In this document: one piece after another, positions 1-23,861 of the stretch
How positions within the stretch are numbered: the first letter of the stretch is position 1
How the letters are laid out: each line of letters starts with the position of its first letter
From: a virus
Lineage: Duplodnaviria > Heunggongvirae > Uroviricota > Caudoviricetes
Length of the DNA stretch: 23,861 nucleotides
Virus record (IMG/VR): IMGVR_UViG_2579778956_000004
Location: 1-23,861 of that record
Strand: one strand, 5' to 3'
The notes under the pieces: generated by a model
The model's input: only the letters and a program-made list of their open reading frames with translations
Told to the model about the DNA's origin: nothing
Databases searched by the model: none
Position numbers and translations under genes: made by a program

Positions 1-1251
1 GTGCTTACCGATACAAAATTAAAAAACCTCAAGCCGCAGGACAAACTGTACAAGGTCTCCGATCGTGACGGGCTGTATGTAGCTGTGCTTACGTCAGGCA
101 CGGTCTCGTTTCGCTATGACTACCGTATCAACGGTCGCCGCGAAACACTGGTAATCGGGCAGTATGGGCGTGACGGTATCAGCCTGGCAGAAGCGCGAGA
201 AGAACTGATTGCTGCAAAGAAGCTGCTTAAAGCAGGTCAGTCGCCGGCTACGGCTAAACGTGACGGTATCAAAAAGATTCGTGGTGCCGAGACGTTTGCG
301 GTACATACCGACAGTTATATGAAACACGTCATCTTGGCTGACAGTACCCGCGCAATGAAGCAGGCGGTGATCGACCGTGACATACTTCCGGTTCTTGGCA
401 ACAAAATGATGGCTGAAATTACCACATCGATGGTTCGTGATTTGTGTGACCGGATTGTCGAACGCGGTGGTCGGGCAACAGCAGTACAGGCCAGGGAGAT
501 CATCAGCAGCGTATACCGTCACGCCAATGACCGTGGTCATGGTTTGTTTAATCCTGCGGCTGATATTAAGCCTTCATCTATCGCCATATTTAAACCACGA
601 GAGCGAACGCTGACACCAGAAGAAATTGGTCTTTTCTTCCGCACGCTGGATGCCATTGGTGCTATGGGCACTATGAAAATGGCTTTAAAACTGCTGCTTA
701 TCACTATGGTTCGTAAGGGCGAATTCACCAATGCAACGTGGGATGAAATAGATTTTAAAAAATGGACATGGACAATTCCTTCAGACCGCATGAAGGGAAG
801 CCGGGCGCATGTTATTTACCTGCCTAAACAGGCACAGGATATATTGGTCGGGTTGCAGATGTGCGCTGGTGGAAGTGAATATCTGGTTCCTGGTCGTTAC
901 AATTTCCGGAAGCCATTATCTAATGCCGCGCTGAACTCTCTGATCGACAGAACGGTGAAAATAATAAATGAAGATGGTGAGCATATTCAGGATTTTACCG
1001 TACACGATATGCGCCGTACAGCCAGTACGTTGTTGCATGAGGCTGGTTATCCTTCAGACTGGATTGAAAAGGCTCTGGCACATGAGCAGAAAGGTGTGCG
1101 CGCCGTATATAACAAAGCGGAATACGCCAGACAGCGCGCCTACATGTTGCAGCAGTGGGCCGATATGATTGATTCCTGGATTAACGGCGAGCATACGGAT
1201 CTGATTCCGTTCTCCCCGTCGAAGTTTGAGAAGTGGATGGCGGGGGAATAA
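1..1251 (+). CDS. int: Tyrosine recombinase / phage integrase, P4-like family
   Basis: 416-aa ORF starting GTG at position 1. N-terminus MLTDTKLKNLKPQDKLYKVSDRDGLYVAVLTSGTVSFRYDYRINGRRETLVIGQYG matches the arm-binding domain typical of P4-type integrases. C-terminal part has the HDMRRTASTLLHEAGY and RAVYNKAEY region, consistent with the catalytic His-x-x-Arg and Tyr. The true start may lie just outside the window. Confidence 0.88.
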   Translation: MLTDTKLKNLKPQDKLYKVSDRDGLYVAVLTSGTVSFRYDYRINGRRETLVIGQYGRDGISLAEAREELIAAKKLLKAGQSPATAKRDGIKKIRGAETFAVHTDSYMKHVILADSTRAMKQAVIDRDILPVLGNKMMAEITTSMVRDLCDRIVERGGRATAVQAREIISSVYRHANDRGHGLFNPAADIKPSSIAIFKPRERTLTPEEIGLFFRTLDAIGAMGTMKMALKLLLITMVRKGEFTNATWDEIDFKKWTWTIPSDRMKGSRAHVIYLPKQAQDILVGLQMCAGGSEYLVPGRYNFRKPLSNAALNSLIDRTVKIINEDGEHIQDFTVHDMRRTASTLLHEAGYPSDWIEKALAHEQKGVRAVYNKAEYARQRAYMLQQWADMIDSWINGEHTDLIPFSPSKFEKWMAGE

Positions 1252-1254
1252 CGT

Positions 1255-1449
1255 TTAATTATTCTGCTGATTTTCTTCCATCTCGGCTTCTGCTGCCAGT
1301 GATTCAATTTTGTCTGCGAATATTGCTGACAGCGTTGCAAATTCAGCATCAGTGACAGCGGGAATTGGAACAAACCTGATCCCGCTGTGTGCAAGCATGT
1401 TTGCAGTTTCAAGGCATTTCCTTAAATCTGCTGGTGATGCCCGGTTCAT
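1255..1449 (-). CDS. Small hypothetical protein (64 aa), translationally coupled to the methyltransferase
   Basis: ATG at 1449-1447 overlaps the methyltransferase stop in an ATGA arrangement (plus strand 1446-1449 = TCAT). Product MNRASPADLRKCLETANMLAHSGIRFVPIPAV... has an acidic C-terminus. Convergent with int, 3 nt from its stop. No family recognised. Confidence 0.35.
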   Translation of the reverse strand: MNRASPADLRKCLETANMLAHSGIRFVPIPAVTDAEFATLSAIFADKIESLAAEAEMEENQQNN

Positions 1450-2096
1450 GCTGCACGCTCCCGCCCCTGGTTGTCTGTTGGTGACAGCGGAGCATTGCTG
1501 AATGCATTTGTTAATCTGGCAATATCCAACGCGTATCCAGGGTGTAGTTGCACTGCCGGGTCTTCGCACTGATTACCCCAAACATCGAAGCCATGAGACG
1601 ACTGGCGGGCGAACAGTTCAATGCGAGAAACATCGCCTAACAATTGCACAAGTTTTTCACGAACGACATCTGGTTTTCTTGAATGCTCAAGCCGCGGTGC
1701 GGTAAATGACTGAACGATCCCTGCATTAATGCGCGGAGGTAGTTTTCCCTTTACTGCAAACAGGCAATCTTCACTATTGGCGCGAGTCATGTGACCCATA
1801 CCCATAACCAGTTTATCTGGTTGTCGACTACCACATTTTATCCACGTGAATCCCTTCATGGTCATCAGACGGAATCCCCAGGCTTCAACAACTTTTAGTG
1901 CTTCGAGTGGTTGTGTTGGCACCCACCACATGGCCAACAGACAGTTTTCATCGGCCAAATCCCACACAGGAAGGCGGCAGATATCCATCACACTCATAAC
2001 CGGATATTTAAAACCGGCACCGCGATTACCATCTGCGGCTTTGTCCCGGTATACCCAGGGTGGATCTGCATAGATTAGTGTGTATTTCTTAGTCAT
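1446..2096 (-). CDS. MT-A70-family N6-adenine DNA methyltransferase (orphan, phage-type)
   Basis: 216-aa product MTKKYTLIYADPPWVYRDKAADGNRGAGFKYPVMSV... carries the DPPW catalytic motif near the N-terminus, as in MT-A70/Dam-like phage methyltransferases. No adjacent restriction endonuclease gene. Confidence 0.85.
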   Translation of the reverse strand: MTKKYTLIYADPPWVYRDKAADGNRGAGFKYPVMSVMDICRLPVWDLADENCLLAMWWVPTQPLEALKVVEAWGFRLMTMKGFTWIKCGSRQPDKLVMGMGHMTRANSEDCLFAVKGKLPPRINAGIVQSFTAPRLEHSRKPDVVREKLVQLLGDVSRIELFARQSSHGFDVWGNQCEDPAVQLHPGYALDIARLTNAFSNAPLSPTDNQGRERAA

Positions 2097-2388
2097 AAAC
2101 CACCCCGCAACATCCTATACCGCTATAGTCGCCACGGCGAAGGCCGTTACTTTTTGTGATACATTGGTCCCTGCGAACCGCGATCCTTGCACGCTCAACA
2201 TCACCAGAAGCAACATCCATACACTGAAGCCAAAGGTGAGCGGCAATGCGGAACTGCCCTTTTTTCTCTCTTTCAATCGCGCGTTTTTCGATCTCTATCG
2301 CCGCAGGAGTAACGGCGACAATCTTTGACGGACTGCGCATTGAAACCTTGTTCATGTGATATTTTTCAAGTCGGCTTAACTTTCTCAC
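2089..2388 (-). CDS. Hypothetical protein (99 aa)
   Basis: ORF ends 2 nt before the methyltransferase ATG. GTG start at 2388 is preceded by GAGAGGG (SD-like). No family recognised; start uncertain (internal ATG codons exist). Confidence 0.4.
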   Translation of the reverse strand: MRKLSRLEKYHMNKVSMRSPSKIVAVTPAAIEIEKRAIEREKKGQFRIAAHLWLQCMDVASGDVERARIAVRRDQCITKSNGLRRGDYSGIGCCGVVYD

Positions 2389-2497
2389 TTAATCCAACCC
2401 TCTCTGAAAATTAATGCCAGCAGATAAAGCCATGCTGAAACAGAGGCCAGGAATAAGTACCATCCTGACCATTTGCTCCAGTGCCTTAGCAGCACAC

Positions 2498-2746
2498 TCA
2501 TGCTGCGTTGCTCACAGGACGATATACACGTTGCTGAACAGGAGGCTTTTTACCCTGGAACTCTGCCGGGCTTGCTGCCTGACGTTCATCAAGCCAACGC
2601 TCAACTTCATCACGGTTCCATGCGCAGCGTTTATCGGTGATATACCAGCGTTTAGGAAATTCCCCTGCGCGCTCCATACGGTCGATAGTGCTCCATGACA
2701 GTGGCACCACCGCCAGGAGTTCCTTCTTACCTAATGCACCTTTCAT
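2498..2746 (-). CDS. AlpA-family HTH regulator / excisionase-like protein
   Basis: 82-aa product with LLAVVPLSWSTIDRMERAGEFPKRWYITDKRCAWNRDEVERWLDE, the pattern of AlpA/Xis-like prophage DNA-binding proteins. SD GAGAGG precedes the ATG at 2746. Confidence 0.75.
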   Translation of the reverse strand: MKGALGKKELLAVVPLSWSTIDRMERAGEFPKRWYITDKRCAWNRDEVERWLDERQAASPAEFQGKKPPVQQRVYRPVSNAA

Positions 2747-2795
2747 AAATACCTCTCTTGGTTGCAGTGCGGCGCGCGTGGCGCCGCGGTGGTGG

Positions 2796-3239
2796 TTACA
2801 TAGATGTTTCGTTTAATTCTTCCCGACGAACGCTGTAAACGTCGGTGGCTTTTGCCAGCAGTTCGTCATCATCTGAAAGTTTTTGTGCAATGTATTTGTA
2901 AGCCTTATCCAGTTCGGAGACAGTGCTGTAATTCATCGCTGCGCTGGTATCCGCTACATCACGAAGAAATGCTTCTTCGTCAGCTTTACCTTGTTTCGTC
3001 CGACGATCGAACTTCGGTGAAACAATGAAGCGTTTGTCGAATTCTCCAGGCTCCAGAAGCAGACAGTGCAATGCGGTTCCAATATCCAGTGCAGACTTTT
3101 TCTCTTCGTCTTCTGGTGCTGCCTGGACCCATTTAAGAAGCGCCGGATTCTTGGCAACCATGTCCAGTTGCGACTTACTCACGCCGTCACCGGCGTGGTA
3201 GTCTTCGTTGCTGATGTCGAAATAAATTCCCGGTTTCAT
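2796..3239 (-). CDS. RecE-like / PD-(D/E)XK-family nuclease N-terminal domain protein, probably truncated
   Basis: N-terminus MKPGIYFDISNEDYHAGDGVSKSQLDMVAKNPALLKW...GTALHCLLLEPGEF resembles the N-terminal region of exodeoxyribonuclease-VIII-like prophage nucleases. Only 147 aa, whereas this family is usually about twice as long as I recall it. Confidence 0.45.
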   Translation of the reverse strand: MKPGIYFDISNEDYHAGDGVSKSQLDMVAKNPALLKWVQAAPEDEEKKSALDIGTALHCLLLEPGEFDKRFIVSPKFDRRTKQGKADEEAFLRDVADTSAAMNYSTVSELDKAYKYIAQKLSDDDELLAKATDVYSVRREELNETSM

Positions 3240-3535
3240 GCCGCGTCCCTCTGTCCATCAAGCTGATCCGCCAGATCCCAGCGGGCGATAATTGCCATTG
3301 CCTCTCGCCGATAGGCATCCATCAGTTCTTCGAACTCAGGGCTGTCTTTAGCAGCCTCCAGTACTTCCTGACGAACGCCTTTGCCTGTTACAACGTCAAA
3401 AGTTGAGGACAGTTGATGAAGTCGGATGCTCTCAATCAGTTCAACTTGTCGGTCATATAGCTGTTCTGACAGGCGGTAGTCCTTGTCGAATGCCAGCATG
3501 ATTTTTTGAAGATTTTTCTGCTGATTAACGTTCAT
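3236..3535 (-). CDS. Hypothetical early-operon protein (99 aa)
   Basis: ATG at 3535 (MNVNQQKNLQ...) is preceded by GGGAGGG. Its stop overlaps the start of the nuclease-like gene (ATGA at 3236-3239). No family recognised. Confidence 0.45.
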   Translation of the reverse strand: MNVNQQKNLQKIMLAFDKDYRLSEQLYDRQVELIESIRLHQLSSTFDVVTGKGVRQEVLEAAKDSPEFEELMDAYRREAMAIIARWDLADQLDGQRDAA

Positions 3536-3537
3536 TA

Positions 3538-3690
3538 TCAGCCCTCCCATATCTCGTTATCGTTGGCTACATCGCGAGCTTCTTTGCTGACGAAAGCCCA
3601 CTTAATGCCTTCCTGTAAGGTGCGGAACTTCCAGCTCATGAATCCGCATGCAGTAACGCAGTACCAACCGTTGATGATTTTCCACTGCAT
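3538..3690 (-). CDS. Small hypothetical protein (50 aa), first gene of the leftward early operon
   Basis: Not in the ORF track (under 60 aa). ATG at 3690 preceded by GAGG; product MQWKIINGWYCVTACGFMSWKFRTLQEGIKWAFVSKEARDVANDNEIWEG; stop TGA lies 2 nt before the next ATG. Position is analogous to kil/cIII-type small genes of lambdoid pL operons. Confidence 0.3.
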   Translation of the reverse strand: MQWKIINGWYCVTACGFMSWKFRTLQEGIKWAFVSKEARDVANDNEIWEG

Positions 3691-3709
3691 AACTTGTTAC
3701 CTCGGTCTG

Positions 3710-3786
3710 TTACCGTTGAGGTAATAATTATGCGTATCTGGTTTGATGTCAATAGATATGAGTTAAAAAAATTACCCGTTAGGTAA
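3710..3786 (-). promoter_or_regulatory. Putative early-left promoter/operator region (OL-like) with two TTACC-N5-GGTAA palindromes
   Basis: Perfect inverted repeats TTACCGTTGAGGTAA (3710-3724) and TTACCCGTTAGGTAA (3772-3786) lie between the repressor terminator and the first leftward gene. Confidence 0.5.
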
Positions 3787-3796
3787 TCGAATAGGC

Positions 3797-3823
3797 AATA
3801 AAAAAGCCGCCATAAGGCGGCTT
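3797..3823 (-). terminator. Rho-independent terminator downstream of the repressor gene
   Basis: Plus strand AATAAAAAAGCCGCC-ATAA-GGCGGCTT. On the minus strand this is a GCCGCC/GGCGGC stem with a 4-nt loop followed by a U-tract, directly after the repressor stop at 3844. Confidence 0.65.
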
Positions 3824-3843
3824 ACTTACTGAAAAATATGATT

Positions 3844-4428
3844 TTATTGTTTGTTTTTTTCGTTCTGGTTGATGACAAATTCAATGTAACTTTCGATCTT
3901 TGCCTTCTCTGTTTCAGGTAACAATGCGTAGCGCGAGCGGTCATAGTTGATAGTTGCAGGATCATGCGGATGAATCAGTAGTTCATATCCGTGACGCCCG
4001 AATGCAGATGCAACATTCTCCAGGGTGGAAATGGAAACGCTGACCTCATTGTTTAACAGGCGGCTTATTGTCACCTGGGCGACGCCGGATGCGCGGTGAA
4101 GTTTTCCCTGAGTTGAAAGGTCGCGGCTTTCACTCATCCAGCGTTCCAGGTTGTGAGCCGCCAGTTGACCAATGTCGCTTGGTCCGACAGGCTGAAAACC
4201 TTCCTGAGAAAGCGAGCGATCGATATCAAGCCAGTTACGGGGTTTATTGGCGGCAGCTTCAATTTTTCGCGCAACCTGGTCGCCGATAACCTTCTTGCCA
4301 AGAGCCCAGCGGTTTACCAGATTTGCCTGAGTTCCAAGTTTTTCAGCCATCCGCGTCTGAACACCATTGAATTCACGGTCGATCAAGTCGTTGAGATTTT
4401 GCCTGCGGACGTCCTGGATACTTTTCAT
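3844..4428 (-). CDS. Prophage repressor, tandem helix-turn-helix, no S24 peptidase domain
   Basis: 194-aa product with two XRE-like HTH segments (TRMAEKLGTQANLVNRWALGKKVIGDQVARKIE and GKLHRASGVAQVTISRLLNNEVSVSISTLENVASAFG). No Ala-Gly/Ser-Lys autocleavage module is recognisable. Divergent from a Cro-like gene across an operator-rich spacer. Confidence 0.7.
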   Translation of the reverse strand: MKSIQDVRRQNLNDLIDREFNGVQTRMAEKLGTQANLVNRWALGKKVIGDQVARKIEAAANKPRNWLDIDRSLSQEGFQPVGPSDIGQLAAHNLERWMSESRDLSTQGKLHRASGVAQVTISRLLNNEVSVSISTLENVASAFGRHGYELLIHPHDPATINYDRSRYALLPETEKAKIESYIEFVINQNEKNKQ

Positions 4429-4483
4429 TTTCTGGAAAATCGCCTCATATCTGAATCAGAAGATGATTCAATTTAAAGCAATA

Positions 4484-4550
4484 TTACCCAACAGGTAAAT
4501 GCACCTCATGGGTAACTATCCTTGATTTTTGTTACCTTATAGGTGAATAT
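4484..4550. promoter_or_regulatory. Divergent immunity promoter/operator region (OR-like) with three operator-like sites
   Basis: TTACCCAACAGGTAA (4484-4498, perfect), GCACCTCATGGGTAA (4501-4515, half-site degenerate), TTACCTTATAGGTGA (4532-4546, one mismatch). Candidate rightward sigma-70 promoter TTGATT (4522-4527), 17-nt spacer, GAATAT (4545-4550) overlaps the third site. Confidence 0.5.
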
Positions 4551-4582
4551 TTATTATCTGAAATAAATATCAGGCAATAGCT

Positions 4583-4813
4583 ATGAGCGATAACGGACAT
4601 TTCGATTTCAAAAAGCACTGGCTTGCACTTACTCCGGATGAGCGTGAAGCCTTCGCACAGGAAGCCGGAACGACGAGTCACTATATCCAGACTCACTTAA
4701 CAGGTAAGCGCAAAATGCCAGGTAAGGTATTGATGGATGGGCTTTTTAAAGCCTGTAAATCAAGACAATGGCTGCGCTCAAAAGCAGAACTGGCATACTT
4801 CTTCTACTCATGA
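4583..4813 (+). CDS. Cro-like small DNA-binding regulator
   Basis: 76-aa ORF transcribed divergently from the repressor, immediately downstream of the operator cluster. Product MSDNGHFDFKKHWLALTPDEREAFAQEAGTTSHYIQTHLTGKRK... is consistent with Cro/YdaS-like HTH proteins. Confidence 0.55.
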   Translation: MSDNGHFDFKKHWLALTPDEREAFAQEAGTTSHYIQTHLTGKRKMPGKVLMDGLFKACKSRQWLRSKAELAYFFYS

Positions 4814-4835
4814 TATCCAGCCACAACCCTCTGTA

Positions 4836-4858
4836 GACCGCCATCCGGCGGTCTTTTC
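4836..4858 (+). terminator. Rho-independent terminator after the Cro-like gene (tR1-like position)
   Basis: GACCGCC-ATCC-GGCGGTC stem-loop followed by TTTTCAT, 23 nt downstream of the Cro-like stop. Confidence 0.6.
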
Positions 4859-4868
4859 ATATCTATTC

Positions 4869-4883
4869 GTACCTCAAAGGTAA
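4869..4883. promoter_or_regulatory. Operator-like palindrome upstream of the replication operon
   Basis: GTACCTCAAAGGTAA, one mismatch from TTACC-N5-GGTAA. Lies between the terminator and the ATG at 4963 and is preceded by the 11-mer ATCTATTCGTA (4861-4871). Confidence 0.4.
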
Positions 4884-4962
4884 TAAAAACCAAATATGGT
4901 TGATCTTTTTTTTGTGTCAGCACAAAATAACCGTAATCCCAATACTAATAACAGGGCTTACC

Positions 4963-5163
4963 ATGGAAATCATTACACGTATTGATGCCGCAAAGCGCGG
5001 ACTTAAACGCTACTACACCGGAAAAACATGTAAGCACGGACATGACAGTGAACGCTGGGTTTACAACGGACACTGTGTTGAGTGCACCATGGAATCAAAC
5101 CGTCGTATCAGGGCAGAGATTAAGCAGATCATGATTAATTCCTCCCCACAACATTCAAGCTGA
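4963..5163 (+). CDS. Small Cys/His-rich protein (66 aa), possible zinc-ribbon regulator
   Basis: Start chosen at the internal ATG at 4963 (MEIITRIDAAKRGLKRYYTGKTCKHGHDSERWVYNGHCVECT...), preceded by AGGG. The upstream extension in the ORF track would run through the promoter region. Cys-x-His-Gly-His ... His-Cys-x-x-Cys spacing suggests metal binding. Confidence 0.45.
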   Translation: MEIITRIDAAKRGLKRYYTGKTCKHGHDSERWVYNGHCVECTMESNRRIRAEIKQIMINSSPQHSS

Positions 5164-5178
5164 TAGCGGAGATTAATC

Positions 5179-5994
5179 ATGAGCAGACATGCAACAGATT
5201 GGGCCTGGGAGACAGATCCAGGTAGCTCGTCATTAAAGCTCATACTGCTCTCGATGGCTGACAGAGCCGATGAATATAACCTCTGCTACCCCAGCATAGA
5301 ACGCCTCGTTAAAGACACTTGCCTGAATAAAAAAACCGTGCAGGCCGGACTTATATCGCTCATGAAAATGGGGCTTATTTCAGATACCGGGGAGAGAAAG
5401 GGAGCGACAAAAAGAGTGCGGGTTTTCTCTCTTAATATAACCAAAAACGGGAACATTAAAGGCAACCGAGAGGGGGGCAATGAACCCGAAAACGGTAATG
5501 TTACCGAAAACGGGAATATACCCAAAAACGGGATGTTGAATGATCCCAAAAACGGGATGTTGAATGATCCCAAAAACGGGATCCAGAACCAGTCATATAA
5601 CCAGTCATTTAACCAAGAGAGGGAGAGCAGGACAAAAAACGGGGATTCTGTGCATCATGACCCCGGCGCAAACAACGCCGTGATGAATAACTTTGTTCCT
5701 CCTGGTGGGTCAGGGCAATTAGGCAAATTTGTCATGCATGAACAATGGCAGCCATCAGATGACTTTCTTCGGAAAAGCTCATTGCAGGGGATCTACCTGG
5801 ACAGTCTGCCAACGGCACAGGAACTTGCAGAGTTCAGAATTTACTGGATGGCTGAGGGTAAGGCATACCATCAGGCACAGTGGGAGCAGAAGCTGGCAAG
5901 GCGGCTGCAGATTAGCAGACAGAAGCAATCAACATTACCTGATAACAACGTTCCGCACTGGAACAGCCCTGAAGCATGGGAGGATTTCTTGTGA
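5179..5994 (+). CDS. Replication initiator, lambda-O-like (N-terminal HTH, repeat-encoded linker, C-terminal domain)
   Basis: SD GGAG before the ATG at 5179. N-terminal LKLILLSMADRADEYNLCYPSIERLVKDTCLNKKTVQAGLISLMKMGLI is HTH-like. The central region is encoded by the iteron repeats. The stop overlaps the next gene start (GTGA at 5991-5994). Confidence 0.7.
   Translation: MSRHATDWAWETDPGSSSLKLILLSMADRADEYNLCYPSIERLVKDTCLNKKTVQAGLISLMKMGLISDTGERKGATKRVRVFSLNITKNGNIKGNREGGNEPENGNVTENGNIPKNGMLNDPKNGMLNDPKNGIQNQSYNQSFNQERESRTKNGDSVHHDPGANNAVMNNFVPPGGSGQLGKFVMHEQWQPSDDFLRKSSLQGIYLDSLPTAQELAEFRIYWMAEGKAYHQAQWEQKLARRLQISRQKQSTLPDNNVPHWNSPEAWEDFL
5441..5645 (+). repeat. Iteron-like direct repeats inside the initiator gene (candidate origin of replication)
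   Basis: Seven copies of an AAAACGG(G/T)A core at about 5443, 5489, 5506, 5524, 5548, 5572 and 5634, including two perfect tandem 24-bp units CCCAAAAACGGGATGTTGAATGAT (5521-5544, 5545-5568). Followed by AACCAGTCAT x2 (5587-5608) in an AT-richer stretch. Confidence 0.6.
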
Positions 5995-8510
5995 ACAACG
6001 TTTTTACCGCGATACAAAACCGTGACGGAGAAGCCCTTTCTCGCATGTCAGGTTATGAGCATCAGTACACCAACAATGACAACGTGGTGAACATGTCAGC
6101 AGAGAGGCTTGTTGATGCCCTTTTCAAACAGCTGAAACAACTGTTTCCGGCGGCAGTGGTAACCAACCTGAAGACGCCAGAGCAGGAAGTTGCTGCAAAA
6201 CAGCAGTGGATTGCTGCGTTTGCCGAAGGTGGGATCCGAACCCGTGAACAGGTTTCTGCTGGTATGCGCCACGCCCGCGCCAGTGAATCTCCGTTCTGGC
6301 CGTCGCCAGGGCAATTCATCAAGTGGTGCAAAGACAGCAAGATGGTTCTTGGCGTCACCATTGACGATGTGATGGCGGAGTTTCACCGGTACAGCAAGGA
6401 AAAAAGTTTATATCCTGGTGGTCCCGAAAGATTCCCGTGGCGGCATCCGGTTATGTACTGGGTCGTATGTGATACCCGCCGTGCAATGTATCAGCGCCAG
6501 CTTAGCGAGATTGAGGTTGAGAAACACGCGCGCAGGCTGCTCGATGATTGGGCGAAAAAGGTGGCTTCCGGACAGCAGATACCCGATCCGGTGATCAGCA
6601 TACAGGCAAAGCCAGAGCCCATGAGTACACCTCCGGACACAGGGAGAGACGTTTACCATCCACCAGGGCGAAGTTTCGGGTGCATGCCTAACGCCGCTAT
6701 TCGCCGTGCAGATAGTAACTACTATCGCGCCGTTACAGCAGGCAAAACAGGTACTTTGCGCCCTTCGCATACAGAAGGCACATCATGGGATGGCTGGGGC
6801 GGATCCGGTGATGATGACACTGGCATTGAGTGGGAATATCTGCACAGTGGTTTTGGCATTGCCCGTATCACTGCTGCAAATGGAACTACTGCAACTGCCG
6901 AGGTGATTTCCTATATCCCTTCGCAGGTAGTTGGCGAGGATAATGCCAGCTATAAATGGGCTAAATATGCCTGGAACAGTGTTAATGGTTATCCTGGCAC
7001 TGTTGTTTATTATCAACAACGTCTTTACTTCGCCGCATCGACTGCGTTCCCTCAGACTATCTGGGCCAGCCGTACTGGGGATTATAAGGATTTTGGCAAA
7101 AGCAATCCTACGCAGGATGACGACAGAATTATCTACACCTATGCCGGGCGTCAGGTTAATGAGATCCGTCACCTGATTGATGTTGGTTCGCTGGTGGCAC
7201 TGACTTCCGGAGGTGAGTACGTCATCACCGGCGACCAGAACAAAGTGTTAACCCCATCATCATTTGCATTCAGCTCTCAGGGATCAAATGGCTCAAGCAA
7301 CGTCCCGCCAATTGCCGTGGCGAATATTGCTTTGTTCGTCCAGGAGAAAGGCAGTGTTGTACGTGATCTGGCCTACTCATTCGATGTTGACGGCTATCAG
7401 GGGAACGACCTGACCATCCTTGCCAATCATCTTTTTCAGAAGCACAGCATTGTTGACTGGTGCTTCTCGATTGTCCCTTACTCCAGCGCCTTCTGCATTC
7501 GTGATGACGGTAAATTGCTGGTGATGACCTATTTGCGTGATCAGCAGGTTTTTGCATGGGCACCACAATCCAGTACCGGGAAATATGAAAGCACATGCAG
7601 TATCAGCGAAGGCAATGAAGATGCGGTGTATTTCGTCGTTAACCGAACCGTTAACGGGCAAACAGTGAGATACATAGAGCGACTGTCCAGCCGTTTATTT
7701 ACCAGCGATGAAGATGCTTTCTTTGTTGATTCTGGCCTTAGCTATGATGGAAGAAATACGTCTGACAGAACGATGACCATCACTGGTGGTTCTGGTGAAT
7801 GGGATTACCGCGCGGAATATACAATCAGTATTTCTGGTGGTGCGTACTTCACCAGTAGTGATGTCGGCGCGCAACTACAGTTCCCTTATGCCGGAACTGA
7901 TCCTGATACTGGCGATGAAGTGTCAAAAGAATTACGTTGCGACATTATTTCTGTAACCAGCAATACCGCTGTAGTGGTTCGTGCTAACAGGAACGTCCCG
8001 CCATCCCTCAGGAATGTGGCCACCACGAACTGGCAGATGGCGCGCCGGACATTTGGCGGCTTGTCTCATCTTGAAGGCCAGACCGTAAACATCCTCTCTG
8101 ATGCGAACGTGGAACCACAGAAAGTGGTTTCCGGAGGTGCCGTCACGCTGGAATCTCCGGGGGCTGTAGTGCACATCGGCCTGCCAATAACTGCTGAATT
8201 CGAAACACTGGATATCAACATTAACGGACAGGAAACGCTGCTGGACAAAAAACAGGTGATCCCGTCCGTTACTCTGGTTGTGAATGCCAGTCGCGGCATC
8301 TGGGCGACTACGCCCGGCGGTAAATGGTACGAATATCCACAGCGTGAATTCGAGTTCTACGATGATCCTGTTGATGACGCTACCGGAAAAGTAGAAGTAA
8401 AACTGGACAGTAACTGGGGCAAAAACGGACGTGTAAGAATCCGTCAGCTTGACCCGTTGCCGCTGTCTGTTCTTGCCGTTATTCCTCGTCTTACTGTTGG
8501 GGGATTCTGA
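5991..8510 (+). CDS. Chimeric ORF: lambda-P-like replication protein N-terminal region continuous with about 600 aa of structural-type (tail-tube-like?) sequence
   Basis: Start assigned to GTG 5991, with SD GGGAGGA 6 nt upstream and coupled to the O-like stop. The first ~215 aa include KQQWIAAFAEGGIRTREQVSAGMRHARASESPFWPSPGQFIKWC, which closely parallels lambda P as I recall it (RQWVLAFRENGITTMEQVNAGMRVARRQNRPFLPSPGQFVAWC). The remainder is a Gly/Ser/Thr-rich sequence with no intervening stop, and its stop overlaps the next gene start. Confidence 0.6.
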   Translation: MNNVFTAIQNRDGEALSRMSGYEHQYTNNDNVVNMSAERLVDALFKQLKQLFPAAVVTNLKTPEQEVAAKQQWIAAFAEGGIRTREQVSAGMRHARASESPFWPSPGQFIKWCKDSKMVLGVTIDDVMAEFHRYSKEKSLYPGGPERFPWRHPVMYWVVCDTRRAMYQRQLSEIEVEKHARRLLDDWAKKVASGQQIPDPVISIQAKPEPMSTPPDTGRDVYHPPGRSFGCMPNAAIRRADSNYYRAVTAGKTGTLRPSHTEGTSWDGWGGSGDDDTGIEWEYLHSGFGIARITAANGTTATAEVISYIPSQVVGEDNASYKWAKYAWNSVNGYPGTVVYYQQRLYFAASTAFPQTIWASRTGDYKDFGKSNPTQDDDRIIYTYAGRQVNEIRHLIDVGSLVALTSGGEYVITGDQNKVLTPSSFAFSSQGSNGSSNVPPIAVANIALFVQEKGSVVRDLAYSFDVDGYQGNDLTILANHLFQKHSIVDWCFSIVPYSSAFCIRDDGKLLVMTYLRDQQVFAWAPQSSTGKYESTCSISEGNEDAVYFVVNRTVNGQTVRYIERLSSRLFTSDEDAFFVDSGLSYDGRNTSDRTMTITGGSGEWDYRAEYTISISGGAYFTSSDVGAQLQFPYAGTDPDTGDEVSKELRCDIISVTSNTAVVVRANRNVPPSLRNVATTNWQMARRTFGGLSHLEGQTVNILSDANVEPQKVVSGGAVTLESPGAVVHIGLPITAEFETLDININGQETLLDKKQVIPSVTLVVNASRGIWATTPGGKWYEYPQREFEFYDDPVDDATGKVEVKLDSNWGKNGRVRIRQLDPLPLSVLAVIPRLTVGGF

Positions 8511-8974
8511 TGATCGATGTTCGAATTATTCCCGCTACCGAAGAGCATCTTCAGATGATTTTGCCGGATGTTCGTCAGGCTGATATTGACGAACTGTATG
8601 CGGTATCACTGATGACTACCGAAGATGCGCTGCGTGTTGGTCTGCGTACTGCGACTATGGCCTGGTCAGGATTTGCGAACGGAGAACTGGTAACCATGTT
8701 TGGCGTATCTCCGGCGTCAATGATCGGTGGCAATGGTACGCCCTGGCTGGTCGGAACCAGCCGTATTGAAAAATATCAGAAGACATTTCTTCGCCACTGC
8801 CGCCCTGTATTGCAGCAGATGCTGGCAGTTTATCCGCGCCTGGAAAACTATGTCGACGAGCGAAACCATGTTGCCAAAGCATGGCTGCACTGGCTTGGAT
8901 TCAGGCTTGAAGAAGCCGCGCCTTATGGTGCACTTGGTCTTAATTTCCACAGATTTCACATGGAGAGCAAATAA
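8510..8974 (+). CDS. Small virion-associated protein, T7 gp13-like by position and size (hypothetical)
   Basis: 154-aa ORF whose ATG overlaps the upstream stop (TGATG). Position and size match the gp13 slot of a T7-like gp12-gp17 series. No motif recognised. Confidence 0.45.
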   Translation: MIDVRIIPATEEHLQMILPDVRQADIDELYAVSLMTTEDALRVGLRTATMAWSGFANGELVTMFGVSPASMIGGNGTPWLVGTSRIEKYQKTFLRHCRPVLQQMLAVYPRLENYVDERNHVAKAWLHWLGFRLEEAAPYGALGLNFHRFHMESK

Positions 8975-9549
8975 TGTGCGATCCGGTTATTGCTGGTGGC
9001 GCAATGCTCGCCATGAGTGGCATTCAGGCATACACCCAGTACCAACAGGGAAAGTATGCCTCGAAGGTTGCAGAAGCGAACGCAGATATAGCCACAGCTC
9101 AGGCAAATGATGCAATAAACAGAGGTAACGCTGAAGCTGAGCAACGGCGCAGAGAGACCCGACAGCGGCTTGGTACACAGGCAGCGACAATGGGGGCTAC
9201 CGGCGCTGATTTATCTACAGGTAACGCGCTGGATATATTTGGTGACACTGCTCAGTTTGGCGCTCTTGATTCGCTAACGACGGTGAATAACGCGCAACGC
9301 GAGGCTTACGGTTATCAGGTTCAGGCTGCCAACTATAAAGCAGAAGCCAGTTCAGCCCGTAAACAGGGGAATGTGGGAGCAGCAACAACTTTACTCACTG
9401 CGCCTCTGAAGGCATACGGTGCGTACCAGATGTTTGGTGGGACGTGGAGTCCGTTCTCTAAAGGAAGTACATCTAGTGGTGGGACGCCAATGTTATCTAA
9501 CTCAGGTTTTATGAATTCTGACTCCCGATTCAAAATAGGAGGTTACTGA
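8974..9549 (+). CDS. Internal virion protein, T7 gp14-like
   Basis: 191 aa, begins MCDPVIAGGAMLAMSGIQAYTQYQQGKYASKVAEANADIATAQ. Ala/Gln-rich with an N-terminal Met-Cys, similar in size and composition to T7 gp14 as recalled. Start overlaps upstream stop (TAATG); SD GGAGAG. Confidence 0.5.
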   Translation: MCDPVIAGGAMLAMSGIQAYTQYQQGKYASKVAEANADIATAQANDAINRGNAEAEQRRRETRQRLGTQAATMGATGADLSTGNALDIFGDTAQFGALDSLTTVNNAQREAYGYQVQAANYKAEASSARKQGNVGAATTLLTAPLKAYGAYQMFGGTWSPFSKGSTSSGGTPMLSNSGFMNSDSRFKIGGY

Positions 9550-12062
9550 TGCCTGTTGTTCCTACTACATCCGGACGCCAGGTTGAGAGCCGTGGAGTTC
9601 AGTCAGCAGGCTTGCAGACGTTTTCTCAGCCAGGTATTGGTGATGCTTTTGTTCGGGCAGGGACAGAGGCAATTGATGTTTTGGGGCAGGCAAAACAGCG
9701 TGCCAATATCGCTCTGGCTCAGGAGGCATCTCTTAACCTCAGTCAGATAAGCAGTGATCTGCTGAATAACCCTGAAACAGGTTTGCTTAACCTGAAAGGG
9801 AAAAATGCTATTGGAAAAGGCCATGAGTATACGCAGCAGTTTGATGCTCAGGTCGAACAACTGGCTATGTCGCTGCCGGATGAACAGGCTCGTAATGCTT
9901 TCATGCAGCAGGCGCAGCAGCAGCGCATTCAGTTCACTACGCAGGCCGGGCGGCACGAGATAGGGCAAATTAATGCCTACGAAGAAGGTCAGTTTCAGGC
10001 GACGCTGCTGAACAATGGTAAAAATGCCGCAGCATTGTATGGCGACAATGCCGCATACGTATTGGCTAATAAGCAAACTTTCCAGCAAATTGAGGAGTAC
10101 GGTGCTGCACATGGCTGGAGCGACGAGCAAATACAGGCCAAGAAAATCGAGTTTAAAGAGAAGGTTGCTGATGCAGCATTGTCCCAGTGGTCGGCAAACA
10201 ATGCGACCGCATTCATCCAAAGTAATGGCGAGTTAAGTGATACTGCTGCTGGAGCTCGCCGTGCTGTAACAGATAGTGGCTCTTCCGAGCGTGTCCGTGG
10301 CATACGCAACAATAACCCCGGAAATCTCGAATATAGCAAAACTAATCCGTGGGTAGGCCAGACCGGTGATGATGGTAGATTTGCTAAATTCGAAACACCT
10401 GAACACGGGATTCGTGCATTAGGGCGGAACCTGATGTCGTATCAGCGGCAGGGTATTGATACCGTCAGCGAGATAATTAATCGCTGGGCACCGCCTACTG
10501 ATAAAAATGACACTATGTCGTATATCAAAGCAGTGTGCGAACAACTTGGCGTTTCTGCTGATGAGCCTCTCGATGCATCAAATCCTGATACCCTGAAGGC
10601 GCTTTGTGCAGCCATTATCCATCATGAGAACGGTAGCCAGCCATACAGTGATCAGCAGTTAACTGCTGGTGTCAGTGCAGCACTTGGTTTATCAACAATT
10701 CCAACCAACACCAAACGCTATACCGGTAATGCAGCATTCGATGCGGCATCTCCTGAGGCTCAGGCAAGTTTTATGCGGCAGGCGGATCAACTGCGTCGGC
10801 AGCAGCAGGCTGAATATAAAACGATGATTGACAGCCAGGTTCGCGATGCGACGGCTGCGTATATGCGTGGCGTTGAATTTCCTAACCCACCTGGTGAGGC
10901 TGATTTTATTGCAGCTTATGGAGTCAGAGAAGGAAACCTGCGATATACCGAGTTTAAGAATACGCAGATCGCCGGACAGTATATAGGCTCTTTCCGCAAC
11001 ATGCCGACAAGCAGCATTACAGCATATGTTGAGCAATTACGCCCGGATACTGGTGAAACAGGGGAGGGGTATGCGGCACGCGCAGCTCTTTATGACAACG
11101 TTGTTTCGGCTGCAAATCAGGTGATAAAGCAGCGGCAGTCGGATCCTGTGCAGTTCTCTCTTGCCTCCGGACAGACAAAGCCTATCGACATGAGCAATAA
11201 GGATAACTTTGGACAGAGCGTTGCCTTGCGTGCCGCTCAGGTCAGTGACCTTGCTAAGTCATATGGCACTCCACTGACGTTCTTTTCCAAAGACGAGGCC
11301 AATCAGATCGGTGTTTTCTTTCGTGATGCTCCAGTTTCCCAACAGGCAGCATATCTCGATACCATCAGGCAGAGCACTGGTGGTGGGCAGGTGTATATGT
11401 CAGCACTACAGCAGATCAGTGCCAACGCTCCATCTGCTGCCGTTGCCGGGATACTGATGGATAAGCCAGGTGGTATTTTGGCAGAAAAAAACTGGTTTAA
11501 TCCGGATGTTTCCGTGTCTCCTGAAACCGCTGCGCAGACAATTCTTGCTGGCGCGGCGGCTCGTAAAGGTACTGATGACGCGAAAGGTATTCCGATGCCT
11601 AAAGATGCTGATCTCCGCCTTGAGTTTTCTGACATGGTGAAGGATGCATTTGCTGGTGATGCTCAGGGGGCATCAATGGCATACGAGATCGCAAAGGACT
11701 ATTACGCTGGTGTGATGGCGAAAAAAGGCGTGGTATCAGGCGAAATTGACAATGATATCTGGAAACAGGCTGTTAACGTAGCTACAGGTGGCGTGCATGA
11801 CTATAACGGAATGGGGAATGTTCTTTTGCCGTGGGGAATGTCTGCAGAGCAATTCGATAAGCAGGTTAATCAGGCTTGGAATGAACAAGTTGTTGGCACA
11901 GGGATAAAAACACCGCCTGGTCAGTATGGTTTGCAAAGTTACGGCGATAGTCAGTACCTGGTGAAACTTGGTACTGGTTATCTGCTAAAAGATGATGGTT
12001 CTCCCGTTGTTCTTGATCTGACACAGAAGCGTCAGAGATTCTCCGGAGATATTCCGCAATGA
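9549..12062 (+). CDS. Large internal virion / ejection protein (T7 gp15/gp16-like) with a possible cell-wall-hydrolase-like segment
   Basis: 837 aa; SD AGGAGG; start overlaps upstream stop (TGATG). Residues ~250-350 contain RGIRNNNPGNLEYSKTNPWVGQTGDDGRFAKFETPEHGIRALGRNLMSY, which looks like a conserved enzymatic module, but I cannot assign the family without a search. Confidence 0.6.
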   Translation: MPVVPTTSGRQVESRGVQSAGLQTFSQPGIGDAFVRAGTEAIDVLGQAKQRANIALAQEASLNLSQISSDLLNNPETGLLNLKGKNAIGKGHEYTQQFDAQVEQLAMSLPDEQARNAFMQQAQQQRIQFTTQAGRHEIGQINAYEEGQFQATLLNNGKNAAALYGDNAAYVLANKQTFQQIEEYGAAHGWSDEQIQAKKIEFKEKVADAALSQWSANNATAFIQSNGELSDTAAGARRAVTDSGSSERVRGIRNNNPGNLEYSKTNPWVGQTGDDGRFAKFETPEHGIRALGRNLMSYQRQGIDTVSEIINRWAPPTDKNDTMSYIKAVCEQLGVSADEPLDASNPDTLKALCAAIIHHENGSQPYSDQQLTAGVSAALGLSTIPTNTKRYTGNAAFDAASPEAQASFMRQADQLRRQQQAEYKTMIDSQVRDATAAYMRGVEFPNPPGEADFIAAYGVREGNLRYTEFKNTQIAGQYIGSFRNMPTSSITAYVEQLRPDTGETGEGYAARAALYDNVVSAANQVIKQRQSDPVQFSLASGQTKPIDMSNKDNFGQSVALRAAQVSDLAKSYGTPLTFFSKDEANQIGVFFRDAPVSQQAAYLDTIRQSTGGGQVYMSALQQISANAPSAAVAGILMDKPGGILAEKNWFNPDVSVSPETAAQTILAGAAARKGTDDAKGIPMPKDADLRLEFSDMVKDAFAGDAQGASMAYEIAKDYYAGVMAKKGVVSGEIDNDIWKQAVNVATGGVHDYNGMGNVLLPWGMSAEQFDKQVNQAWNEQVVGTGIKTPPGQYGLQSYGDSQYLVKLGTGYLLKDDGSPVVLDLTQKRQRFSGDIPQ

Positions 12063-13861
12063 GTTACTTTGGCCTTAATCCAGTAAACCAGAATCAGCAG
12101 CTTGACGAAGCAGCATCAAATCCAGCTGGCTTTAACAGCGATGTTGGTTTTTTCGACAATGCTGTAGGAGCGGCATTGTCTGGTTTGTACTCCGGGCTGG
12201 TGGCAAAGCCAGATCAGTTGCTCTGGGCAGGGATGGATAAAATCGTATCCCCGATTGCTCAGTTTGTTAACGAAAACACCTCGCTCAATGACACTTCAGT
12301 TTCATACGTTGCCGAGCAGAGAAAACTAGCAGAGCAGCAGGTTAAGCGGCTGACGCCTGATGCCGCGACAACCGGAACCGCCGGGCAGGTTCTTTATGGG
12401 TTGTTCGATATGGGCGGGCAGGCTGTTGTCGGTACAACGCTCGGTGGTCCTGTCGGAGGTGCAGCGGCGGTAACTTCGCTACAGGGTTTTTCTGAGTTTG
12501 AACGGCTGACAGCACAGGGTGTTGATTTCAGGACGGCGCAGGAAGCGGGATTAGTGCAGGGCATTACTGCTGGTGCCGGAACACTGATCCCTATGAGCCT
12601 CGGGTTACGTGCTGGTGGTGCGCTGGCGGAAGGTGTGGCGGCTCAGCTTGCGCGGACGGGTGAGAGTTCAGTGCGACGCGCCGCAGCAACAGCAGTACGT
12701 GCAACGCCAGATATTGCCTATGCCGCAGGTACAAATATTGCGTTCGGTATGGCACAGCGTGGGCTTACTGCAAAAACACTTCGTGATGGTGGCTATAGCG
12801 AAATGGCTAACCAGTATGATGTGTTGGATCGACAGGCAATTGCTATTGATGCTGTTCTTGGGGTGGCGTTTGGTGGTGTCGGCAGATTTATTAACTCTCG
12901 CGGCGAGTCTACAAACGCACCAAATTTTTCACCAGTTGATATCGATGCTGCACTGGCGGCGAATGCCGCTCATCATGCTGAAATTGATATTGCGCCCGGC
13001 GTGCCGATCAACGTGCTTTCGCGCAATTCTCACATTCAGGCTCTGCGAAAAGCTATGTCTGATGTTAGCCAGGGGAGACCTGTAGACGTTGCCAGCATTG
13101 TTGAGTCTGCATCTTTCAGTGAAATTCCTGGGCGCAAGAGTCTGCTGTCTCAGGCAGTTAATGAGGCTCTGTCATCTGTAGATGATGGAGTAACGGCGCG
13201 CGCTATAGAAAATCGGTTGCTTGAAGAACAGGCCGCGCAGCTTTTGCCGCGTGGAGATAGACAGGTTTACCAGTCTGAAATCGCTAATAGCCAACGAATT
13301 ATTGAAAATCTCACTGAACAGCGTGCACAAATTCTTGCAGAAGAGCCAACCGGTAGCGGTAAAGCTTTGTCTCGTGCTCGATCAGATAAACAGGCCAGAC
13401 TTCGCGATATTGATCAACGAATCCGGCAGGCACAAGAACGCCTGGAATTTTCCCGTAACGCGTTGGCACCGCACGAGCCTGGCGGTCAGTTTTTTGAAGC
13501 TCGAGCAGAACTGGCTCGGAGACAGCAGGCAGAAAGTGAACTTAATGCTCAGGCTGTTTCATTCTATAAAACAGCAGAGGTCAGGACGCCAGACGAAGTA
13601 GCTCCTTTTGAGCCTGATAAAATATTGCAACAGGCAGAACAAAAAATGATGTCAGATCCGGCAGGAGATATTGATCTGCGCATAGCTGAAGACTCGCTGC
13701 TTGAATCACCTGACATGATAATCACCGTGCTGGATGATGATGGTAATCCACAATCGCGCAGTGCGCGTGAAGTACTGGATGAAGCGAACAGGGAAAGTGA
13801 GCAGGCAATACAGGATTCCAGCCTGTTTGATGTTGCTGTGGCGTGTTTCTTGAGAGGTTAA
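12059..13861 (+). CDS. Large internal virion / ejection protein (Gly/Ala-rich)
   Basis: 600 aa; start overlaps upstream stop (ATGA). The N-terminal half is Gly/Ala-rich and hydrophobic (GTTLGGPVGGAAAVTSLQG...), the C-terminal half charged and coiled-coil-like. Consistent with a core/ejection protein. Confidence 0.55.
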   Translation: MSYFGLNPVNQNQQLDEAASNPAGFNSDVGFFDNAVGAALSGLYSGLVAKPDQLLWAGMDKIVSPIAQFVNENTSLNDTSVSYVAEQRKLAEQQVKRLTPDAATTGTAGQVLYGLFDMGGQAVVGTTLGGPVGGAAAVTSLQGFSEFERLTAQGVDFRTAQEAGLVQGITAGAGTLIPMSLGLRAGGALAEGVAAQLARTGESSVRRAAATAVRATPDIAYAAGTNIAFGMAQRGLTAKTLRDGGYSEMANQYDVLDRQAIAIDAVLGVAFGGVGRFINSRGESTNAPNFSPVDIDAALAANAAHHAEIDIAPGVPINVLSRNSHIQALRKAMSDVSQGRPVDVASIVESASFSEIPGRKSLLSQAVNEALSSVDDGVTARAIENRLLEEQAAQLLPRGDRQVYQSEIANSQRIIENLTEQRAQILAEEPTGSGKALSRARSDKQARLRDIDQRIRQAQERLEFSRNALAPHEPGGQFFEARAELARRQQAESELNAQAVSFYKTAEVRTPDEVAPFEPDKILQQAEQKMMSDPAGDIDLRIAEDSLLESPDMIITVLDDDGNPQSRSAREVLDEANRESEQAIQDSSLFDVAVACFLRG

Positions 13862-13866
13862 ATTAA

Positions 13867-16341
13867 ATGAGACAGGAATGTATACAAGCGGTCCAGCAGG
13901 CGGCGCAGCGCACGTTAACGGAGCGAGAAATACAGAACATTGAAGACCGCATTTATCGAAATATGCGCTCCATTGCTCGTGATGACCCGATGTCGTGGAG
14001 ACAACTTTCCGAATCAGAGCGGCTATATCGAGCAGCACAATTGGCATCTGAAGAATTACAGCGAGAAGCGGCATTAAAGAAACGTCGTGTGGCCCTCACT
14101 ATAGCCGCACGTCAGAGATTGGATAAATTTATCAATAGCTATCAAGGGGCTGATGGGAAACTTGGCGCTCTTAACCGTACTATTGCTTTTAATGCAGACG
14201 GTAAATCGAATTTCCTCTCTGTTGAGTCCAGAACAAAAGCCACTCGTGATTATGCATTGAGTCAATTGCAGGAGGCATTTGAAGCAGTTGATCCTCGCTT
14301 TTTTGGCCTGTTTGAAGATGAAGCTGGCGTACGTGACCTGGTATATGAAATGCGAGGGCAAAATACTGGCAATGCTAAAGCAAGAAAAGGTGCTAAGGCG
14401 TGGAGAGAAGTGACAGATCTACTGCGCCGCCGGTTTAATGATGCTGGTGGGGACATTGGCTATCTCGAAAACTGGGGGATCCCTCAACATCATTCTATGG
14501 AAAAGGTTGGGGCGGTATCAAAGGATAAGTGGGTTAGCGATGTTATAGGTAAGCTGGATCGCAAATATTATATCCGAGCCGATGGACAACTGATGAACGA
14601 TGCCGAGTTGTCTGCATTTCTTGGAGAGGCTTATAACACGATCGCTACAGGTGGGCTGAATAAGCTTACTGATACCGGAATGCGAATTTCCGGCGCACGT
14701 GCTAACCGTGGTAATGCATCACGACAGATACATTTCAAAGATGCAGATTCCTATCTGCAATATCAGCAACTTTATGGCGATCGCTCTCTATGGGAAATCA
14801 TGGTCGGTCACCTTGAAGGTATCAGTAAAGATATTGCACTGGTGGAAACATATGGCCCAAACCCCGATCATGTTTTCCGCTCTCTTCTTGATCAGGTGAA
14901 GGCAGAAACGGCAACAGCTAACCCGAGTAAAACCGGTAAAGTCGAGCGGCTGGCGAACAACACAGAGAATCTGTACAACTTTATTTCCGGAAAGACACAG
15001 CCTGTAGCGAATCCGCACATCGCGCGATGGTCTGACAATATCCGCAACTGGTTGGTTGCCAGCAGACTCGGATCCGCGTTGCTGTCATCGTTCTCTGACC
15101 TTGGAACCATGTATCTGTCTGCGAAGGTTACCAACCTTCCAATGAACCAGTTATTCCGCAACCAGCTTGAAGCTATGGACCCAACGAACCGTACAGAACT
15201 TGCGCGGGCGCGCCGCGCTGGTCTGGCGATGGAATCTCTACTTGGCAGCGTTAACCGCTGGGCGATGGATAATATGGGGCCGTCTGTGTCTCGTTGGGCT
15301 GCAACGGCGGTAATGCGTGCCAGTGGGCTTACAGCATGGTCAGATGCGCACAAGCGCGCCTATGGCGTAACCATGATGGGAAGCCTGGGAGAAGTAGTGT
15401 CACGGACACCAGACCTTCGTAGCCTCGATGATTCTGATTTTCGTATCCTGAAAAGCAAAGGGATTACTGACACAGACTGGAGCGTATGGAAGCTGGCGCA
15501 ACAGGAGGACTGGGGGAACGGCAATAATACGATGCTGACACCGGAAAGCATTATGCGTATCCCTGATTCAGCAGTTAAACATCTTGGTGAGCCTGAACGC
15601 GTGAAATTTGAGGCAACGCGCAAACTGCTCGGTGCCGTAACTGAAGAAGTTGATATGGCTGTTATTACACCGGGAGCACGTGAGCAACTGATAACCGGTT
15701 CTGGTATTCAGCGTGGAACATGGAAAGGTGAATTAACGAGAAGTGTTTTCCTGTTTAAATCGTTCCCTATCTCGGTGGTTATGCGTCACTGGTCACGCGC
15801 TATGGGTATGCCGTCTGCTGGTGGGCGTGCGGCATATATTGCGACGTTTATTGCCAGTACGACCATTCTTGGCGCTTTGTCGCAGCAACTTAACGACCTT
15901 GCGTCTGGTCGTAATCCTCGCGAGATGACAGGAGAAGATGCTGCTAAATTTTGGCTTGGTGCTCTACTGAAAGGTGGTGGTCTTGGCCTTTACGGTGACT
16001 TTTTATTGTCAGATCACACTAGGTACGGAAGCGGCGCGCTGGCGTCGATGCTTGGCCCGGTAGCTGGTCTGGTTGATGACGTAGTGAAGATTGCTCAGGG
16101 CATACCGTTAAATGCTGTGGAAGGGAAGAGTGAGCAGACTGGTGGTGATCTGGTTAAGCTTGGGAAGGGGCTGATGCCAGGTGCAAATCTCTGGTACTTG
16201 AAGGCGGCTCTCGATCACATGATTTTTAACCAGATGCAGGAGTATTTTTCACCAGGCTATTTGCGTAAAATGGAGCAACGTTCGAAGAAAGAGTTTAACC
16301 AGACATACTGGTGGCGACCTCAGGATGTCACTCCGCAATAA
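13867..16341 (+). CDS. Large internal virion / ejection protein
   Basis: 824 aa; SD GAGAGG precedes the ATG at 13867. Last gene of the tightly coupled structural series. No specific motif recognised. Confidence 0.55.
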   Translation: MRQECIQAVQQAAQRTLTEREIQNIEDRIYRNMRSIARDDPMSWRQLSESERLYRAAQLASEELQREAALKKRRVALTIAARQRLDKFINSYQGADGKLGALNRTIAFNADGKSNFLSVESRTKATRDYALSQLQEAFEAVDPRFFGLFEDEAGVRDLVYEMRGQNTGNAKARKGAKAWREVTDLLRRRFNDAGGDIGYLENWGIPQHHSMEKVGAVSKDKWVSDVIGKLDRKYYIRADGQLMNDAELSAFLGEAYNTIATGGLNKLTDTGMRISGARANRGNASRQIHFKDADSYLQYQQLYGDRSLWEIMVGHLEGISKDIALVETYGPNPDHVFRSLLDQVKAETATANPSKTGKVERLANNTENLYNFISGKTQPVANPHIARWSDNIRNWLVASRLGSALLSSFSDLGTMYLSAKVTNLPMNQLFRNQLEAMDPTNRTELARARRAGLAMESLLGSVNRWAMDNMGPSVSRWAATAVMRASGLTAWSDAHKRAYGVTMMGSLGEVVSRTPDLRSLDDSDFRILKSKGITDTDWSVWKLAQQEDWGNGNNTMLTPESIMRIPDSAVKHLGEPERVKFEATRKLLGAVTEEVDMAVITPGAREQLITGSGIQRGTWKGELTRSVFLFKSFPISVVMRHWSRAMGMPSAGGRAAYIATFIASTTILGALSQQLNDLASGRNPREMTGEDAAKFWLGALLKGGGLGLYGDFLLSDHTRYGSGALASMLGPVAGLVDDVVKIAQGIPLNAVEGKSEQTGGDLVKLGKGLMPGANLWYLKAALDHMIFNQMQEYFSPGYLRKMEQRSKKEFNQTYWWRPQDVTPQ

Positions 16342-16350
16342 GGAAGTGTT

Positions 16351-16524
16351 GTGTTTTTAATTATTTTGAGTGTGATAATTTCTGTTGGGTTGTTATTTAT
16401 TGACCGCTACAAATATTTTCTTAACCCTCAGACTCAAGCTATTTGCTGGTTCATCTTTGTTGTGCAGGGAGTAGTTCTTGTTGCAAGCCTTATTGAGGGG
16501 AGGCCTCTTATTTTTACTGGGTAA
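16351..16524 (+). CDS. Small hydrophobic protein (57 aa), putative membrane protein
   Basis: Not in the ORF track. GTG 16351 with AGGAAG 4 nt upstream. Product VFLIILSVIISVGLLFIDRYKYFLNPQTQAICWFIFVVQGVVLVASLIEGRPLIFTG has two predicted hydrophobic helices. Confidence 0.3.
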   Translation: MFLIILSVIISVGLLFIDRYKYFLNPQTQAICWFIFVVQGVVLVASLIEGRPLIFTG

Positions 16525-16536
16525 ATAGGTGACTAC

Positions 16537-16833
16537 ATGCAAGCTATAGGATTCATTGTTTATATCGTCGTTGGTCTTTTTCAGTTGGCAGCAATTATGG
16601 CTGGGCTTGAATCATGGTGGGGATTGCACTGGATAATTGCAGCCCCCATTGCTTTCATCGTGAGCTATATTCCATTTGTTGGAGCGATTGTTGGTATGGT
16701 TGGCGCTGTGGATGTATGGCGGTGGGAGTGGTGGCAGGCTGGCCTTCTCTTCTTTGGTGGGATCATCTTTGCTATTGTCTGCGGTGGAATGTCATCATTT
16801 TTCGAATGGCTATCATTCAGAAAAGGGACGTGA
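16537..16833 (+). CDS. Small integral membrane protein (98 aa)
   Basis: Three hydrophobic segments (IGFIVYIVVGLFQLAAIMAGL; WIIAAPIAFIVSYIPFVGAIVGMVGAV; GLLFFGGIIFAIVCGG) with Trp-rich loops. Followed by a terminator. Confidence 0.5.
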   Translation: MQAIGFIVYIVVGLFQLAAIMAGLESWWGLHWIIAAPIAFIVSYIPFVGAIVGMVGAVDVWRWEWWQAGLLFFGGIIFAIVCGGMSSFFEWLSFRKGT

Positions 16834-16842
16834 CATGTCACA

Positions 16843-16866
16843 GGCCGCTTTCGCGGCCTTTTCTTT
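16843..16866 (+). terminator. Rho-independent terminator after the small membrane genes
   Basis: GGCCGC-TTTC-GCGGCC stem-loop followed by TTTTCTTT. It overlaps the stop codon of the convergent minus-strand gene. Confidence 0.5.
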
Positions 16867-17122
16867 ATGTGGTTTGTTTTCGTAATTGTTCGGCACAATA
16901 GTCTAGATGTGTTTGCAGATCCTGCATAGACATCTGTGAGCTGGTGACGTAGTTAATCAGTGCAGTCAGTTCGGCAAGTGGGCCATCGACATTAAATCCA
17001 TCTTTATCGAGATCCCGGAGTAATTTCATCAAGTGCGATCCATCCACCAGTGACCTGACGCCTCCCGGCGTGTGAATCCTTTCGGTAAATCCGTCTTCCA
17101 GTGGATAGTGATACTGCTGCAT
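16865..17122 (-). CDS. Small SOS-regulated protein (85 aa), candidate antirepressor
   Basis: Start assigned to ATG at 17122 (MQQYHYPLEDGFTERIHTPGGVRSLVDGSHLMKLLRDLDKDGF...) with GGAG 8 nt upstream. The longer 126-aa ORF in the track would read through the LexA box and operator. A near-consensus LexA box sits about 20 nt upstream of this ATG. Confidence 0.55.
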   Translation of the reverse strand: MQQYHYPLEDGFTERIHTPGGVRSLVDGSHLMKLLRDLDKDGFNVDGPLAELTALINYVTSSQMSMQDLQTHLDYCAEQLRKQTT

Positions 17123-17141
17123 CTTATCTTCTCCATGCAAT

Positions 17142-17161
17142 AACTGTATATTTATACAGTA
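17142..17161. promoter_or_regulatory. LexA (SOS) box
   Basis: AACTGTATATTTATACAGTA matches the E. coli LexA consensus TACTGTATATATATACAGTA at 18 of 20 positions, with the CTGT-N8-ACAG core perfect. On the minus strand a TATAAA -10-like hexamer lies inside the box. Confidence 0.75.
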
Positions 17162-17198
17162 GCAAATAATTTGTTTGCTATCCAGCACGTTTTGCAAA

Positions 17199-17213
17199 TT
17201 ACCTGAAAGGTAA
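17199..17213. promoter_or_regulatory. Operator-like palindrome TTACC-N5-GGTAA between the SOS gene and the tailspike gene
   Basis: TTACCTGAAAGGTAA, a perfect inverted repeat of the same type as at the immunity region, followed by the shared 11-mer ATCTATTCGTA (17215-17225). Confidence 0.45.
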
Positions 17214-17317
17214 TATCTATTCGTATTTACAGTCTTTCTATCCATATGTGGTTTTGCAGGTAATAGAATAACCAGATATGCGGCGCAACGGGTGCTGCGA
17301 CTATCTGGAGATTTAAC

Positions 17318-19480
17318 ATGACGGTCTCAACCGAAGTTGACCACAACGAATACACAGGTAACGGCGTTACGACATCGTTTCCGTATACTTTTCGAATTTT
17401 CAGAAAATCAGACCTGGTTGTTCAGGTGTCTGACCTGAACGGGAACATCACAGAGCTGATTCTTGATACTGATTATACAGTTACGGGTGCTGGTGGGTAT
17501 TCTGGTGGCAATGTAATACTGATGTCGGCACTTGCAAACGGATACCAAATTTCCATTTCGCGTGAGTTGCCGGTGACGCAGGAAACCGATCTCCGTAATC
17601 AGGGTAAGTTCTTCGCAGAAGTGCATGAGGATGCTTTTGATAAACTGACTATGCTGATTCAGCAGGTACGCAGCTGGTTAAGTCTGGCCCTCAGAAAGCC
17701 TTCGTTCGTGGCTAACTATTATGATGCTCTTAATAACTACATCAGAAACCTGCGAGATCCTTCACGCCCGCAGGATGCGGCAACTAAAAATTATGTTGAT
17801 AGCGTTGCAGATACAAACCTCAACAAAACACTAAGAACACCGGAAGCTATTCAATCTCTTCCTGATGCGATTTCCAGGGCAAACAAAATTGTTGCTTTTG
17901 ATAGCGCTGGTCAGCCATTTGCAACACTACCCCCATCAGGTAGCGCCACCGATGTGTTAATTGAGCTGGCAAAGCCTACTGGAGCGGGATTATCAGGGTT
18001 CGATAAGTCAGTTGATTACGCCGGTGGTACGGTTGGTAGTGAGCTAAAAAATGTTATATTCGTCAATCCTGATATGTATTCAACATTGCAGGAGGCGATT
18101 GATTATGCAGCATCTTTAACAGGGCTGGAACATTCTCCAAGTAGTGCAGCTGGGCATCCAGACTGGATACAACCAAATACTGTATGCAAAGTTGTCAGAT
18201 TAAATGGAAAGAAATACCCCATAAACACAACATTACATGTTTACGGTGATGTAAGCATAGATGCAGAATTTGGAGGGGTATATCTCACGGATGACTTCAT
18301 AGCAGATTCTTCTGGGTATGCTGTTAAATGCGATAAAGGAACAGGTAATCAATACGCTGGGCACATTAGCAATCTTTTAATTGACGCCCGCGCAAAGACT
18401 GTTAATGGATTTAAAATATCTGATGGTTATGCCAACAAGTTAGATGGCATTTACGTAGCCAACGTTGATGGTCATGGCATTCATATTGCTGGAGGCATGG
18501 GTGTGCACCTCATGAAATTCTATGCTATCAGCGTATTAAAACCTACGAATCCACTTAGTCAGGCACACATCATAGAAGGAAGCGATCACCATATTAGTAT
18601 GGGTGAAGGCAGATATTTCAGATTCGGAACGTGGGTTAGGAATGGTGGAAATAACAGGCTTAATAACGTACATAACTGGGGAATGTATGACGATACAGTG
18701 GCCGACCAAAACTCAAGAATGAAATGTTGCTTTGTTGTACAAAATTCTATAAACAACTCATTTAATCAATGTTTTGCAGATTCACCATCAAAATGGGATT
18801 ACACAAAAACAAATTTAGCTCCTGTTGATGGTTATATTAATGGTGGGATTGGTTTCTTCGTTGATAGTGGCGCTACCGGGAATATATTCTCTCAGTGTCA
18901 AACGTTCGTTAACATGAATGCTTATAATTCTGCCGGTCTCTCAAGTTATACTGCGGCGTTATATCCATTTCTTGTAGGTAGTGCGAATTGTGGATTTTCT
19001 TTATGTGAAAACTCAAACAGCCCAGCATGGGTTGGTAAATGTATAAATCATGTTTCTGGGGTGGCTCAAGAGTTCACAAATGCTGTGGGGACAAAAAATT
19101 TCGTTGGCATAGAAGACGACATGCATGCTAACAGGACTTTTTTCAGAAAAGGAGTTGGTGTTCCAATTATCTCGTATGTTATTAAAACAGAAACAGCAGG
19201 AAGCACTTATGTTGCTGATTTTTCATTGTCTTCTTATATTTCAATAACATGCAACTCTAACATTAGTATATCCGTTGCGACACTCAGTAACCCGCCAATA
19301 GGATATACTGAATGTACACTTTCAGTGTTTTCCGCATCATCAAAACTGATCACCTTTACAGGATCTGTTACGCTTGCGAAAAATACACCATCACTAAATG
19401 AATCCGGAACTCAGGTGTTCCGGATGTCAACTGCTGATGGCGGGGCTACTTGGTATGCGAGACTTGTAGCGAACTATTAA
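17318..19480 (+). CDS. Tailspike / tail fiber with T7-gp17-like N-terminal anchor domain and a distinct C-terminal receptor-binding region
   Basis: 720 aa; SD GGAG. N-terminus EYTGNGVTTSFPYTFRIFRKSDLVVQVSDLNGNITELILDTDYTV follows the conserved pattern of the T7 gp17 N-terminal domain shared by podovirus tailspikes. The C-terminal two-thirds are visibly more AT-rich and Asn/Gly/Ser-rich, consistent with a beta-helical receptor-binding domain. Confidence 0.8.
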   Translation: MTVSTEVDHNEYTGNGVTTSFPYTFRIFRKSDLVVQVSDLNGNITELILDTDYTVTGAGGYSGGNVILMSALANGYQISISRELPVTQETDLRNQGKFFAEVHEDAFDKLTMLIQQVRSWLSLALRKPSFVANYYDALNNYIRNLRDPSRPQDAATKNYVDSVADTNLNKTLRTPEAIQSLPDAISRANKIVAFDSAGQPFATLPPSGSATDVLIELAKPTGAGLSGFDKSVDYAGGTVGSELKNVIFVNPDMYSTLQEAIDYAASLTGLEHSPSSAAGHPDWIQPNTVCKVVRLNGKKYPINTTLHVYGDVSIDAEFGGVYLTDDFIADSSGYAVKCDKGTGNQYAGHISNLLIDARAKTVNGFKISDGYANKLDGIYVANVDGHGIHIAGGMGVHLMKFYAISVLKPTNPLSQAHIIEGSDHHISMGEGRYFRFGTWVRNGGNNRLNNVHNWGMYDDTVADQNSRMKCCFVVQNSINNSFNQCFADSPSKWDYTKTNLAPVDGYINGGIGFFVDSGATGNIFSQCQTFVNMNAYNSAGLSSYTAALYPFLVGSANCGFSLCENSNSPAWVGKCINHVSGVAQEFTNAVGTKNFVGIEDDMHANRTFFRKGVGVPIISYVIKTETAGSTYVADFSLSSYISITCNSNISISVATLSNPPIGYTECTLSVFSASSKLITFTGSVTLAKNTPSLNESGTQVFRMSTADGGATWYARLVANY

Positions 19481-20594
19481 CTTTTGAGTTGAATCTCAAC
19501 TCAATGTTTTTATAGGTTATTAGTGATATTATCACAGTAATCATAAATGTAATTATTGACATAATGAAGTAGGAAAGGATTCCTATTTCATATAGGTTAA
19601 ACCCAATTATTTTAAATACGTATAAAGATAGATATATAATAGCTTGGTGGCTAAGGTATATGCTATAGCTAATCATACCAATCAATACTATGTTGCTGGA
19701 TTGAAGAAACTTAGGCTTAATGTAGCAAATGCTGGAGAATAATATTGTTACTAAAATAAATCTATAAATCCCGTATCCGTCATCTTTTTGATAAATGCAG
19801 GTGAGCAATGTTAATATTGCTGTAATTGATATAATCAACTTCCAAGATTTTTTATCATGGTTTAGTGAATTATCGTAAACAACTTTACCAACCGCACCAC
19901 TAATGAAAAATAAAAACATATCTGTATTTAAATTAGACTTTTCTATAGTATAAATACCAATAATAAACAGTGTTATGGAAATATATTTTTCATTTTTATA
20001 AAAAAGAGATATAGCTACAATTGATATATAGAAAATCCATTCATACGGCAGAGTCCATGATACCACGCCAATACTGTGTATCCATGAGTCTTTGAAGAAA
20101 ATTCCACCGCCAAGAAACCCAAACGCTAATAGCTGAATAAGTGCTTTTCTGTAATCATCAAGACTAGCTCCATCAGACATAAATATTATAAACACTGCCA
20201 TGTTTATCAATGCAAAAAATAAAAACGCAGGTGCTAGTCGTTTTATTCTCTTCATCATAAAATCATCCGCGCTTTTTACATTTTTTATTCTTGATAAAAA
20301 AAGGAACCCGGTAATTGCGAAAAATATCTCCACCCCTAATGAGCCAAAATTATCATATATCGGCATTATTTTATATGGAATGTTTTGGTTTGTTATCCCT
20401 ATCGTAGGTAAGTAGTAAGCAAAATGATTGAAAAAAACCATAATACATGCCACACCCCTAAGACCTTCAAGCCACAAAATATTGTTTTGTGAATTGTTTA
20501 CTATCCCTGATTTCACAGGAATAAGAAATACAAAAAAAATAAAAATTAAGAATGCAATAAGCTGATATACGCTAAAATCATAGAAAAAACTCAT
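19446..20594 (-). CDS. Acyltransferase-3 family membrane protein, O-antigen acetyltransferase-like (lysogenic conversion candidate)
   Basis: 382-aa polytopic membrane protein with LWLEGLRGVACIMVFFNHFAY near the N-terminus, typical of Oac/OafA-type acyltransferases. Strongly AT-rich relative to flanks. SD AGGA precedes the ATG at 20594. The 3' end overlaps the tailspike 3' end by 35 nt. Confidence 0.8.
   Translation of the reverse strand: MSFFYDFSVYQLIAFLIFIFFVFLIPVKSGIVNNSQNNILWLEGLRGVACIMVFFNHFAYYLPTIGITNQNIPYKIMPIYDNFGSLGVEIFFAITGFLFLSRIKNVKSADDFMMKRIKRLAPAFLFFALINMAVFIIFMSDGASLDDYRKALIQLLAFGFLGGGIFFKDSWIHSIGVVSWTLPYEWIFYISIVAISLFYKNEKYISITLFIIGIYTIEKSNLNTDMFLFFISGAVGKVVYDNSLNHDKKSWKLIISITAILTLLTCIYQKDDGYGIYRFILVTILFSSICYIKPKFLQSSNIVLIGMISYSIYLSHQAIIYLSLYVFKIIGFNLYEIGILSYFIMSIITFMITVIISLITYKNIELRFNSKVNSSLQVSHTK
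19484..19511 (+). terminator. Putative rho-independent terminator after the tailspike gene
   Basis: TTGAGTTGA-ATC-TCAACTCAA hairpin (9-bp stem) followed by TGTTTTT, starting 4 nt after the tailspike stop. It lies inside the 3' end of the convergent acyltransferase ORF. Confidence 0.45.
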
Positions 20595-20772
20595 TACTCA
20601 ATCCTGTTTTATACGTAATTTATTTCATTTTAAATGCTAAACCATCCACAGTCACTCAGTTCTATGCCGCGTTTGTGTTTTTTGTGGCTAGACATCAGGT
20701 AATTTACTCCATATATGGTTTATTGTGTATGATGAACTCACCAACTAAGGGGGTTTTTATGCACAGTAAACG

Positions 20773-21186
20773 GTGGTCACTATGTCAGCCCAGCTAACCA
20801 GTGAGTCTTTAAATCAGTGGCTTAGTATGGGTTCTCTGGCTGCGGTAATCGCAGGTGTCCCTCCCGAGGTGGCTCTTGGTGCTTTATCCGGGGCGGTAAT
20901 ATTTATTACCTCTGCCGTTGAGTATCCAATACGCCGCCGGGTTCTCCTGTCGATGCTCAGCTTTCTCTGTGGGCTTCTCTTCTACAAACCAACTGCATCA
21001 ATTCTTATCGGCGTAGCCAGCCTGATCCCAACTATCACGCAGGATTCATTCGAGAAAGGGATCGTCTTCTCTGCTGGCGCGTTCGTGTCGGCAATCGTCG
21101 CAGTACGTATTGGTATCTGGCTCTATCACCGTTCGGACAATCCACGCGATTTAATCCCGGGGAGAAAAGACGATGACAACTCATGA
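20773..21186 (+). CDS. Putative holin
   Basis: 137-aa product with hydrophobic segments (LAAVIAGVPPEVALGALSGAVIFITSAV; ILIGVASLIPTI; IVFSAGAFVSAIVAVRIGIWLY) and a charged C-terminus, placed first in the lysis cassette. GTG 20773 and ATG 20782 are alternative starts. Confidence 0.5.
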   Translation: MVTMSAQLTSESLNQWLSMGSLAAVIAGVPPEVALGALSGAVIFITSAVEYPIRRRVLLSMLSFLCGLLFYKPTASILIGVASLIPTITQDSFEKGIVFSAGAFVSAIVAVRIGIWLYHRSDNPRDLIPGRKDDDNS

Positions 21187-21481
21187 GCTGCTTTTATTGA
21201 TAGCCAATGCGGTTATCTGTTCTGCGATAGCAATCCGCGTCGGAACCTTCCGGAGAAATGGATCGCAACACCGAAGGTTGGGAGGCTGGCTTGCTTATTT
21301 CCTGATTGTTGCTGCAGCTAGTATTCCTGTTCGTGTCGTCTATGCAATCTGGTTACGTACGCCAATGGCTGTGGATTTATCTGAGGTCATTATCAATGCT
21401 GTCATGCTTGCCGCGGTTATTAAAACACGCGGTAACGTTGTTCAGATTTTCAAAATATCGAGGTCTAAACATGGAGATTAA
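21173..21481 (+). CDS. Second small membrane protein of the lysis cassette (holin/antiholin-like)
   Basis: 102 aa with three hydrophobic segments and a basic C-terminus. Overlaps the previous gene by 14 nt and the endolysin start by 11 nt. Confidence 0.5.
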
Positions 21482-22100
21482 ACAATTCCAGCGAGCTGCT
21501 GGTATTAGCGAGGCGCTGGCCGCACGCTGGTTCTCGCATATAACTTCTGCGATGAAAGAGTTTGGTATCAGCAAACCAGAAGATCTGGCAATGTTTATTG
21601 CTCAGGTCGGGCATGAGTCTGGAGGCTTCACCCGGTTGCAGGAAAATTTCAACTACAGCGTCAGCGGACTGGCTAATTTCGTTCGGGCTGGGCGTCTCAC
21701 TCAGGGACAGGCCAACGCATTGGGGCGTCGTGCTGGTGAACCACCATTGCCACTTGAGCGCCAGAGAGCGATCGCCAATCTGGTGTACAGCAAACGCATG
21801 GGTAACAATGCCCCAGGCGATGGATGGAATTACCGTGGGCGCGGACTTATCCAGATTACCGGTTTGAATAACTATCGTGACTGCGGAAACGGCCTGAAAG
21901 TGGACCTGCTGGAGAGTCCTGAACTGCTGGCGCAGGACGAATACGCGGCTCGTAGCGCGGCGTGGTTTTTTGCCAGCAAAGGCTGCATGAAGTATACCGG
22001 CGATATTGCACGTGTAACTCTGATTATCAATGGTGGCCGGAACGGCATTGATGACCGGCGCGCGCGATACATCACTGCCAGTAAGGTGCTGGCGGTATGA
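21471..22100 (+). CDS. Endolysin, glycoside hydrolase family 19 (chitinase-like)
   Basis: Start taken at ATG 21471 ([11 protein letters not shown]...); the upstream extension in the ORF track overlaps the holin-like gene. Contains [10 protein letters not shown] and [16 protein letters not shown], characteristic of GH19-type phage endolysins. Confidence 0.85.
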
Positions 22101-22594
22101 TCTGGGCATTCGTAAAAGCATACTGGAAACAGTTGCTTATCGTGGCGGTGCTTGCTGTTCTGGTCATATCAGGAGTTGTTGCCTGGAATGTACACGGTAG
22201 CCGTCAGTACGACGCCGGGTATGCGCAGGCACAGGAAGATCAGAAGCAGGCTGATGATAAGGCCAGGTCACAACGTGATCAGGAGAAAACACAAATTGAA
22301 CGTGAAGCACAATCCCGTATCGATGTGGCGCGTGTTGATGCTGAGCATGCTAATGCCGCTGCTGACAGCCTGCGCGCCGAGCTTGACAAAACCAAGCGAC
22401 TCGCCGAACACTATACCGGATCTTTCCCCACTGGCACGCCAGCCAGCAAGGTCATCGGTGTGCTCGCCGACATGCTTGAAGAAAGCAATCGAGTTTACAA
22501 CGCAACAGCAGCTGAGGCTGAAAAGTATCGGATTGCAGGAGAATCCTGCGAACAGCAATACGATTCACTGAGGAAGCAAAAATCGTGGCACTGA
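22097..22594 (+). CDS. Inner-membrane spanin (Rz-like)
   Basis: ATG overlaps the endolysin stop (ATGA). N-terminal transmembrane helix [18 protein letters not shown] followed by a charged coiled-coil-like periplasmic domain. Confidence 0.7.
22323..22571 (+). CDS. Outer-membrane lipoprotein spanin (Rz1-like), embedded in the Rz-like gene in another frame
   Basis: [41 protein letters not shown]... has a signal peptide with an LLTAC lipobox and a Pro-rich mature part, nested wholly within 22097-22594. Start is uncertain (ATG at 22323, 22338, 22347 or 22353). Confidence 0.5.
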   Translation: MWRVLMLSMLMPLLTACAPSLTKPSDSPNTIPDLSPLARQPARSSVCSPTCLKKAIEFTTQQQLRLKSIGLQENPANSNTIH

Positions 22595-22721
22595 TTTCCG
22601 GTGACGGTATATAAAACGGTACGGTGAAAATCAGGTTGCAGAAAGTTGTTATCAGTCAATTGGTTATGGTATCCGTAAATAATTGAGTGGGAATGATTTT
22701 AATCCCTGCACTATGAATGAA

Positions 22722-22751
22722 CAAAACCCTCTGTTACTACAGAGGGTTTTT
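22722..22751. terminator. Bidirectional rho-independent terminator closing the lysis operon
   Basis: AAAA-CCCTCTG-TTACTA-CAGAGGG-TTTTTT: a 7-bp GC-rich stem flanked by an A-tract and a T-tract, between the convergent lysis operon and the minus-strand envelope genes. A second hairpin CTTCAAG-N9-CTTGAAG follows at 22754-22776. Confidence 0.7.
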
Positions 22752-22790
22752 TATCTTCAAGAATCATAGGCTTGAAGTTACTAACATCGA

Positions 22791-23330
22791 TTAATTAAAC
22801 CAGCTGTCCGATTTGTTCTCTTCTGCTTTGCCCACGCTTTTCATCAGATCGCGACCGCCTTCAGTCATATTTCTGTTGGCGTCAGCTTCAGATTGCACCA
22901 CATCGGTTTGCGCAGCTTTGTGCTTCAGTTCCTGATCGATAAATTCGTTTTCTCGCTTAACGCGGGCTTCTTCTTTTGCCAGCGCCAGTTTTTGTTTCTG
23001 AATCTCTAAGCTGCGTAGCTCATCTTCATAACTTTGATCGCGTTTTTTGTCCGCAGAGGCTTCGGCGTCCAGTTTATCCTGACGAGCTTTCTTATTTGCC
23101 GCTGCCGTTGCCGCTCTTTTGTTAGCGGCGGCCTGGGCATTTGCGCGACGTTGCTTCTCTTGCTGGATTTCCCTGTTGCGCTCCGCGACCCATTCGTCAT
23201 GCTGCCTTTGCTCTTCATTTTTACCTTGCTGTTCAGCTTCTGCTACAGCAGAGAGTTGATCCTGCAATGATGAGGCGATAGCCGGATAGCTTAAGGAGGC
23301 CAAGATGGCGCAAAGAAAAACTTTCTTCAT
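22791..23330 (-). CDS. Secreted coiled-coil protein (179 aa), function unknown
   Basis: N-terminal signal peptide MKKVFLCAILASLSYPAIASS, then a Lys/Glu/Gln/Ala-rich sequence with heptad-like character. Strong SD AGGAGGAG before the ATG at 23330. Second gene of a two-gene operon. Confidence 0.6.
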   Translation of the reverse strand: MKKVFLCAILASLSYPAIASSLQDQLSAVAEAEQQGKNEEQRQHDEWVAERNREIQQEKQRRANAQAAANKRAATAAANKKARQDKLDAEASADKKRDQSYEDELRSLEIQKQKLALAKEEARVKRENEFIDQELKHKAAQTDVVQSEADANRNMTEGGRDLMKSVGKAEENKSDSWFN

Positions 23331-23345
23331 GACTCCTCCTGATTA

Positions 23346-23861
23346 TTAGCTCTTTTCAGGACATTTAGTATTTGGCTGAATACGCGTTTCGTTATACGTT
23401 GTGGTAATAACAACGGCTAAACCTGTCGTAAACTGGCACTCTTTACCCACCTGGGTAGAGGTATACACTTTGGTGCCTTCCTTATATGTTAAAGAAACAC
23501 CTTCCACTAAGGTTTTATCATTCACCATAGAACCCACTGCCGCGCCTACAGCTCCGCCGCCAACTGCCCCTGCCGTCGTTCCGGAATTGCTGCCAGAACC
23601 GACGTTGTGGCCGATAACACCGCCAGCGACTGCGCCAATAAGCGCGCCGAAGGCTTGTGCGTTCCGTTTATTTTGGGAGTTGTCTACGGCAACTTTTGCG
23701 GGAAGAATGGAAATAATATTAACGGTTTTAGTTTCTTGTTTGGTATTCAGTTGATCGGTTTGATAAACATCGGCGGCATGATCGTCAGCATTTGACTGGC
23801 ATCCTGCCAGAGTGAATGACGCTAACATTGCCACAGGCAGAAGACATTTTTTAAATTTCAT
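23346..23861 (-). CDS. SlyB/Pcp-like outer-membrane lipoprotein (glycine-zipper family)
   Basis: 171 aa; lipoprotein signal MKFKKCLLPVAMLASFTLAGC (lipobox LAGC); a Gly-rich zipper region GALIGAVAGGVIGHNVGSGSNSGTTAGAVGGGAVGAAVG; overall architecture like SlyB. ATG is at the last bases of the window. Confidence 0.65.
   Translation of the reverse strand: MKFKKCLLPVAMLASFTLAGCQSNADDHAADVYQTDQLNTKQETKTVNIISILPAKVAVDNSQNKRNAQAFGALIGAVAGGVIGHNVGSGSNSGTTAGAVGGGAVGAAVGSMVNDKTLVEGVSLTYKEGTKVYTSTQVGKECQFTTGLAVVITTTYNETRIQPNTKCPEKS

Follow-up and report, generated by a model that had tools for sequence, protein, structure and literature searches.

We analysed a window of 23,861 nucleotides, which is the whole stretch of DNA considered here, and assigned its genes from the RefSeq annotation of an identical sibling prophage (described below), Pfam marks on identical contigs, PHROGs and Pfam families, and PDB matches. 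The window begins with an intact P4-type tyrosine integrase of 416 aa (1..1251, + strand), supported by the RefSeq sibling annotation and by the Pfam domains Arm-DNA-bind_3, Phage_int_M and Phage_integrase on the identical contig AYKE01000014.1. A block of leftward early genes follows (1255-3690, - strand), recognised from the RefSeq sibling annotation and Pfam on the identical contig. Annotation of both the sibling and phiV10, with Pfam on the identical contig, identified a DUF1382 gene (1255-1449, -), an MT-A70 adenine methyltransferase (1446-2096, -), a PerC-family regulator (2089-2340, -), an AlpA-like HTH protein that is probably an excisionase (2498-2746, -) and, beyond the block, an intact prophage repressor of 194 aa with an HTH domain (3844..4428, -) at the position of the phiV10 p40 repressor. 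The block also contains a chimeric RecE-RecT ORF of 147 aa (2796..3239, -), found by alignment to the intact prophage in NZ_AP021890, and two small genes of 99 aa (3236-3535, -) and 50 aa (3538-3690, -) known from the sibling annotation and the identical contig. In the sibling annotation, two small early genes of 76 aa (4583-4813, +) and 66 aa (4963-5163, +) occupy the Cro/cII position. They are followed by an intact replication initiator-like (DnaT-like) protein of 271 aa with HTH_36 and DnaT domains (5179..5994, +; sibling annotation and identical contig), and then by an 839-aa ORF (5991..8510, +), which alignment to the NZ_AP021890 prophage and Pfam, PHROG and PDB matches showed to be a chimera of P and the tail nozzle.

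The nozzle, internal virion proteins and tailspike form one block (6700-19480, mostly + strand; PHROGs, Pfam, PDB). Two internal virion proteins, one of 154 aa (8510-8974, +) and one of 191 aa belonging to the T7 gp14 family (8974-9549, +), were assigned by PHROG 308 and 418 and Pfam PF24072. Three large virion proteins follow, assigned by PHROGs and the phiV10 p18-p20 annotation: an epsilon15 gp15 homologue of 837 aa with a lytic transglycosylase domain (9549-12062, +), also supported by PDB transglycosylase matches, a gp16 homologue of 600 aa (12059-13861, +) and a gp17 homologue of 824 aa (13867-16341, +). No PDB relatives were found for the latter two proteins. Two small genes, of 98 aa (16537-16833, +) and 85 aa (16865-17122, -), separate the virion genes from the tailspike (sibling annotation, PHROGs). 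The tailspike itself (17318..19480, +; 720 aa) belongs to PHROG tail and tailspike families. Its N-terminal ~130-230 residues match the particle-binding module of other podovirus tailspikes (PDB 28lx/8ck1), and its C-terminal part is unlike that of phiV10, with identity to phiV10 stopping at 17838. On the opposite strand, at the position of phiV10 Oac, lies an O-antigen acetyltransferase of the acyltransferase-3 family (19446..20594, -; Pfam PF01757, PHROG 3333, phiV10 annotation), a moron whose low GC content (30-33%) is visible in the GC profile. An intact lysis cassette (20782..22594, +; sibling annotation, Pfam on the identical contig) completes the phage genes; in the sibling annotation it comprises two holin-family proteins (20782-21186 and 21173-21481, both +), a GH19 endolysin (21471-22100, +) and an Rz-like DUF2514 protein (22097-22594, +). 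These RefSeq, Pfam, PHROG and PDB assignments bear out the integrase, immunity, replication, tail/ejection, tailspike and lysis modules proposed in an earlier sequence-only reading of this DNA.

That reading had also noted the lack of terminase, portal, scaffold and capsid genes. The results agreed: tblastn of 18 proteins from the missing segment against the six frames of the window gave a best E of 0.3, and no large ORF in the window matched a portal, terminase or capsid family in PHROGs, Pfam or PDB. We then compared the window with the intact prophage of E. coli 2017.15.01CC (NZ_AP021890, 3345-3383 kb), which lies at the same guaA site and covers 100% of the window in three pieces at 100.0% identity. 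Beyond two deletions, no more than 2 SNPs and a single 1-base indel distinguish the two sequences over the retained 22.9 kb; at 4880-4884, between the two Cro/cII-position genes, the window has an A5 run and the sibling A6. The first deletion, D1, removed 1,316 bp of recE-recT (junction 2949|2950, TA identity), and its scar ORF fuses residues 1-97 of the RecE-like nuclease in frame with the C-terminal 51 residues of RecT. The second, D2, removed 12,304 bp from P codon 237 to tail nozzle codon 220 (junction 6699|6700, TA identity), and with it the late-early (nin-like) genes, terS, terL, tRNA-Arg, portal, scaffold/protease, major capsid, cement, staple and adaptor. The D2 scar ORF joins residues 1-236 of the lambda-P-like helicase loader in frame to nozzle residues 220-823; Pfam Phage_lambda_P falls on residues 40-200 and a PHROG tail protein on 239-839, and the PDB matches are the helicase loader 8v9t (residues 1-204) and the tail nozzle 8ck1_A (251-838). 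Translation, together with Pfam, PHROGs and PDB, served to check the breakpoints and the fusions. On look-up of the D2 scar ORF, the called gene (start 5991, 839 aa) was found in records and the longest ORF (start 5976, 844 aa) was not. The earlier proposal of a defective remnant with a large deletion was thus correct, with a second deletion in recET. Because the remnant otherwise differs from the intact sibling only by these SNPs and the indel, the loss is very recent. That the 36.5-kb form instead arose by insertion into the 22.9-kb form is implausible, since the junctions sit inside conserved genes.

The right end of the prophage is marked by the attR core ATTGAGTGGGAATGATT (22682..22698, +), a 17-bp direct repeat also found at the guaA 3' end. 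In the NZ_AP021890 prophage and contig AYKE01000014.1 this core overlaps the guaA stop codon upstream of int, and it equals phiV10 attP. A published study gives the same sequence as the attP/attB core in phiV10, epsilon15 and ZX5 (PMC9782041). Of the flanking tRNA and direct repeat that the earlier reading proposed to look for, the repeat was found, at guaA; no tRNA was found in the window, and the att site lies in guaA, not in a tRNA. The strong terminator at 22722-22751, previously taken as the end of the element, lies outside attR: the hairpin (22723-22750, no strand assigned) is host DNA, namely the displaced guaA / yfgI terminator. It is followed by the host genes yfgI (22791-23330, -) and yfgH (23346-23861, -; interrupted at its start codon by the end of the window), both from the sibling annotation. 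The window opens on the integrase start codon and so does not include attL, which lies ~190-207 bp upstream of int (attL core at 3804 and int start at 4011 in contig AYKE01000014.1).

With the left flank unseen and the window starting exactly at the int start codon, the missing segment might be an artefact of assembly or sampling, or head genes might be located immediately beyond the window, still between the same att sites. We consider this barely conceivable. Contig AYKE01000014.1 matches the window at 100% over 18.5 kb and is arranged in the same way, guaA and attL standing immediately before int, and attR falls inside the window, so that no head genes stand between the window and the att sites. 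Furthermore, two bases of identity could not produce a false assembly join, and both junctions recur in independently sourced assemblies: they were found in GCA_000511565.1, GCA_958307585.1, GCA_001616135.1, two ENA metagenome assemblies and one Logan run, and the 147-aa RecE-RecT protein occurs on 22 contigs of other assemblies. Neither junction was present in 5,426 complete RefSeq E. coli genomes, and exact-match scans of GTDB species representatives and JGI metagenomes did not detect the D2 junction, indicating that the deleted form is confined to a single lineage represented only by draft assemblies.

We next considered the family of the element. phiV10 showed 96.7% nucleotide identity over 79% of the window, and Tyrion and epsilon15 showed ~78-81% identity. 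The window is collinear with Uetakevirus members once circular permutation at att is allowed for, and its gene order is common to phiV10, epsilon15, Tyrion and others. The combination of lambdoid early genes with T7-like late genes, which had been regarded as an unusual mosaic, is therefore the normal Uetakevirus layout, also seen in ZX5. The P4-type integrase and the core at the guaA 3' end are both present, as is the podovirus tail module of nozzle (from residue 220 only), internal virion proteins, gp16/gp17 homologues and tailspike (PHROGs, Pfam, PDB). The packaging/head module (terS, terL, portal, scaffold, gp7-type capsid, gp10 staple) is absent from the window and present in the intact sibling, indicating that the element is a defective derivative and not a functional member of the genus. 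It is att-bounded, derives from a known complete phage and has lost essential particle genes, as expected of a cryptic prophage.

The absence of head/packaging genes beside an integrase, repressor and replication genes would also suit a phage satellite (PICI-, P4-like or cf-PICI) with its own integration, immunity and replication that takes capsids from a co-resident or superinfecting helper, and possible helpers are common, with a phiV10-like P gene in ~10% of complete E. coli genomes. However, the element matches a complete phage genome except for two scars that cut through genes, and 13 kb of its sequence still encodes tail, ejection and lysis functions that satellites do not carry. It has lost terS, the expected location of pac, no capsid-size-redirecting, helper-interference or other satellite-type genes were found in Pfam and PHROGs, and the same region has been further eroded at random in sister strains; we therefore regard a satellite as very improbable. 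The contiguous tail, ejection, tailspike and lysis genes, counted as intact, could alternatively point to a domesticated, tailocin-like element that makes tail particles and releases them by its own lysis cassette. Podovirus tails, however, assemble on the portal vertex, and to our knowledge no podovirus tailocin has been described. Here the portal and adaptor (connector-family) genes are deleted, and the nozzle, shortened by 219 residues at its N-terminus, is fused to a replication protein. The same tail genes are lost piecemeal in sister genomes, indicating that they are not under purifying selection. A tailocin is thus also highly unlikely, and the earlier suggestion of a tail-only or satellite-like element dependent on a helper does not hold for a sequence that, aside from the two deletions with their chimeric ORFs, two SNPs and the indel, corresponds to an intact 36.5-kb prophage.

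Taken together, the window is almost certainly a piece of the E. coli chromosome in which an epsilon15/phiV10-type prophage (genus Uetakevirus), now defective, occupies the guaA 3' end, reduced from an ancestor of ~36.5 kb by two very recent illegitimate deletions. On this account, an intact prophage at guaA lost the recE-recT segment and the P-to-nozzle segment, each by illegitimate deletion with TA dinucleotide identity only. The element is a textbook defective prophage of a described genus; its sequence is already in public assemblies and it is nothing new in kind.

In sister genomes, many further independent deletions (at least 15 in the same prophage family) were observed, with hot spots reused and breakpoints almost always on TA dinucleotides in a C-S-G-N-TA-N-C-S-G context. 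One hot spot at P codon 161/162 (GAT|ACC) has at least 8 different junction partners, a second at P codon 236/237 (GCT|ACC) is the left breakpoint of D2, and another lies at gp17 codon ~224. The order of events can be read, with the recET and P-to-nozzle deletions first and nested tail-gene losses afterwards. The intact parent and a graded deletion series co-exist at essentially 100% identity, indicating that gene loss is much faster than point mutation in this prophage. Junctions were in frame in 10 of 13 cases. Part of this excess is explained by the 54% of TA dinucleotides in the affected genes that lie at codon positions 3-1, with which the expected in-frame fraction is 0.40 (p = 0.008); the excess is only suggestive of frame preservation.

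It is possible, although we lean against it, that the deletions are products of sequence-specific break-and-rejoin at TA in this roughly palindromic context and not random microhomology events. None of the enzymes considered fitted. The target consensus sequences of Tn5 (GNTYWRANC) and IS10 (GCTNAGC) did not fit; IS630/mariner elements target TA, and no element ends were present at the breakpoints. Recombination at integron secondary sites (G|WT crossover) would yield a different product. Among serine recombinases with a 2-bp overlap no candidate enzyme was identified, and the sites are degenerate; RusA (cutting 5' of CC) fits only the left sites, and IS621 bridge-RNA recombination uses a CT core. 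The gyrase consensus has its G off by one position, and gyrase produces a 4-bp stagger; a paper on the Rpn nuclease contained no site information. The E. coli Topo I in vivo motif TCNTT|A fitted partially, sharing TA and the conserved C but not the G/C-rich flank. When the cut is placed 5' of TA, the conserved C falls at -4. Type IA topoisomerases follow this rule, and for E. coli Topo I cleavage at TA with C at -4 has been reported; topoisomerase-mediated strand transfer could therefore be a main route of prophage decay in the phiV10-like family. The defective prophage itself matters little; its value is as an example of prophage decay caught in the act, and the breakpoint signature, if confirmed, would matter more, since it would point to illegitimate deletion in E. 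coli by a specific enzymatic route.

The remnant is unable to build or fill capsids, and it has a truncated nozzle and an altered helicase loader. We infer that it is non-inducible as a phage. It is likely to go on providing repressor immunity and O-antigen acetylation, and it may perhaps retain Int/Xis-dependent excision and a working lysis cassette.

Finally, we compared the remnant with known systems. Like the window, phiV10 (DQ126339, Uetakevirus phiV10) has the integrase, attP core, repressor/recET/DnaT-like/P early region, nozzle, internal virion proteins, gp15-17-like late genes, Oac-type acyltransferase and lysis cassette. Relative to phiV10, the window lacks p45-p55, p01-p14, most of recET, the 3' end of P, the 5' end of p15 and the antirepressor region p21-p23, and it carries a different tailspike C-terminus and another acyltransferase allele. 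The E. coli 2017.15.01CC prophage shares the insertion site, the flanks and, but for the 2 SNPs and the indel, all retained sequence, whereas its recE, recT, P and nozzle genes are complete and its whole packaging/head module is present. Salmonella phage epsilon15 and E. coli phage vB_EcoP_ZX5 share the genus, architecture and 17-bp core at the guaA 3' end (PMC9782041), but both are complete, inducible phages. epsilon15 shows only ~78% identity over one third of the window. E. coli cryptic prophages such as DLP12, Rac and Qin of K-12 are likewise att-bounded and have lost morphogenesis and replication genes by deletion while keeping some others, such as lysis and immunity. However, they are old, heavily decayed lambdoid siphoviruses, whereas the element described here belongs to a podovirus genus and its loss is very recent.

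The window was compared with phage genomes and with complete E. coli genomes. Whole-window megablast placed phiV10 (genus Uetakevirus) first among phages, with 96.7% identity across 79% of the window, followed by further phiV10/epsilon15-like phages. The window (23.9 kb) is chromosomal DNA of E. coli. The top complete genome, strain 2017.15.01CC (NZ_AP021890), gave 100% coverage at 100.0% identity, with the matching sequence split into three pieces across 37.5 kb. According to its annotation, this genome carries a complete, 36.5-kb sibling prophage, with xseA, guaB and guaA upstream and yfgI and yfgH downstream. The early order is int, leftward early genes, recT, recE, repressor, DnaT-like initiator, P (a lambda-P-like helicase loader) and nin-like genes; the packaging and head order is terS, terL, tRNA-Arg, portal, scaffold/peptidase, major capsid, Bbp16 cement, gp10 staple and a connector-family protein; and the late order is nozzle, internal virion proteins, three large virion proteins, tailspike, acyltransferase, holins, endolysin and Rz. 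We used this guaA-site locus (L001) as the reference for deletion coordinates. BLAST aligned L001 with the window in three collinear blocks (window 1-2949 to L001 4001-6949, 2948-6699 to 8264-12016, and 6695-23861 to 24316-41482), separated by two deletions. D1 removed 1,316 bp (L001 6950-8265), and D2 removed 12,304 bp (L001 12017-24320). Beyond these, the sequences differed at two SNPs (15144 and 17233) and by a single base in a run of A between genes (4880-4884). These results bear out the proposal that the head-less element is a remnant with a large deletion: it is a phiV10-like prophage at guaA that very recent deletion has left defective. The finding is real but ordinary. The A-run, with five A in the window and six in the intact sibling, falls between the early genes encoding 76 and 66 aa and is the sole indel besides the two deletions. 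The tRNA-Arg (L001 17450-17526, between terL and the portal gene) is gone from the window's lineage along with the head module.

Both deletions created in-frame chimeric genes. D1 fused the RecE-like nuclease at codon 97 to RecT at codon 263, giving a 147-aa chimera (2796-3239, minus strand), while D2 fused P codon 237 to codon 220 of the nozzle, the next late gene left, giving an 839-aa chimera (5991-8510). Residues 40-200 of the latter matched Pfam Phage_lambda_P and residues 239-839 PHROG tail-protein families; among PDB entries, residues 1-204 matched the lambda P helicase loader (8v9t) and residues 251-838 the 'tail nozzle' 8ck1_A. At each junction, the dinucleotide TA was the entire sequence common to the parental sites. 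The 147-aa RecE'-'RecT protein was recorded on 22 contigs from several independent assemblies, and the 839-aa P'-'nozzle protein on 4 contigs, from two NCBI assemblies (one with two contigs) and one Logan run. Contigs carrying the chimeric proteins, mapped on L001, showed the same D1 and D2 junctions. The deletion is therefore genuine, since a 2-bp identity cannot yield a false assembly join and the junctions recur in independent assemblies. Neither junction occurred among 5,426 complete RefSeq E. coli genomes, and the D2 junction was absent from GTDB species representatives and JGI metagenome contigs. The D1/D2 form marks one E. coli lineage.

We then asked what remained in the window. A tblastn search with the 18 proteins of the missing segment gave no match below E = 0.3. 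The large ORFs were assigned to what is left of the nozzle, to internal virion proteins (a T7 gp14-family member and a protein carrying a transglycosylase domain among them), to another two virion proteins and to the tailspike, and no portal, terminase or capsid protein was found among them by Pfam, PHROGs and PDB matches. Together, these searches and assignments confirm the sequence-only reading that packaging and head genes are absent from the window.

For the boundaries, a 17-bp direct repeat, ATTGAGTGGGAATGATT, was found in L001 at the guaA 3' end and again past the Rz gene. It is the sequence of the phiV10 int-proximal site and is published as the attP/attB core shared by phiV10, epsilon15 and vB_EcoP_ZX5, phages whose integration site is the guaA 3' end (PMC9782041). 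The attR core lies at window 22682-22698, so the hairpin terminator at 22723-22750, between attR and yfgI, is host DNA and does not mark the end of the element, contrary to the earlier reading. The first base of the window is that of the int start codon, leaving attL outside. Contig AYKE01000014.1 (GCA_000511565.1) matched window 1-18510 exactly and carried the att core directly after guaA, 207 bp upstream of int. The suggested search of the flanks thus located both repeats, and no head genes lie concealed past the window between these att sites. Directly after the prophage attR in GCA_050607465.1, yfgI is replaced by a second integrase gene of the P4 type (L022 15382-16876; 396 aa), which suggests that another element has integrated in tandem at this guaA site.

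The window element can neither form capsids nor package DNA. terS, the expected place of the pac site, is missing; the nozzle is short of 219 residues at its N-terminus, and no adaptor gene is left; the helicase loader has lost the last 25 residues and gained a 603-residue foreign tail; and recET is destroyed. We infer that the prophage is cryptic and non-productive. The intact sibling has identical versions of the repressor, integrase, AlpA-like protein, methyltransferase, O-antigen acyltransferase and complete lysis cassette. Because the genes concerned are identical, homoimmunity, serotype modification and excision may be retained, as may lysis, provided that late transcription can still be triggered. 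The alternative of a satellite or tail-only element did not hold. A phage satellite would be expected to be compact, without tail or lysis genes, and to bring a packaging signal of its own as well as genes that manipulate the helper; the window element has none of these features and retains tail and lysis genes. A producer of tail-only particles (tailocin) would require the nozzle, adaptor and portal platform to be intact, whereas the window nozzle is truncated; its genes would also be expected to be conserved, whereas sister genomes shed tail genes piecemeal.

The extent of this loss was examined in related loci, where prophage copies were mostly intact. Contigs with D1 and D2 bore extra nested late-region deletions, at L001 26159-32193 (a gp13'-'gp17 fusion), 25835-34634, 25511-26957 and 28958-32156 (a gp15'-'gp17 fusion), and contigs of this group also showed a deletion of 10608-28345 that overrides D2. 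Compared with L001, loci L004-L019, which are sister assemblies from the window's lineage and from related ones, showed graded nested deletions of tail and ejection genes at a sequence identity of ~100%, and the long in-frame fusions made by several of these comprised gp13'-'gp17 of 598 aa and gp15'-'gp17 of 1197 and 1215 aa. Lineages without D1 had separate deletions of their own. The complete genomes XPFI_3_2 (NZ_CM146018) and YJR (NZ_CM146016) carried three, together with an IS3 in the endolysin gene (L003 22776-24033); more IS3-family fragments adjoin yfgH there. GCA_030717305 and GCA_036604425 lacked L001 12017-28484 and 28568-31577, and GCA_023099445 and GCA_052417555 lacked 15444-25956, the second also 29287-32431. 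In this phiV10-like prophage family, deletion far outpaces substitution. Two loci (L015 and L016, 6555-6639) retain an 85-bp gp15 island (L001 28483-28567) flanked by two deletions, which points either to two events that happened separately or to a single complex event of template switching. The left endpoint is the same base as that of D2 in the window.

We next compared the breakpoints, taking window junctions 2949|2950 and 6699|6700 and 15 more in L003-L033. TA was present in 13 of the 16 junctions having at least 2 bp of identity, against 6% expected for random deletions (p about 1e-13). The prophage has 13 plus-strand copies of GCTACC, 4 of which served as left breakpoints in five independent deletions, D2 included (p = 3e-7). 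Endpoints were also reused at L001 12016 (twice) and 32156/7 (twice), and another, independent recE-recT deletion had TA at its junction too. With the P moiety as a protein query, at least 8 different partners were found fused directly after residue D161 (GAT|ACC), the first partner residue being I, T, K, N or M in every case, so that its codon begins with A. This hot spot, GATACC (L001 11788-11793, P codons 161-162), is intact in the window at 6471-6476. The partners in public proteins include terS, DUF551 genes, gp17 and the tailspike. Three of the fusions, examined as DNA on four contigs from prophages ~1.5% diverged from L001 (98.5-98.9% identical there), had TA or GATA at the junction.

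When each of 48 strand ends was read 5'-3' up to the T of TA, C was enriched at -5 (27/48; background 0.25, p 4e-6), C or G at -4 (36/48; 0.52, p 1e-3) and G at -3 (29/48; 0.31, p 3e-5). The enrichment was present on both the retained and the discarded sides, indicating a roughly palindromic site, C-S-G-N-TA-N-C-S-G, and exceeded what codon phase explains. Reading frame was preserved in 10 of 13 gene-to-gene deletions (expected 0.40, p = 0.008), which is only suggestive, because TA sits mostly at codon positions 3-1 and frame preservation is partly a by-product of this. None of the known enzymes could be assigned to the signature; a type IA topoisomerase is the nearest lead. With the cut placed 5' of TA, the conserved C falls at -4, and C at -4 is the rule of that family. 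For E. coli Topo I, cleavage is reported at a TA with C at -4, in the motif TCNTT|A (PMC9352719); the G/C-rich flank of the breakpoints is at odds with this AT-rich motif. The main finding itself is minor, and the breakpoint signature across relatives is the sole part that may be worth more work.

In window 19000-20600, GC content falls to 30-33% in the acyltransferase gene and to 39-44% in the C-terminal part of the tailspike, which marks the former as a horizontally acquired serotype-conversion moron and the latter as a swapped receptor-binding module. The combination of lambdoid early genes with T7-like late genes, earlier taken for an unusual mosaic, proved to be the ordinary architecture of genus Uetakevirus. 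phiV10 likewise combines replication genes of the P-like and DnaT-like kinds, a CI-like repressor and recET with the nozzle and with late genes of the gp14-family and gp15-17 types. The acyltransferase and the tailspike receptor-binding module of the window are both different alleles from those of phiV10.

Follow-up and report, generated by a model that had tools for sequence, protein, structure and literature searches.

The Rep/Ant lysogeny switch of Salmonella phage SPC32H is reportedly treated in Kim & Ryu 2013 (J Virol) and Kim et al. 2016 (PNAS), with structures in PDB entries 5D4Z and 5D50. In SPC32H, Rep acts as a tetramer on palindromic sites and is disassembled by Ant (PMC9638917), the ant gene is LexA-controlled (PMC7380047) and, according to secondary sources, Rep is not cleaved during induction (PMC7380047, PMC9638917). 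The C-terminal tetramerisation fold of this Rep resembles that of a DNA-looping regulator (PMC9986798). For phage epsilon15, the sequence record AY150271.2 labels seven ATTACC-N5-GGTAAT sites as 'protein_bind: repressor'. Three of them form the OL group; of the rest, one precedes terS, one precedes gp3/portal, one separates gp19 (the Ant homolog) from the tailspike gene and one follows the replication gene. As far as could be checked the annotations are predictions. The same record carries no annotation of three sites between rep and cro or of a site after cro, though the sequence clearly has them. The record of phage phiV10 contains no operator annotation.

We analyzed a stretch of viral DNA of 23,861 nucleotides (IMG/VR record IMGVR_UViG_2579778956_000004), referred to below as the window. 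It shares ~98% identity with Escherichia phage phiV10, which belongs to Uetakevirus, the genus of epsilon15-like phages, and is a deletion-bearing phiV10-like prophage with the prophage gene order from int to the lysis genes. Two deletions relative to phiV10 were identified: ~1.3 kb inside recET (window position ~2948), and ~13.9 kb at position ~6696, reaching from the P-like replication gene to the homolog of the tail gene p15. The larger deletion created a fusion ORF (5976-8510) of the replication gene and the tail-gene homolog, and with it went the terminase, portal and capsid genes and the post-replication promoter, all with their operators. Relative to phiV10 the prophage is defective. 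A search of 5426 complete E. coli genomes found none with the junction of the ~13.9-kb deletion. Each flank of the junction was present in 534 of these genomes; the prophage type is very common in E. coli. The circuit of Rep, Ant and LexA box is intact together with its operators despite the loss of ~15 kb, and this defective copy could still provide immunity and an SOS response through it.

Distribution and conservation of the operator palindrome

A first-pass annotation of the window had described perfect or near-perfect TTACC-N5-GGTAA palindromes, all of them intergenic, as one operator that returns at a leftward operon, in the divergent immunity region, ahead of the replication operon (the post-cro region below) and between the SOS gene (ant) and tailspike. 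A re-scan of the window reproduced all coordinates and match descriptions, and the recurrence at the four regions was confirmed. Perfect sites are found at 3710-3724, 3772-3786, 4484-4498 and 17199-17213. Two sites carry one mismatch (4532-4546, with a GGTGA half, and 4869-4883, with a GTACC half), and one carries two (4501-4515, with a GCACC half). All seven sites are confined to four intergenic gaps with a total length of 651 bp, or 2.7% of the window. In 100 dinucleotide shuffles of the window no perfect site occurred, and 200 further shuffles gave a mean of 0.015 perfect sites compared with the four observed. Allowing up to one mismatch, six sites were observed vs. 0.43 expected from shuffles.

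Seven complete or near-complete relatives were compared (phiV10, HEMP4, Tyrion, BUCT554, Kp4865-1, SPC32H and epsilon15). They contain 8-11 perfect sites each, with 0.01-0.035 expected from shuffles, and 14-18 sites each when one mismatch is allowed. In SPC32H, for which gene coordinates were checked, 10 of 10 perfect sites are intergenic, and intergenic DNA makes up 6.8% of the genome. The early sites of the relatives comprise an OL group of two or three, a group of three from rep to cro and one after the cro terminator, and an operator pair follows the replication genes. A pair is located just 5' of terS and one site 5' of the portal operon. Further sites lie between ant and the tailspike gene, 5' of the holin cassette and, with one mismatch, 5' of int. 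The sites at terS, the portal operon, the lysis cassette, int and the post-replication promoter make the regulon larger than first described, and several of them were lost from the window through the ~13.9-kb deletion.

The mismatched sites of the window coincide in position with perfect sites of epsilon15, SPC32H and a Klebsiella phage, and because perfect sites stand at these equivalent positions in relatives the weaker sites are not chance matches. The symmetrised consensus of 61 unique perfect sites of the family extends to A-TTACC-WWWWW-GGTAA-T, with 94% A/T at the central base. The OL and ant-tailspike sites of the window correspond to annotated epsilon15 sites, and its OR and post-cro sites match unannotated epsilon15 sites at equal positions. 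The first-pass annotation had also presented the arrangement as a wiring that differs from lambda. The dispersed sites and the repressor domains described below bear out the difference from lambda; the wiring is not new, because the epsilon15 record already annotates scattered sites, including a distant late-region site.

Selection on the sites was assessed by population footprinting, using 57-63 unique haplotypes that flank an identical rep gene in IMG/VR contigs. Around rep, 4 of 60 half-site columns were variable, as were 15 of 30 columns of the central N5 and 99 of 366 other intergenic columns. The half-sites are as constrained as the adjoining coding sequence, and the central five bases are free to vary. 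At the distal site (17199-17213) the GGTAA half was kept in 55 haplotypes, and the left half was TTACC in about two thirds of haplotypes and TCACC in one third; the TCACC variant recurs at OR1 and at the holin-upstream site. When the columns were pooled, half-sites (8/70 variable) differed significantly from other intergenic positions (212/546, Fisher p = 2e-6), and 19 of 35 central N5 columns were variable.

Two local differences in site content were seen. The holin-upstream site of the relatives (TCACC-N5-GGTAA) is degenerate in the window (20680-20706), where only the GGTAAT half is kept, because the left side belongs to a different mosaic segment with a different O-antigen-modification gene. 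Some relatives encode a Bro-N 'anti-immunity' protein downstream of ant, and in these a further perfect Rep operator separates ant from the Bro-N gene (phiV10 20497-20511, Tyrion 21393-21407, HEMP4 34783-34797); the window has neither the Bro-N gene nor this operator.

Rep and the early-region operators

The features of the early region are listed below. Operators are given without strand, and promoter positions are predictions from the sequence plus elements conserved across relatives.

3710-3724: OL-proximal operator, perfect; abuts the PL -10 and covers the predicted start site
3724-3752, minus strand: predicted PL, TTGACA-17-AATTAT, between the two OL operators; conserved in relatives
3772-3786: OL-distal operator, perfect 17-mer ATTACC-N5-GGTAAT; centre at about -62 from the PL start
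3844-4428, minus strand: rep, 194-aa repressor, homolog of SPC32H Rep with N-terminal HTH and invariant NLVNRW
4471-4499, minus strand: predicted rep promoter, TTTACC-17-TTAAAT, read from the sequence; conserved
4484-4498: OR3-like operator, perfect; overlaps the -35/spacer of the predicted rep promoter
4501-4515: OR2-like operator, GCACC...GGTAA, two mismatches; just upstream of the rep promoter -35
4532-4546: OR1-like operator, TTACC...GGTGA, one mismatch; in the -35/spacer of PR
4529-4534 (TTGTTA) and 4552-4557 (TATTAT), plus strand: PR, the rightward promoter
4583-4813, plus strand: gene in the Cro position, 76 aa, followed by a terminator at 4835-4854
4869-4883: post-cro operator, GTACC...GGTAA, one mismatch; precedes a weak promoter-like element
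4900-4905 (TTGATC) and 4923-4928 (CAAAAT): weak post-cro promoter-like element, leading to ORF 4963-5163 and a DnaT-like gene

A consensus promoter scan of the window detected PL and PR and missed the rep, post-cro, ant and tailspike promoters. The two OL operators are 62 bp apart, centre to centre. Pairs with this spacing surround a promoter both at OL and at the post-replication position in every relative (63 bp in one Klebsiella case), and the spacing is kept although the intervening sequence diverges (window 3710-3786; 7328-7404 in L001; equivalents in L002-L007). Such conserved pairs would fit a single oligomer that spans both sites. From OR3 to OR2 to OR1 the spacing is 17 bp and then 31 bp, a layout kept in all relatives, and the OR2 position holds a perfect site in the Salmonella and Klebsiella relatives. 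The post-cro element (TTGATC-17-CAAAAT) has a half-site at its start point and reads as a weaker copy of the OL design. Two candidate interpretations of the layout were rejected: a lambda-like reading with operators at OL and OR only, given the dispersed sites, and a roadblock ("stoperator") role inside operons, given that in the window all sites are intergenic and after terminators.

The ORF that opens the post-cro operon (4963-5163, 66 aa) encodes a Cys/His-rich product (CKHGH...CVEC) similar to a zinc-ribbon regulator, for which Pfam gave no match. This product may be the transcription factor that acts on a second motif, CATAT(R)TGGTT, described in the next section.

The window Rep is 100% identical to the repressor of phiV10 and of ZX5, and overexpression of this identical protein in phage ZX5 blocked lytic growth (PMC9782041). 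It matches SPC32H Rep (PDB 5D50_A) over its full length (residues 1-190, E = 4e-42). Identity to the window Rep is 42-100% among the relatives and about 42-45% for SPC32H Rep, and the NLVNRW stretch in the N-terminal recognition helix is invariant in six of six aligned Reps. Pfam returned HTH families only for Rep, with HTH_3 in the C-terminal half and a weak Cro-like match in the N-terminal half; no peptidase S24 (autocleavage) domain was found by this search.

Three findings support the single-repressor regulon proposed by the first-pass annotation: the motif is conserved genus-wide, the epsilon15 record annotates such sites as repressor-binding, and the 194-aa protein is homologous to SPC32H Rep. 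We infer, with a probability of roughly 85%, that TTACC-N5-GGTAA (A-TTACC-W5-GGTAA-T) is the operator of an SPC32H-type Rep and that the sites form one Rep regulon. That the same motif accompanies Reps of only 42% identity fits the invariant NLVNRW stretch. The four lineages of Rep, from phages of E. coli, Enterobacter, Klebsiella and Salmonella, use an identical motif and have the recognition helix in common, leaving no repressor/operator covariation to compare. A search of viral contigs with the Rep alignment found no divergent helices, as in every locus returned Rep was 100% identical to that of the window. An otherwise unrelated repressor, the S24-type cI of Pseudomonas phage PseuP_224, resembles Rep in the N-terminal domain only, at 39% identity. 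Directly 5' of this cI (2420-2475) are two TTACC-N4-GGTAA palindromes, with a spacer one base shorter.

It is improbable that the palindrome is bound mainly by a different regulator, such as the 76-aa protein in the Cro position, the product of ORF 4963-5163 or a PerC-like/AlpA-like protein. Several regulators are indeed encoded close by, Cro shares the operators of the repressor in lambdoid switches, and the 76-aa protein, which had no Pfam match and has no family assignment, could bind these sites too. However, the three sites in the interval from rep to the Cro-position gene are placed as a repressor's own operators should be, and an invariant Rep recognition helix pairs with an invariant motif across Reps that are 42% identical. 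The Pseudomonas phage, which shares just the N-terminal domain of Rep, has equal half-sites, and the epsilon15 annotation names the repressor. Even less credible, and already refuted by shuffles and conservation, is a chance or compositional origin of the recurrence in intergenic DNA that is AT-rich and where GGTAAT resembles a -10 hexamer, as the observed counts were reached by no shuffle in any of eight genomes, site positions are conserved across genera, and half-sites are under purifying selection while their central bases drift.

The ant/tailspike region and its distal operator

The distal operator lies between two divergent genes, with the following features.

16865-17122, minus strand: ant, 85-aa antirepressor, close homolog of SPC32H Ant (the "SOS gene" of the first-pass annotation)
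17142-17161, minus strand: LexA (SOS) box TACTGTATAAATATACAGTT, overlapping the predicted ant -10
17156-17161 (-10, TACTGT) and 17179-17184 (-35, TGGATA), minus strand: predicted ant promoter, based on conserved elements
17199-17213: distal operator, perfect 17-mer; centred near -57 relative to the predicted start of ant and near -70 relative to that of tailspike
17241-17269, plus strand: predicted tailspike promoter, TCCATA-17-TAGAAT, with CATATGTGGTT at 17243-17253 and a GGTAAT half-site at 17259-17264

The window Ant matches SPC32H Ant (PDB 5D50_E) over 84 residues (E = 4e-47), with 85.6% identity by tblastn, and ant is divergent from the tailspike gene as in SPC32H. The LexA box has no mismatch to the pattern, with 0.16 boxes expected at up to three mismatches, and is kept in seven relatives. 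Across E. coli, Salmonella and Enterobacter phages Ant is 82-100% identical, and in Klebsiella phages 60-63%. This conservation, while the partner Rep falls to 42% identity, is unexpected for an interacting pair, and suggests either a small conserved interface or cross-reactive antirepression.

The predicted ant promoter (TGGATA-17-TACTGT) is present in all close relatives, with a spacer of fixed length and variable sequence. The gap of 14 nt between the distal operator and the predicted ant -35 is invariant in relatives. On the other side, the distance from the operator to CATATGTGGTT-N5-GGTAA-TAGAAT is exactly 28 nt in all relatives though the sequence diverges, and the portal promoter has the same core as that of the tailspike gene. 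The operator is thus fixed in its geometry relative to both divergent predicted promoters, overlapping the core of neither. As it is upstream of both core promoters, Rep bound there need not repress the antirepressor. At ant/tailspike, portal and holin alike the operator is 50-80 bp 5' of the predicted starts, and since it lies outside the core promoters simple steric repression is not evident there.

A second near-palindrome, CATAT(R)TGGTT (core ACCATATATGGT), occurs ~30-55 bp from Rep operators. In the window it is found at 17243-17253 (tailspike), 20710-20720 (holin) and 4891-4901 (post-cro). In complete relatives it is also present 5' of the portal operon and sometimes in the spacers of the OL and post-replication promoters.

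The distal site may serve the tailspike gene rather than ant. It would then belong to a class of upstream Rep operators that, jointly with a half-site at the -10, silence late promoters (portal, tailspike, holin), and ant would be controlled by LexA only; we regard this as a serious possibility that falls somewhat short of even odds. Tailspike, portal and holin share a layout in which the Rep operator is followed after 28-38 nt by CATATRTGGTT. At tailspike and portal, N5 and then a GGTAAT half-site directly next to the -10 come after this motif; holin lacks the half-site. The 28-nt gap is invariant despite sequence divergence, and for induction to work, ant has to be expressed at a time when Rep has not yet been inactivated. 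Against this, the 14-nt gap to the ant -35 is equally invariant, so that the geometry is fixed to both promoters, and with its centre at about -70 from the tailspike start the site is no better placed for occlusion.

Somewhat more doubtful is that Rep bound at about -57 damps ant, giving a LexA-gated toggle of mutual inhibition in which Rep represses ant and Ant inactivates Rep. The operator directly borders the predicted ant promoter on its upstream side at a conserved spacing, and the weaker TCACC half in one third of haplotypes is what would be expected of an affinity-tuned site. However, the operator overlaps neither the -35 nor the -10, binding at -57 might just as well activate or have no effect, and strong repression would block SOS induction. 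If the toggle were true, it would sharpen the commitment to induction.

A proposed single-repressor switch and its known counterparts

In the switch that we propose, Rep would consist of an N-terminal HTH and a C-terminal tetramerisation and Ant-binding domain, with no autocleavage domain. In the lysogen, Rep would occupy operators at every transcription unit. PL would be bracketed by the operator pair 62 bp apart, and the rep-cro region would hold a lambda-like triple, with OR1 on PR, OR3 on the rep promoter and OR2 just upstream of the rep promoter. Single operators would act ahead of the post-cro promoter and in the divergent region between ant and tailspike. Induction would proceed without cleavage of Rep: cleavage of LexA, whose box lies over the ant -10, would derepress ant, and Ant would then remove Rep from all operators simultaneously. 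In this scheme we infer Rep as the binder, the promoter positions, the pairwise binding by tetramers and the effect at the distal site.

A more specific version, which we offer tentatively and think unlikely to hold in full, places Rep on two sites at a time. At OL and at the post-replication promoter, the promoter would be clamped between two operators, exactly 62 bp apart, that are joined by one tetramer. At late-type promoters the half-site at the -10 would be the partner bridged to a strong upstream operator. A LexA-gated loop of mutual inhibition between Rep and Ant would be closed by the operator near -57 of ant, the whole forming a single-repressor switch without an antitermination cascade. 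This two-site geometry with its feedback may not have been described previously.

Compared with lambda, the window has the same number of operators (three, at 4484, 4501 and 4532) between divergent genes for the repressor and the protein in the Cro position, and probably a similar geometry, with operators on PR, on the repressor promoter and just upstream of the repressor -35. Unlike in lambda, the operators are found genome-wide, not limited to OL and OR, and include pairs 62 bp apart. Rep also differs in having HTH families as its only Pfam matches and no S24 autocleavage domain; the C-terminal domain of its homolog serves tetramerisation and Ant binding, and by analogy induction here would run through a LexA-controlled antirepressor.

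In phages P1 (C1) and N15 (CB), one primary repressor has operators scattered over many transcription units, including the antirepressor locus, and the operators of P1 are asymmetric. The likeness to these phages is in wiring only, and no sequence relationship is expected.

With epsilon15, the window shares the 17-bp palindrome ATTACC-N5-GGTAAT at orthologous intergenic positions. The resemblance to SPC32H extends to the two-domain architecture of Rep, a related Ant, the LexA box over the ant promoter, the gene order with ant divergent from tailspike, and TTACC-N5-GGTAA at matching positions. The differences are that the E. coli lineage has a degenerate OR2 (GCACC), that OL of the window has two operators rather than three, and that the window is a deleted, defective prophage. 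Taken together, no new kind of regulation is seen, as the motif and its dispersed layout are annotated in epsilon15 and the Rep/Ant mechanism has been solved for SPC32H; what this locus adds to these systems are testable details, namely the invariant 62-bp pairs, the upstream placement of the operator at ant/tailspike, and the second palindrome at late promoters.

Follow-up and report, generated by a model that had tools for sequence, protein, structure and literature searches.

The window, the whole 23,861-nucleotide stretch of viral DNA analyzed here, carries an immunity region in which a repressor gene (rep) and a small Cro-like gene diverge from a shared intergenic space. Past the Cro-like gene lie, in order, a hairpin, an operator-like palindrome, promoter-like hexamers and the replication genes (Table 1). 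By its sequence, the window is a phiV10/epsilon15-type (genus Uetakevirus) temperate podovirus prophage of E. coli at guaA. The immunity region (3600-5400) is 98% identical at the nucleotide level to Escherichia phage phiV10 and its sisters ZX5, phiv142-3 and PAS61, while the tailspike/acyltransferase block differs from that of phiV10. Position 1 of the window is the integrase start codon, and the phage/host junction lies near 22698; beyond it are the E. coli genes yfgI and yfgH, adjoining guaA, the known attachment locus of phiV10-type phages.

Table 1. Genes and sequence elements of the immunity, early-right and ant regions (window coordinates)
Feature	Position	Strand	Details
Rep-type operator TTACCGTTGAGGTAA	3710..3724		perfect match; overlaps -10/start of the leftward early promoter; epsilon15 equivalent annotated as repressor site
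Leftward early promoter (PL-like)	3724..3752	-	TTGACA-17-AATTAT; best scan match, 10/12; operators on both sides
Rep-type operator	3772..3786		perfect match; upstream of PL; mirror counterpart of 4869-4883, flanks in inverted-repeat relation
Intrinsic terminator of rep	3804..3823	-	8-bp stem, 6 GC pairs, tail TTTTATTG; mirror counterpart of 4835-4854
Rep repressor gene, SPC32H type	3844..4428	-	194 aa; two HTH regions, no peptidase domain
Central operator cluster	4484..4546		rep/cro intergenic; 4484-4498, weak 4501-4515, 4532-4546
Cro-like gene	4583..4813	+	76 aa; PHROG 35 'transcriptional repressor', E = 8.7e-13; divergent from rep
Intrinsic-type terminator of the cro unit	4835..4858	+	8-bp stem, arms AGACCGCC (4835-4842) and GGCGGTCT (4847-4854), loop ATCC, tail TTTCATATCT (UUUUCA)
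Rep-type operator GTACCTCAAAGGTAA	4869..4883		TTACC-N5-GGTAA with one mismatch; 14 nt past the hairpin; start point of the next promoter ~60 bp downstream
Conserved near-palindrome AACCAAATATGGTT	4888..4901		abuts -35; AAt.ATCCa.aTAtGG, 82% conserved
Inferred early-right promoter	4900..4928	+	-35 TTGATC (4900-4905), 17-nt spacer, -10 CAAAAT (4923-4928)
Half-site TAACC	4928..4932		TTACC in most relatives; overlaps the end of the -10
gp40-like gene	4963..5163	+	66 aa; first of the early-right operon; PHROG 1081, family without assigned function
DnaT-like replication protein gene	5179..5994	+	Pfam DnaT, E = 1.1e-15, plus HTH_36
Chimeric ORF	5976..8510	+	844 aa; N-terminal lambda-P-like part fused in frame to C-terminal virion-protein part
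Antirepressor gene ant	16865..17122	-	85 aa; PDB 5D50_E; PHROG 450, 1760
LexA-box-like CTGTATATTTATACAG	17144..17159		21 nt upstream of the ant start; read from sequence
Rep-type operator TTACCTGAAAGGTAA	17199..17213		perfect match; between ant and the tailspike gene

The repressor is 100% identical to Rep of phiV10 and ZX5 and matches the structures of SPC32H Rep, both PDB 5D50_A (E = 4e-42, residues 1-190) and the C-terminal domain in 5D4Z (E = 4e-20). Homology to SPC32H Rep spans the N-terminal DNA-binding region as well as the C-terminal region of tetramerization and Ant binding. Overall identity between the two repressors is merely ~42%, and the well-conserved N-terminal DNA-binding region fits the TTACC/GGTAA half-site that they share. 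Pfam matches are limited to HTH_3 and a weak YdaS-like HTH, with no autocleavage (S24) domain. Rep is described as acting as a tetramer on palindromic DNA sites, with the DNA-binding domains supplied by different dimers and with a tetramerization domain of the looping type (PMC9638917; PMC9986798). The divergently encoded Cro-like protein is 59-84% identical among relatives. The LexA-box-like sequence in front of ant agrees with the SPC32H Ant system, and ant is predicted to be under LexA control. Ant itself matches 5D50_E over 84 of its 85 residues (E = 3.3e-47). The window resembles in these respects the Rep-Ant switch of SPC32H and epsilon15 (PDB 5D50, 5D4Z), with homologues of both proteins and a LexA-box-like sequence before ant. 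The leftward operon encodes a PerC-family activator and an AlpA-family protein.

To the right, the early operon opens with the gp40-like gene, in whose product C23, H27 and C38 do not vary and C41 hardly does, a C/H/C/C pattern suggestive of a zinc knuckle with a long helix behind it. Sequence searches of Pfam, NCBIfam and the PDB gave no match, 42 of 42 database homologues are without names, and the AlphaFold model (pLDDT 89.6) found nothing better in a Foldseek search against the PDB than E = 6.3. This ORF had been singled out in an earlier sequence-only reading as a place to look for antiterminator or late-activator homology; none emerged from PHROGs, Pfam, NCBIfam, the PDB or Foldseek, and neither sequence nor fold was informative for either role. 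The adjoining DnaT-like gene contains iteron-like 24-bp direct repeats.

The palindrome after the Cro-like gene is one member of a larger set. Sites of the form TTACC-N5-GGTAA with at most one mismatch occur six times in the window against 0.50 expected, and none of 100 shuffles reached six. This motif was derived from the window itself, and independent genomes are therefore the proper test. There are 14 sites in phiV10 (0.78 expected), 15 in epsilon15 (0.78 expected) and 13 in Klebsiella phage BUCT711 (0.51 expected), so that enrichment is 12- to 25-fold across the four genomes. Epsilon15 has the same half-sites and operators at the same positions, several of which carry the GenBank label 'protein_bind repressor', and its central cluster shows the same three-site layout with spacings of 17 and 30 bp. 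The site between ant and the tailspike gene likewise has equivalents in phiV10, epsilon15 and BUCT711, the one in epsilon15 being an annotated repressor site. The post-cro site and the central operators are without annotation in the epsilon15 record; in that phage the post-cro site departs from the motif at two positions (ACACC...), and the preceding hairpin lacks a good U-run. No operators or promoters are annotated in the phiV10 record, and none are defined for ZX5 in its paper. From the distribution of the motif and the epsilon15 annotation, we infer that Rep binds the TTACC-N5-GGTAA sites, including the one at 4869-4883.

The interval from the Cro-like gene to the next gene was compared in 14 sequences from at least nine genera, namely the window, the phages Tyrion, BUCT554, BUCT711, epsilon15 and SPN1S, and eight prophages from Citrobacter, Erwinia, Kluyvera, Buttiauxella, Pseudocitrobacter, Scandinavium and Klebsiella. 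A hairpin occupies the post-cro position in 14 of 14 relatives, with folding energies of -9.8 to -15.4 kcal/mol. In the window it begins 21 nt past the Cro-like stop codon, has six GC pairs in its 8-bp stem according to the terminator scan and folds with -15 kcal/mol (z = -4.23; 0 of 200 shuffles equally stable). It persists in the fold of the entire cro transcript, and the phiV10 record gives the same hairpin (33078-33100) as a rho-independent terminator. Covariation is weak, a two-sided change being seen in one of five consensus pairs of the alignment. The U-tract is modest (UUUUCAUAUCU, with the last stem U included), comprising just four U followed by CAUAUCU. Good U-runs are confined to the phiV10 group, Buttiauxella and Scandinavium; that of the epsilon15/Klebsiella branch is poor (UCCUUCC). 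The sequence-only reading had called this a strong intrinsic terminator: fold, z-score and the phiV10 annotation all support a terminator, while 'strong' is somewhat generous for a run of four U. With so few U in the window and a poor tract in the epsilon15/Klebsiella branch, the hairpin may terminate incompletely, and a fraction of the transcripts from the cro promoter is likely to continue past it.

Downstream of the hairpin, the order of elements is common to all 14 sequences. The GC-rich hairpin is followed after 10-16 nt by xxACC-N5-GGTAA, after a further 16-17 nt by TTGAT(C/A) and after 15-17 nt by (C/G/A)AAAAT, which usually runs directly into TACC some 30 nt before the start codon. Expressed as the mean frequency of the commonest base in 11 non-redundant sequences, conservation is 100% (11/11) for the right half-site GGTAA, 98% for the -35 hexamer TTGATC and 97% for the -10 hexamer CAAAAT. 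It falls to 82% in the 16 nt from operator to -35, 71% in the left half-site of the operator, 58% in the 3' part of the promoter spacer and 47% in the N5 between the half-sites. This alternation of fixed and free positions is, as far as an alignment can tell, the pattern of a real operator and a real -35/-10 pair. Taken by itself, TTGATC-17-CAAAAT agrees with the sigma-70 consensus at 8 of 12 positions, has a C at the first position of the -10 and falls below the threshold of the promoter scan; given its conservation, it probably functions as a sigma-70-type promoter. The sequence-only reading had noted an operator-like palindrome and promoter-like sequences ahead of the replication genes, and both are upheld, with a motif enriched 12-fold in the window and with the half-site and hexamers 97-100% conserved in relatives. 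Compared with other boundaries, this promoter has one peculiarity, in that its well-conserved half-sites are the two promoter-proximal ones only; the left half-site of the post-cro operator is essentially absent in four relatives. Elements related to the near-palindrome that abuts the -35, of the form CATATGTGGTT, are found close to the starts of other units.

In the immunity region, the left and right sides mirror each other. Reading leftward, rep is followed by its terminator (3823-3804, annotated in phiV10 at 32040-32066), an operator, the PL-like promoter and a second operator, the two operators lying 62 bp apart from centre to centre. The same plan recurs outside the immunity region. In phiV10, for instance, the unit after the P-like gene begins with a terminator (35038-57), an operator (35070), the hexamers TTGATT-17-TTTAAT of the p45 promoter and another operator (35132). 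These two operators are again 62 bp apart, and pairs in BUCT711 are 62-63 bp apart. PL and the p45 promoter share an arrangement of operator, 17-19 nt, -35, 17 nt and a -10 whose final T belongs to a TTACC site; the half-site at 4928-4932 stands where these two promoters have full downstream operators. After each of the strongest phiV10 hairpins (50-67, 33078-97 and, on the minus strand, 32066-47) an operator follows within 10-20 nt, and in that phage the junctions after rep, after P and before terminase are of the terminator-then-operator kind. In these genomes, a terminator followed by an operator is the standard way of bounding a unit. The post-cro feature is a unit boundary of the ordinary, conserved sort for a known phage group, its hairpin already annotated in phiV10.

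Compared with phiV10, the window lacks two blocks, one of 13.9 kb and one of 1.3 kb inside recET; the larger gap starts within the P-like replication gene, passes over the genome ends and stops within the virion gene p15. The prophage at guaA in E. coli 2017.15.01CC matches the window with 99.97-100% identity, and the window lacks 12.3 kb and 1.3 kb of it at the same two gaps. The missing 12.3-kb block holds the remainder of the early-right operon and the terminase, portal and capsid genes. At the junction the two flanks form the chimeric ORF, in which the Pfam Phage_lambda_P match is limited to residues 45-205 and the breakpoints fall at 6695-6699 by blastn. This chimeric P/virion junction occurs in 0 of 5,426 complete E. 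coli genomes, 540 of which carry both halves. The replication-structural junction is, on this comparison, a deletion of 12-14 kb, conceivably an assembly or splicing artefact, and does not reflect the native design. What the sequence-only reading took for a direct coupling of replication to structural genes is this deletion junction, as the intact 2017.15.01CC prophage and phiV10 carry the missing 12.3 and 13.9 kb. The accompanying question of how late expression is timed cannot be posed from the window, because the relevant late-control region, with terminase, portal and capsid, is deleted from it.

Taken together, it seems probable that 4835-4932 combines an insulating terminator of the cro unit with a separate, Rep-gated early-right promoter. 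The hairpin and its U-run would end a short monocistronic cro transcript. Fourteen bases on, an SPC32H-type operator would be bound by Rep, as the motif distribution and the epsilon15 annotation suggest. Sixteen bases past the operator begins the predicted sigma-70-type promoter, with a TTACC-type half-site overlapping the end of its -10. This promoter, and not read-through from the cro promoter, would drive the early-right operon of gp40-like, DnaT-like and P-like genes. In a lysogen, tetrameric Rep would keep it shut. A single repressor bound some 60 bp ahead of the start would not keep RNA polymerase off the promoter, and the promoter-proximal partner is only a half-site; repression would probably combine the upstream site with either the weak promoter-proximal site or the central operators. 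Upon SOS induction, LexA-controlled Ant would remove Rep and the early-right promoter would fire. Given the mirror-image arrangement on the left, rep and cro would form an insulated cassette, with an early promoter under its own gate on either side. Such a cassette, with its own promoter downstream, would need no N-like antiterminator at the post-cro terminator.

A lambda-like organization is the obvious alternative to this Rep-gated promoter. In lambda, termination at tR1 depends on Rho, and N overrides it through nutR. The window shares with lambda a repressor, a divergent cro, a terminator and then replication genes that include a P homologue. On such an account the hairpin would be the equivalent of tR1, and the replication genes would be expressed mainly by read-through from the cro promoter with the help of an unrecognized protein or RNA antiterminator. 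The hairpin is placed like tR1; its short U-run, of poor quality in the epsilon15 branch, suggests leakiness; and the small gp40-like and p39-like proteins have no assigned function. The window differs from lambda, however, in that its terminator is of the intrinsic type, no boxA/nut or N was found and a separate operator-associated promoter follows. BoxA-like matches in the window are at chance level (10 against 10.3 expected), with none between 3600 and 5200. An Rfam search of 3500-5400 returned sub-threshold matches only, at the rep terminator. Among the tested ORFs of the window, no N or Q family was matched in Pfam, PHROGs or NCBIfam, in agreement with the sequence-only reading, which had recognized no N-like or Q-like antiterminator. 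No arginine-rich motif is encoded by the first gene after PL (3538-3690), whose sole family, PHROG 898, is without assigned function. The gp40-like gene is itself downstream of the terminator, so its product would not be made before read-through. The strongly conserved promoter past the terminator would make read-through dispensable, and the same terminator-operator layout recurs after rep, where antitermination makes no sense. With no boxA/nut-like signal found and a conserved promoter following the terminator, the analogy to tR1 drawn in the sequence-only reading is positional only, and we regard a lambda-like mechanism as very unlikely.

The operator at 4869-4883 might instead serve mainly as a loop anchor or a roadblock. 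As an anchor, it would be joined through a Rep tetramer to the central operators, at a distance of 340-390 bp, with cro inside the loop; as a roadblock, Rep bound 14 nt past the hairpin would stop polymerases that escape termination. Such roles would suit a tetramer with a looping-type domain (PMC9638917; PMC9986798), the weak left half-site, for which binding probably needs cooperativity, and the occurrence of an operator within 10-20 nt past the terminator at four boundaries. Spacing nonetheless ties the site to the promoter: the distance from GGTAA to the -35 is 16-17 nt in 14 of 14 relatives, whereas the gap to the terminator varies from 10 to 16 nt. As the principal function this is unlikely; as an additional one it is compatible with the Rep-gated promoter. 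Even less can be said for a leftward promoter, CTGACA-16-CATATT (4920-4893), that the operator would control and that would yield antisense cro RNA or a PRE-like transcript for repressor establishment. It scores 9/12 in the scan, the operator lies just downstream of its predicted start and the hairpin has no U-run in the reverse direction, but its -35 is not conserved, reading TCTCTG in Tyrion and differing again in BUCT554, epsilon15 and Klebsiella phages, and promoter-like scan matches are fewer in the window than in shuffles (7 against 14.6). This candidate was dropped for its non-conserved -35 and is extremely improbable. That palindrome and hexamers are chance features of AT-rich intergenic DNA has practically no chance of being correct. 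The promoter does fall under the scan threshold and two-mismatch matches to the operator are mostly noise (21 against 7.1 expected), but sites with at most one mismatch are enriched 12-fold in the window, and the elements are invariant in relatives in which neighbouring bases have diverged.

Intact relatives retain the region in which late control might reside. Among phiV10 p45-p55, no Q-like family was found. The last gene before terminase, p55, stands at the Q position, in the region deleted from the window, and belongs to PHROG 536 ('transcriptional regulator'). Neither Pfam nor the PDB gave a match for its product, whose N-terminal part shows weak similarity to a CopG-like protein regulated by LexA and whose C-terminus is rich in Cys. 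As a Q analogue p55 was set aside, with PHROG 536 as its sole family assignment and an unusable AlphaFold model (pLDDT 55). In phiV10, operators stand ahead of the units for terminase, portal, tail fibre, lysis and integrase, and in epsilon15 and BUCT711 ahead of most of these. Downstream of several operators, at 23-56 nt, is a CATATGTGGTT-like element followed by a -10-like hexamer, with a poor -35. The CATATGTGGTT motif is not enriched at two mismatches (15 against 12.4), clustering near operators is confined to matches with at most one mismatch, and it is a lead only.

Dispersed control by a single repressor has a precedent in phage P1, in which operators for the C1 repressor are scattered over the genome and head many separate transcription units, and in which late genes need the activator Lpa. 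By analogy, one repressor motif is present at 13-15 sites per genome in phiV10, epsilon15 and BUCT711, whereas the proteins and the operator sequence are unrelated to those of P1. A tentative extension, which we hold to be possible and rather doubtful, is that Uetakeviruses time and silence their genes without an antitermination cascade. Terminator-bounded units would each be headed by one or two Rep operators, and late units, with activator-type promoters made up of CATATGTGGTT and a -10 with a poor -35, would be switched on by a phage factor. The units so headed may include those of terminase, portal, tail fibre, lysis and integrase. Candidates for the late activator are the gp40-like zinc-knuckle protein, the PerC-like protein and the Cys-rich p55.

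The significance of the window on its own is small, as the apparent puzzle came from the deletion. What it adds to a known repressor regulon is the post-cro operator together with the conserved TTGATC-17-CAAAAT promoter, neither of which is annotated in the phiV10 and epsilon15 records. The pair offers a testable map of how the replication operon would be gated in phages employed in Salmonella research and in the typing of E. coli O157. In three diverged intact genomes, nearly all units have Rep-type sites at their head, which provides a starting point for understanding late-gene control in the Uetakevirus group.

Almost all transcription units of the intact genomes are headed by operators of the type assigned to the SPC32H-type repressor Rep (TTACC-N5-GGTAA), including the terminase, portal, ant/tail fibre, lysis, integrase and post-replication units. 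In the phiV10 genome (L003) these operators lie at 87, 105, 3252, 20497, 20877, 24692, 26870, 35070 and 35132, and matching sites occur in epsilon15 (L018) and Klebsiella phage BUCT711 (L020). Paired operators, spaced 62-63 bp apart, are found at the leftward early promoter PL and at the p45 promoter of the phiV10 unit that follows the P gene. In phiV10 the small terminase gene is annotated as starting at 41, ahead of a strong terminator (50-67) and two operators (87-119). Unlike this annotation, the epsilon15 gene begins downstream of its operators, and the phiV10 start is therefore probably mis-annotated.

A second element, resembling CATATGTGGTT, is located 23-56 nt 3' of operators in both the window and phiV10 (see table). 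In late units it is followed after 7-10 nt by a -10-like hexamer, while the -35 is poor. No statistical enrichment of the element was detected when two mismatches were allowed; it may mark activator-dependent late promoters.

Features located in the window and in phiV10
Feature	Position	Remarks
MT-A70 adenine methylase gene	window 1446-2096	phage-encoded
Small deletion junction	window 2948-2949	1.3-kb gap in recET vs 2017.15.01CC prophage
Large deletion junction	window 6695-6699	12.3-kb gap vs 2017.15.01CC prophage
Ant antirepressor homologue	window 16865-17122	minus strand
LexA-box-like CTGTATATTTATACAG	window 17144-17159	upstream of ant
Perfect Rep operator match	window 17199-17213	between ant and tailspike gene
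CATATGTGGTT-like elements	window 4888-4901, 17243-17253, 20710-20720	
CATATGTGGTT-like elements	phiV10 (L003) 3308, 20921, 24739, 35116	

Together, the ant gene, the LexA-box-like sequence and the operator in window 16865-17213 constitute the SOS-antirepressor induction module seen in SPC32H-type phages. An exact 13-mer, ATATCTATTCGTA, occurs at window 4859-4871 and 17212-17224, each time next to an operator, and a mirrored CGAATAG is present at 3788-3794. The 13-mer is confined to the phiV10 lineage, with none in epsilon15, and may be a remnant of regulatory modules having been duplicated or having recombined with one another. A 31-nt inverted repeat with 77% complementarity (window 4514-4544 vs 4871-4901) has one arm in the region of the cro promoter and operator and the other in that of the post-cro operator, which suggests a common ancestry of these two modules. 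A Cro-like protein 97% identical to that of the window is also encoded by a 408-bp contig (L009) labelled Corallococcus exercitus, a myxobacterium; this contig almost certainly represents enterobacterial or phage contamination of that assembly.

Apart from two clean deletion junctions, the window is 99.97-100% identical to the prophage of E. coli 2017.15.01CC. The larger gap creates an in-frame P::virion-protein chimera (ORF 5976-8510), and its junction was found in none of 5,426 complete E. coli genomes. Lacking genes for terminase, portal and capsid, the window prophage is defective.

Within the DnaT-like gene, at window ~5440-5585, two tandem copies of a 24-bp repeat, CCCAAAAACGGGATGTTGAATGAT, are accompanied by several partial CC(A/G)AAAACGG copies. 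These repeats look like iterons, suggesting a replication origin inside this initiator gene, much as the lambda origin lies within O. The conserved -35 hexamer of the putative post-cro promoter, TTGATC, contains a GATC (window 4902-4905) that is shared by 13 of the 14 relatives. GATC is the site of Dam methylation, and the phage encodes an adenine methylase of its own; it is possible that the activity of the post-cro promoter is linked to methylation state.

Follow-up and report, generated by a model that had tools for sequence, protein, structure and literature searches.

Composition of the chimeric open reading frame

The window analysed here, a stretch of 23,861 nucleotides of viral DNA, contains at positions 5991 to 8510 (+ strand) a single stop-free open reading frame (ORF) of 839 codons, which begins as a replication protein and ends as a tail component. 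Does this ORF encode one protein with two functions, or were two separate genes joined by a rearrangement? Translation gave 839 amino acids and confirmed the uninterrupted ORF listed in the first-pass annotation. The earliest in-frame start past the upstream stop is ATG 5976 (844 amino acids), and GTG 5991 is the start annotated for P of phage phiV10, overlapping the stop of the preceding O-like gene as GTGA. The 839-amino-acid product is present in protein records (WP_025651144.1); the 844-amino-acid version was absent in an exact-protein look-up. According to profile and structure-database matches, residues 1 to 236 of the fusion are a lambda-P-type helicase loader, while residues 237 to 839 are the C-terminal 603 residues (221 to 823) of a podovirus tail nozzle.

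The P-derived part (5991 to 6699, + strand) matches the Pfam family PF06992 (Phage_lambda_P) over profile positions 2 to 162 of 162 (E 1.9e-55, 187.5 bits versus a cut-off of 26). Residues 1 to 204 align with residues 1 to 202 of lambda P (PDB 8V9T, E 1e-30), and the resemblance to lambda P proposed earlier for the start of the ORF, SPFWPSPGQFIKWC included, was thus recovered. As with the lambda P loader (PF06992; PDB 6BBM and 8V9T), the gene is preceded by an O-like initiator gene, and the stop of the latter overlaps its start. Domains I to III and part of the linker are kept; unlike lambda P, the fusion lacks the C-terminal tail and carries 603 nozzle residues in its place. Comparison with the 261-amino-acid parent identified the last 25 residues (TLGGITPAQWLMEEYRRGKAAGFIK), the C-terminal tail of the phiV10-type P, as the missing portion. 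In lambda P, domain IV (193 to 233) is a C-terminal lasso or grappling-hook helix, which binds the DnaB DH-LH nexus and is wedged between the DH and LH elements (PMC12661323). The lost 25 residues may be the equivalent of this helix by position only, as the resemblance is weak and the alignment not significant. The O-like gene (5179 to 5994, + strand) encodes an HTH_36 and a DnaT domain and holds two copies of an iteron-like hairpin (5529 to 5572), which are the probable origin of replication.

The nozzle-derived part (6698 to 8510, + strand) matches PHROG 376 ('tail protein') on profile positions 216 to 712 of 712 in the PHROG profile search. Fusion residues 251 to 838 align with residues 247 to 828 of PDB 8CK1_A, 'Tail Nozzle' (E 2.6e-145). 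The intact nozzle parent aligns with this chain end to end (residues 2 to 822), the fusion only from its residue 251, corresponding to about chain residue 247. Missing are nozzle residues 1 to 220, the N-terminal quarter of the protein. More than 100 nozzle homologues are stand-alone proteins of 819 to 827 amino acids. The stop of the fusion (TGA, 8508 to 8510) shares position 8510 with the start codon (ATG) of the following gene, which encodes an internal virion protein (PHROG 308), and the second gene downstream matches Pfam T7_gp14. Of the podovirus gene order adaptor, nozzle and internal virion proteins, genes in the gp13 slot and of the gp14 family are present downstream; the upstream gene in the adaptor slot (201 amino acids) is deleted. 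Most of this had been anticipated: some 600 residues of structural type, coupled to genes resembling T7 gp13 and gp14. The proposed slot of tail tubular protein B (T7 gp12) agrees with the gene order and the 8CK1_A match; the estimate of roughly 180 missing residues was too low, as the first 220 are absent. Kinship to T7 gp12 itself is suggested by gene order and by the depositor's name 'nozzle'; a literature search for the phage behind PDB 8CK1 gave no relevant paper.

An intact relative defines the deleted interval

The prophage of E. coli 2017.15.01CC is located at the same guaA/yfgI site and is intact, with terminase, portal and capsid genes in place, the kind of relative that the first-pass annotation had proposed to look for. 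Its left and right flanks are 100% and 99.98% identical to the window; the right flank, 17.1 kb counted from the junction, contains two mismatches. Structurally, the window differs from it only by two deletions, one of 12,304 bp and one of 1,316 bp. The larger one begins at P codon 237 and ends with nozzle codon 220, and the junction (6698 to 6699) consists of a TA common to both parents (left GCCGCTA/CCCTGG, right GGCGATA/TTCGCC), i.e. a 2-bp microhomology without foreign DNA, the flanks being colinear with the intact relative. The junction follows P codon 236 and thus lies outside the range of codons 215 to 235 given earlier.

The deleted 12,304 bp comprise the last 25 P codons, a terminator, genes for DUF1064 and DUF551 proteins, small early genes and a homologue of phiV10p55 ('transcriptional regulator'). 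Also lost are the genes for TerS, TerL, Gp49, tRNA-Arg, portal, protease, major capsid protein, the cement and staple proteins and the 201-amino-acid adaptor-slot protein, as well as nozzle codons 1 to 220. The terminator annotated after P in phiV10 (35038 to 35057) falls within this interval. The comparison with 2017.15.01CC revealed exactly what had been postulated from the window alone, namely a frame-preserving deletion by which the early replication operon became fused to tail and ejection genes, with loss of late control, packaging and head genes.

The 839-codon ORF is thus very probably the scar of a 12,304-bp deletion in a decaying prophage and not a designed protein. A single illegitimate-recombination event removed the interval, joining the TA at P codons 236/237 to the TA at nozzle codons 220/221; since both TAs share the same codon phase, the frames were joined. 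E. coli cryptic prophages in general contain chimeric pseudogenes derived from deletions. The fusion resembles such pseudogenes of defective prophages in its colinear flanks, the short microhomology at the junction and the loss of morphogenesis genes. It differs in its annotation: examples of chimeric pseudogenes elsewhere are flagged by PGAP ('incomplete; partial in the middle of a contig'), whereas here pipelines call one intact 839-amino-acid 'replication protein P' without a pseudogene flag, because the frames happen to match. Chimeras annotated as normal proteins in this way can mislead surveys of domain architecture. The fusion itself is ordinary prophage decay and provides a clean, datable example of an in-frame deletion turning two phage genes into one ORF.

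The remnant prophage

Judged from its sequence, the window is shown to be a phiV10-like (Uetakevirus) prophage at the 3' end of guaA in E. coli. Gene order, integrase and the 17-bp att core at guaA are shared with phiV10 and Salmonella phage epsilon15. The DNA identity to phiV10 is 97.6 to 98.6% in shared colinear blocks, to which both halves of the ORF belong, and at the junction the alignment jumps from phiV10 position 34953 to 9719. In contrast to phiV10 and epsilon15, the window prophage lacks 12.3 kb (end of P up to and including nozzle codon 220) as well as 1.3 kb in recE/recT; in addition, the C-terminus of the tailspike, the oac region and the stretch 16345 to 16865 diverge from phiV10. 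L017 (P0008) was rejected as a deletion derivative, being a diverged relative with 75% identity.

The att core (ATTGAGTGGGAATGATT, 17 bp) is duplicated at both prophage ends. The attL copy lies outside the window, 191 bp before its first position and at the 3' end of guaA, and is followed by the gene for a P4-type tyrosine integrase (1 to 1251, + strand); attR (22682 to 22698, + strand) marks the right end of the prophage and is followed by the host genes yfgI and yfgH (22791 to 23861). The second deletion scar, of 1,316 bp, joins the N-terminus of a RecE-like nuclease in frame to the C-terminus of RecT (2796 to 3239, − strand; TA at 2948 to 2949). The gene for the prophage repressor (HTH; 3844 to 4428, − strand) is divergent from the early rightward operon, which now contains the fusion. 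Directly downstream of the fusion, the internal-virion/ejection genes are intact (8510 to 16341, + strand), namely the gp13-slot gene (8510 to 8974), the gp14-like gene (8974 to 9549) and three further genes (9549 to 12062, 12059 to 13861 and 13867 to 16341). A terminator between the fusion and the ejection genes is neither annotated nor predicted above chance. Overall, the integrase, both att cores, the repressor, the tailspike, the O-acetyltransferase and the lysis genes are retained, while the packaging, head and tail module is incomplete, with TerS, TerL, portal, protease, major capsid protein, cement, staple and adaptor inside the deletion.

The fusion is probably not a working helicase loader, having lost the C-terminal tail of P and gained 603 foreign residues. 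If P is indeed inactive, the element would be unable to replicate from the origin in the O gene. Without the N-terminal quarter of the nozzle, the adaptor, portal, capsid and terminase, no virion or tail should be formed, and the window prophage cannot be a viable phage. Deletion of the late-regulator homologue and of the terminator after P presumably places the fusion and the ejection genes in the repressor-controlled early rightward operon, where they would be transcribed on derepression only. We conclude that the fusion is a scar without function, left in a defective prophage. Given the complete Pfam P domain, it may have partial activity, such as binding of O, binding of DnaB via domain III or a dominant-negative effect.

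Occurrence of the junction and alternative explanations

The exact 839-amino-acid protein was found on four contigs of 15 to 119 kb from at least three independent assemblies, with the identical junction in GCA_000511565.1, GCA_958307585.1, Logan ERR2116728 and a fourth contig. Two of these contigs carry further, differing deletions downstream (window positions 8541 to 14571 and 11336 to 14533). These additional deletions show that decay is continuing, and the prophage is a recently disarmed, still decaying remnant. The source of the window is a draft assembly, and the junction is absent from all 5,426 complete E. coli genomes, as would be expected if a chimeric contig had joined two parts of an intact prophage. 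However, the same junction in at least three independent assemblies argues against an assembly artefact, all the more as the four contigs sharing it differ by other deletions. In addition, a 2-bp overlap is incapable of driving a k-mer misjoin, and analogous scars are found at other positions in complete long-read genomes, so that, as far as sequence data go, an artefact has practically no probability.

A genuine bifunctional protein, i.e. a helicase loader that carries a structural or some other domain at its C-terminus and is retained because it works, was the alternative offered by the first-pass annotation. The uninterrupted ORF, the translational coupling at both ends and the complete Pfam P domain would fit such a protein, and the protein database holds other P-X and X-nozzle fusions. 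The latter, however, have differing partners and are deletion scars themselves. The fusion forms a singleton protein cluster at 90% (UniRef n=5; RefSeq name 'replication protein P'), found in near-identical E. coli assemblies only, and intact relatives all have two separate genes, which are 12.3 kb apart in the closest one. Moreover, terminal parts of the parents are missing from both halves, and sister lineages are losing the downstream genes. A bifunctional protein is therefore very improbable, and the fusion is better regarded as a deletion scar.

Whether this scar was fixed by selection is a separate matter. A lethal prophage might have been disarmed by removal of P activity, late activator and morphogenesis genes, while genes useful to the host were kept (repressor immunity, O-antigen acetyltransferase, possibly tailspike and lysis). 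In line with this, the retained genes are intact, with only the two mismatches in 17.1 kb, oac has a superinfection-immunity function according to the phiV10 annotation, and deletions hit P recurrently. For lambda P, toxicity to the host has been reported (PMC4926192). On the other hand, the near-identity to the intact relative leaves no time for a selective signature, sister strains delete retained late genes, and the P region is broken in only 3 of the 535 complete genomes having that region. Fixation by selection is thus rather doubtful. Each of the four deletions seen in this lineage preserves the reading frame (chance ~0.04 for the three not selected by the reader), which could be a hint of selection for continued translation. 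An in-frame bias as a general rule was dropped, since out-of-frame deletions are common in related prophages; a DNA search identified cement-nozzle deletions in CP024275 and ETEC4070 and a 446-bp nozzle deletion in SRR27315052. Fusions found via protein searches are skewed towards in-frame products and particular junction positions.

Deletion endpoints at TA sites in related prophages

In related prophages, deletions that arose independently have their ends at TA as well (p ~5e-10), with reuse of the same sites and a preference for the motifs CNNNTA and TAYYCG(CCG). The microhomology ends in TA at 8 of 13 to 9 of 14 junctions of the first set, compared to 2.9% expected, and at 8 of 10 junctions examined afterwards. 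Exact reuse of endpoints was observed at nozzle position 24707 (twice), at nozzle position 24673 (three times) and at P codons 161/162 (at least ten times). Of 24 endpoint sites, 20 carry CNNNTA on one strand or both (44% background), and in 10 of 17 events the two partner sites have it on the same strand (12% expected). The 36-kb prophage contains TAYYCGCCG three times, each time at an endpoint.

Several mechanisms were considered for these endpoints and rejected. Gyrase in combination with quinolones does not fit, as gyrase preferentially cuts in front of G, leaving a 4-bp stagger (PMC6379681), which is incompatible with TA junctions whose two flanking bases come from different parents. The att sites coincide with none of the endpoints, and their 17-bp core bears no relation to the junction sites, which speaks against an integrase- or att-mediated deletion. 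IS-mediated deletion was discarded since IS or foreign DNA was found at none of the junctions examined. Neither the palindrome TACCGGTA nor a small hairpin in the nozzle sequence (GGCGA-TAT-TCGCC) qualifies as general cause, because most other endpoints are without such symmetry; a palindromic restriction-type site (CNNNTANNNG) was likewise rejected, as the discarded flanks are far less conserved than a full site requires.

Alternatively, the deletions might be non-random, with phiV10-like prophages being repeatedly attacked by an enzyme that cleaves DNA at TA with C four bases upstream and joins the ends again. A candidate is E. coli topoisomerase I, which acts on single strands and has an AT-rich in vivo cleavage motif, TCNTTA/T (Sutormin et al. 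2022, PMC9352719). Breaks would occur at such TA sites, most strongly at TAYYCG(CCG), e.g. at P codons 161/162 and nozzle codons 220/221, and would then be rejoined across kilobases. The TA excess, the reused sites and the counts of both motifs at the endpoints are in favour of this explanation, and the published motif shares with CNNNTA the TA with C four nucleotides upstream. This is a likeness of motifs only; the endpoint sites are G+C-rich just upstream of TA, in contrast to the AT-rich motif. Furthermore, CNNNTA was found post hoc, the junctions from protein searches carry the skew described above, and the window's own junction (left CCGC/TA on the top strand, right CGAA/TA on the bottom strand) fails the same-strand test. 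The involvement of such an enzyme is accordingly tentative. To the same limited degree, the sequence patterns suggest that the fusion may be one product of site-preferential erosion of phiV10-like prophages in E. coli, possibly a footprint of illegitimate recombination mediated by a type IA topoisomerase.

If the rule of TA with C at −4 and reusable hot spots is true, prophage decay would be partly predictable and a specific enzyme could be tested as its cause, with topoisomerase I as the candidate with a published matching motif. This side observation on TA sites could matter more than the fusion itself. The most frequently reused site is also present in the window: TACCCGCCG at P codons 161/162 (6473 to 6481, + strand) is intact here, and in other E. 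coli assemblies at least ten different deletions have their left end at this site.

In-frame fusion of a replication gene to a tail gene

The ORF at window 5991-8510 comprises 839 codons, uninterrupted up to TGA on translation. The earliest possible start in the ORF list (ATG at 5976) would give 844 aa; GTG at 5991 is the annotated start of phiV10 P and overlaps the stop of the preceding gene, and public protein collections contain the 839-aa product only (WP_025651144.1, UniRef n=5), not the 844-aa version. The first-pass annotation had described a lambda-P-like replication protein joined to structural-type sequence, and translation, Pfam, PHROG and solved structures all confirm this. Searched by domain, the ORF splits cleanly into an N-terminal P helicase loader and a C-terminal tail nozzle. 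The fusion protein matches Pfam Phage_lambda_P over the complete profile, PHROG 109 ('P-like helicase loader') at profile positions 2-210 of 236 and PHROG 376 ('tail protein') at positions 216-712 of 712. Among solved structures, residues 1-204 correspond to residues 1-202 of lambda P (PDB 8V9T, E 1e-30) and residues 251-838 to residues 247-828 of 8CK1_A, 'Tail Nozzle' (E 2.6e-145). The two genes 3' of the fusion, likened earlier to T7 gp13 and gp14, encode internal virion proteins, the second of which matches Pfam T7_gp14.

An intact homologous prophage, with terminase, portal and capsid genes at this position, was found at the same integration site in E. coli 2017.15.01CC (NZ_AP021890.1). 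Its alignment with the window falls into three blocks, of 2,949 nt (100% identity), 3,753 nt (the sole difference being an intergenic poly-A length change of one base, window 4885-4890) and 17,167 nt (two real mismatches, the substitutions at window 15144 and 17233). Apart from these and the 1,316 bp and 12,304 bp missing between the blocks, the two do not differ. The 12,304-bp deletion starts with the first base of codon 237 in P and finishes with the third base of codon 220 in the nozzle gene. TA is present at the break in both parents, GCCGCTA/CCCTGG in P and GGCGATA/TTCGCC in the nozzle gene, and the junction product is GCCGCTATTCGCC, with TA at window 6698-6699. The frames join because the junction T is the third and the A the first codon base in both genes. 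Lost with the interval are the last 25 codons of P, the terminator annotated 3' of P in phiV10, DUF1064, DUF551 and small early genes, a homologue of phiV10p55 ('transcriptional regulator'), both terminase subunits, Gp49 and tRNA-Arg, the portal, protease and major capsid protein, the cement and staple proteins, a 201-aa protein in the adaptor slot, and 220 nozzle codons. The in-frame deletion favored by the first-pass annotation, which was to have joined the replication operon to the tail and ejection genes and removed late control, packaging and head genes, is thus borne out by the 12,304 bp that the intact prophage retains. Its numbers were less exact: the junction lies at codon 236/237 instead of 220-235, and the nozzle has lost 220 residues instead of roughly 180.

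As judged from this comparison, the fusion ORF is the scar that an in-frame deletion left in a phiV10-like prophage disarmed not long ago, a product of ordinary prophage decay. It is a fresh example of a known phenomenon, and the protein is already in RefSeq. RefSeq and UniRef name the 839-aa chimera simply 'replication protein P' of Escherichia coli (WP_025651144.1), which is misleading. Since the deletion is in frame, the chimera carries no pseudogene flag; out-of-frame scars in related prophages are flagged by PGAP.

Occurrence of the junction in other assemblies

The exact 839-aa protein is encoded on 4 contigs; the three listed locations are in GCA_000511565.1, GCA_958307585.1 and the ERR2116728 Logan assembly. 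Besides the P-nozzle junction of the window, the second and third of these each carry one further deletion, which differs between them. In GCA_958307585.1 (L003 12546-12552) 6,036 bp are missing, joining window 8541 to 14571 at TA in a 598-aa fused ORF; in ERR2116728 (L004 5782-5784) 3,199 bp are missing, joining 11336 to 14533 at GTT in a 1,197-aa fused ORF. Both are in frame. The different extra deletions mark these as independent assemblies of diverging descendants in which decay continues, and an identical junction in such assemblies excludes an assembly artefact as far as sequence data can. A designed, bifunctional protein is opposed by the protein database, in which the fusion is a singleton cluster and nozzle homologues, found in many Enterobacteriaceae, are stand-alone proteins of 819-827 aa. 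None of 5,426 complete E. coli genomes contains the P-nozzle junction; both halves occur separately in 540. In the gene of an 824-aa virion protein, the ends of the further deletions of GCA_958307585.1 and ERR2116728 lie no more than 40 bp apart; a 45-bp stretch there also contains the end of a P fusion from a different lineage (P0150).

Predicted consequences of the deletion

Lambda P has four domains, of which domain IV (193-233) is a C-terminal lasso; the lasso helix binds DnaB between its DH and LH elements, shearing the interface (PMC12661323). The phiV10-type P is alignable with lambda P up to residue 204 only. The lasso helix corresponds in position to the last 25 residues of the phiV10-type P, TLGGITPAQWLMEEYRRGKAAGFIK, which are precisely the part deleted. 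With this loss the chimera is probably unable to load DnaB, as judged from position and not from significant alignment. The intact nozzle can be aligned with 8CK1_A over its whole length, and the fragment in the fusion is without the first quarter; all partners required for a head or tail hub are missing from the window. No terminator-like site above chance was predicted between the fusion and the ejection genes. With the terminator after P deleted as well, both would now be read from the early rightward promoter, and solely upon derepression.

Recurrent deletions at TA sites

A second scar, at window 2796-3239 on the minus strand (junction 2948-2949), reflects the 1,316-bp deletion, which fuses the N-terminus of a RecE-like PD-(D/E)XK nuclease to the RecT C-terminus in a 147-aa in-frame product. 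Its junction is again TA (GCTGGTA/AAGG and CCCCATA/TCCG), as are the P-nozzle junction and that of the additional deletion of GCA_958307585.1. The protein search also yielded further fusions to this nozzle gene, on contigs with independent deletions that start in the portal gene (two), in an early gene (one) or in P at a different codon (one). The nozzle TA used in the window (24707 in the intact prophage, numbered in window orientation) is the end of one other independent deletion, and the TA 34 bp upstream (24673) that of two. DNA searches of complete genomes added scars in CP024275, ETEC4070, ETEC4079, ETEC4075 and isolate AF56, one of which reuses 24673. When random breakpoints were simulated on the intact prophage, 2.9% of microhomologies of at least 2 bp ended in TA, compared to 8/13 to 9/14 observed (p about 5e-10). 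Eight of 10 further junctions, looked at once the idea existed, also end in TA.

A search with the P part alone brought up no fewer than 10 distinct fused or truncated ORFs in public assemblies, every one broken exactly after ...VVCD. The next residue always comes from a codon starting with A, and the downstream genes differ (staple, TerS, DUF551, hyp40, tailspike, 824-aa virion protein, nozzle). This hot spot, at P codons 161/162 (TGTGATA/CCCGCCG), corresponds to window 6473-6481 (TACCCGCCG), where it is unused. In the complete genome of AF56, P is broken at the identical base and joined to an internal part of a tail-fibre gene. This decayed copy (NZ_OZ546963.1, L018 1963-1968) has also lost 2,628 bp where an MT-A70 methyltransferase gene now meets the early left operon, at GTA (CCCGGTA/TACC and CTCCAGTA/CTTC). 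The hot spot and the nozzle site of the window have GATAYYCGCCGTGCA in common. The intact 36-kb prophage has three copies of TAYYCGCCG, each of them a deletion endpoint; the window contains the motif at 6473-6481 and, at the junction, at 6698-6706. Such hot spots are rare in absolute terms, P being broken there in only 3 of the 535 complete genomes carrying the region. The TA-site deletion signature to which the window's junction belongs is statistically strong and reproducible and, as far as the literature was searched, undescribed.

A C four bases 5' of the T (CNNNTA) is found on at least one strand at 20/24 endpoint sites, compared to 44% of all TA sites (p 8e-5); in 10/17 events (12% expected) the two partner sites have it on the same strand. 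These endpoints resemble the motif published for in vivo cleavage by E. coli topoisomerase I (Sutormin et al. 2022, PMC9352719), a likeness and no demonstration, by which a type IA topoisomerase may be considered as the cause. However, the published motif is AT-rich, whereas the endpoints are G+C-rich upstream of TA; moreover, the motif was derived post hoc, and at the window's own junction it lies on opposite strands at the two sites. Gyrase with quinolones does not fit, since scission occurs before G, and neither do integrase, IS elements, simple hairpins or a restriction-type palindrome. Topoisomerase I provides a testable candidate enzyme for the signature.

Identity and borders of the prophage

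By its alignments, the window represents a phiV10-like (Uetakevirus) prophage of E. coli, with 97.6-98.6% identity to phiV10 in colinear blocks. Contig AYKE01000014.1 of GCA_000511565.1 matches the window at 100% identity and places it between guaA and yfgI; the flank is 100% E. coli. The 17-bp att core published for phiV10, epsilon15 and ZX5 (PMC9782041) is located at window 22682-22698 and again 191 bp before window position 1, where guaA ends. Since the window begins exactly at the integrase start codon (position 1) and ends exactly at the start codon of the host gene yfgH (position 23861), its borders were set by genes; attL is not included, and the right end consists of approximately 1.1 kb of host DNA. 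The integrase, both att cores, repressor, tailspike, O-acetyltransferase and lysis genes are intact. In contrast to the colinear blocks, no phiV10 megablast match was obtained at 16345-16865 (the region following the 824-aa gene, which lacks the Bro-N gene), 17838-20709 (tailspike C-terminus and acyltransferase) and 22239-22583 (part of an Rz-like gene), which suggests an O-antigen specificity module other than that of phiV10. A 20-nt repeat that forms a hairpin (TGGGATCATTCAACATCCCG, minus strand) occurs twice in tandem at window 5529-5572, inside the O-like gene; the copies are probably origin iterons, as in lambda.

What the first reader, a model, noticed from the sequence alone, without database searches (positions are those of the whole stretch)
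5441..5645. Iteron array and AT-richer repeat inside the O-like initiator gene: candidate origin of replication
Seven copies of an AAAACGG(G/T)A core, spaced about 17-24 bp and including two perfect tandem 24-bp units, lie in the middle of the initiator ORF and encode its repetitive linker (ENGNVT ENGNIP KNGMLNDP KNGMLNDP KNGIQNQS). A direct AACCAGTCAT duplication follows. This mirrors lambda, where ori iterons sit inside gene O and encode the inter-domain linker.
Basis: partly seen in the sequence, partly recalled or inferred. Interest (0 to 1): 0.5.

Follow-up and report, generated by a model that had tools for sequence, protein, structure and literature searches.

The report
Replication origin inside phage initiator gene
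The repeats are real and are most likely the replication origin of a phiV10/epsilon15-like E. coli prophage, built like phage lambda's origin (initiator-binding repeats inside the initiator's own gene), which makes it an expected feature but one not yet described for this phage group.

Summary
Window 5440-5583 carries six, not seven, exact copies of AAAACGG(G/T)A, against 0.28 expected in the whole window. Start-to-start spacing is 45, 18, 18, 24, 24 bp. Three 12-bp units, (G/T)AACC..., follow at 5586-5621. All lie inside a 271-aa initiator gene (5179-5994): a winged-helix HTH_36 N-domain, a repeat-encoded linker and a DnaT-like C-domain.

The window is a deleted phiV10-like prophage.

In 62 of 69 prophage and phage loci sharing the N-domain, a similar array follows that domain. 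In 45 of the 62 the copies fall in two or three reading frames, and about half the spacings are not multiples of 3. So the DNA is conserved, not the peptide.

The repeats are dyads whose arms change together between taxa. The C-terminal 110 aa fall into 18 groups with no mutual BLASTP match. One relative, Edwardsiella phage GF-2, joins this N-domain and repeat type to lambda O's C-domain and a P gene.

Three (G/T)AAYC units at 12-13 bp follow the last repeat in 52 of 69 loci, against 1 of 403 control windows with three.

Verdict: a lambda-style in-gene origin, inferred and not tested. It is a new member of a known kind. The AT-richness is marginal, and the seventh copy is doubtful.

The parts
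5179..5994 (+). Initiator gene, 271 aa. It is the counterpart of phiV10 gp43, annotated 'putative primosomal protein'.
   Evidence: ORF. Pfam HTH_36 at aa 18-67 (E 1.8e-10) and DnaT DNA-binding domain at aa 184-252 (E 1.1e-15). PHROG 1032 'replication initiation protein', E 4.6e-108. The surrounding region (window 4800-6400) is 98-99% identical to phiV10, phiv142-3 and PAS61.
5179..5442 (+). Coding region of the N-terminal winged-helix domain (aa 1-88), the presumed iteron-binding module.
5440..5452 (+). Iteron I1, ACCAAAAACGGGA. It is the distal copy with weak dyad symmetry, 45 bp before I2.
   Evidence: The 45/46-bp first gap recurs in Acinetobacter prophage relatives, e.g. L136 and L118.
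5485..5497 (+). Iteron I2, CCCGAAAACGGTA.
5503..5515 (+). Iteron I3, ACCGAAAACGGGA.
5521..5533 (+). Iteron I4, CCCAAAAACGGGA.
5543..5558 (+). Iteron I5, ATCCCAAAAACGGGAT. It has 5-bp perfect dyad arms, ATCCC/GGGAT.
   Evidence: Dyad arms change together in relatives.
5566..5583 (+). Iteron I6, GATCCCAAAAACGGGATC. It has 6-bp perfect dyad arms and lies next to the 12-mers.
   Evidence: It carries two of the three clustered GATC sites.
5586..5621 (+). Three 12-bp units: GAACCAGTCATA, TAACCAGTCATT, TAACCAAGAGAG. This is the candidate DNA-unwinding or helicase-entry element.
   Evidence: Tandem Repeats Finder, 12-bp period. Three (G/T)AAYC units at 12-13 bp follow the last iteron in 52 of 69 related loci; of 403 control windows, one has a chain of three and one a chain of two. 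They are read in different frames in relatives. They sit where lambda and P22 have their AT-rich regions. phiV10 has one extra AACCAGTCATAT unit. Duplex stability is only mildly low.
5636..5644 (+). Probably not an iteron.
   Evidence: It does not match AAAACGGKA. It is replaced by TKTG, TKSG or TKAG codons in most close relatives.
5719..5973 (+). Coding region of the DnaT-like C-terminal domain (aa 181-265).
   Evidence: phmmer against the PDB: E. coli DnaT C-domain entries 6AEP, 4OU6, 4OU7, 2RU8 and 9ZBT, E 1e-18 to 7.5e-21. The domain is conserved in Uetakevirus relatives that carry other N-domains but the same P-like neighbour.
5976..6697 (+). P-like helicase-loader gene, truncated at 6697 and fused in frame to a tail gene. 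The whole ORF is 5976-8510.
   Evidence: Pfam Phage_lambda_P at aa 45-205. PHROG 109 'P-like helicase loader' at aa 7-219, then tail-protein PHROGs at aa 244-844. Homology to phiV10 stops at 6697. The downstream DNA matches tail genes about 14 kb away in intact relatives.

Best explanation
Window 5440-5621 is the replication origin of this phiV10/epsilon15-like prophage, embedded in the gene of its own initiator.

Proposed mechanism:
1. Dimers of the initiator's N-terminal winged-helix domain bind six dyad-symmetric iterons. The core is (A/G)TCCC-AAAAAC-GGGA(T/C), spaced 45, 18, 18, 24, 24 bp.
2. The resulting nucleoprotein complex destabilises the adjacent triple 12-mer (G/T)AACC element at 5586-5621.
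3. The C-terminal DnaT-like domain then holds single-stranded DNA, recruits the lambda-P-like loader with host DnaB, or does both.

The peptide linker (ENGN.../KNGMLNDP...) is a by-product of having to encode the iterons in frame. Unit gain and loss by slippage changes the iteron number between strains.

Shown here: the repeats, their dyad symmetry, their conservation as DNA, their link to the N-domain, the domain folds, and the gene context.
Inferred: binding, unwinding, helicase loading, and origin activity itself.
For: - Enrichment: six exact AAAACGGKA copies in the array against 0.28 expected in the window. There are perfect 24-bp tandem units.
- Family-wide conservation: 62 of 69 loci encoding a homologous N-domain have at least 4 copies of a related repeat within 330 nt after that domain, always inside the ORF. 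The loci come from Enterobacterales, Vibrio, Pseudoalteromonas, Marinomonas, Acinetobacter, Sphingobium, Desulfovibrionaceae and Burkholderia. Control windows give mostly 2-3 and at most 4.
- DNA, not peptide: the copies use 2 or 3 reading frames in 45 of 62 loci. Of the spacings, 119 of 241 are not multiples of 3, with main classes 24, 17, 22 and 18 bp. One DNA motif therefore encodes PKNG, TQKRD or IPKTE.
- Shared layout: the pattern 45, 17/18, 17/18, 24, 24 is found both in the window and in Acinetobacter prophages.
- Dyad arms change together between taxa: TCCC..GGGA, GTACC..GGTAC, CCCCC..GGGGG, GTCGGA..TCCGAC. This fits binding by dimeric winged-helix proteins.
- Module behaviour: the N-domain forms one BLASTP group, while the last 110 aa form 18 groups with no mutual match. 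Uetakevirus alleles with other N-domains but the same DnaT-like C-domain lack the array.
- Natural swap: the GF-2 initiator has this N-domain and iteron type joined to lambda O's C-domain (62% identity, E 2e-67) and is followed by a P gene. Its DNA after the 12-mers also resembles lambda's right-hand origin palindrome.
- Lambda comparison: lambda's annotated iterons, ATCCCTCAAAACGAGGGA, have the same TCCC..AAAACG..GGGA design and 20-24-bp spacing.
- Triple 12-13-mer: it is conserved in 52 of 69 loci, against one control window of 403 with a chain of three, and it shifts reading frame.
- Fold and family: the N-domain is predicted as a winged helix at pLDDT 88.9. The C-domain matches the E. coli DnaT C-terminal domain (PDB 'Primosomal protein 1', Pfam 'DnaT DNA-binding domain'). 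PHROGs call the family 'replication initiation protein'.
- Copy number varies from 3 to 9 in 80 near-identical contigs, and up to 11 in a 311-aa E. coli protein.
- Published precedent: lambda O, P22 gp18 and phage L gp18 each carry their own iterons inside their own genes (bioRxiv 10.1101/2020.10.05.325894; PMC7466680).
Against: - There is no experimental evidence for binding or origin firing in any member of this family, and none was found in the searchable literature.
- The presumed unwinding element is only mildly unstable: 90th percentile, GC about 0.40. A more AT-rich intergenic stretch lies at 4860-4940 (97th percentile), and the least stable part of the gene is left of the array at 5420-5460.
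- No DnaA box lies within 4500-6500.
- Sequence homology of the N-domain to lambda O is not established.
- In this window the P-like loader is truncated and fused, so the origin may be inactive in this element.
- In the window all spacings are multiples of 3. The reading-frame argument therefore rests on relatives.
Confidence: 0.78

Rival explanations
1. The repeats are initiator-binding sites used for control, while DNA melting and replication start occur elsewhere. Control here could mean autoregulation of the early operon, titration or handcuffing, or exclusion of related phages. The start site could be, for example, the AT-rich intergenic region at 4860-4940.
For: The stretch 4860-4940 is the least stable DNA nearby, at the 97th percentile, and its GC is 0.28-0.33. 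In lambda, plasmid-borne iterons can inhibit related phages (PMC3349717). In Stx phages the outer iterons are bound weakly yet are still needed (PMC7466680), which shows that iterons can have accessory roles.
Against: The stretch 4860-4940 has no repeats. It lies just downstream of the terminator-like hairpin at 4835-4854. The conserved triple 12-13-mer sits directly beside the last iteron in 52 of 69 loci, where lambda and P22 have their AT-rich regions. GF-2 keeps lambda-like right-hand origin DNA after these repeats.
Confidence: 0.1
2. The repeats matter only as protein. They encode a flexible, Asn/Gly/Pro-rich low-complexity linker that grows and shrinks by slippage, and the DNA sequence itself has no function.
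For: In the window all copies are in one frame and encode (E/K)NG peptides. Unit number varies freely among E. coli strains, giving proteins of 263-311 aa. The single-sequence model predicts no confident structure for the linker, but that model is poor throughout.
Against: In 45 of 62 related loci the same DNA motif is read in 2-3 frames, giving unrelated peptides, and half the spacings are not multiples of 3. Dyad symmetry and paired changes in the arms have no meaning at the peptide level. The array follows the N-domain, not the linker's neighbours.
Confidence: 0.05
3. This is a non-functional remnant. The element is a decayed prophage, and the array is a relic that no longer does anything in this genome.
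For: The window lacks 1.3 kb of recET and about 14 kb between P and a tail gene. P is fused to a tail protein.
Against: The initiator ORF and the array are intact. The surrounding region (window 4800-6400) is 98-99% identical to that of viable phages phiV10, phiv142-3 and PAS61. This rival concerns activity in this host only, not what the sequence is. The deletion junction is absent from all 5,426 complete E. coli genomes and could even be an assembly artefact.
Confidence: 0.07

Closest known systems
Phage lambda O protein and ori-lambda, and the six-iteron origins of Stx phages 933W and P27
   Same: The iterons lie in the middle of the initiator's own gene and encode its inter-domain linker. 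Each iteron is an imperfect inverted repeat with an A-rich centre: lambda ATCCCTCAAAACGAGGGA against ATCCCAAAAACGGGAT here. Spacing is 20-24 bp in lambda and 18-24 bp here. The melting region lies on the downstream side, and a P-type helicase-loader gene follows. Iteron number varies between phages, 4 against 6.
   Different: The N-domain is Pfam HTH_36, not Phage_rep_O. The dyad spacer is 6 nt rather than 9. The C-domain is DnaT-like rather than the lambda O P-binding domain. The downstream region is not strongly AT-rich and is instead a sequence-conserved triple 12-13-mer. Nothing has been tested experimentally.
Edwardsiella phage GF-2 'putative DNA replication protein O' (AP014629)
   Same: It has the same N-domain family (57.5% identity by tblastn over the first 87 residues), the same kind of iteron (TCCCAAAATTGGGA at 18/24-bp spacing) and the same GAAYC 12-13-mers.
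   Different: Its C-terminal 144 aa are lambda O-like (62% identity) instead of DnaT-like. It is a natural hybrid between the two systems. It is annotated only by similarity.
Salmonella phage P22 gene 18 and its annotated origin; phage L gene 18
   Same: The origin is annotated inside the initiator gene, with four repeats of about 20 bp followed by an AT-rich stretch. P22 even has GAATCAGTCA directly after its last iteron, close to GAACCAGTCA here. The phage L paper states the general rule that each such initiator has its own iterons in its own gene.
   Different: P22 gp18 is a Phage_rep_O protein and is followed by a DnaB-type helicase, not by P. Phage L gp18 shows no detectable relation to this N-domain and uses directly abutting 11-bp repeats.
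E. coli DnaT (primosomal protein I), the source of the 'primosomal protein' annotation
   Same: The C-terminal 85 aa are clearly homologous to the DnaT C-terminal DNA-binding domain (PDB 4OU6, 4OU7, 6AEP, 9ZBT; E about 1e-20).
   Different: The N-terminal two-thirds are unrelated to DnaT. They consist of a winged-helix domain plus an iteron-encoded linker. The protein is a phage origin-binding initiator, not a replication-restart factor.
Iteron-type plasmid origins (RepA, RepE, pi, TrfA) and the three 13-mers of oriC
   Same: These have repeated initiator sites beside a short set of 12-13-bp repeats where melting starts. Their initiators are winged-helix proteins. Plasmid Rep proteins are reported to bind one strand of the unwinding-element repeats sequence-specifically (PMC4081077, abstract seen).
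   Different: Here there is one winged-helix domain and dyad sites, implying dimer binding, rather than two winged-helix domains on direct repeats. There are no DnaA boxes. The origin lies inside a coding sequence.

Membership tests
Lambdoid in-gene origin (ori-lambda type) | An array of at least 4 repeated sites inside the initiator's own ORF, between its N- and C-terminal domains | tested here: met
   Six exact cores at 5444-5581 lie inside ORF 5179-5994, between HTH_36 (aa 18-67) and the DnaT domain (aa 184-252).
Lambdoid in-gene origin (ori-lambda type) | Each iteron is an imperfect inverted repeat | tested here: met
   I5 is ATCCC/GGGAT and I6 is GATCCC/GGGATC, both perfect. I1-I4 are partial. 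Arms change together across relatives.
Lambdoid in-gene origin (ori-lambda type) | An AT-rich, easily melted region directly downstream of the iterons | tested here: inconclusive
   GC is 0.40-0.42. The 40-mer at 5580-5619 is at the 90th percentile of instability, which is not extreme. A conserved triple 12-13-mer does occupy this position.
Lambdoid in-gene origin (ori-lambda type) | A helicase-loader or helicase gene immediately downstream | tested here: met
   A Phage_lambda_P domain ORF starts at 5976. It is intact in phiV10 and phiv142-3, but in this window it is truncated at 6697 and fused to a tail gene.
Lambdoid in-gene origin (ori-lambda type) | The initiator binds the iterons, and the fragment supports initiator-dependent replication | not testable with these tools
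   This needs EMSA or footprinting and an origin-cloning assay. No published test was found.
Lambda O protein family (Pfam Phage_rep_O, PF04492) | The N-terminal domain matches PF04492 | tested here: not met
   Pfam reports HTH_36 only. Lambda O and P22 gp18 match PF04492 at E 6e-36 and 7e-38. hhalign against lambda O alone gives probability 2.9%. Against lambda O plus P22 gp18 it gives 42%, E 2.6e-4, which is suggestive only.
Lambda O protein family (Pfam Phage_rep_O, PF04492) | A lambda O-type C-terminal (P-binding) domain | tested here: not met
   The C-domain is DnaT-like. The lambda O C-domain is present in the relative GF-2.
HTH_36 winged-helix initiator N-domain family (PF13730; PHROG 1032 and related) | A significant profile match and a winged-helix fold | tested here: met
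DnaT (primosomal protein I) | The C-terminal DnaT DNA-binding domain | tested here: met
   PF17948 at E 1.1e-15. PDB 6AEP, 4OU6 and 9ZBT at E about 1e-20 over aa 180-265.
DnaT (primosomal protein I) | Full-length similarity, including the DnaT N-terminal domain | tested here: not met
   PDB matches cover only query aa 180-265, which correspond to DnaT residues 85-170. The N-terminus is HTH_36.
Iteron plasmid origins (RepA, pi, RepE type) | Direct repeats bound by monomers of a two-winged-helix Rep, with DnaA boxes nearby | tested here: not met
   The protein has a single winged-helix domain. The sites are dyads. No DnaA box lies in 4500-6500.

The most novel reading that the evidence does not exclude
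The triple 12-13-bp (G/T)AAYCnnnCAnn element next to the last iteron may be more than a generic AT-rich melting zone. It may be a sequence-specific origin-opening signal. It travels with the HTH_36-type N-domain through at least 18 different C-terminal partners and many bacterial orders, and a near-identical word follows the last iteron of the P22 origin. If so, one strand would be read by the initiator or by a conserved host replisome component, as with DnaA-trios or Rep binding to plasmid unwinding-element 13-mers. That would define a portable two-part 'origin cassette' (winged-helix domain, dyad iterons and GAAYC triplet) embedded in coding DNA that must stay translatable in shifting frames.
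Probability: 0.3. Interest if true: 0.55.

Novelty: new member of a known kind. Interest (0 to 1): 0.35.

Why it matters
- It locates the probable replication origin of the phiV10/epsilon15-like (Uetakevirus) prophages. At least one half of the 200-bp probe spanning the P gene and a tail gene matched 532 of 5,426 complete E. coli genomes.
- It corrects the 'primosomal protein' or 'DnaT' label on the initiator.
- Across the family it gives a clear example of DNA-level function overriding protein coding. The same origin repeats are translated in up to three frames within one gene.
- It shows that the origin-recognition module (winged-helix domain, iterons and 12-13-mers) moves as a unit between different helicase-recruitment domains.
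- In practice it suggests a minimal replicon for phiV10-based reporter or delivery phages, and a marker for annotating origins in many proteobacterial prophages.

Tried and rejected
- A single-sequence AlphaFold2 model of the whole protein was unusable (pLDDT 37). Only the N-domain model built with an alignment was used.
- Per-site polymorphism across 50 same-length close relatives was confounded by compensating indels inside the array, so it was discarded.
- hhalign of the N-domain against lambda O alone (probability 2.9%) and against phage L gp18 (1.4%) gave no support for homology.
- Phage L gp18 was considered as a possible family member because its iteron TGTCCAACGGA looks similar. It was rejected.
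- The first genome-contig query failed for lack of conserved columns and was redone with a smaller alignment.
- AY795968 turned out to be the wrong phage L record.
- Literature searches found no description of these repeats. The searches covered phiV10 with 'origin of replication', epsilon15 with 'iterons', HTH_36 with 'iterons', the literal iteron sequence, and DnaT with 'lambdoid'. The original phiV10 and epsilon15 genome papers are not in the searchable library, so earlier mention cannot be excluded.
- A DnaA-box scan of 4500-6500 found nothing.
- The promoter and terminator scan found nothing above background except the known terminator at 4835-4854 and hairpins created by adjacent iterons.
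- Fold searches gave only generic winged-helix matches and no specific initiator family.
Full report
**What is there.** The window is a phiV10/epsilon15-like (Uetakevirus) temperate phage of E. coli. Region 4800-6400 is 98-99% identical to phiv142-3, PAS61 and phiV10. The finding lies inside ORF 5179-5994 (271 aa). This is the counterpart of phiV10 gp43, annotated 'putative primosomal protein'. Pfam finds an N-terminal HTH_36 domain (aa 18-67) and a C-terminal DnaT DNA-binding domain (aa 184-252). PHROGs call the protein a replication initiation protein. The next gene carries a lambda-P domain.

**Check of the observation.** The exact pattern AAAACGG(G/T)A occurs six times between 5444 and 5581, plus one unrelated hit at 22613. 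The whole window is expected to hold 0.28, and no shuffle of 100 reached the observed seven matches. Start-to-start spacing is 45, 18, 18, 24, 24 bp. Tandem Repeats Finder reports an 18-bp period, a perfect 24-bp period x2.6 and a 12-bp period x2.4.

Three details need correction:
- The 'seventh' copy at 5636 reads AAAACGGGG. Most close relatives encode TKTG, TKSG or TKAG there.
- The '17-24 bp' spacing holds only for the central four intervals.
- The downstream region is only mildly AT-rich. GC is about 0.40, and it sits at the 90th percentile of duplex instability. The least stable part of the gene lies left of the array.

**Copy number among close relatives.** Eighty near-identical viral contigs have 3-9 exact cores. 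The perfect 24-mer occurs 0-5 times in them, and phiV10 has a third AACCAGTCATAT unit. E. coli proteins of 279, 287, 291 and up to 311 aa differ mostly by whole repeat units. The 311-aa protein encodes 11 (K/E)NG units. The array therefore gains and loses units by slippage, as lambda and Stx phages differ by four against six iterons (PMC7466680).

**Is the repeat a DNA element or a peptide repeat?** This was the key question, and relatives answer it.
- tblastn with the N-domain found 124 phage records.
- A scan of one genome per species found 65 prophage loci. They come from Enterobacterales, Vibrio, Pseudoalteromonas, Marinomonas, Acinetobacter, Sphingobium, Desulfovibrionaceae and others.
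- In 62 of 69 loci analysed, the 330 nt after the N-domain hold at least 4 copies (up to 10) of a 9-mer with at most one mismatch. Control windows give mostly 2-3 and never more than 4.
- Every array lies inside the ORF. Yet in 45 of 62 loci the copies fall in two or three reading frames. Of 241 spacings, 119 are not multiples of 3, with main classes 24, 17, 22 and 18 bp.
- In the Providencia locus L098, for example, the same DNA is read as TQKRD and as PKNG. In the Vibrio locus L095 three frames are used.

The nucleotide sequence is therefore what is conserved. The peptide follows from it. The layout 45, 17/18, 17/18, 24, 24 is shared between this window and Acinetobacter prophages.

**Nature of the repeat.** Each unit is a dyad around an A-rich centre. 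In the window, I5 is ATCCC-AAAAAC-GGGAT and I6 is GATCCC-AAAAAC-GGGATC. The distal copies are less symmetric. Across taxa the arms change together: TCCC..GGGA, GTACC..GGTAC, CCCCC..GGGGG, GTCGGA..TCCGAC. More distant HTH_36 initiators, such as the phage Min27 'O' protein, carry quite different repeats at the same place. This pattern is expected for sites bound by dimers of a co-evolving DNA-binding domain.

The N-domain is predicted with high confidence (pLDDT 88.9) as a winged helix. It resembles dimeric winged-helix DNA binders. At similar scores it also resembles the DnaD N-domain, a plasmid RepA and RctB domain 1. The match is generic.

**Link to origin function.**
- The N-domain forms a single homology group across the 69 loci. 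Their last 110 residues fall into 18 groups with no mutual BLASTP match.
- Conversely, Uetakevirus relatives keep the DnaT-like C-domain and the P gene but carry other N-domains. These are ZX5 and TL-2011b, and Tyrion and a Klebsiella phage. They lack the array.
- The array therefore belongs with the N-domain.
- Edwardsiella phage GF-2 joins this N-domain and its TCCCAAAATTGGGA repeats to the C-terminal domain of lambda O (62% identity over 144 aa, E 2e-67). A P gene follows. Its DNA after the repeats contains GAGAATTCTGACGAATCCTCAGAC, which is close to lambda's right-hand origin palindrome.
- This natural swap shows that the N-domain plus repeats occupies the place of lambda's origin-binding domain plus iterons.
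- Lambda's annotated iterons (ATCCCTCAAAACGAGGGA, spacing 20-24 bp) have the same design, with a 9-nt rather than a 6-nt spacer.

**The second repeat.** The AACCAGTCAT duplication is part of a conserved element. Three (G/T)AAYC units at 12-13-bp intervals follow the last iteron directly in 52 of 69 loci, and two units follow in 7 more. Of 403 control windows, one has a chain of three and one a chain of two. One interval is usually 13 bp, so the units shift frame (NQS, then EPV, and so on). This again points to constraint on the DNA.

The element sits where lambda and P22 have their AT-rich regions, which also contain 12-15-bp periodic repeats. P22 even has GAATCAGTCA right after its last iteron. 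I take this element to be the unwinding or helicase-entry site. That is an inference from position and from the analogy with lambda, P22 and the oriC 13-mers (the oriC part is from memory). It is not shown by the energy profile.

**Mechanism proposed.**
1. Initiator dimers bind I1-I6 through the winged helix (inferred).
2. The complex destabilises 5586-5621 (inferred).
3. The DnaT-like C-domain acts next. It is homologous to the E. coli DnaT C-terminal domain (PDB 'Primosomal protein 1'; E about 1e-20), which Pfam names the DnaT DNA-binding domain. It binds the opened strand, recruits the P-like loader with host DnaB, or does both. This step is inferred. The C-domain co-occurs with the P gene across N-domain alleles, which fits a role in loader contact.

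**Comparison with known systems.** The general rule is published: lambda O, P22 gp18 and phage L gp18 each have their own iterons inside their own genes. The origins of lambda and the Stx phages are well studied.

This protein is not a sequence member of the lambda O family. Pfam assigns HTH_36, not Phage_rep_O. A profile comparison gives only 42% probability. It is also not a DnaT orthologue, since only the C-domain matches.

I found no description of these repeats for phiV10, epsilon15 or any other member. The original genome papers are not in the searchable library.

I file the finding as a new member of a known kind. The frame-independent conservation across the family and the GAAYC triplet are the parts that may be new.

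**Caveats for this window.** The element is a deleted prophage.
- It lacks 1.3 kb of recET.
- It lacks about 14 kb between the P gene and a tail gene. This creates an in-frame P::tail fusion ORF at 5976-8510.
- The junction is absent from all 5,426 complete E. coli genomes, although at least one half of the 200-bp junction probe matches 532 of them.
- The junction is therefore either a rare deletion or an assembly artefact.
- The origin and the initiator gene are intact, but firing here may need P supplied in trans.

Noticed in passing
window 5976-8510 (junction at 6697/6698): The lambda-P-like helicase-loader gene loses its last ~95 bases and is fused in frame to the C-terminal about 600 aa of a tail protein. 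Roughly 14 kb of an intact phiV10-like genome (late early-operon genes, terminase, portal, capsid) is missing. The junction has about 5 bp of overlap and is absent from all 5,426 complete E. coli genomes. It is either a rare deletion or a misassembly.
   Followed up: partly
window ~2948 (ORF 2796-3239, minus strand): A second deletion of about 1.3 kb relative to phiV10 lies inside the recET gene. The remnant 147-aa ORF keeps only the start of a PDDEXK-like domain. Together with the P::tail fusion, this marks the element as a decayed prophage.
   Followed up: partly
window 5542-5583: Three GATC (Dam) sites sit in iterons I5-I6. This is the only 42-bp stretch with three GATC sites in the whole 23.9-kb window, where the mean spacing is 259 bp. 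Enterobacterial relatives also have GATC in the left arm of several iterons. Dam or SeqA control of origin firing is possible. The phage's own methylase (1446-2096, minus strand) belongs to the MT-A70 family and its specificity is unknown.
   Followed up: partly
window 5529-5548 and 5553-5572, minus strand: The right arm of one iteron pairs with the left arm of the next (GGGAT...ATCCC). On the minus strand this gives terminator-like hairpins followed by TTTTT. They are probably a by-product of the dyad iterons, but they could block antisense transcription or form cruciforms.
   Followed up: no
window 5466-5477 and 5612-5624: Degenerate iteron-like words, CCGAGAGGGGGG and CCAAGAGAGGGAG, occur in the 45-bp gap between I1 and I2 and again overlapping the third 12-mer. 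They may be decayed or low-affinity sites.
   Followed up: no
L003, L004 (ZX5, TL-2011b); L005, L006 (Tyrion, Klebsiella phage): Closely related Uetakevirus genomes carry initiator alleles with two other, unrelated N-terminal domains on the same DnaT-like C-domain, followed by the same P-like gene. They have no comparable repeat array in the gene. Their origins are unidentified.
   Followed up: partly
L160 1841-1985 (P22 origin) and L007 (GF-2): The P22 origin belongs to a Phage_rep_O initiator, yet it has GAATCAGTCA directly after its last iteron. The same word occurs in GF-2, and the window has GAACCAGTCA. This hints that the first unit of the unwinding element is shared across two initiator families.
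   Followed up: no
L159 1790-1855 (phage Min27 'O' gene): The Stx2 phage Min27 initiator is an HTH_36 protein, not a lambda-type O protein. It has three 21-24-bp repeats, GGGGTGGGGCAGGAGCTGCCC, right after its N-domain. An unusually long 'P' gene follows; its annotated span is record 14575-17157. This is another undescribed in-gene origin candidate.
   Followed up: no
window 4860-4940: This is the most AT-rich and least stable stretch near the replication genes (GC 0.28-0.33, 97th percentile of instability). It lies between the terminator at 4835-4854 and the small conserved gene at 4963-5163 (PHROG 1081, function unknown). It contains no repeats.
   Followed up: partly

Follow-up and report, generated by a model that had tools for sequence, protein, structure and literature searches.

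The window (the whole stretch of 23,861 nucleotides analysed here) carries, between positions 8510 and 16341, what is very likely the internal-virion (core/DNA-ejection) block of a Uetakevirus temperate podovirus, situated next to guaA in E. coli. The third gene of the block encodes an 837-aa protein at the position of T7 gp15. The motif region of this protein is a known type of cell-wall-cutting domain, as seen from its fold and its conserved catalytic residues.

The five open reading frames of 154, 191, 837, 600 and 824 aa listed in a preliminary description of the sequence are all present on the + strand (Table 1). The junctions, in order along the block, are TGATG, TAATG and TGATG (1-nt overlaps), ATGA (4-nt overlap) and a 5-nt gap, a layout with which translational coupling would be expected. 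The block is 97.9–98.3% identical in DNA sequence to phages of the phiV10 group over 99% of its length. It is near-identical to phiV10 p16–p20 and collinear with epsilon15 gp13–gp17. In phiV10 and its relatives, the matching genes are annotated as internal virion, head or virion structural proteins. Each of the five proteins matches a PHROG family (308, 418, 992, 1145 and 684; E values from 4e-62 to 0). An NCBIfam search with all five returned no match, and a PDB sequence search with the 191-, 600- and 824-aa proteins returned nothing real. We infer that the products are present in the virion, in what order they are ejected, and what the 600- and 824-aa proteins do. In a 2025 epsilon15 paper, which cites Guichard 2013, gp15 and gp17/16 are counted among the components of the packaging/injection device. 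The searchable literature, Kropinski 2007, Guichard 2013 and Chang 2010 apart, yielded no experiments on the 837-aa protein or phiV10 p18.

Table 1. Features of the ejection block and the preceding fusion gene, in window coordinates.
Feature	Position (nt)	Strand	Equivalent or basis
844-aa fusion ORF	5976-8510	+	N-terminal ~240 aa lambda-P-type replication protein; rest tail protein
154-aa gp13-type internal virion protein	8510-8974	+	phiV10 p16, epsilon15 gp13
191-aa T7 gp14-family virion core protein	8974-9549	+	Pfam PF24072, phrog_418
837-aa gp15-position internal virion protein	9549-12062	+	phiV10 p18, epsilon15 gp15
Enc34-type (PHA02564) peptidoglycan hydrolase domain, aa ~248-367	10290-10649	+	match to 7Q47
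Predicted catalytically important residues	W313 10485-10487; Y325 10521-10523; E360 10626-10628	+	alignment to Enc34
600-aa protein	12059-13861	+	phiV10 p19, epsilon15 gp16
824-aa virion structural protein	13867-16341	+	phiV10 p20, epsilon15 gp17

The 837-aa protein matches phrog_992 (E 0), and its cluster holds more than 4000 member sequences. The AlphaFold2 model (pLDDT 90.5; low confidence at aa 7–42 and 234–244) has a helical scaffold formed by aa ~41–232 and ~395–837, into which the globular lysin domain is inserted with flexible linkers on either side. Common E. coli variants have an extra module of ~98 aa, of unassigned fold, at the linker site around aa ~235–250.

The motif RGIRNNNPGNLEYSKTNPWVGQTGDDGRFAKFETPEHGIRALGRNL (aa 250–295, nt 10296–10433) had been singled out in the preliminary description as a possible conserved catalytic or binding module. 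It belongs to an Enc34-type lysin domain (PHA02564), which matches 7Q47 in both sequence and fold. The domain superposes on the solved catalytic domain at 1.4 Å with 44% identity. Residues W313, Y325 and E360 are conserved and align with W79, Y95 and E131 of Enc34 (W80, Y96 and E132 in chain 7q47_A, whose numbering is offset by one from that of the paper), and the Trp79/Tyr95/Glu131 signature is present. Entry 7Q47 is the Enc34 endolysin and not the Pae87 muramidase (PF11860), which corresponds to 7Q4S/7Q4T (PMC8972805). The Enc34 domain was experimentally found to be muralytic on sacculi of E. coli, P. aeruginosa and Hafnia, using ORF39deltaC (PMC8943055). By analogy, the domain of the 837-aa protein would also be muralytic, and its activity is probably that of a beta-N-acetylglucosaminidase in which E360 acts as the catalytic acid. 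The earlier suggestion of a muralytic module in the protein at the gp15 position, as opposed to gp16 in T7, is supported by the domain match and the retained catalytic residues. The 46-aa motif is 100% conserved in epsilon15 gp15, although the whole proteins are only 59% identical. In RefSeq, the note attached to epsilon15 gp15 had already recorded an HHpred match with a soluble lytic transglycosylase.

A search with the full 837-aa query gave only near-identical E. coli copies; the deep alignment was derived from a 50%-representative search. The 93 diverse homologues have the N- and C-terminal scaffold in common. The NNNPGN...ENG signature is kept in 50 of them and other sequence takes its place in the remaining 43; the W/Y/E residues are retained in about half of the family. 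When 42 of the 43 signature-less homologues were scanned against Pfam, SLT was found in 21, Glyco_hydro_108 in 13, and Transglycosylas in one. The occurrence of SLT or GH108 in place of the motif points to a wall-cutting role for this position. A joint proposal can be made, in which the linker at aa ~235–250 is a fixed exchange site (Enc34-type/SLT/GH108) on a constant tunnel scaffold, and the 600- and 824-aa proteins are the counterpart of T7 gp16, split in two and without its lysin. Taken as a whole, we advance this proposal only tentatively, at a little under even chances. The comparison of the 93 homologues largely establishes its cassette-exchange part. The split-gp16 part may hold; it draws only on the position and the summed size of the two proteins and on a weak alignment of FKSF plus a hydrophobic helix.

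The preliminary description saw in the block a series of T7-like internal virion proteins in a lambdoid temperate setting. This reading is borne out by phrog_308, PF24072, the upstream genes and a lambda P homologue. In the intact phage, the genes upstream of the ejection block are T7 gp11/gp12-type tail genes, and the early region of the window phage encodes a DnaT/O-like initiator together with the lambda P homologue. T7 gp13, gp14, gp15 and gp16 are 138, 196, 747 and 1318 aa long, compared with 154, 191, 837 and then 600 + 824 aa in the window. The proposed correspondence to these proteins stands in part: gp13 is matched through its PHROG and gp14 through Pfam, gp15 is approached through Foldseek, position and size, and gp16 is without similarity. 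BLASTP comparisons between the window proteins and their T7 counterparts, among them that of the 191-aa protein with T7 gp14, were all non-significant.

The 154-aa protein matches phrog_308 (E 4e-62) over profile positions 2–150 of 151, and T7 gp13 matches the same family over the same positions (E 1e-42). Its score against Pfam PF11090 (Phage_T7_Gp13) is 13.6 bits (E 0.088), below the gathering threshold of 25, and the gp13 family assignment is by shared PHROG and not by Pfam. The 191-aa protein scores 33.7 bits against Pfam PF24072 T7_gp14 (cut-off 27), with aa 1–167 aligned to positions 1–182 of the 187 in the model, and matches phrog_418 (E 1e-72). An identical protein is named 'virion core protein, T7 gp14 family' by PGAP. 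Its N-terminus is MCDPVIAGGAMLAMSGIQAYTQYQQGK and that of T7 gp14 is MCWAAAIPIAISGAQAISGQNAQAK; the Met-Cys start noted previously is common to both. The 191-aa protein is predicted to be the outer-membrane pore component of the ejectosome. A hydropathy scan showed no strong transmembrane segment in the 191- and 824-aa proteins at the threshold used, and membrane insertion is therefore proposed by analogy with T7.

A possible relation of the 837-aa protein to T7 gp15 comes from structure. A Foldseek search with the model matched the T7 gp15 chains 7k5c_A and 6yt5_A over the full length (~830 columns) with a probability of 0.97 (E 2e-3), with a global TM score of only 0.16–0.19; the next match had a probability of 0.15. 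BLASTP against T7 gp15 gave a best E value of 0.022. The 93-sequence family profile compared by hhalign with T7 gp15 alone gave a probability of 0.5%, and with an alignment of nine T7 gp15 family members from phage records 0.2%. The two proteins also have no PHROG in common (992 for the 837-aa protein and 1339 for T7 gp15), and sequence and profile homology do not place the 837-aa protein in the T7 gp15 family. The one Foldseek match, together with position, size and synteny, suggests that the two may be homologous.

The 600-aa protein matches phrog_1145 (E 0), a family without assigned function, and has no Pfam match. Its N-terminal half is Gly/Ala-rich with one hydrophobic segment at aa ~260–279 in the hydropathy scan, and its C-terminal half is charged. 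By its position, it would take the first part of the gp16 place. The 824-aa protein matches phrog_684 'virion structural protein' (E 0). Its homologues are found in 133 phage records, including podophages of Vibrio, Pelagibacter, Liberibacter, Pseudomonas and Burkholderia, and some are annotated 'internal virion protein'. The AlphaFold2 model is all-helical (pLDDT 79, pTM 0.82), and Foldseek against the PDB gave no match at E <0.1, only spurious helical transporters. This protein would take the last part of the gp16 place and is a candidate inner-membrane/cytoplasmic-end component. BLASTP of both proteins against T7 gp16 gave E >1. For the 824-aa family, hhalign gave a probability of 0.2% against T7 gp16 and of at most 1.2% against SP6 gp37. 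T7 gp16 matches transglycosylase PHROGs at aa 5–139; in the 600- and 824-aa proteins neither SLT nor any other muralytic match was found with Pfam and PHROG, and the N-terminal GH23 domain of the gp16 family is absent. The large C-terminal part of that family was likewise not recognized, by sequence in both proteins and by fold in the 824-aa model. The equivalence of the two to T7 gp16 would thus be one of position.

Two other readings of these proteins have to be weighed. The central domain of the 837-aa protein could be a catalytically dead remnant of a lysin with a peptidoglycan-binding or structural role, wall penetration being left to another activity or not needed. The presence of other sequence in about half of the family means that the Enc34-type fold is dispensable, as this reading would have it. 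However, the replacement domains are themselves muralytic catalytic domains (SLT, GH108) and not binding domains. The conservation of all three residues, the close superposition, and the invariance of the motif between proteins as divergent as those of the window and epsilon15 also argue against a dead domain, which we regard as very improbable. The likeness to T7 might also be only positional beyond gp13 and gp14, with the 837-, 600- and 824-aa proteins unrelated to gp15 and gp16 and forming, for example, a disordered core or a tail-tube extension. The non-significant profile–profile comparisons with gp15 and gp16, the low global TM score, and the 824-aa model without a PDB fold neighbour agree with this, as do the five genes in the window against four in T7 and the different organisation of the core in other podophages such as Peru-2. 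Against it, the full-length Foldseek match is to two independent T7 gp15 structures and is followed by a steep drop in probability; T7 gp15 changes its conformation drastically, which lowers TM scores (PMC8954989). The order gp11-gp12-gp13-gp14-X is conserved, with demonstrable homology for gp11, gp13 and gp14. [quoted passage not shown] On balance, we consider a purely positional likeness unlikely.

The state of the window copy is a separate matter. The 844-aa ORF upstream of the block has Pfam Phage_lambda_P at aa 45–205, and phrog_15566 and phrog_376 'tail protein' at aa 244/321–844. Mapping against the intact prophage L003 places a deletion junction at nt 6695–6699. On its 3′ side lie the C-terminal ~600 aa of the epsilon15 gp12/phiV10 p15 tail (nozzle-position) protein, whose gene precedes the ejection block in intact phages. 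Deletion has removed ~12.3 kb of head genes from the prophage. The terminase, portal, protease, capsid, cement, staple and adaptor genes are missing and the nozzle gene is truncated. The locus alone is insufficient for virion production because terminase, portal, protease, capsid and adaptor genes are lost, and the function of the stranded ejection genes may never be exercised. It is somewhat probable that the block is now an inert relic of the 12.3-kb deletion, heading for decay and without present function; a copy at the same site in another E. coli genome has decayed differently, with frameshifts and IS3. The five ORFs are nevertheless intact, and as 17 kb differ from an intact prophage by only two substitutions, any decay is very recent. 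Such a relic would concern the window copy and not the encoded function, and is compatible with an ejection block.

In an intact phage, the ejection block would work as follows, each step being proposed by analogy with T7. The five products would be packaged in the capsid above the portal, and the 154-aa gp13-type protein would help core assembly. Binding of the tailspike to O-antigen would lead to their expulsion ahead of the DNA. The 191-aa gp14-family protein would form the outer-membrane pore, and the 837-aa protein would extend the channel across the periplasm while its inserted glycosidase domain breaches the peptidoglycan locally. The last part of the conduit, at the inner membrane, would be made up by the 600- and 824-aa proteins.

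With these assignments, proteins labelled 'hypothetical' or 'head', which go without a name in the NCBI pipeline annotation of thousands of E. coli genomes, receive a designation that is specific and can be tested. The swapping of Enc34-type, SLT and GH108 domains at one site across the family illustrates how podoviruses shuffle wall-piercing enzymes among ejection proteins, and could guide the mining of virion-associated lysins as antibacterials. Beyond annotation the importance is small, and no new question is opened.

Among the closest known systems is phiV10 (NC_007804), in which p16–p20 are 97.9% identical in DNA over 99% of the block, with the five genes, their order and their overlaps identical. 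The flanking tail, tailspike N-terminus, O-acetyltransferase-type gene and lysis cassette are also as in the window. The phiV10 gp14-type protein has 181 aa instead of 191, its tailspike has 875 aa instead of 720 with a diverging receptor-binding part, and the window prophage has two internal deletions. Salmonella phage epsilon15 (NC_004775) gp13–gp17, of 154, 180, 842, 634 and 918 aa, are collinear with the block and have PHROGs in common with it, but the protein identity drops along the block (62, 77, 59, 32 and 28%), and the host and the O-antigen modification genes are different. Pairwise comparison, suggested at the outset, gave 28–77% identity with epsilon15, whereas T7 by BLASTP and SP6 gp36/gp37 by hhalign were non-significant.

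The lysin family (PHA02564; PDB 7Q47) also includes M4Lys of BSPM4 and PM2 P5. The Enc34-type endolysin is a lysis-cassette enzyme with a C-terminal transmembrane anchor, whereas the window domain is internal to an 837-aa virion protein; the prophage has a separate GH19 endolysin in its lysis cassette. The closest solved relative by sequence is residues 3–146 of 'Gp29' (PDB 9VVP chain L; 1295 aa, four chains; E 4e-38), where the domain is N-terminal, as in T7 gp16. The remainder of Gp29 has no similarity to the window proteins. With T7 the block has in common the gene order after gp11/gp12-type tail genes, the gp13 PHROG, the gp14 family with its Met-Cys start, gp15-position proteins of similar size, and one virion-borne wall-cutting domain. 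This domain is a GH23 lytic transglycosylase on gp16 in T7 and an Enc34-type all-helical glycosidase on the gp15-position protein in the window. The gp16 position is split into two genes without detectable T7 gp16 similarity, and the window phage is temperate with lambdoid replication genes. SP6 gp36, which occupies the gp15 position, carries the annotation 'lysozyme domain-containing protein' and has no detectable sequence similarity to the 837-aa family (hhalign probability 0.1%), and lysozyme activity has been reported for gp35 of K1E/K1-5 (PMC8954989). In these phages, as in PhiXacm4-11 (gp34), the muralytic activity is on the gp15-position and not the gp16-position ejection protein. A wall-cutting domain on the gp15-position protein is an arrangement already known, and the finding is correct but ordinary.

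The 837-aa protein in the gp15 position of the ejection block carries, at aa 250–295, the 46-aa motif that the preliminary description had read as a possible wall-cutting module. [quoted passage not shown] According to Cernooka et al. (PMC8943055), this domain lyses E. coli, P. aeruginosa and Hafnia once the outer membrane is permeabilised. The fold is entirely helical and related by permutation to the alpha-lobe of lysozyme, with an ancestry common to GH73 and GH23. Its catalytically important residues are Trp79, Tyr95 and Glu131, and the authors favour a beta-N-acetylglucosaminidase specificity. All three residues are conserved in the 837-aa protein (W313, Y325 and E360). The domain match and these residues support the reading of the motif as part of a putative wall-cutting module. 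In the AlphaFold2 model, low-confidence linkers lie on either side of the domain (aa 234–244 and a dip at aa 381–390), so we regard it as a globular module inserted into the protein. The PHA02564 family also includes PM2 protein P5, named as "structural protein P5" in phiV10's original annotation.

A scan of 1.84 billion representative proteins returned 12,690 relatives of the 837-aa protein, from which 93 diverse ones with a common N- and C-terminal scaffold were aligned. The NNNPGN...ENG signature is kept in 50 of the 93, and the other 43 have a different sequence at that position. A Pfam scan of 42 of these 43 gave SLT in 21, Glyco_hydro_108 in 13 and Transglycosylas in one. Other peptidoglycan-cleaving catalytic domains are thus swapped onto a constant scaffold. 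This is strong evidence that the position provides a wall-cutting activity. A 935-aa E. coli variant is common (P0150 and ~100 similar E. coli proteins). It has an extra ~98-aa segment, matching no Pfam family, in the linker preceding the lysin domain (between aa ~242 and 250), and is 91–99% identical to the 837-aa protein elsewhere.

The same 46-aa motif is present unchanged in epsilon15 gp15, for which RefSeq already notes "HHpred: 4anr_A soluble lytic transglycosylase B". The PHROGs matching the segment bear the labels endolysin or tail injection transglycosylase. The finding is thus correct but already known; all that is added is the exact assignment of the domain to the Enc34 type and the picture of cassette exchange across the family.

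Features of the ejection block, the early region and the deletion junctions
Feature	Position	Strand	Description
154-aa ORF	8510–8974	+	gp13-type internal virion protein
191-aa ORF	8974–9549	+	gp14-type protein
837-aa ORF	9549–12062	+	gp15-position protein with motif
600-aa ORF	12059–13861	+	first of two genes in gp16 position
824-aa ORF	13867–16341	+	second of two genes in gp16 position
First deletion, ~1.3 kb	2948/2949		PD-(D/E)XK nuclease start fused to RecT end
Nuclease-RecT fusion ORF, 147 aa	2796–3239	-	in frame
Second deletion, ~12.3 kb	6695–6699		replication protein P into gp12-type tail gene
P::tail fusion ORF, 844 aa	5976–8510	+	in frame, product of ~12.3-kb deletion
Early region			P4-type integrase; RecT/nuclease pair; repressor; DnaT/O-like initiator; lambda-P homologue

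The five ORFs, their sizes and the Met-Cys start of the 191-aa protein were confirmed in every detail. Successive junctions are TGATG, TAATG, TGATG and ATGA, followed by a 5-nt spacer, a layout compatible with translational coupling. The corresponding T7 proteins have 138 (gp13), 196 (gp14), 747 (gp15) and 1318 aa (gp16). The proposed T7-like series held for the first two genes. The 154-aa protein (E 4e-62) and T7 gp13 (E 1e-42) both match phrog_308 end to end, and the former falls below the Pfam T7_Gp13 threshold (13.6 bits vs 25). RefSeq notes an HHpred match of epsilon15 gp13 (L005, the epsilon15 record, 4123–4587; equivalent to window 8510–8974) to a GNAT acetyltransferase, 3fbu_A. If this match is real, gp13-type proteins, T7 gp13 of the common PHROG among them, would adopt a fold like that of an acetyltransferase. 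The 191-aa protein begins MCDPVIAGGAMLAMSGIQAY..., compared with MCWAAAIPIAISGAQAISGQ... in T7 gp14, and exceeds the cut-off of PF24072 T7_gp14 (33.7 bits vs 27). PGAP names an identical protein "virion core protein, T7 gp14 family". Its conservation with epsilon15 and phiV10 is confined to aa 1–163; the Ser/Gly-rich C-terminal tail of ~28 aa varies in length and sequence among relatives (191, 181 and 180 aa).

The series is less secure beyond gp14. No sequence or profile method linked the 837-aa protein to T7 gp15. Its high-confidence model (pLDDT 90.5) retrieved two independent T7 gp15 structures, 7k5c_A and 6yt5_A, in Foldseek (E 2e-3, probability 0.97, ~830 columns; next match, probability 0.15). 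The 837-aa protein and T7 gp15 are likely related, by a link that is weak and unproven. Neither the 600-aa nor the 824-aa protein has significant similarity to T7 gp16, and the 824-aa model (pLDDT 79, pTM 0.82) has no fold neighbour in the PDB. The sole hint lies near the C-termini of the 824-aa protein and T7 gp16, where both have an FKSF motif and then a hydrophobic helix, at matching positions and with a non-significant alignment score. The gp16 link of both proteins is unproven. Members of the 824-aa family occur widely among podophages of Vibrio, Pelagibacter, Liberibacter, Pseudomonas and others, and some of them are annotated "internal virion protein".

Our analysis directly shows family membership, the fold and the conservation of the catalytic residues; enzymatic activity, virion location and ejection order we infer by analogy with T7 (PMC8954989). 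The five proteins would be packed as an internal core and expelled ahead of the DNA. The gp14-type protein would form an outer-membrane pore, and the 837-aa protein would carry the conduit across the periplasm, with its Enc34-type domain making an opening in the peptidoglycan. The 600- and 824-aa proteins may complete the channel at the inner membrane. Epsilon15 gp15 and gp17/16 are cited as components of the injection device in a 2025 epsilon15 paper. Table 1 of PMC8954989 lists gp11 (229 aa), gp12 (499 aa) and gp13 (708 aa) of "Epsilon 15" as gp14-, gp15- and gp16-like. These sizes conflict with the epsilon15 record (201, 825 and 154 aa) and resemble those of a P22-like phage, so the placement of epsilon15 in the trees of this review may use the wrong genome.

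The entire window is a Uetakevirus prophage adjoining guaA, and the "lambdoid context" noted earlier is the usual early region of temperate podoviruses of this type. The window aligns in three pieces, at 100% identity, with the 37.5-kb intact prophage of E. coli 2017.15.01CC, which served as the reference for the two deletions. Both junctions preserve a reading frame, with 2-nt TA as the sole microhomology at each. In the 844-aa fusion, aa ~1–240 are a lambda-P-type replication protein and the rest is the last ~600 aa of a tail protein of the epsilon15 gp12 type. A 121-bp probe across the ~12.3-kb deletion junction matched none of 5426 complete E. coli genomes (RefSeq) contiguously. This deletion took out the genes for terminase, tRNA-Arg, portal, protease, capsid, cement, staple and adaptor; the prophage is thus defective, and the locus alone cannot build virions. 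The ejection block is intact and differs by a single substitution, which lies in the 824-aa gene. The only indel in the 23.9 kb is an A5 run at 4885–4890 (A6 in the intact prophage), in the gap between the two small early genes that follow the repressor.

In the region 17318–20594 of the window, the 720-aa tailspike keeps a conserved ~230-aa N-terminal head-binding part, with a receptor-binding part unlike that of phiV10. Its 3' end overlaps a convergent 382-aa Acyl_transf_3 gene (O-antigen acetylase type) by 35 nt. GC drops to 33–40% over 18–21 kb, suggesting that a serotype-specificity/conversion module was exchanged horizontally. Another copy at the guaA site (NZ_CM146018.1, E. coli XPFI_3_2) has decayed independently. 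Its P-to-connector deletion is a different one, its tail gene is frameshifted and its 824-aa gene truncated, the tailspike is missing, and an IS3 sits within the GH19 endolysin, showing that the prophage at guaA decays repeatedly in situ.

The ejection-block DNA is 97.9–98.3% identical to Escherichia phage phiV10 and close relatives over 99% of its length. The phiV10 counterparts are p16–p20, annotated as internal virion protein (two genes), head protein, hypothetical protein and virion structural protein. The block is collinear with gp13–gp17 of the Salmonella phage epsilon15 (154, 180, 842, 634 and 918 aa). The proteins fall in common PHROG families, with identities of 62, 77, 59, 32 and 28%, in order.

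Follow-up and report, generated by a model that had tools for sequence, protein, structure and literature searches.

Two small membrane-protein genes behind the ejection-protein operon of an epsilon15-like prophage: candidates for entry exclusion

What are two small membrane-protein genes doing directly behind the last ejection-protein gene of an epsilon15-like prophage? The question is raised by a 23,861-nt stretch of DNA (the window) that belongs to a Uetakevirus (epsilon15/phiV10-like) prophage of E. coli. Its last internal-virion/ejection gene (13867-16341, plus strand, 824 aa; phrog_684 virion structural protein, E=0) encodes the equivalent of epsilon15 gp17, and the C-terminal 299 aa of the product are 98.7% identical to phiV10. 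Epsilon15 gp17 is a homologue of T7 gp16/IVP-D (PMC4819975). Two open frames follow on the plus strand, ORF-A (16351-16524, GTG start, 57 aa) and ORF-B (16537-16833, ATG start, 98 aa), and the rightward operon is ended by a strong intrinsic terminator (16842-16869, plus strand), in which the hairpin AGGCCGC-TTTC-GCGGCCT (16842-16859; 7 bp, 6 of them GC) precedes TTTCTTT. A sequence-only reading had described the two frames as small Trp-rich membrane proteins, set between the last ejection gene and a terminator, next to an antirepressor locus. Both frames, the gp17-like gene upstream and the hairpin downstream were found as described. The antirepressor locus had to be given up: no full antirepressor is present, just an 85-aa epsilon15 gp19-like gene (16865-17122, minus strand, 258 nt as called by PGAP), convergent with the operon, for which a mechanical reading gives a 126-aa frame extending to 17245. 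This frame matches phrog_450 through residues 42-125 (E=4.5e-47), and the gene resembles the C-terminal part of an antirepressor only (phrog_450; phrog_1760, E 7e-7). The gene order in the window is thus gp17-like, ORF-A, ORF-B, gp19-like and tailspike.

The smaller frame raises the question of whether it is a gene at all. ORF-A could be an untranslated open frame in the T-rich spacer between gp17 and ORF-B, as its start codon is not ATG, it has no match in PHROG or Pfam, its distribution is narrow, and PGAP calls no gene in a 100%-identical E. coli chromosome, in phiv142-3 or in BUCT711. Annotations in E. coli, Citrobacter and Enterobacter do list it, as a hypothetical protein of 57 aa. We consider an untranslated frame hardly credible. 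Of 69 related loci, 68 have the frame intact at exactly 57 codons, the start toggles between GTG and TTG only, with a conserved Shine-Dalgarno sequence ahead, and 3-5 stops occur in the other two forward frames. Comparison of the E. coli type with the Klebsiella type gives 17 synonymous against 16 non-synonymous differences and a dN/dS of 0.20-0.28. Furthermore, the same slot in another locus (L074) holds a weakly similar 54-aa frame with two transmembrane (TM) segments (29% identity, pairwise E 3e-7). The Shine-Dalgarno sequence AGGAAG (16341-16346, plus strand, read from the sequence) shares the last base of the gp17 TAA stop (16339-16341), and the motif TAAGGA/TAAGGGG is kept in both types of the locus, E. 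coli and Klebsiella, with a differing spacer. ORF-A is translationally coupled to the gp17 stop, while ORF-B has its own Shine-Dalgarno sequence. Because of ORF integrity, purifying selection, the conserved Shine-Dalgarno sequence with its GTG/TTG toggling, and confident helical models, both ORFs are almost certainly real genes.

Their products are predicted to lie in the inner membrane, in line with the earlier description of small membrane proteins. ORF-A (GRAVY 1.39) has two hydrophobic segments, and its AF2 model (pLDDT 75.6) places helices at residues 2-20 and 26-49 in a two-helix membrane hairpin. ORF-B (GRAVY 1.24) contains three such segments, ends in a short basic tail and is modeled with three or four helices (pLDDT 89.7) whose topology reads ambiguously. 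Since some members of its family carry N-terminal cytoplasmic fusions, an N-in/C-in arrangement is favored over N-out/C-in. The description as Trp-rich applies to ORF-B, with 8 Trp residues (8.2%), but not to ORF-A, which has a single one. Two motifs stand out in ORF-B, the glycine-zipper-like VGAIVGMVGA and a conserved loop, VWxWEWWQA. Purifying selection on ORF-B is very strong, with dN/dS of 0.01-0.04 at a dS of about 1.3-2.3.

ORF-B matches phrog_3075 over its full length (E 1.6e-54, residues 1-98 of 98). A total of 52 close homologues were found, and a profile search extended the family to 747 clusters at 50% identity, reaching Microvirga and Thermoflexus, with the domain occurring in Alphaproteobacteria and Chloroflexota; a scan of genome contigs with a narrow pattern returned 6 loci. 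In some members the domain is fused to DUF805, RDD, MORN repeats or zinc ribbons. Neither ORF gave a match above threshold in Pfam, NCBIfam or PADLOC, a profile search of PDB sequences returned no match, and a Pfam scan of 28 family members revealed no recurrent family and no curated immunity family. Among fold matches of ORF-B, the pore domains of potassium and sodium channels recur, none of them significant. ORF-B represents a large, unnamed family that is mostly borne by mobile elements and absent from Pfam.

The two genes are co-transcribed at the 3' end of the ejection-protein operon: they lie on the strand of gp15-17, only 9 nt separate the gp17 stop from the ORF-A start, and no internal terminator intervenes. 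One candidate for such a terminator between the two ORFs (16494-16510) was rejected: two G-T pairs weaken it, and it is disrupted in the Klebsiella type. A read-through fusion was likewise dismissed: ORF-A and ORF-B lie in frame, 186 nt apart, in 62 loci and 187 nt apart in 8 loci, and the latter spacing means that the shared frame is not conserved. A consensus scan for promoters of ORF-A and ORF-B found sigma-70-like sites at chance level, a scan that an atypical promoter could escape, and the Klebsiella type does not preserve the single extended -10-like site (about 16370-16378). The GC content falls from about 0.50-0.52 in the 3' half of gp17 to 0.40 in ORF-A and 0.43-0.50 in ORF-B, which hydrophobic coding alone could account for. 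With no promoter found, and with ORF-B accompanied only by its ribosome-binding site across contexts, nothing supports expression in a repressed lysogen.

This arrangement is what a late-lytic membrane function would predict. Expressed with the structural operon after induction, the proteins could tune membrane energization or the timing of lysis, in a holin/antiholin- or viroporin-like manner, or exclude superinfecting phage during the lytic cycle only. The tight spacing recurs in Cronobacter prophages, where an ORF-B homologue begins 1 nt past the stop of a gp17-like gene. In its length of about 100 aa, its number of hydrophobic segments (three) and its short basic C-terminus, ORF-B also resembles class I holins (e.g., lambda S), and the glycine zipper and the non-significant channel-pore matches point the same way. 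Class I holins are, however, N-out/C-in, whereas the family fusions argue for N-in/C-in, and ORF-B is not located beside an endolysin. Its one weak match to a holin family, Phage_holin_5_2 (E 0.027), scores 15.2 bits against a Pfam cut-off of 29.2 and appears in 1 of 28 family members. The lysis cassette of the window (20773-22594), about 4 kb away, already contains two curated holin-family genes (20773-21481; Phage_holin_8 and Phage_holin_3_7) beside the endolysin/Rz genes, and with no curated match for ORF-B itself, identity as a holin is disfavored. In addition, ORF-B is dispensable in close relatives, and members of its family reside in non-phage islets, where the timing of lysis has no meaning. 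We therefore regard a late-lytic role as unlikely.

Comparison with related phages shows that ORF-B is extra DNA. PhiV10, SPN1S and 65FD lack it but otherwise match the window on both flanks, and their gp17 C-termini are 95-99% identical to that of the window. Conversely, ORF-B copies 94-100% identical to the one studied here adjoin gp17 types that are only about 26% identical. Homology between the different contexts begins about 17 nt before the ORF-B start codon and ends past the terminator. In the alignment, this stretch, AATAAATAGGTGACTAC, is the sole upstream sequence common to the different genomic contexts of ORF-B, and it includes the Shine-Dalgarno sequence AGGTG (16527-16531, plus strand). 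A GC hairpin follows ORF-B in every aligned context, with differing stem sequences. ORF-B is thus a dispensable cassette composed of a ribosome-binding site, the reading frame and a terminator, with no detectable promoter.

The position of the cassette is recurrent. In Enterobacterales, ORF-B recurs directly 3' of the gene for the last ejection protein, a placement seen in at least four distinct podophage lineages, and within the phage collection its carriers are temperate phages or prophages only. Such conserved synteny and translational coupling with an IVP-D homologue across divergent podophages could suggest a helper of morphogenesis or ejection, either a membrane factor needed to handle, fold or package the large internal virion proteins, or a part of the virion that is itself ejected. 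This is very unlikely, as phiV10, SPN1S and 65FD make virions without ORF-B despite their nearly identical gp17 C-termini, near-identical ORF-B copies accompany strongly divergent gp17 types, and relatives are found far from any virion gene. A polytopic membrane protein would also be an improbable cargo for a membrane-less capsid.

The slot between the ejection gene and ORF-B, by contrast with the constancy of ORF-B, is hypervariable. It may be empty, or hold either ORF-A or one of some five alternative small proteins, membrane-bound or secreted: besides the 57-aa two-TM ORF-A, we found two-TM proteins of 54, 103 and 112 aa, a signal-peptide protein of 102/123 aa and a secreted protein of 175/176 aa. 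ORF-A was never found without ORF-B, which always comes next. In this slot, about six small envelope proteins, ORF-A among them, are interchangeable. Of 5426 complete E. coli genomes, 205 (about 4%) carry the pair, among them O26, O103 and further Shiga-toxin-producing lineages.

Phages lacking ORF-B have a small gene of similar character at the same place. Like ORF-A, phiV10 gp21 and SPN1S_0020 (phrog_7892) lie directly after gp17 on the same strand, form a two-TM hairpin with a basic loop and are followed by a terminator. They differ in their length of 46 aa and in belonging to phages without ORF-B; ORF-A gave no BLASTP alignment with phiV10 gp21 and no PHROG match, phrog_7892 included. In epsilon15 itself, the small membrane gene after gp17 is presumably gp18. 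A literature search returned nothing on the function of epsilon15 gp18 or phiV10 gp21.

Away from virion genes, relatives of ORF-B are found at the ends of prophages, within genomic islets and on other mobile elements. Examples include an Aeromonas islet beside hipBA, a prophage end beside an integrase gene (with a 185-nt intergenic region and then a divergently oriented gene), an island with GmrSD, TerB and Rap1a, and an integrase- and Zot-bearing element with a McrB-like gene. At one locus (L101), a gene for Rap1a, a T6SS immunity protein, lies about 520 nt upstream of the ORF-B relative. In three unrelated non-phage contexts, a gene for a DUF6804 membrane protein follows the relative immediately 3'; a literature search yielded no mention of DUF6804. 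Being dispensable, mobile and near defense or toxin-antitoxin genes is the profile expected of an exclusion gene or a host-benefit gene.

The second of these options would make the proteins prophage cargo of benefit to the host or element and unrelated to phage entry, for example in immunity to toxins that target membranes (bacteriocins, T6SS or CDI effectors), in tolerance of envelope stress, or as regulator or anchor of another membrane protein. The neighborhoods with DUF6804, Rap1a and hipBA fit this explanation, as do the breadth of the family, the very strong purifying selection on ORF-B and the fusions typical of a generic membrane module. Prophage phiv142-3, a carrier of both genes, improves the serum survival of its host, an effect that runs through ORFs other than ORF-A and ORF-B (PMC7724020). 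A host-benefit role nevertheless appears unlikely, since the recurrent position after the ejection genes in Enterobacterales is not expected of random cargo, and no curated immunity family is matched.

Interference with phage entry was the role proposed by the sequence-only reading, by analogy with the slot that holds sieA in P22. The analogy holds for position, with an ejection gene, a membrane-protein gene, an immI-like region and the tailspike following one another in both. P22 has the order 16, sieA, mnt/arc/ant, 9, and sieA, together with immI, occupies the same interval between ejection gene and tailspike of a temperate podovirus; like ORF-B, sieA is also accessory and missing in some relatives. 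It breaks down for transcription: sieA lies on the opposite strand, has its own annotated promoter and is expressed from the prophage, whereas ORF-A and ORF-B share the late strand and show no detectable promoter. [quoted passage not shown] P22 SieA measures 162-164 aa and carries this motif on its cytoplasmic side, compared with 98 aa for ORF-B, and by inspection the motif is absent from both ORF-A and ORF-B. Homology to SieA was rejected, as an hhalign comparison between P22 SieA and the profile of the ORF-B family gave a probability of 0.2%.

HK97 gp15 is similar in its setting: this small inner-membrane protein has its gene on the late strand, within the structural operon, with a terminator directly 3'. 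It blocks genome entry in a tail-dependent manner (PMC3594210). At 62 aa, gp15 has one hydrophobic segment, compared with two in ORF-A and three in ORF-B, and its upstream spacer is 57 nt long, whereas ORF-A starts 9 nt after gp17. HK97 is moreover a siphovirus in which the target is the tape measure or tail, not internal virion proteins, and homology was again rejected (hhalign 0.1% for ORF-B; no BLASTP alignment for ORF-A). Morons, in the Juhala/Hendrix definition as given in the same paper, have their own promoter (PMC3594210). ORF-B is extra DNA relative to its relatives and has its own terminator; with consensus scans at chance and only the ribosome-binding site traveling, we rejected a classical moron with its own promoter. 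Both ORFs can also be likened, by description only, to T4 Imm, another small membrane protein. T4 is a virulent myovirus and expresses Imm early. Imm is described as preventing DNA injection at the inner membrane (PMC11436027).

Taken together, superinfection exclusion at the inner membrane is our best guess for the ORF-A/ORF-B pair, a tentative one to which we assign a probability of about 0.3. Under this reading, both proteins would act in the cytoplasmic membrane as a superinfection-exclusion-like device that interferes with entry. ORF-B would provide a conserved, probably oligomeric membrane platform with its Trp-rich loops at the periplasmic face, and ORF-A or the alternatives in its slot would modulate or direct it. 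The pair might thereby hamper incoming ejection proteins in building or operating their DNA conduit across the envelope, comparable to P22 SieA and HK97 gp15. Besides the missing promoter and the lack of similarity to SieA, HK97 gp15 or any PADLOC, Pfam or NCBIfam model, two further observations count against exclusion: the ORF-B dN/dS of about 0.02 is not what a protein caught up in an arms race would show, and the presence of the domain in Alphaproteobacteria and Chloroflexota together with its generic fusions suggests a general membrane module over a phage-specific blocker. A more specific version is distinctly doubtful. It would see in ORF-B the invariant base of a modular entry-exclusion system of two parts, stationed directly after the ejection-protein genes of epsilon15-like phages, whose specificity comes from a swappable upstream partner: ORF-A or one of at least five alternatives in phages, and DUF6804 proteins in non-phage contexts. 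The widespread ORF-B family would then have the architecture TM segment, re-entrant hairpin, TM segment (N-in, C-in), together with a glycine zipper and two belts of Trp that face the periplasm.

If the pair gave no phenotype, these would be merely two further small hypothetical membrane proteins of phages. If it does block DNA entry, it would constitute a third solution to exclusion at the inner membrane, unrelated in sequence to SieA and HK97 gp15, and would bear on phage therapy and phage-based detection using Uetakeviruses such as phiV10. Whatever its function, ORF-B offers a handle on a large, unnamed membrane protein family of at least 747 clusters, and the slot before it constitutes a natural library for the diversification of small envelope proteins.

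The window comes from an epsilon15-like E. coli prophage (genus Uetakevirus), and the 1.1 kb around the two small genes studied here, ORF-A and ORF-B, show 96-99% identity to phages YDC107_2, HEMP4, phiv142-3, PAS61, and phiV10. Both genes follow three large internal virion protein (IVP) genes (9549-12062, 12059-13861, and 13867-16341). Since epsilon15 gp17 is a homologue of T7 gp16 (IVP-D) (PMC4819975), its equivalent at 13867-16341, here called gp17, is reasonably named the last ejection gene. Nine nucleotides separate its stop from ORF-A (16351-16524, + strand, GTG start, 57 aa), whose Shine-Dalgarno sequence AGGAAG overlaps the gp17 stop codon. ORF-B (16537-16833, + strand, ATG start, 98 aa) has a Shine-Dalgarno sequence, AGGTG, 5 nt upstream of its ATG and is followed by a 7-bp hairpin with six GC pairs and a T-run (16842-16859). 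The sequence-only reading had described two ORFs between the last ejection gene and a terminator, and this arrangement is borne out in coordinates, starts, and sizes.

ORF-A and ORF-B are both real genes. In a comparison set of about 100 related loci, drawn from IMG/VR, GenBank phages, and genome assemblies, ORF-A is exactly 57 codons long in 68 of 69 loci, the exceptions being a frameshift-ridden record and one C-terminal frameshift, and it always starts with GTG or TTG, downstream of a conserved TAAGG(A/G) Shine-Dalgarno sequence. Its E. coli and Klebsiella types differ by 15-17 synonymous and 16-19 non-synonymous changes (dN/dS 0.20-0.28). It appears as a 57-aa hypothetical protein in some NCBI annotations (E. 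coli, Citrobacter, Enterobacter) and is absent from the PGAP annotation of a chromosome 100% identical to the window; that ORF-A goes untranslated is, in our judgment, highly improbable. ORF-B is under extreme purifying selection, with a dN/dS of 0.01-0.04 and synonymous sites near saturation. The strongly hydrophobic ORF-A has two such segments and a single Trp, and its AlphaFold2 model is a helical hairpin (helices 2-20 and 26-49, pLDDT 75.6). ORF-B has three hydrophobic segments and 8 Trp (8.2%), and is modeled confidently as all-helical (helices 2-28, 32-44, 46-60, and 65-97, pLDDT 89.7). The IVP operon is closed by these two co-transcribed membrane-protein genes.

Two further features of 16351-16833 were considered. 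ORF-A and ORF-B lie in one reading frame, separated by a TAA and four codons. Conserved stop-codon read-through was rejected, since the offset is 186 nt in 62 loci and 187 nt in 8 loci. Furthermore, a weak terminator-like hairpin with two G-T pairs, followed by TTTTT, lies in the 3' end of ORF-A (16494-16510); it is probably non-functional, because substitutions destroy it in the Klebsiella-type ORF-A.

The earlier proposal of superinfection exclusion drew on the P22 sieA slot. It is a reasonable analogy, still short of proof, and ORF-A and ORF-B belong to no known exclusion family. P22 has sieA in the corresponding interval, but the gene runs on the opposite strand there and has an annotated promoter. 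SieA, a protein of 162-164 aa with three transmembrane (TM) segments, prevents DNA from being injected, and mutations that escape it lie in the ejection proteins gp16 and gp20 (PMC10883804); hhalign found no relationship between SieA and ORF-B (probability 0.2%). The closest analogue in layout is HK97 gp15, a membrane protein of 62 aa whose gene lies on the late strand inside a structural operon, with a terminator after it. It has zero sequence similarity to ORF-A or ORF-B, and has been described as an independent transcription unit (PMC3594210). Structure searches gave no informative fold match. Supported by the slot analogy, we tentatively propose, at a probability of about 0.3, that ORF-A and ORF-B hinder the entry of DNA at the inner membrane; they would resemble SieA or gp15 in action and be members of neither family.

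Between gp17 and ORF-B lies a hypervariable position that is either empty or, in every other case, filled by a small envelope-targeted protein. ORF-A occupies it in 64 of 80 IMG/VR loci and never occurs without ORF-B (both are present in 70 of 71 loci, and the exception stops at a contig edge). Other occupants are 2-TM proteins of 54 aa (weakly like ORF-A, 29% identity), 103 aa (phrog_21905), and 112 aa, signal-peptide proteins of 102/123 aa, and secreted proteins of 175/176 aa; in prophages of Cronobacter and Salmonella the slot is empty. From one prophage to another, it is filled by at least six small membrane or signal-peptide proteins that are unrelated to each other (L059:5685-5996, L082:5684-5992, L061:5621-5992, L092:5461-5988, L093:5658-5996, L074:5800-5964, and L095:5453-5983 among the related loci). 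No known function was found for the occupants, two of which match the function-unknown families phrog_21905 and, weakly, phrog_19289.

ORF-B is dispensable and mobile. It is missing from phiV10, SPN1S, and 65FD, whose gp17 C-termini are 95-99% identical to that of the window, and ORF-B copies 94-100% identical to ours adjoin gp17 types that are only ~26% identical. A helper role in morphogenesis or ejection appears improbable. In an alignment of twelve contexts, upstream homology begins only ~17 nt before the ORF-B ATG (AATAAATAGGTGACTACATG), and downstream a GC-rich hairpin is found in every context, with differing stem sequences. The mobile unit is a cassette of ribosome-binding site, ORF-B, and terminator; the same alignment revealed no promoter carried along with it. 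Promoter-like sites occurred at chance frequency both in a scan of the window and in the 500-nt regions preceding ORF-B in 18 contexts. The missing promoter weakens the exclusion reading, as does the fact that ORF-B evolves very slowly. We rate a membrane or lysis-timing role late in the lytic cycle as unlikely. ORF-B is an accessory and mobile cassette whose envelope-protein partner varies, and its dispensability and confinement to temperate elements favor exclusion.

ORF-B aligns with phrog_3075 over its full length (E 1.6e-54), and its homologues, the most distant at 48% identity, come from Klebsiella, Cronobacter, Dickeya, Kosakonia, Yersinia, Serratia, Salmonella, and Aeromonas. When 1.84 billion representative proteins were searched with a profile, 747 clusters scored E <=1e-3, 320 of them <=1e-10, and no Pfam, NCBIfam, or PADLOC model covers the family. 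Relatives also occupy non-virion sites: an Aeromonas islet between trpA and hipBA, a prophage integrase-proximal end (where 185 nt of intergenic DNA lie between the homologue and a divergently oriented gene), an island carrying GmrSD, TerB/DnaJ, and Rap1a, a site adjoining acnB, an element bearing an integrase and Zot with a McrB-like gene, a transposase-rich region, and a Microvirga element with a serine recombinase. Such neighbors in defense-type islands, together with the hypervariable partner slot, favor interference with DNA entry; the occurrence of the domain in generic membrane-protein architectures weakens this reading. A membrane function that benefits the host and has nothing to do with phage entry is a possible, if doubtful, account.

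In three unrelated non-phage contexts (L101:6001-6587, L104:6001-6600, and L110:6001-6646), a DUF6804 (PF20619) membrane-protein gene lies directly 3' of the ORF-B homologue, overlapping it or 4-17 nt away, which suggests a conserved two-gene membrane module; our literature search found no mention of DUF6804. The ORF-B domain is also fused to MORN repeats, N-terminal zinc ribbons, and DUF805 or RDD membrane domains (P0158, P0261, P0136, P0070, P0074, and P0077), and P0060 carries four tandem copies.

Hydropathy suggests three TM segments in ORF-B. Its C-tail is short and basic (mean K+R 2.5 vs D+E 1.2 in 186 members) and is predicted to be consistently cytoplasmic. In at least nine members of the family the N-terminus is extended by 48-347 aa with no predicted TM segment, and those extensions that were read, zinc ribbons and MORN repeats among them, also lack a signal peptide, which argues for a cytoplasmic N-terminus. 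Such fusions imply an N-in topology, at odds with the simple three-TM reading. Under an N-in/C-in arrangement the central 29-residue segment, which AlphaFold splits into two short helices near the invariant Pro46, must form a hairpin, and both Trp-rich loops (ESWWGLHW and DVWRWEWWQ) would be periplasmic. The invariant small residues (G13, A19, G29, G49, G53, G56, A57, and A68) and a glycine-zipper-like VGAIVGMVGA motif fit tight helix packing or oligomerization.

Beyond ORF-B, the mechanical 126-aa ORF at 16865-17245 (-) is probably the 85-aa epsilon15 gp19-like gene (16865-17122, minus strand), in agreement with PGAP annotation; its antirepressor likeness is confined to the C-terminal part. 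At this position phiV10, phiv142-3, and many relatives have a Bro-N antirepressor that the window lacks. The interval between ORF-B and the gp19-like gene, empty here, is a second cargo hot spot in relatives (L005:5362-5820, L095:6381-8469, and L003:5340-6129): Cronobacter carries a HicA/DUF1902 toxin-antitoxin pair there, Serratia has DUF4760 along with several unknown ORFs, and Klebsiella phage BUCT711 has DUF2335 with a small secreted protein. The convergent tailspike (17318-19480, +) and acyltransferase-3 (19446-20594, minus strand) genes share 35 nt (19446-19480). Past the lysis cassette with its two curated holin-family genes (20773-21481) lie genes 22791-23330 (-) and 23346-23861 (-), one of them DUF5384 (E 7.5e-62), where phiV10 has its integrase directly; they are possibly further cargo or flanking host DNA.

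The window is an incomplete prophage map. ORF 5976-8510 (844 aa) joins a P-like helicase loader (aa 7-219) in frame to the C-terminal two-thirds of a tail protein (aa ~244-844), with the breakpoint at ~6695-6699. Compared with phiV10 and an otherwise identical prophage in E. coli NZ_AP021890, ~12 kb are missing, where the canonical Uetakevirus gene order would place the late regulator, terminase, portal, and capsid genes. The junction was found in none of 5426 complete E. coli genomes, and represents either a defective deletion prophage or an assembly/splice artefact. If real, it would place the ejection genes, ORF-A, and ORF-B under the early rightward operon.

Functions other than those named here take the remaining probability. 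Small hypothetical membrane proteins are common in phages; this case stands out because the ORF-B family is large, keeps a fixed position behind the ejection genes in several lineages of podophages, and has a partner slot with interchangeable occupants.

Follow-up and report, generated by a model that had tools for sequence, protein, structure and literature searches.

The LexA-Ant-Rep switch of epsilon15-like phages is already known from a description published in 2013 and a structure published in 2016. In Salmonella phage SPC32H, the repressor Rep is said to stay uncleaved in the SOS response and to be inactivated by the antirepressor Ant. The ant promoter of SPC32H reportedly overlaps the LexA site, and a point mutation at this site in SPC32N reportedly leads to constitutive Ant. 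Tetrameric Ant is said to bind two Rep dimers and to free both from DNA, and to be structurally distinct from the Tum/Gifsy-type antirepressors. The pathway has been summarised as self-cleavage of LexA, followed by synthesis of Ant and inhibition of the repressor via protein-protein contact (PMC7380047, citing Kim and Ryu 2013, J Virol 87:11775). On DNA, Rep forms a tetramer, which is broken in a complex of an Ant tetramer with two Rep dimers (PMC9638917, citing Kim et al. 2016, PNAS 113:E2480). A 2025 preprint compares the conformational trapping by another antirepressor to that by SPC32H Ant.

Tum of phage 186 and the antirepressors of Gifsy-1, Gifsy-3 and Fels-2 follow the same logic, in which a LexA-repressed antirepressor binds and inactivates a non-cleavable repressor, although the phages concerned are of other types (myo- and siphoviruses). 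Gifsy antirepressors are active on non-cognate repressors (PMC7380047; PMC3121763).

The DNA analysed here, a stretch of 23,861 nucleotides referred to as the window, is a prophage of E. coli of the epsilon15/phiV10 type (Uetakevirus). The following features of the window are related to the switch:

3844 to 4428, minus strand: rep, encoding the 194-aa prophage repressor (two HTH regions, S24 domain absent), the presumed target of Ant.
16842 to 16859, plus strand: G+C-rich hairpin between a convergent membrane ORF and ant, found by a terminator scan.
16865 to 17122, minus strand: ant, 85 aa, by homology and synteny the ortholog of SPC32H Ant, epsilon15 gp19 and phiV10 p24.
17131 to 17134, minus strand: GGAG, the Shine-Dalgarno sequence of ant, 8 nt ahead of its ATG, read from the sequence.
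17142 to 17161, no strand assigned: LexA (SOS) box, with 18 of 20 consensus matches and a perfect CTGT-N8-ACAG core.
17151 to 17156, minus strand: TATAAA, a -10-like hexamer within the LexA box, putative -10 element of the ant promoter, read from the sequence.

The 85-aa ORF is very probably Ant, a small antirepressor that LexA represses in temperate podophages of the epsilon15/phiV10 type (Uetakevirus). A phmmer search of the protein against PDB returned a single match, 5D50_E 'Anti-repressor protein' (86 aa, E=3.3e-47), in which residues 2-85 of the window Ant align with 3-86 of the crystallised protein, and the source phage of 5D50 is SPC32H. The identity to SPC32H Ant is 87% (86.9% by tblastn; 85 vs 86 aa), and it amounts to 83-96% for epsilon15 gp19 and phiV10 p24, 98.8% for the small Ant of ZX5, and 99% for PAS61 Ant. 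The original prediction stated that the protein matched no antirepressor family and may be a new one; this part does not hold, as the protein belongs to the SPC32H Ant family. Besides 5D50_E, the searches gave phrog_450 (E=3.7e-47), which PHROGs labels 'unknown function'. The search with Pfam and NCBIfam matched no curated family. The sole Pfam match, DUF724, was considered noise (E=0.0044; 17 bits vs a cutoff of 38 bits). Ant thus looks like an orphan because Pfam and NCBIfam offer no model for it and its PHROG is of 'unknown function'. In the SPC32H record KC911856 the orthologous gene is labelled 'ant: anti-repressor protein', and ant and rep occupy syntenic positions, whereas the epsilon15 and phiV10 records name the ant ortholog 'hypothetical' and leave the LexA box unannotated.

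The ATG of ant is located at 17122 on the minus strand. An extended ORF of 126 aa (16865-17245), which is annotated in PAS61, was rejected, since the extension contains in-frame stops in five of the eight relatives (phiV10, epsilon15, Tyrion, BUCT554 and BUCT711). Therefore, the 85/86-aa form is the true gene. The apparent conservation of the extension reflects the regulatory sites that would lie there.

Gene order was compared with SPC32H, epsilon15, phiV10, PAS61, Tyrion, BUCT554 and BUCT711. As in SPC32H, ant of the window follows the genes for the internal/ejection proteins and precedes the tailspike gene, from which it is divergent. On the P22 map, immI (ant, arc, mnt) is flanked by gene 16 and tailspike gene 9, so that an antirepressor gene occupies the same slot between ejection genes and tailspike. 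The original prediction had pointed to this slot, and as an analogy of map position the comparison stands; homology to P22 Ant was not found by Pfam, which detected no P22 antirepressor domain in the window Ant. P22 Ant is also large, unrelated and controlled by Mnt, Arc and sar RNA without LexA, and membership of the P22 type was ruled out. Homology to Tum, GfoA or GfhA did not appear among the Pfam, PHROGs, NCBIfam and PDB matches either (Pfam, PHROGs and PDB at E≤1). Ant would work like the Tum/Gifsy-type antirepressors, with no sequence relationship to them detected, and it is not a member of their group.

The near-consensus LexA box upstream of the 85-aa minus-strand ORF was found as originally predicted, together with a good Shine-Dalgarno sequence (the GGAG 8 nt before the ATG, invariant in the alignment of eight genomes) and the TATAAA hexamer inside the box, as seen on the strand of ant. 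With the sequence AACTGTATATTTATACAGTA, the box departs from the consensus TACTGTATATATATACAGTA at positions 1 and 11, outside the CTGT and ACAG arms; on the ant strand it reads TACTGTATAAATATACAGTT, and 19 nt separate it from the ant ATG. It is the only LexA 20-mer with up to three mismatches in the 23.9-kb window, and no such site occurred in 100 dinucleotide shuffles. The bare CTGT-N8-ACAG core alone is not significant (one in the window vs a mean of 0.30, with at least one in 21 of 100 shuffles). A sigma-70 consensus scan flagged no promoter at the LexA box, where the -35 is weak, and none for the tailspike gene. The positions of the ant and tailspike promoters are therefore putative.

Eight genomes were compared at this locus, namely the window, PAS61, phiV10, SPC32H, epsilon15, Tyrion, BUCT554 and BUCT711, whose hosts represent four genera (E. 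coli, Salmonella, Enterobacter and Klebsiella). All eight carry a LexA-type box upstream of ant, at about 19-20 nt, and its core is perfect in seven; in the Klebsiella phage ATGT replaces CTGT. In SPC32H the box and the ATG of ant are spaced as in the window, and the box matches the consensus at 17 of 20 positions, compared to 18 of 20 here. The operator half-sites upstream of the box are invariant in the alignment, as are the box arms apart from the Klebsiella ATGT, while the central spacers vary. Invariant arms with variable spacers are the pattern expected of sites contacted by proteins. Among the 77 IMG/VR contigs with near-identical Ant, the LexA core is kept in 76, variation is limited to the central AT spacer, and the box of the window is the commonest allele. 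These contigs come from the best 80 matches, all with Ant 96-100% identical, so the scan served as a population check, confined to near-identical Ant loci.

The GenBank sequences of SPC32H and SPC32N were compared over 1.6 kb (SPC32H 19000-20600). Only two base differences were found, one of which falls in the LexA box and changes, on the ant strand, ...ATACAGTG to ...ATAAAGTG (CAG to AAG). This difference agrees with the point mutation in the LexA box that reportedly results in constitutive Ant. The box of the window retains the wild-type CAG.

The repressor is likewise related to the crystallised pair. Rep matches 5D50_A 'Repressor' in PDB with E=4e-42 over residues 1-190, and its C-terminal half matches 5D4Z_A (E=4e-20), which corresponds to the tetramerisation/HTH domain of Rep 92-198. 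Its Pfam matches are of HTH type only and fall in two regions (about 21-61 and 106-147), and Peptidase_S24 had no Pfam match even at E≤1. This bears out the earlier description of a repressor with two HTH domains and no S24 module. The window Rep is 100% identical to the Rep of phiV10 and to that of PAS61. Its identity to SPC32H Rep is 41% (49% in the first 80 residues, 38% in the last 105). Between the E. coli and Salmonella types, the overall identity amounts to 84-87% for Ant and 41-42% for Rep. Given only 41% identity to SPC32H for Rep, against 87% for Ant, the transfer of the Ant-Rep interaction from SPC32H is an inference. Invariant patches are present in both domains of Rep across all types, including NLVNRW in the N-terminal HTH region, and would fit the shared operator half-site. 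The homologous two-HTH Rep without S24 and the operator motif TTACC-N5-GGTAA are common to the window and SPC32H. The two differ in host (E. coli here, Salmonella for SPC32H), in the phiV10 type of the window Rep, and in that the prophage of the window is a deletion derivative.

Sites with the TTACC-N5-GGTAA motif (up to one mismatch) are enriched in the window, with six found vs 0.5 expected and none of 100 shuffles reaching six. One of these sites lies upstream of ant and the remaining five flank the repressor/cro region. The sites and an additional half-site are as follows (no strand is assigned to the palindromes):

3710 to 3724: Rep operator-type site in the leftward early promoter region, from the motif scan.
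3772 to 3786: second Rep operator-type site of the leftward early promoter region, at a distance of 62 bp from that at 3710 to 3724.
4484 to 4498: Rep operator-type site in the intergenic region of rep and the cro-like gene, from the motif scan.
4532 to 4546: Rep operator-type site with one mismatch in the same intergenic region, from the motif scan.
4869 to 4883: Rep operator-type site with one mismatch downstream of the cro-like gene, from the motif scan.
17198 to 17214: Rep operator-type palindrome ATTACC-N5-GGTAAT between the divergent ant and tailspike genes, from motif enrichment and conservation.
17259 to 17269, plus strand: GGTAAT half-site with an overlapping TAGAAT (candidate -10 of the tailspike gene), from an invariant ATTACC block in the alignment.

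The core of the ant-proximal operator (17199-17213) reads TTACCTGAAAGGTAA. Its centre is 54.5 bp from the centre of the LexA box, and the 17198-17214 palindrome is separated by 84 nt from the ATG of ant and by 112 nt from that of the tailspike gene. A TTACC-N5-GGTAA palindrome is present about 55 bp upstream of the LexA box in all eight genomes, and the operator is kept in 76 of the 77 IMG/VR contigs with near-identical Ant. In the epsilon15 record AY150271.2, seven sites with this motif are annotated as binding sites of 'repressor'. One of them, the 'protein_bind repressor' at 19895-19911, separates gp19 from the tailspike gene and corresponds to 17198-17214 of the window. A Rep operator near ant had thus been annotated before and is not a new observation. 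The GGTAAT half-site (17259-17264) is 50 bp from the full operator, a spacing that resembles those of the operator pairs at rep/cro (48 bp) and at the leftward promoter (62 bp), and the TAGAAT is on the tailspike strand; the function of this half-site is putative. The original prediction proposed dual control of ant by LexA and the repressor. The operator itself proved to be real and conserved, and dual control is thereby half-shown only. The target promoter is ambiguous because the operator sits between the divergent ant and tailspike genes, and Rep control of ant, of the tailspike promoter, or of both is compatible with the data.

Compared to PAS61, the prophage of the window lacks 13.9 kb (PAS61 8719-22605), which comprises late-early genes, the genes for terminase, portal, protease and capsid, and the first 656 nt of a gp12-type tail gene. 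The junction, at about 6695-6697 of the window, gives rise to a fusion ORF (5976-8510) that is in frame and has a lambda-P-like N-terminus, and this junction was found in none of the 5,426 complete E. coli genomes. A second deletion at about 2948 removed part of the recET region. The deletion looks recent because its flanks are about 98% identical to the intact phages. As the head and packaging genes are absent, the Ant/LexA/Rep switch is intact in an element that is unable to make virions. The att core ATTGAGTGGGAATGATT, present in ZX5, phiV10 and epsilon15, which integrate at the 3' end of guaA (2022 ZX5 paper), is found at 22682 of the window and represents attR.

The original prediction of an SOS-wired antirepressor acting against a non-cleavable repressor is supported by the homology of Ant and Rep to 5D50, by the annotation in KC911856, and by the reviews cited above. 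Both proteins of the E. coli element have counterparts in the crystallised pair, the box and the operator are conserved, the gene order is syntenic, and Rep is devoid of S24. By orthology, LexA would bind the box, ant would be SOS-inducible, and Ant would bind Rep in the E. coli pair. In the undamaged lysogen, host LexA would occupy the box at 17142-17161, which overlaps the putative ant promoter, and Ant would be absent. Upon DNA damage, active RecA would trigger the self-cleavage of LexA, allowing transcription of ant. Ant would then bind the non-cleavable two-HTH Rep (3844-4428), with Ant tetramers probably splitting the DNA-binding Rep tetramers to dimers as in the SPC32H system, and Rep would leave the TTACC-N5-GGTAA operators, so that the lytic promoters would be derepressed. 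In the defective prophage of the window, the switch could derepress the remaining early, tail and lysis genes, whereas virions are excluded. The literature surveyed reports no experiment on the Ant-Rep pair of the E. coli type present in the window.

A more far-reaching proposal is that the ant-proximal operator provides a second, Rep-dependent input to ant and that a single Ant inactivates divergent Reps. The latter is suggested because Ant is 87% and Rep 41% identical to the SPC32H proteins, with one operator half-site in common. We regard this proposal as rather doubtful. If true, the Rep input would result in positive feedback, in which Ant removes Rep and thereby increases ant transcription, and the intact LexA-ant cassette of a defective prophage could act as an SOS-triggered inducer, in trans, of other Uetakevirus prophages or superinfecting phages. 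Neither feedback of Rep on ant nor action of Ant across divergent Reps is described in the literature surveyed.

Related to this, the gene could be LexA-controlled and Ant-like and act, wholly or in part, on a target other than the resident Rep, such as, in trans, the Reps of other Uetakevirus prophages or of superinfecting phages (crosstalk as with the Gifsy prophages), or another conserved partner. The much higher conservation of Ant than of Rep between the E. coli and Salmonella types (84-87% vs 41-42%), the intact cassette in a prophage that cannot make virions, and the action of Gifsy antirepressors on non-cognate repressors (PMC7380047; PMC3121763) would be in agreement with such a target. 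However, Ant and Rep were found together in every genome examined, the crystallised complex (5D50) contains the cognate Rep, and the conserved patches in both Rep domains could form a common surface for Ant binding, which makes a different target improbable. It is very improbable that the cassette is an inert leftover, decaying without biological consequence in a deletion derivative. The 13.9-kb deletion, the second deletion in the recET region and the junction missing from the 5,426 complete E. coli genomes would be expected of such a remnant; nevertheless, Ant shares 99% identity with its counterpart in PAS61, an intact phage, the LexA box is the commonest allele (77 contigs), Rep is 100% identical to that of phiV10, and with flanks about 98% identical the deletion looks recent. 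An inert cassette would bear on the consequence of the switch, not on the identity of the gene.

Prophages also have small LexA-controlled genes from other families. The absence of a Pfam or NCBIfam model match for Ant could point to another SOS-induced small protein (such as a DinI-like RecA modulator or a toxin), and the Rep-type operator upstream of ant to a LexA box that is a chance AT-rich palindrome, with control by Rep only; both are exceedingly improbable. A protein of another kind is effectively refuted by the match to the crystallised antirepressor in 5D50 (E=3e-47), and no DinI or toxin family matched in Pfam at E≤1, which together with the 5D50 match rules out a DinI-like identity. 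The arms of the LexA box, invariant across four host genera in the eight-genome alignment, argue against a chance box. The assignment of the 85-aa ORF as Ant, the SOS-dependent antirepressor of the resident Rep, is thus preferred here.

As a discovery this result adds little, since the window Ant is an ortholog within a published, structurally solved and widespread system. Its practical value is in annotation, as Pfam and NCBIfam lack a model of the family. The ant gene is present in 529 of 5,426 complete E. coli genomes (about 10%), and the protein matches 532 E. coli records; among the matches listed, 14 out of 15 are named 'hypothetical protein' and one is unannotated. The small Ant and its LexA box may also explain the SOS-inducibility of phiV10-type prophages, which carry O-antigen-modifying genes.

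Some Uetakeviruses possess, next to ant, genes for Bro-N-type antirepressors (phrog_1760), such as Tyrion gp20, phiV10 p23 and ZX5 ORF4, whose C-terminal domain is homologous to the whole Ant; the window has no such neighbour. Residues 153-230 of Tyrion gp20 are 40% identical to Ant (E=5e-20), and positions 178-225 of phrog_1760 match it with E=5.8e-7. The Bro-N domain (PF02498) had no Pfam match in the 85-aa Ant, and membership of the Bro-N family was rejected, only the C-terminal module being common. ZX5, which is mitomycin-C inducible and has a repressor identical in sequence to that of phiV10, is the subject of the closest study in E. coli, in which the neighbouring Bro-N protein was tested as 'the anti-repressor' and LexA and SPC32H are not mentioned (2022 ZX5 paper). 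In phiV10 and Tyrion, a Rep-type operator without a LexA box is present between ant and the Bro-N gene. At the other end of ant in the window, the hairpin at 16842-16859 is followed by a T-run on the plus strand only.

The Rep operator motif TTACC-N5-GGTAA is common to all Uetakevirus genomes examined, which comprise the window, PAS61, phiV10, SPC32H, epsilon15, Tyrion, BUCT554, and BUCT711. In the window, the motif was found at six positions:

3710: TTACC-N5-GGTAA operator motif
3772: TTACC-N5-GGTAA operator motif
4484: TTACC-N5-GGTAA operator motif
4532: TTACC-N5-GGTAA operator motif
4869: TTACC-N5-GGTAA operator motif
17199: TTACC-N5-GGTAA operator motif

In the intact phages, further copies lie close to the small-terminase gene and to attP/int, upstream of both the portal region and the holin-region genes, and beyond the replication genes; they often come in pairs spaced 48-62 bp apart. 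Since one operator motif recurs across Uetakevirus genomes at many loci, Rep, the two-HTH repressor, appears to act throughout the genome through a single type of operator. Despite the common motif, Rep of the phiV10-like group is only about 41-47% identical to that of the SPC32H/epsilon15/BUCT711 group.

Judged by identity in these same genomes, the small antirepressor Ant is much more conserved than Rep, on which it presumably acts. When the E. coli types are compared with the Salmonella types, identity is 84-87% for Ant and 41-42% for Rep. The higher conservation of Ant could result from a conserved binding surface, constraints of Ant tetramerisation, or cross-reactivity.

Some relatives encode a Bro-N protein directly downstream of ant, a gene which the window lacks. 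Two examples are:

20417-21121 of Tyrion: gp20, Bro-N protein
19646-20230 of phiV10: p23, Bro-N protein

Ant is homologous over its full length to the C-terminal domain of the Bro-N protein (residues 153-230 of Tyrion gp20, 40% identity, E=5e-20), and phiV10 p23 keeps just the first ~31 residues of this domain. The interval separating ant from the Bro-N gene holds an operator of the Rep type instead of a LexA box (Tyrion 21393, phiV10 20497).

The annotation of ant in public records is problematic. The gene is labelled as 'hypothetical protein' in fourteen out of the fifteen RefSeq E. coli records listed, and is unannotated in the remaining one. The PAS61 record carries an over-extended 126-aa form (32710-33090), and in the record of E. 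coli phage ZX5 (MW722083) the small Ant is labelled 'hypothetical'. The ZX5 paper (2022) took the Bro-N protein ORF4 as the antirepressor.

Window 16345-16833, between the gene of the 824-aa internal protein and ant, does not align to phiV10 or PAS61, which possess a 47-aa membrane ORF at the corresponding place. The segment is also present in YDC107_2, HEMP4, phiv142-3, and Phi05_2388. Its product is a 98-aa predicted membrane protein belonging to phrog_3075 ('unknown function'), with a weak, sub-threshold Pfam match to a holin family. The segment is a moron-like swap adjoining ant.

Within the tailspike gene (window 17318-20594 region), alignment to PAS61 and phiV10 is confined to the first ~160 codons, at 87-89% DNA identity. 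The remainder is unrelated to both phages, as is the following gene:

19446-20594, minus strand: 382-aa Acyl_transf_3 gene, convergent with the tailspike gene and overlapping it by 35 nt at its 3' end

Together, the tailspike remainder and the Acyl_transf_3 gene fit a putative serotype-specific receptor-binding and O-antigen-modification cassette.

Comparison with related phages indicates that the prophage is a deletion derivative. The window lacks 13.9 kb of PAS61 (8719-22605), including late-early genes, terminase, portal, protease, capsid, a gp11-type gene, and the start of a gp12-type gene. The junction, at ~6695-6697 with a 3-nt overlap, creates an in-frame fusion ORF (5976-8510), in which a lambda-P-like replication protein (PF06992, residues 45-205) is joined to the C-terminal ~600 aa of a gp12-type tail protein. 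None of the 5,426 complete E. coli genomes searched contained this junction; both halves were present, at separate places, in 532 of them. A second, smaller deletion at ~2948-2949 (relative to phiV10, 29875 to 31191, and to PAS61, 3713 to 4968) removed part of the recET/recT recombination region.

At the right end, attR is marked at 22682-22698 by the att core ATTGAGTGGGAATGATT, which the ZX5 paper reported as the attP/attB core, located at the guaA 3' end. Beyond it, up to 23861, two minus-strand ORFs encoding a DUF5384 protein and a glycine-zipper lipoprotein-like protein are probably host genes.

Follow-up and report, generated by a model that had tools for sequence, protein, structure and literature searches.

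The tailspike encoded in the 23,861-nucleotide stretch of DNA analysed here (the window) joins a conserved Uetakevirus anchor to an exchangeable receptor-binding module, and we conclude, with a probability of about 0.8, that this module and the AT3 acyltransferase gene behind it form a single cassette that is swapped as a unit on the anchor. As such it is a well-documented example of known phage mosaicism and no new kind of system. The window matches NZ_AP021890.1 at 100% identity and comes from a Uetakevirus (epsilon15/phiV10-like) prophage that adjoins yfgI in E. coli 2017.15.01CC. The tailspike ORF has the coordinates given in the initial annotation; it opens with an ATG that has a GGAG ribosome-binding site 8 nt upstream, and its 720-residue product is annotated in RefSeq as the hypothetical protein WP_025651153.1 (100% identical, E. 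coli chromosome). Direct searches of the spike against Pfam and NCBIfam gave no matches. The gene sits between genes for large internal or virion proteins and a holin-endolysin-spanin cassette in the same order as in phiV10, whose neighbouring proteins are 92-100% identical, and the virion and lysis proteins flanking the tailspike and acyltransferase are 87-100% identical to those of phiV10. The ORF encodes the only tailspike of this temperate podovirus, an epsilon15/phiV10-like prophage (Table 1).

Table 1. Features of the tailspike-acyltransferase region, in window coordinates (aa, amino acids of the product).
Feature	Coordinates	Strand	Evidence
Tailspike gene (720 aa), Uetakevirus-type prophage	17318..19480	+	ORF; GGAG site; phiV10 synteny; phrog_1640 'tail protein', E 1e-109
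Anchor domain for virion binding, aa 1-150, with remote likeness to the T7 gp17 N-terminus	17318..17767	+	89% identity to phiV10; PDB 8ck1/28lx; Foldseek; hhalign
Anchor neck/linker, aa ~135-215, already low in GC3 (0.314)	17720..17962	+	66% identity to phiV10; similarity to 9m4c
Junction motif ELAKPTG (aa 216-222), at the border between anchor and module homology	17963..17983	+	Overlapping homology ranges; junction alignment; start of the block shared with L021 at 17962
Exchangeable receptor-binding module, aa 216-720; modelled beta-helix ~aa 290-525, C-terminal beta-sandwich ~aa 622-719	17963..19480	+	
Block differing from phiV10 and epsilon15, between conserved flanks	17845..20708		phiV10 aligns up to 17844 and again from 20709; epsilon15 again from 20708
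Mobile cassette, receptor-binding module plus acyltransferase	17962..20616		One 2,657-bp blastn segment, 94.1%, the sole similarity between window and L021
Overlap of convergent 3' ends of tailspike and acyltransferase, 35 bp	19446..19480		Same 35 bp in L012, L021 and L025; 14 bp in Proteus
Membrane acyltransferase of the AT3 family, 382 aa; predicted to O-acetylate the O-antigen (conversion/immunity)	19446..20594	-	PF01757; phrog_3333; motifs; phiV10 oac slot

Two sets of homologies divide the spike. By BLASTP, its first 222 residues are 81% identical to the phiV10 tail fibre YP_512279, which includes the homology to the first ~205 residues of the phiV10 receptor-binding protein by which Uetakevirus anchors are delineated in PMC10408124. 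Residues 1-133 match PDB entries 8ck1 and 28lx (E 7.7e-27), and the neck resembles residues 146-246 of the capsule depolymerase 9m4c (E 9e-8). Residues 1 to ~215 are the genus-conserved anchor and neck, which would dock the trimer on the tail.

The initial annotation had likened the N-terminal ~150 residues to the N-domain of T7 gp17, and this link is supported as remote homology only. A search of residues 1-150 for PF03906 returned no Pfam match even at E 10 and so none above the gathering threshold, and BLASTP against T7 gp17 found nothing. A profile of the anchor aligned with T7 gp17 in hhalign gives E 0.063 (reported probability 0.9), collinear over 12-156 versus 11-150 and with the motif DAxxxRIxNLxxPxxxxDA common to both, and a homologue that is 42% identical over 247 residues (P0030) passes PF03906 at 7.2e-13. 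In Foldseek, the AF2 model of the anchor matches T7 gp17 N-terminal chains (7ey9_a, E 1.2e-4; 7boz_a, E 1.6e-4; probability 1.0, target TM-score 0.47), and its best match is the Carin-1 tail fibre 8ck1_B (E 4e-11); the model is moderate, with pLDDT ~88 over residues 10-88 and lower values in the remainder. The T7 domain has the same position, a similar modelled fold and presumably the same role of attaching a trimeric fibre or spike to the tail of a podovirus, although the direct sequence match is not significant. Past residue ~150, T7 gp17 is unrelated to the window tailspike, and it forms a fibre, not an enzymatic spike.

The second set of homologies starts at the ELAKPTG motif. Homology to phiV10 covers residues 1-222, and the four tailspikes with other anchors that we compared cover residues 216-720, so that the ranges overlap at the motif. 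Over residues 216-720 the spike matches tailspikes on three other anchor types, PF09008 (P22-like), PF18668-type and Agtrevirus, at 74-78% identity; the mosaic structure suggested in the initial annotation is therefore borne out. From ELAKPTG onward, the protein is a swappable receptor-binding module on a conserved anchor. Exchange of anchor and module has been described in Uetakeviruses (PMC10408124), and exchange of modules between prophages and virulent Agtrevirus/Kuttervirus-type phages is documented (PMC10791037).

Structure prediction returns the beta-helix that had been anticipated for the C-terminal part: in the model, the module folds into a right-handed beta-helix, a trait expected of Uetakevirus tailspikes, and ends in a beta-sandwich. 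Both AF2 models, made for the monomer, are moderate (mean pLDDT 65, parts below 50), and no catalytic residues or active site could be assigned to the module from them; the invariant acidic residues of the module alignment, D252, D369, D488 and D494 in full-length numbering, are candidates only, and E420 and D423 are further candidates for catalytic acids. A PDB sequence match of residues 591-720 to 9eol (UPF0309, E 0.01) was taken as chance. We also considered identity of the module with TSP3 of Agtrevirus AV101, which is specific for O153, but found no such link: eight phage records have a match to the module, and AV101 is not one of them.

Nucleotide alignments support a cassette. By blastn, window positions 17962-20616 align without interruption to positions 5979-8633 of an otherwise unrelated siphovirus-type prophage (L021) at 94.1% identity, and nothing else is common to the two. 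The block that separates the window from phiV10 and epsilon15 likewise spans both genes, as does a single 2,424-bp aligned segment in a Proteus prophage in which the module is 70% and the acyltransferase 62% identical, while some neighbouring genes there have no detectable homologue. These observations uphold the earlier proposal that the receptor-binding part and the acyltransferase were acquired together. There is also a parallel: a P22-like prophage and a siphovirus prophage share the module and gtrCBA as one 4.26-kb block (91.9% identity). Compared with a variant prophage (L012), the block has diverged further than the flanks have (91.8% versus 96.6% identity, p = 4e-6), but in a three-segment likelihood fit the best boundaries do not fall at the cassette ends; this comparison supports the cassette without deciding.

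In Uetakeviruses, the anchor and the holin gene are the closest conserved stretches to left and right, and because of this any homologous swap of the module would carry the acyltransferase along, so that the two would be exchanged as one 2.66-kb unit; the same block would also have moved between podovirus-type and siphovirus-type prophages. O-antigen modification genes are known to lie behind the receptor-binding gene in Uetakeviruses (PMC10408124).

An alternative is that module and acyltransferase arrived separately, the gap between anchor and holin being a hot spot for cargo and their adjacency a coincidence. We consider this improbable, although the pair must at some time have been assembled from separate pieces. 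The module does occur apart from this acyltransferase, beside gtrABC in P22-like and siphovirus prophages and without a conversion gene in virulent Agtrevirus, so the pairing is not obligatory; acyltransferase-linked modules are not monophyletic in a neighbour-joining tree (6 of 100 bootstraps); and the total GC of the two genes is unequal, at 0.40 and 0.30. The last of these differences is attributable to the amino-acid composition of a membrane protein, and GC3 is alike in both genes (0.311 in the module, 0.303 in the acyltransferase). Every acyltransferase homologue found at 62% identity or more adjoins this module, with the two genes overlapping in E. coli and in Proteus, and the Proteus segment runs across both. 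For the latest transfers, the uninterrupted block that is the only sequence shared with an unrelated prophage counts against separate arrival.

The composition of the tailspike gene is non-uniform, and the fall in GC noted in the initial annotation is real. The best single split in GC3 lies after codon 154 (~nt 17779), with 0.487 before and 0.309 after it (z = 4.11), and was matched by none of 500 permutations; the same test on the four other long structural genes gave p = 0.02-0.54. GC3 is 0.480 in codons 1-150, 0.314 in codons 151-220 and 0.311 in codons 221-720, and overall GC is 0.460, 0.457 and 0.401 in the same three segments; the third-position shift thus begins at about codon 154, ahead of the visible fall in total GC. 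As had been observed, low GC carries on into the acyltransferase ORF (GC 0.301, GC3 0.303), and outside 17300-20700 there is no 1.5-kb interval as AT-rich as the receptor-binding part.

What the shift cannot carry is the suggestion that the region was recently acquired, which had been drawn from its AT-richness. We think it fairly probable that low GC is an intrinsic, long-standing trait of tailspike receptor modules and O-antigen-modifying genes and says nothing about recency. The module family has a GC of 0.40-0.42 and a GC3 of 0.31-0.34 in all its E. coli phage contexts (podovirus, siphovirus and virulent myovirus), and the Proteus copy too is lower in GC than its flanks. The unrelated receptor-binding part of phiV10 (0.416) and its oac gene (0.309) show the same step, and the host O-antigen cluster has a GC of 0.32. 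Alleles of the pair at 96/92% and 70/62% identity also point to an old association: the pairing predates the split between the E. coli and Proteus alleles, whose proteins differ by about 30-38%. Nevertheless, the compositional step alone cannot exclude a recent event, and in prophages with backbones 1-3% apart the cassette alleles are 6-10% apart, so that exchange is ongoing.

To what does the module bind? Of the nine complete E. coli genomes that carry it, eight share one wzy (99.8% identity or more; a partial copy in one of the eight) among the matches listed, where the ninth does not figure; this O-antigen polymerase type is present in 80 of 5426 genomes (1.5%). Identical wzy genes occur in strains reported as O19 (TW11681) and O153 (2011C-4315), which leaves the serogroup name ambiguous. 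The module most likely binds the O-antigen of this one E. coli O-antigen cluster (strains reported as O19 or O153) and, we infer, cleaves it. Pas et al. 2023 (PMC10408124) linked receptor-binding subtypes to a set of serogroups in which this O-type does not occur. A rough host was also considered, its wzx being annotated as partial beside IS1, and set aside: SMS-3-5 has the same arrangement, and O serogroups are reported for strains with the same wzy.

The spike might instead recognise a capsule or another surface glycan, or bind without cleaving. The nearest folds of the module do include alginate epimerases, alginate lyases and capsule depolymerases, and no active site was found. We nevertheless regard this as unlikely, given that a polymerase type so rare in the species is shared by eight of the nine module-bearing genomes, that the partner genes of the module elsewhere are gtrABC operons for O-antigen glucosylation, and that Uetakevirus spikes are O-antigen specific (PMC10408124).

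The acyltransferase gene is convergent with the tailspike gene on the opposite strand and fills the slot of oac in phiV10. Its product matches PF01757 (Acyl_transf_3, E 2.8e-29 over residues 40-357 of 382), the sole family reported, without a fused SGNH domain, and phrog_3333 ('O-acetyltransferase', E 3e-45); it has multiple hydrophobic segments and the motifs R46-X10-H57, FFAITG (91-96) and R116IKR119. Oac and OafA depend on an R/K-X10-H motif in the first transmembrane helix and an RXXR motif in the first cytoplasmic loop (PMC9558356), and in an N-terminal alignment with phiV10 Oac the R/H, SG and RxxR positions correspond. Because identity to phiV10 Oac is just 22% (E 0.014), the functional analogy draws on family, motifs and position. 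The gene is rare, which limits sampling: among GTDB species-representative genomes there was no relative closer than 22-27% identity, and none was found in IMG/VR.

Going by the Oac enzymes of phiV10 and Sf6, the enzyme most likely O-acetylates, in the lysogen, the same O-antigen that the spike recognises, and the acetylated polymer would no longer be usable by phages that carry this module. It could also modify another envelope polymer, such as peptidoglycan, enterobacterial common antigen or colanic acid, with no functional tie to the spike: AT3 proteins act on many substrates (PMC9558356), NCBIfam offers no equivalog, and the resemblance to the proven phiV10 enzyme is distant. We judge this to have a small but appreciable chance, set against which are a stand-alone AT3 protein of Oac size in exactly the phiV10 oac slot, relatives (31-35% identity) in P22-like and siphovirus prophages that likewise converge on tailspike genes, the strict linkage of the gene to one module, and an intact copy, identical to that of the window, retained in a decayed prophage that has a pseudogene for its spike.

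A broader picture can also be drawn, which we offer tentatively and with somewhat less than even confidence. The 2.66-kb block may be a self-contained cassette for host range and self-immunity, in which the AT3 enzyme acetylates the very epitope that its own spike module needs; it may hop between podovirus and siphovirus anchors and between E. coli and Proteus, with left-hand recombination at LAKPTG, and its spike module may be paired with two immunity chemistries, AT3 acetylation and GtrABC glucosylation.

Comparison with known phages shows which parts of the system are shared. phiV10 has the same genus-level backbone and anchor, the same layout of tail fibre, convergent oac (Oac, YP_512280) and then holins, and the same compositional step, but its receptor module is unrelated, with no match for window residues 221-720; it targets O157, whereas the window module is associated with a different O-antigen cluster, and phiV10 Oac has been tested by experiment whereas the window enzyme is predicted from its sequence. 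epsilon15, a Salmonella phage and the type member of the genus, shares the anchor family (gp20) and the neighbouring lysis genes (95.7% nucleotide identity in the holin region); in contrast, its tailspike module differs, only window residues 204-248 aligning (60%), and no relative of the acyltransferase was found in it. The P22-like (Lederbergvirus-type) prophages have the same receptor module (74-78%) and the same host O-type, with a conversion module directly behind the spike that moves together with it as one block, but their anchor is the P22 head-binding domain (PF09008) and their conversion system is GtrABC glucosylation rather than AT3. Branched tailspikes of Ackermannviridae (Agtrevirus/Kuttervirus), for example vB_CECAV_050 gp159 and YX22, have the module at 73-75% identity over residues 216-720; there it starts at residue 498 of a 1003-residue protein with a long N-terminal region, and in these carriers, which are virulent, no relative of the acyltransferase was found. 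Shigella phage Sf6 is a functional parallel, in which an O-antigen-cleaving spike and an AT3 O-acetylase encoded by the phage prevent a second infection by the same phage type (PMC9558356); phage lineage, anchor and gene order differ, and no sequence similarity to the window acyltransferase was detected at E 1e-5 in the phage collection.

The cassette would be a natural example of how temperate phages change their host range and their immunity to superinfection at a single stroke, the ends of the block being defined by nucleotide alignments. A previously unannotated spike module is tied, computationally only, to one E. coli O-antigen gene-cluster type, and could serve in typing reagents, engineered phages or tailocins. 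The occurrence of one module with two O-antigen-modifying systems offers a direct comparison of how modification of a receptor blocks a tailspike.

A promoter consensus scan gave counts at the level of shuffled sequence, and terminator-like sites were in only modest excess, and neither result is taken as a sign of regulation. The convergent 3' overlap of tailspike and acyltransferase is conserved among the E. coli prophages and might couple expression of both genes.

The window matches chromosome NZ_AP021890.1 (E. coli 2017.15.01CC) at 100% identity and holds the late region of an epsilon15/phiV10-like (Uetakevirus) prophage, the end of which adjoins the host gene yfgI. Identity to phiV10 is 98-100% for the large virion proteins, 86-97% for holin and endolysin genes and 92% for the small ORF 5' of the tailspike (spike) gene. 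Nucleotide alignment to phiV10 covers 11498-16344 (98.4%), 16865-17844 (86.9%) and 20709-22342 (87.2%), with none across 17845-20708; into this gap fall all of the downstream gene and the distal three-quarters of the spike coding sequence. Nearby, in the interval 16537-16859, a 98-aa ORF (phrog_3075, function unknown) occupies the place of phiV10's Bro-N antirepressor gene, and a strong GC-rich hairpin (16842-16859) comes after it, between it and the convergent small ORF at 16865-17122. Comparison with a variant prophage (L012) reveals another recombination joint, inside the lysis cassette: at 21181-22594 the second holin, endolysin and spanin genes are only 73% identical in nucleotides and the Rz protein 53%, with the first holin gene at 96%.

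The initial annotation placed the spike ORF correctly and was right to call its product mosaic. Over residues 1-222 the protein shares 81% identity with the phiV10 tail fibre, and over residues 216-720, the receptor-binding module, it shares 73-78% with the C-terminal portions of spikes bearing three other kinds of anchor. Because phiV10 homology stops at residue 222 and that of the separate family starts at 216, the joint is the motif ELAKPTG.

Spike and acyltransferase genes, and other anchors found on the same module
Feature	Position	Strand	Details
Spike ORF	17318-19480	+	720 aa; GGAG 8 nt upstream of ATG
Acyltransferase ORF	19446-20594	-	382 aa; converges on spike gene, 35-bp overlap
Other anchor: P22 head-binding domain			PF09008
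Other anchor: Tail_spike_N domain			PF18668
Other anchor: long N-terminus of Agtrevirus spike			

The anchor had been described as T7-gp17-like, and this holds at the level of remote likeness. Neither a PF03906 search at any threshold nor BLASTP against T7 gp17 returned a match for the anchor, but a 27-sequence anchor profile aligns collinearly with T7 gp17 in hhalign (12-156 versus 11-150, E 0.063), and a homologue with 42% identity across 247 residues does pass PF03906 (E 7e-13). An AF2 model of the anchor (mean pLDDT 65; about 88 for residues 10-88) matches the T7 gp17 N-terminal chains 7ey9 and 7boz (E about 1e-4, probability 1.0), with the Carin-1 fibre ranking ahead of them (E 4e-11). 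The term is thus a fair description of the anchor's fold and role, although the protein itself falls short of the Pfam family threshold. Residues 1-150 match many phage tail-protein families (E down to 1e-109), and they are also related by sequence to the N-terminus of 8ck1/28lx (aa 1-133, E 7.7e-27), a tailspike of solved structure that was observed on a podovirus tail. The neck that follows (residues about 135-227) resembles the equivalent part of the capsule depolymerase 9m4c (E 9e-8); in the delineation of Pas et al., the Uetakevirus anchor corresponds to residues 1-205 of the phiV10 protein (PMC10408124). The anchor is itself mosaic in comparison with L012: a 310-bp patch (17341-17650) has only 79% identity, against 97-99% on both sides.

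The reported shift in composition is confirmed. GC3 falls from 0.480 in codons 1-150 to 0.314 in codons 151-220 and 0.311 in codons 221-720 (total GC 0.460, 0.457 and 0.401), and the best single split, after codon 154 (0.487 versus 0.309, z = 4.11), was equalled in 0 of 500 permutations; p was 0.02-0.54 when the remaining long structural genes were tested in the same way. Elsewhere in the sequence, every 1.5-kb window is less AT-rich than the receptor-binding part. Low GC carries on into the acyltransferase gene (GC 0.301), where GC3 (0.303) is like that of the module (0.311); total GC differs between the two because of the amino-acid composition of a membrane protein.

Several comparisons bear out the proposal that the module and the acyltransferase were acquired together. 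The block that differs from phiV10 is one continuous segment containing both. The pair also occurs, convergent and overlapping as here, in a distant epsilon15-like Proteus mirabilis prophage (module 70% and acyltransferase 62% identical), and aligns to the window as a single 2,424-bp segment; no counterpart was detected for several neighbouring genes. Most decisive is an unrelated siphovirus-type E. coli prophage (L021), integrated near thrS, whose spike carries a PF18668-type anchor. It has exactly one segment in common with the window (17962-20616, 94.1% identity), running from the junction motif to about 20 nt past the acyltransferase start codon and keeping the 35-bp overlap. Every acyltransferase homologue found at 62% identity or more adjoins this module, and none was found in GTDB representative genomes or IMG/VR. 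The matching GC3 of module and acyltransferase points the same way. The L012 comparison supports the cassette and does not decide it. The module also occurs without the acyltransferase, and in a neighbour-joining tree the acyltransferase-linked modules are basal and not monophyletic. In a parallel case, a P22-like prophage and a siphovirus prophage have one 4.26-kb block in common (91.9% identity) that consists of the module and gtrCBA. We interpret the pair as a single, old assembly that today travels mostly as a unit. The homologous sequences closest to the cassette in Uetakeviruses are the anchor on one side and the holin gene on the other, so that homologous exchange of the module necessarily brings the conversion gene. 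Upstream of the L021 acyltransferase, a 211-bp stretch (L021 5671-5881) matches, at 90.5% identity, the start of gtrA and the sequence preceding it at another locus (L008); the stretch resembles what is left of a gtr operon displaced by the acyltransferase cassette.

AT-richness had also been taken as a sign of recent acquisition, which it does not show. The composition of the module family is constant across all E. coli phage backgrounds, the Proteus module is also lower in GC than its flanks, and the step recurs in phiV10, in its unrelated module and oac; GC is 0.32 in the host O-antigen cluster. Exchange of the cassette is nevertheless ongoing, with alleles 6-10% apart between prophages whose backbones are 1-3% apart. 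Earlier work has already described modular anchors, horizontal exchange of receptor modules, and O-antigen modification genes located behind Lederberg- and Uetakevirus spike genes (PMC10408124, PMC10791037, PMC9558356), and this locus is an uncharacterised instance of that modularity. To it we add a mapped cassette found on two tail architectures and in two genera, the pairing of its module with AT3 in some cases and GtrABC in others, and a receptor assigned computationally.

The acyltransferase is a strongly hydrophobic, stand-alone AT3 protein (PF01757, E 2.8e-29; phrog "O-acetyltransferase", E 3e-45) with the motifs R46-X10-H57, R116IKR119 and FFAITG; R-X10-H and RXXR are essential in Oac and OafA (PMC9558356). 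Its gene fills the slot of phiV10 oac, to which the phiV10 record ascribes acetylation of the host O-antigen and a function in superinfection immunity, and phiV10 Oac is reviewed as serotype-converting (PMC9558356). The two proteins are only 22% identical; the window's enzyme belongs to another AT3 lineage that holds the same position. In one P22-like and one siphovirus-type prophage, genes for relatives with 31-35% identity likewise converge on tailspike genes. We infer that the enzyme acetylates the O-antigen and confers immunity. A terminator-like hairpin for the spike gene (19484-19504) lies within the acyltransferase's 3' coding end, and ORFs overlap in a similar convergent way in Proteus (by 14 bp) and next to a distant AT3 relative (L017, by 27 bp); the arrangement at 19446-19504 could permit transcriptional interference. 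In E. coli FG31-1 (NZ_CP142680.1), a decayed copy of the prophage (L002, 5313-9006) has a deletion that fuses the small-subunit terminase gene to the spike gene at about codon 91, leaving a spike fragment annotated as a pseudogene, and keeps the lysis genes and acyltransferase intact (identical protein, WP_025651154.1); the host may retain the conversion gene after phage death.

Strong, if circumstantial, evidence indicates that the module recognises the O-antigen produced by the host's own cluster, which sits between galF and gnd. Nine complete E. coli genomes contain the module, five on a Uetakevirus spike (one prophage decayed), three in P22-like prophages and one in a siphovirus-type prophage. 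Only 80 of 5,426 genomes have the cluster's polymerase gene, wzy, at 99.8% identity or above, and eight of the nine module-bearing genomes are among the wzy matches listed, one with a partial copy. Sources conflict on the serogroup label of this wzy (20098-21264 of the host cluster locus, L013): the forward primer and probe of a published "O19 wzy" qPCR assay, which targets strain TW11681, reported as O19:H45 (PMC6192177), occur in it without mismatch, whereas 2011C-4315, a strain whose wzy is identical, is reported as O153:H2 (PMC5754485), and O153 also stands in the strain name CE-O153H30. Both here (L013, 17963-19141) and in SMS-3-5 (L014, 9124-11513) the annotation gives the O-antigen flippase gene as partial, and an IS1 element lies beside gnd in both; this layout, being equal in the two strains, is therefore a fixed feature of the O-antigen cluster type and no private lesion.
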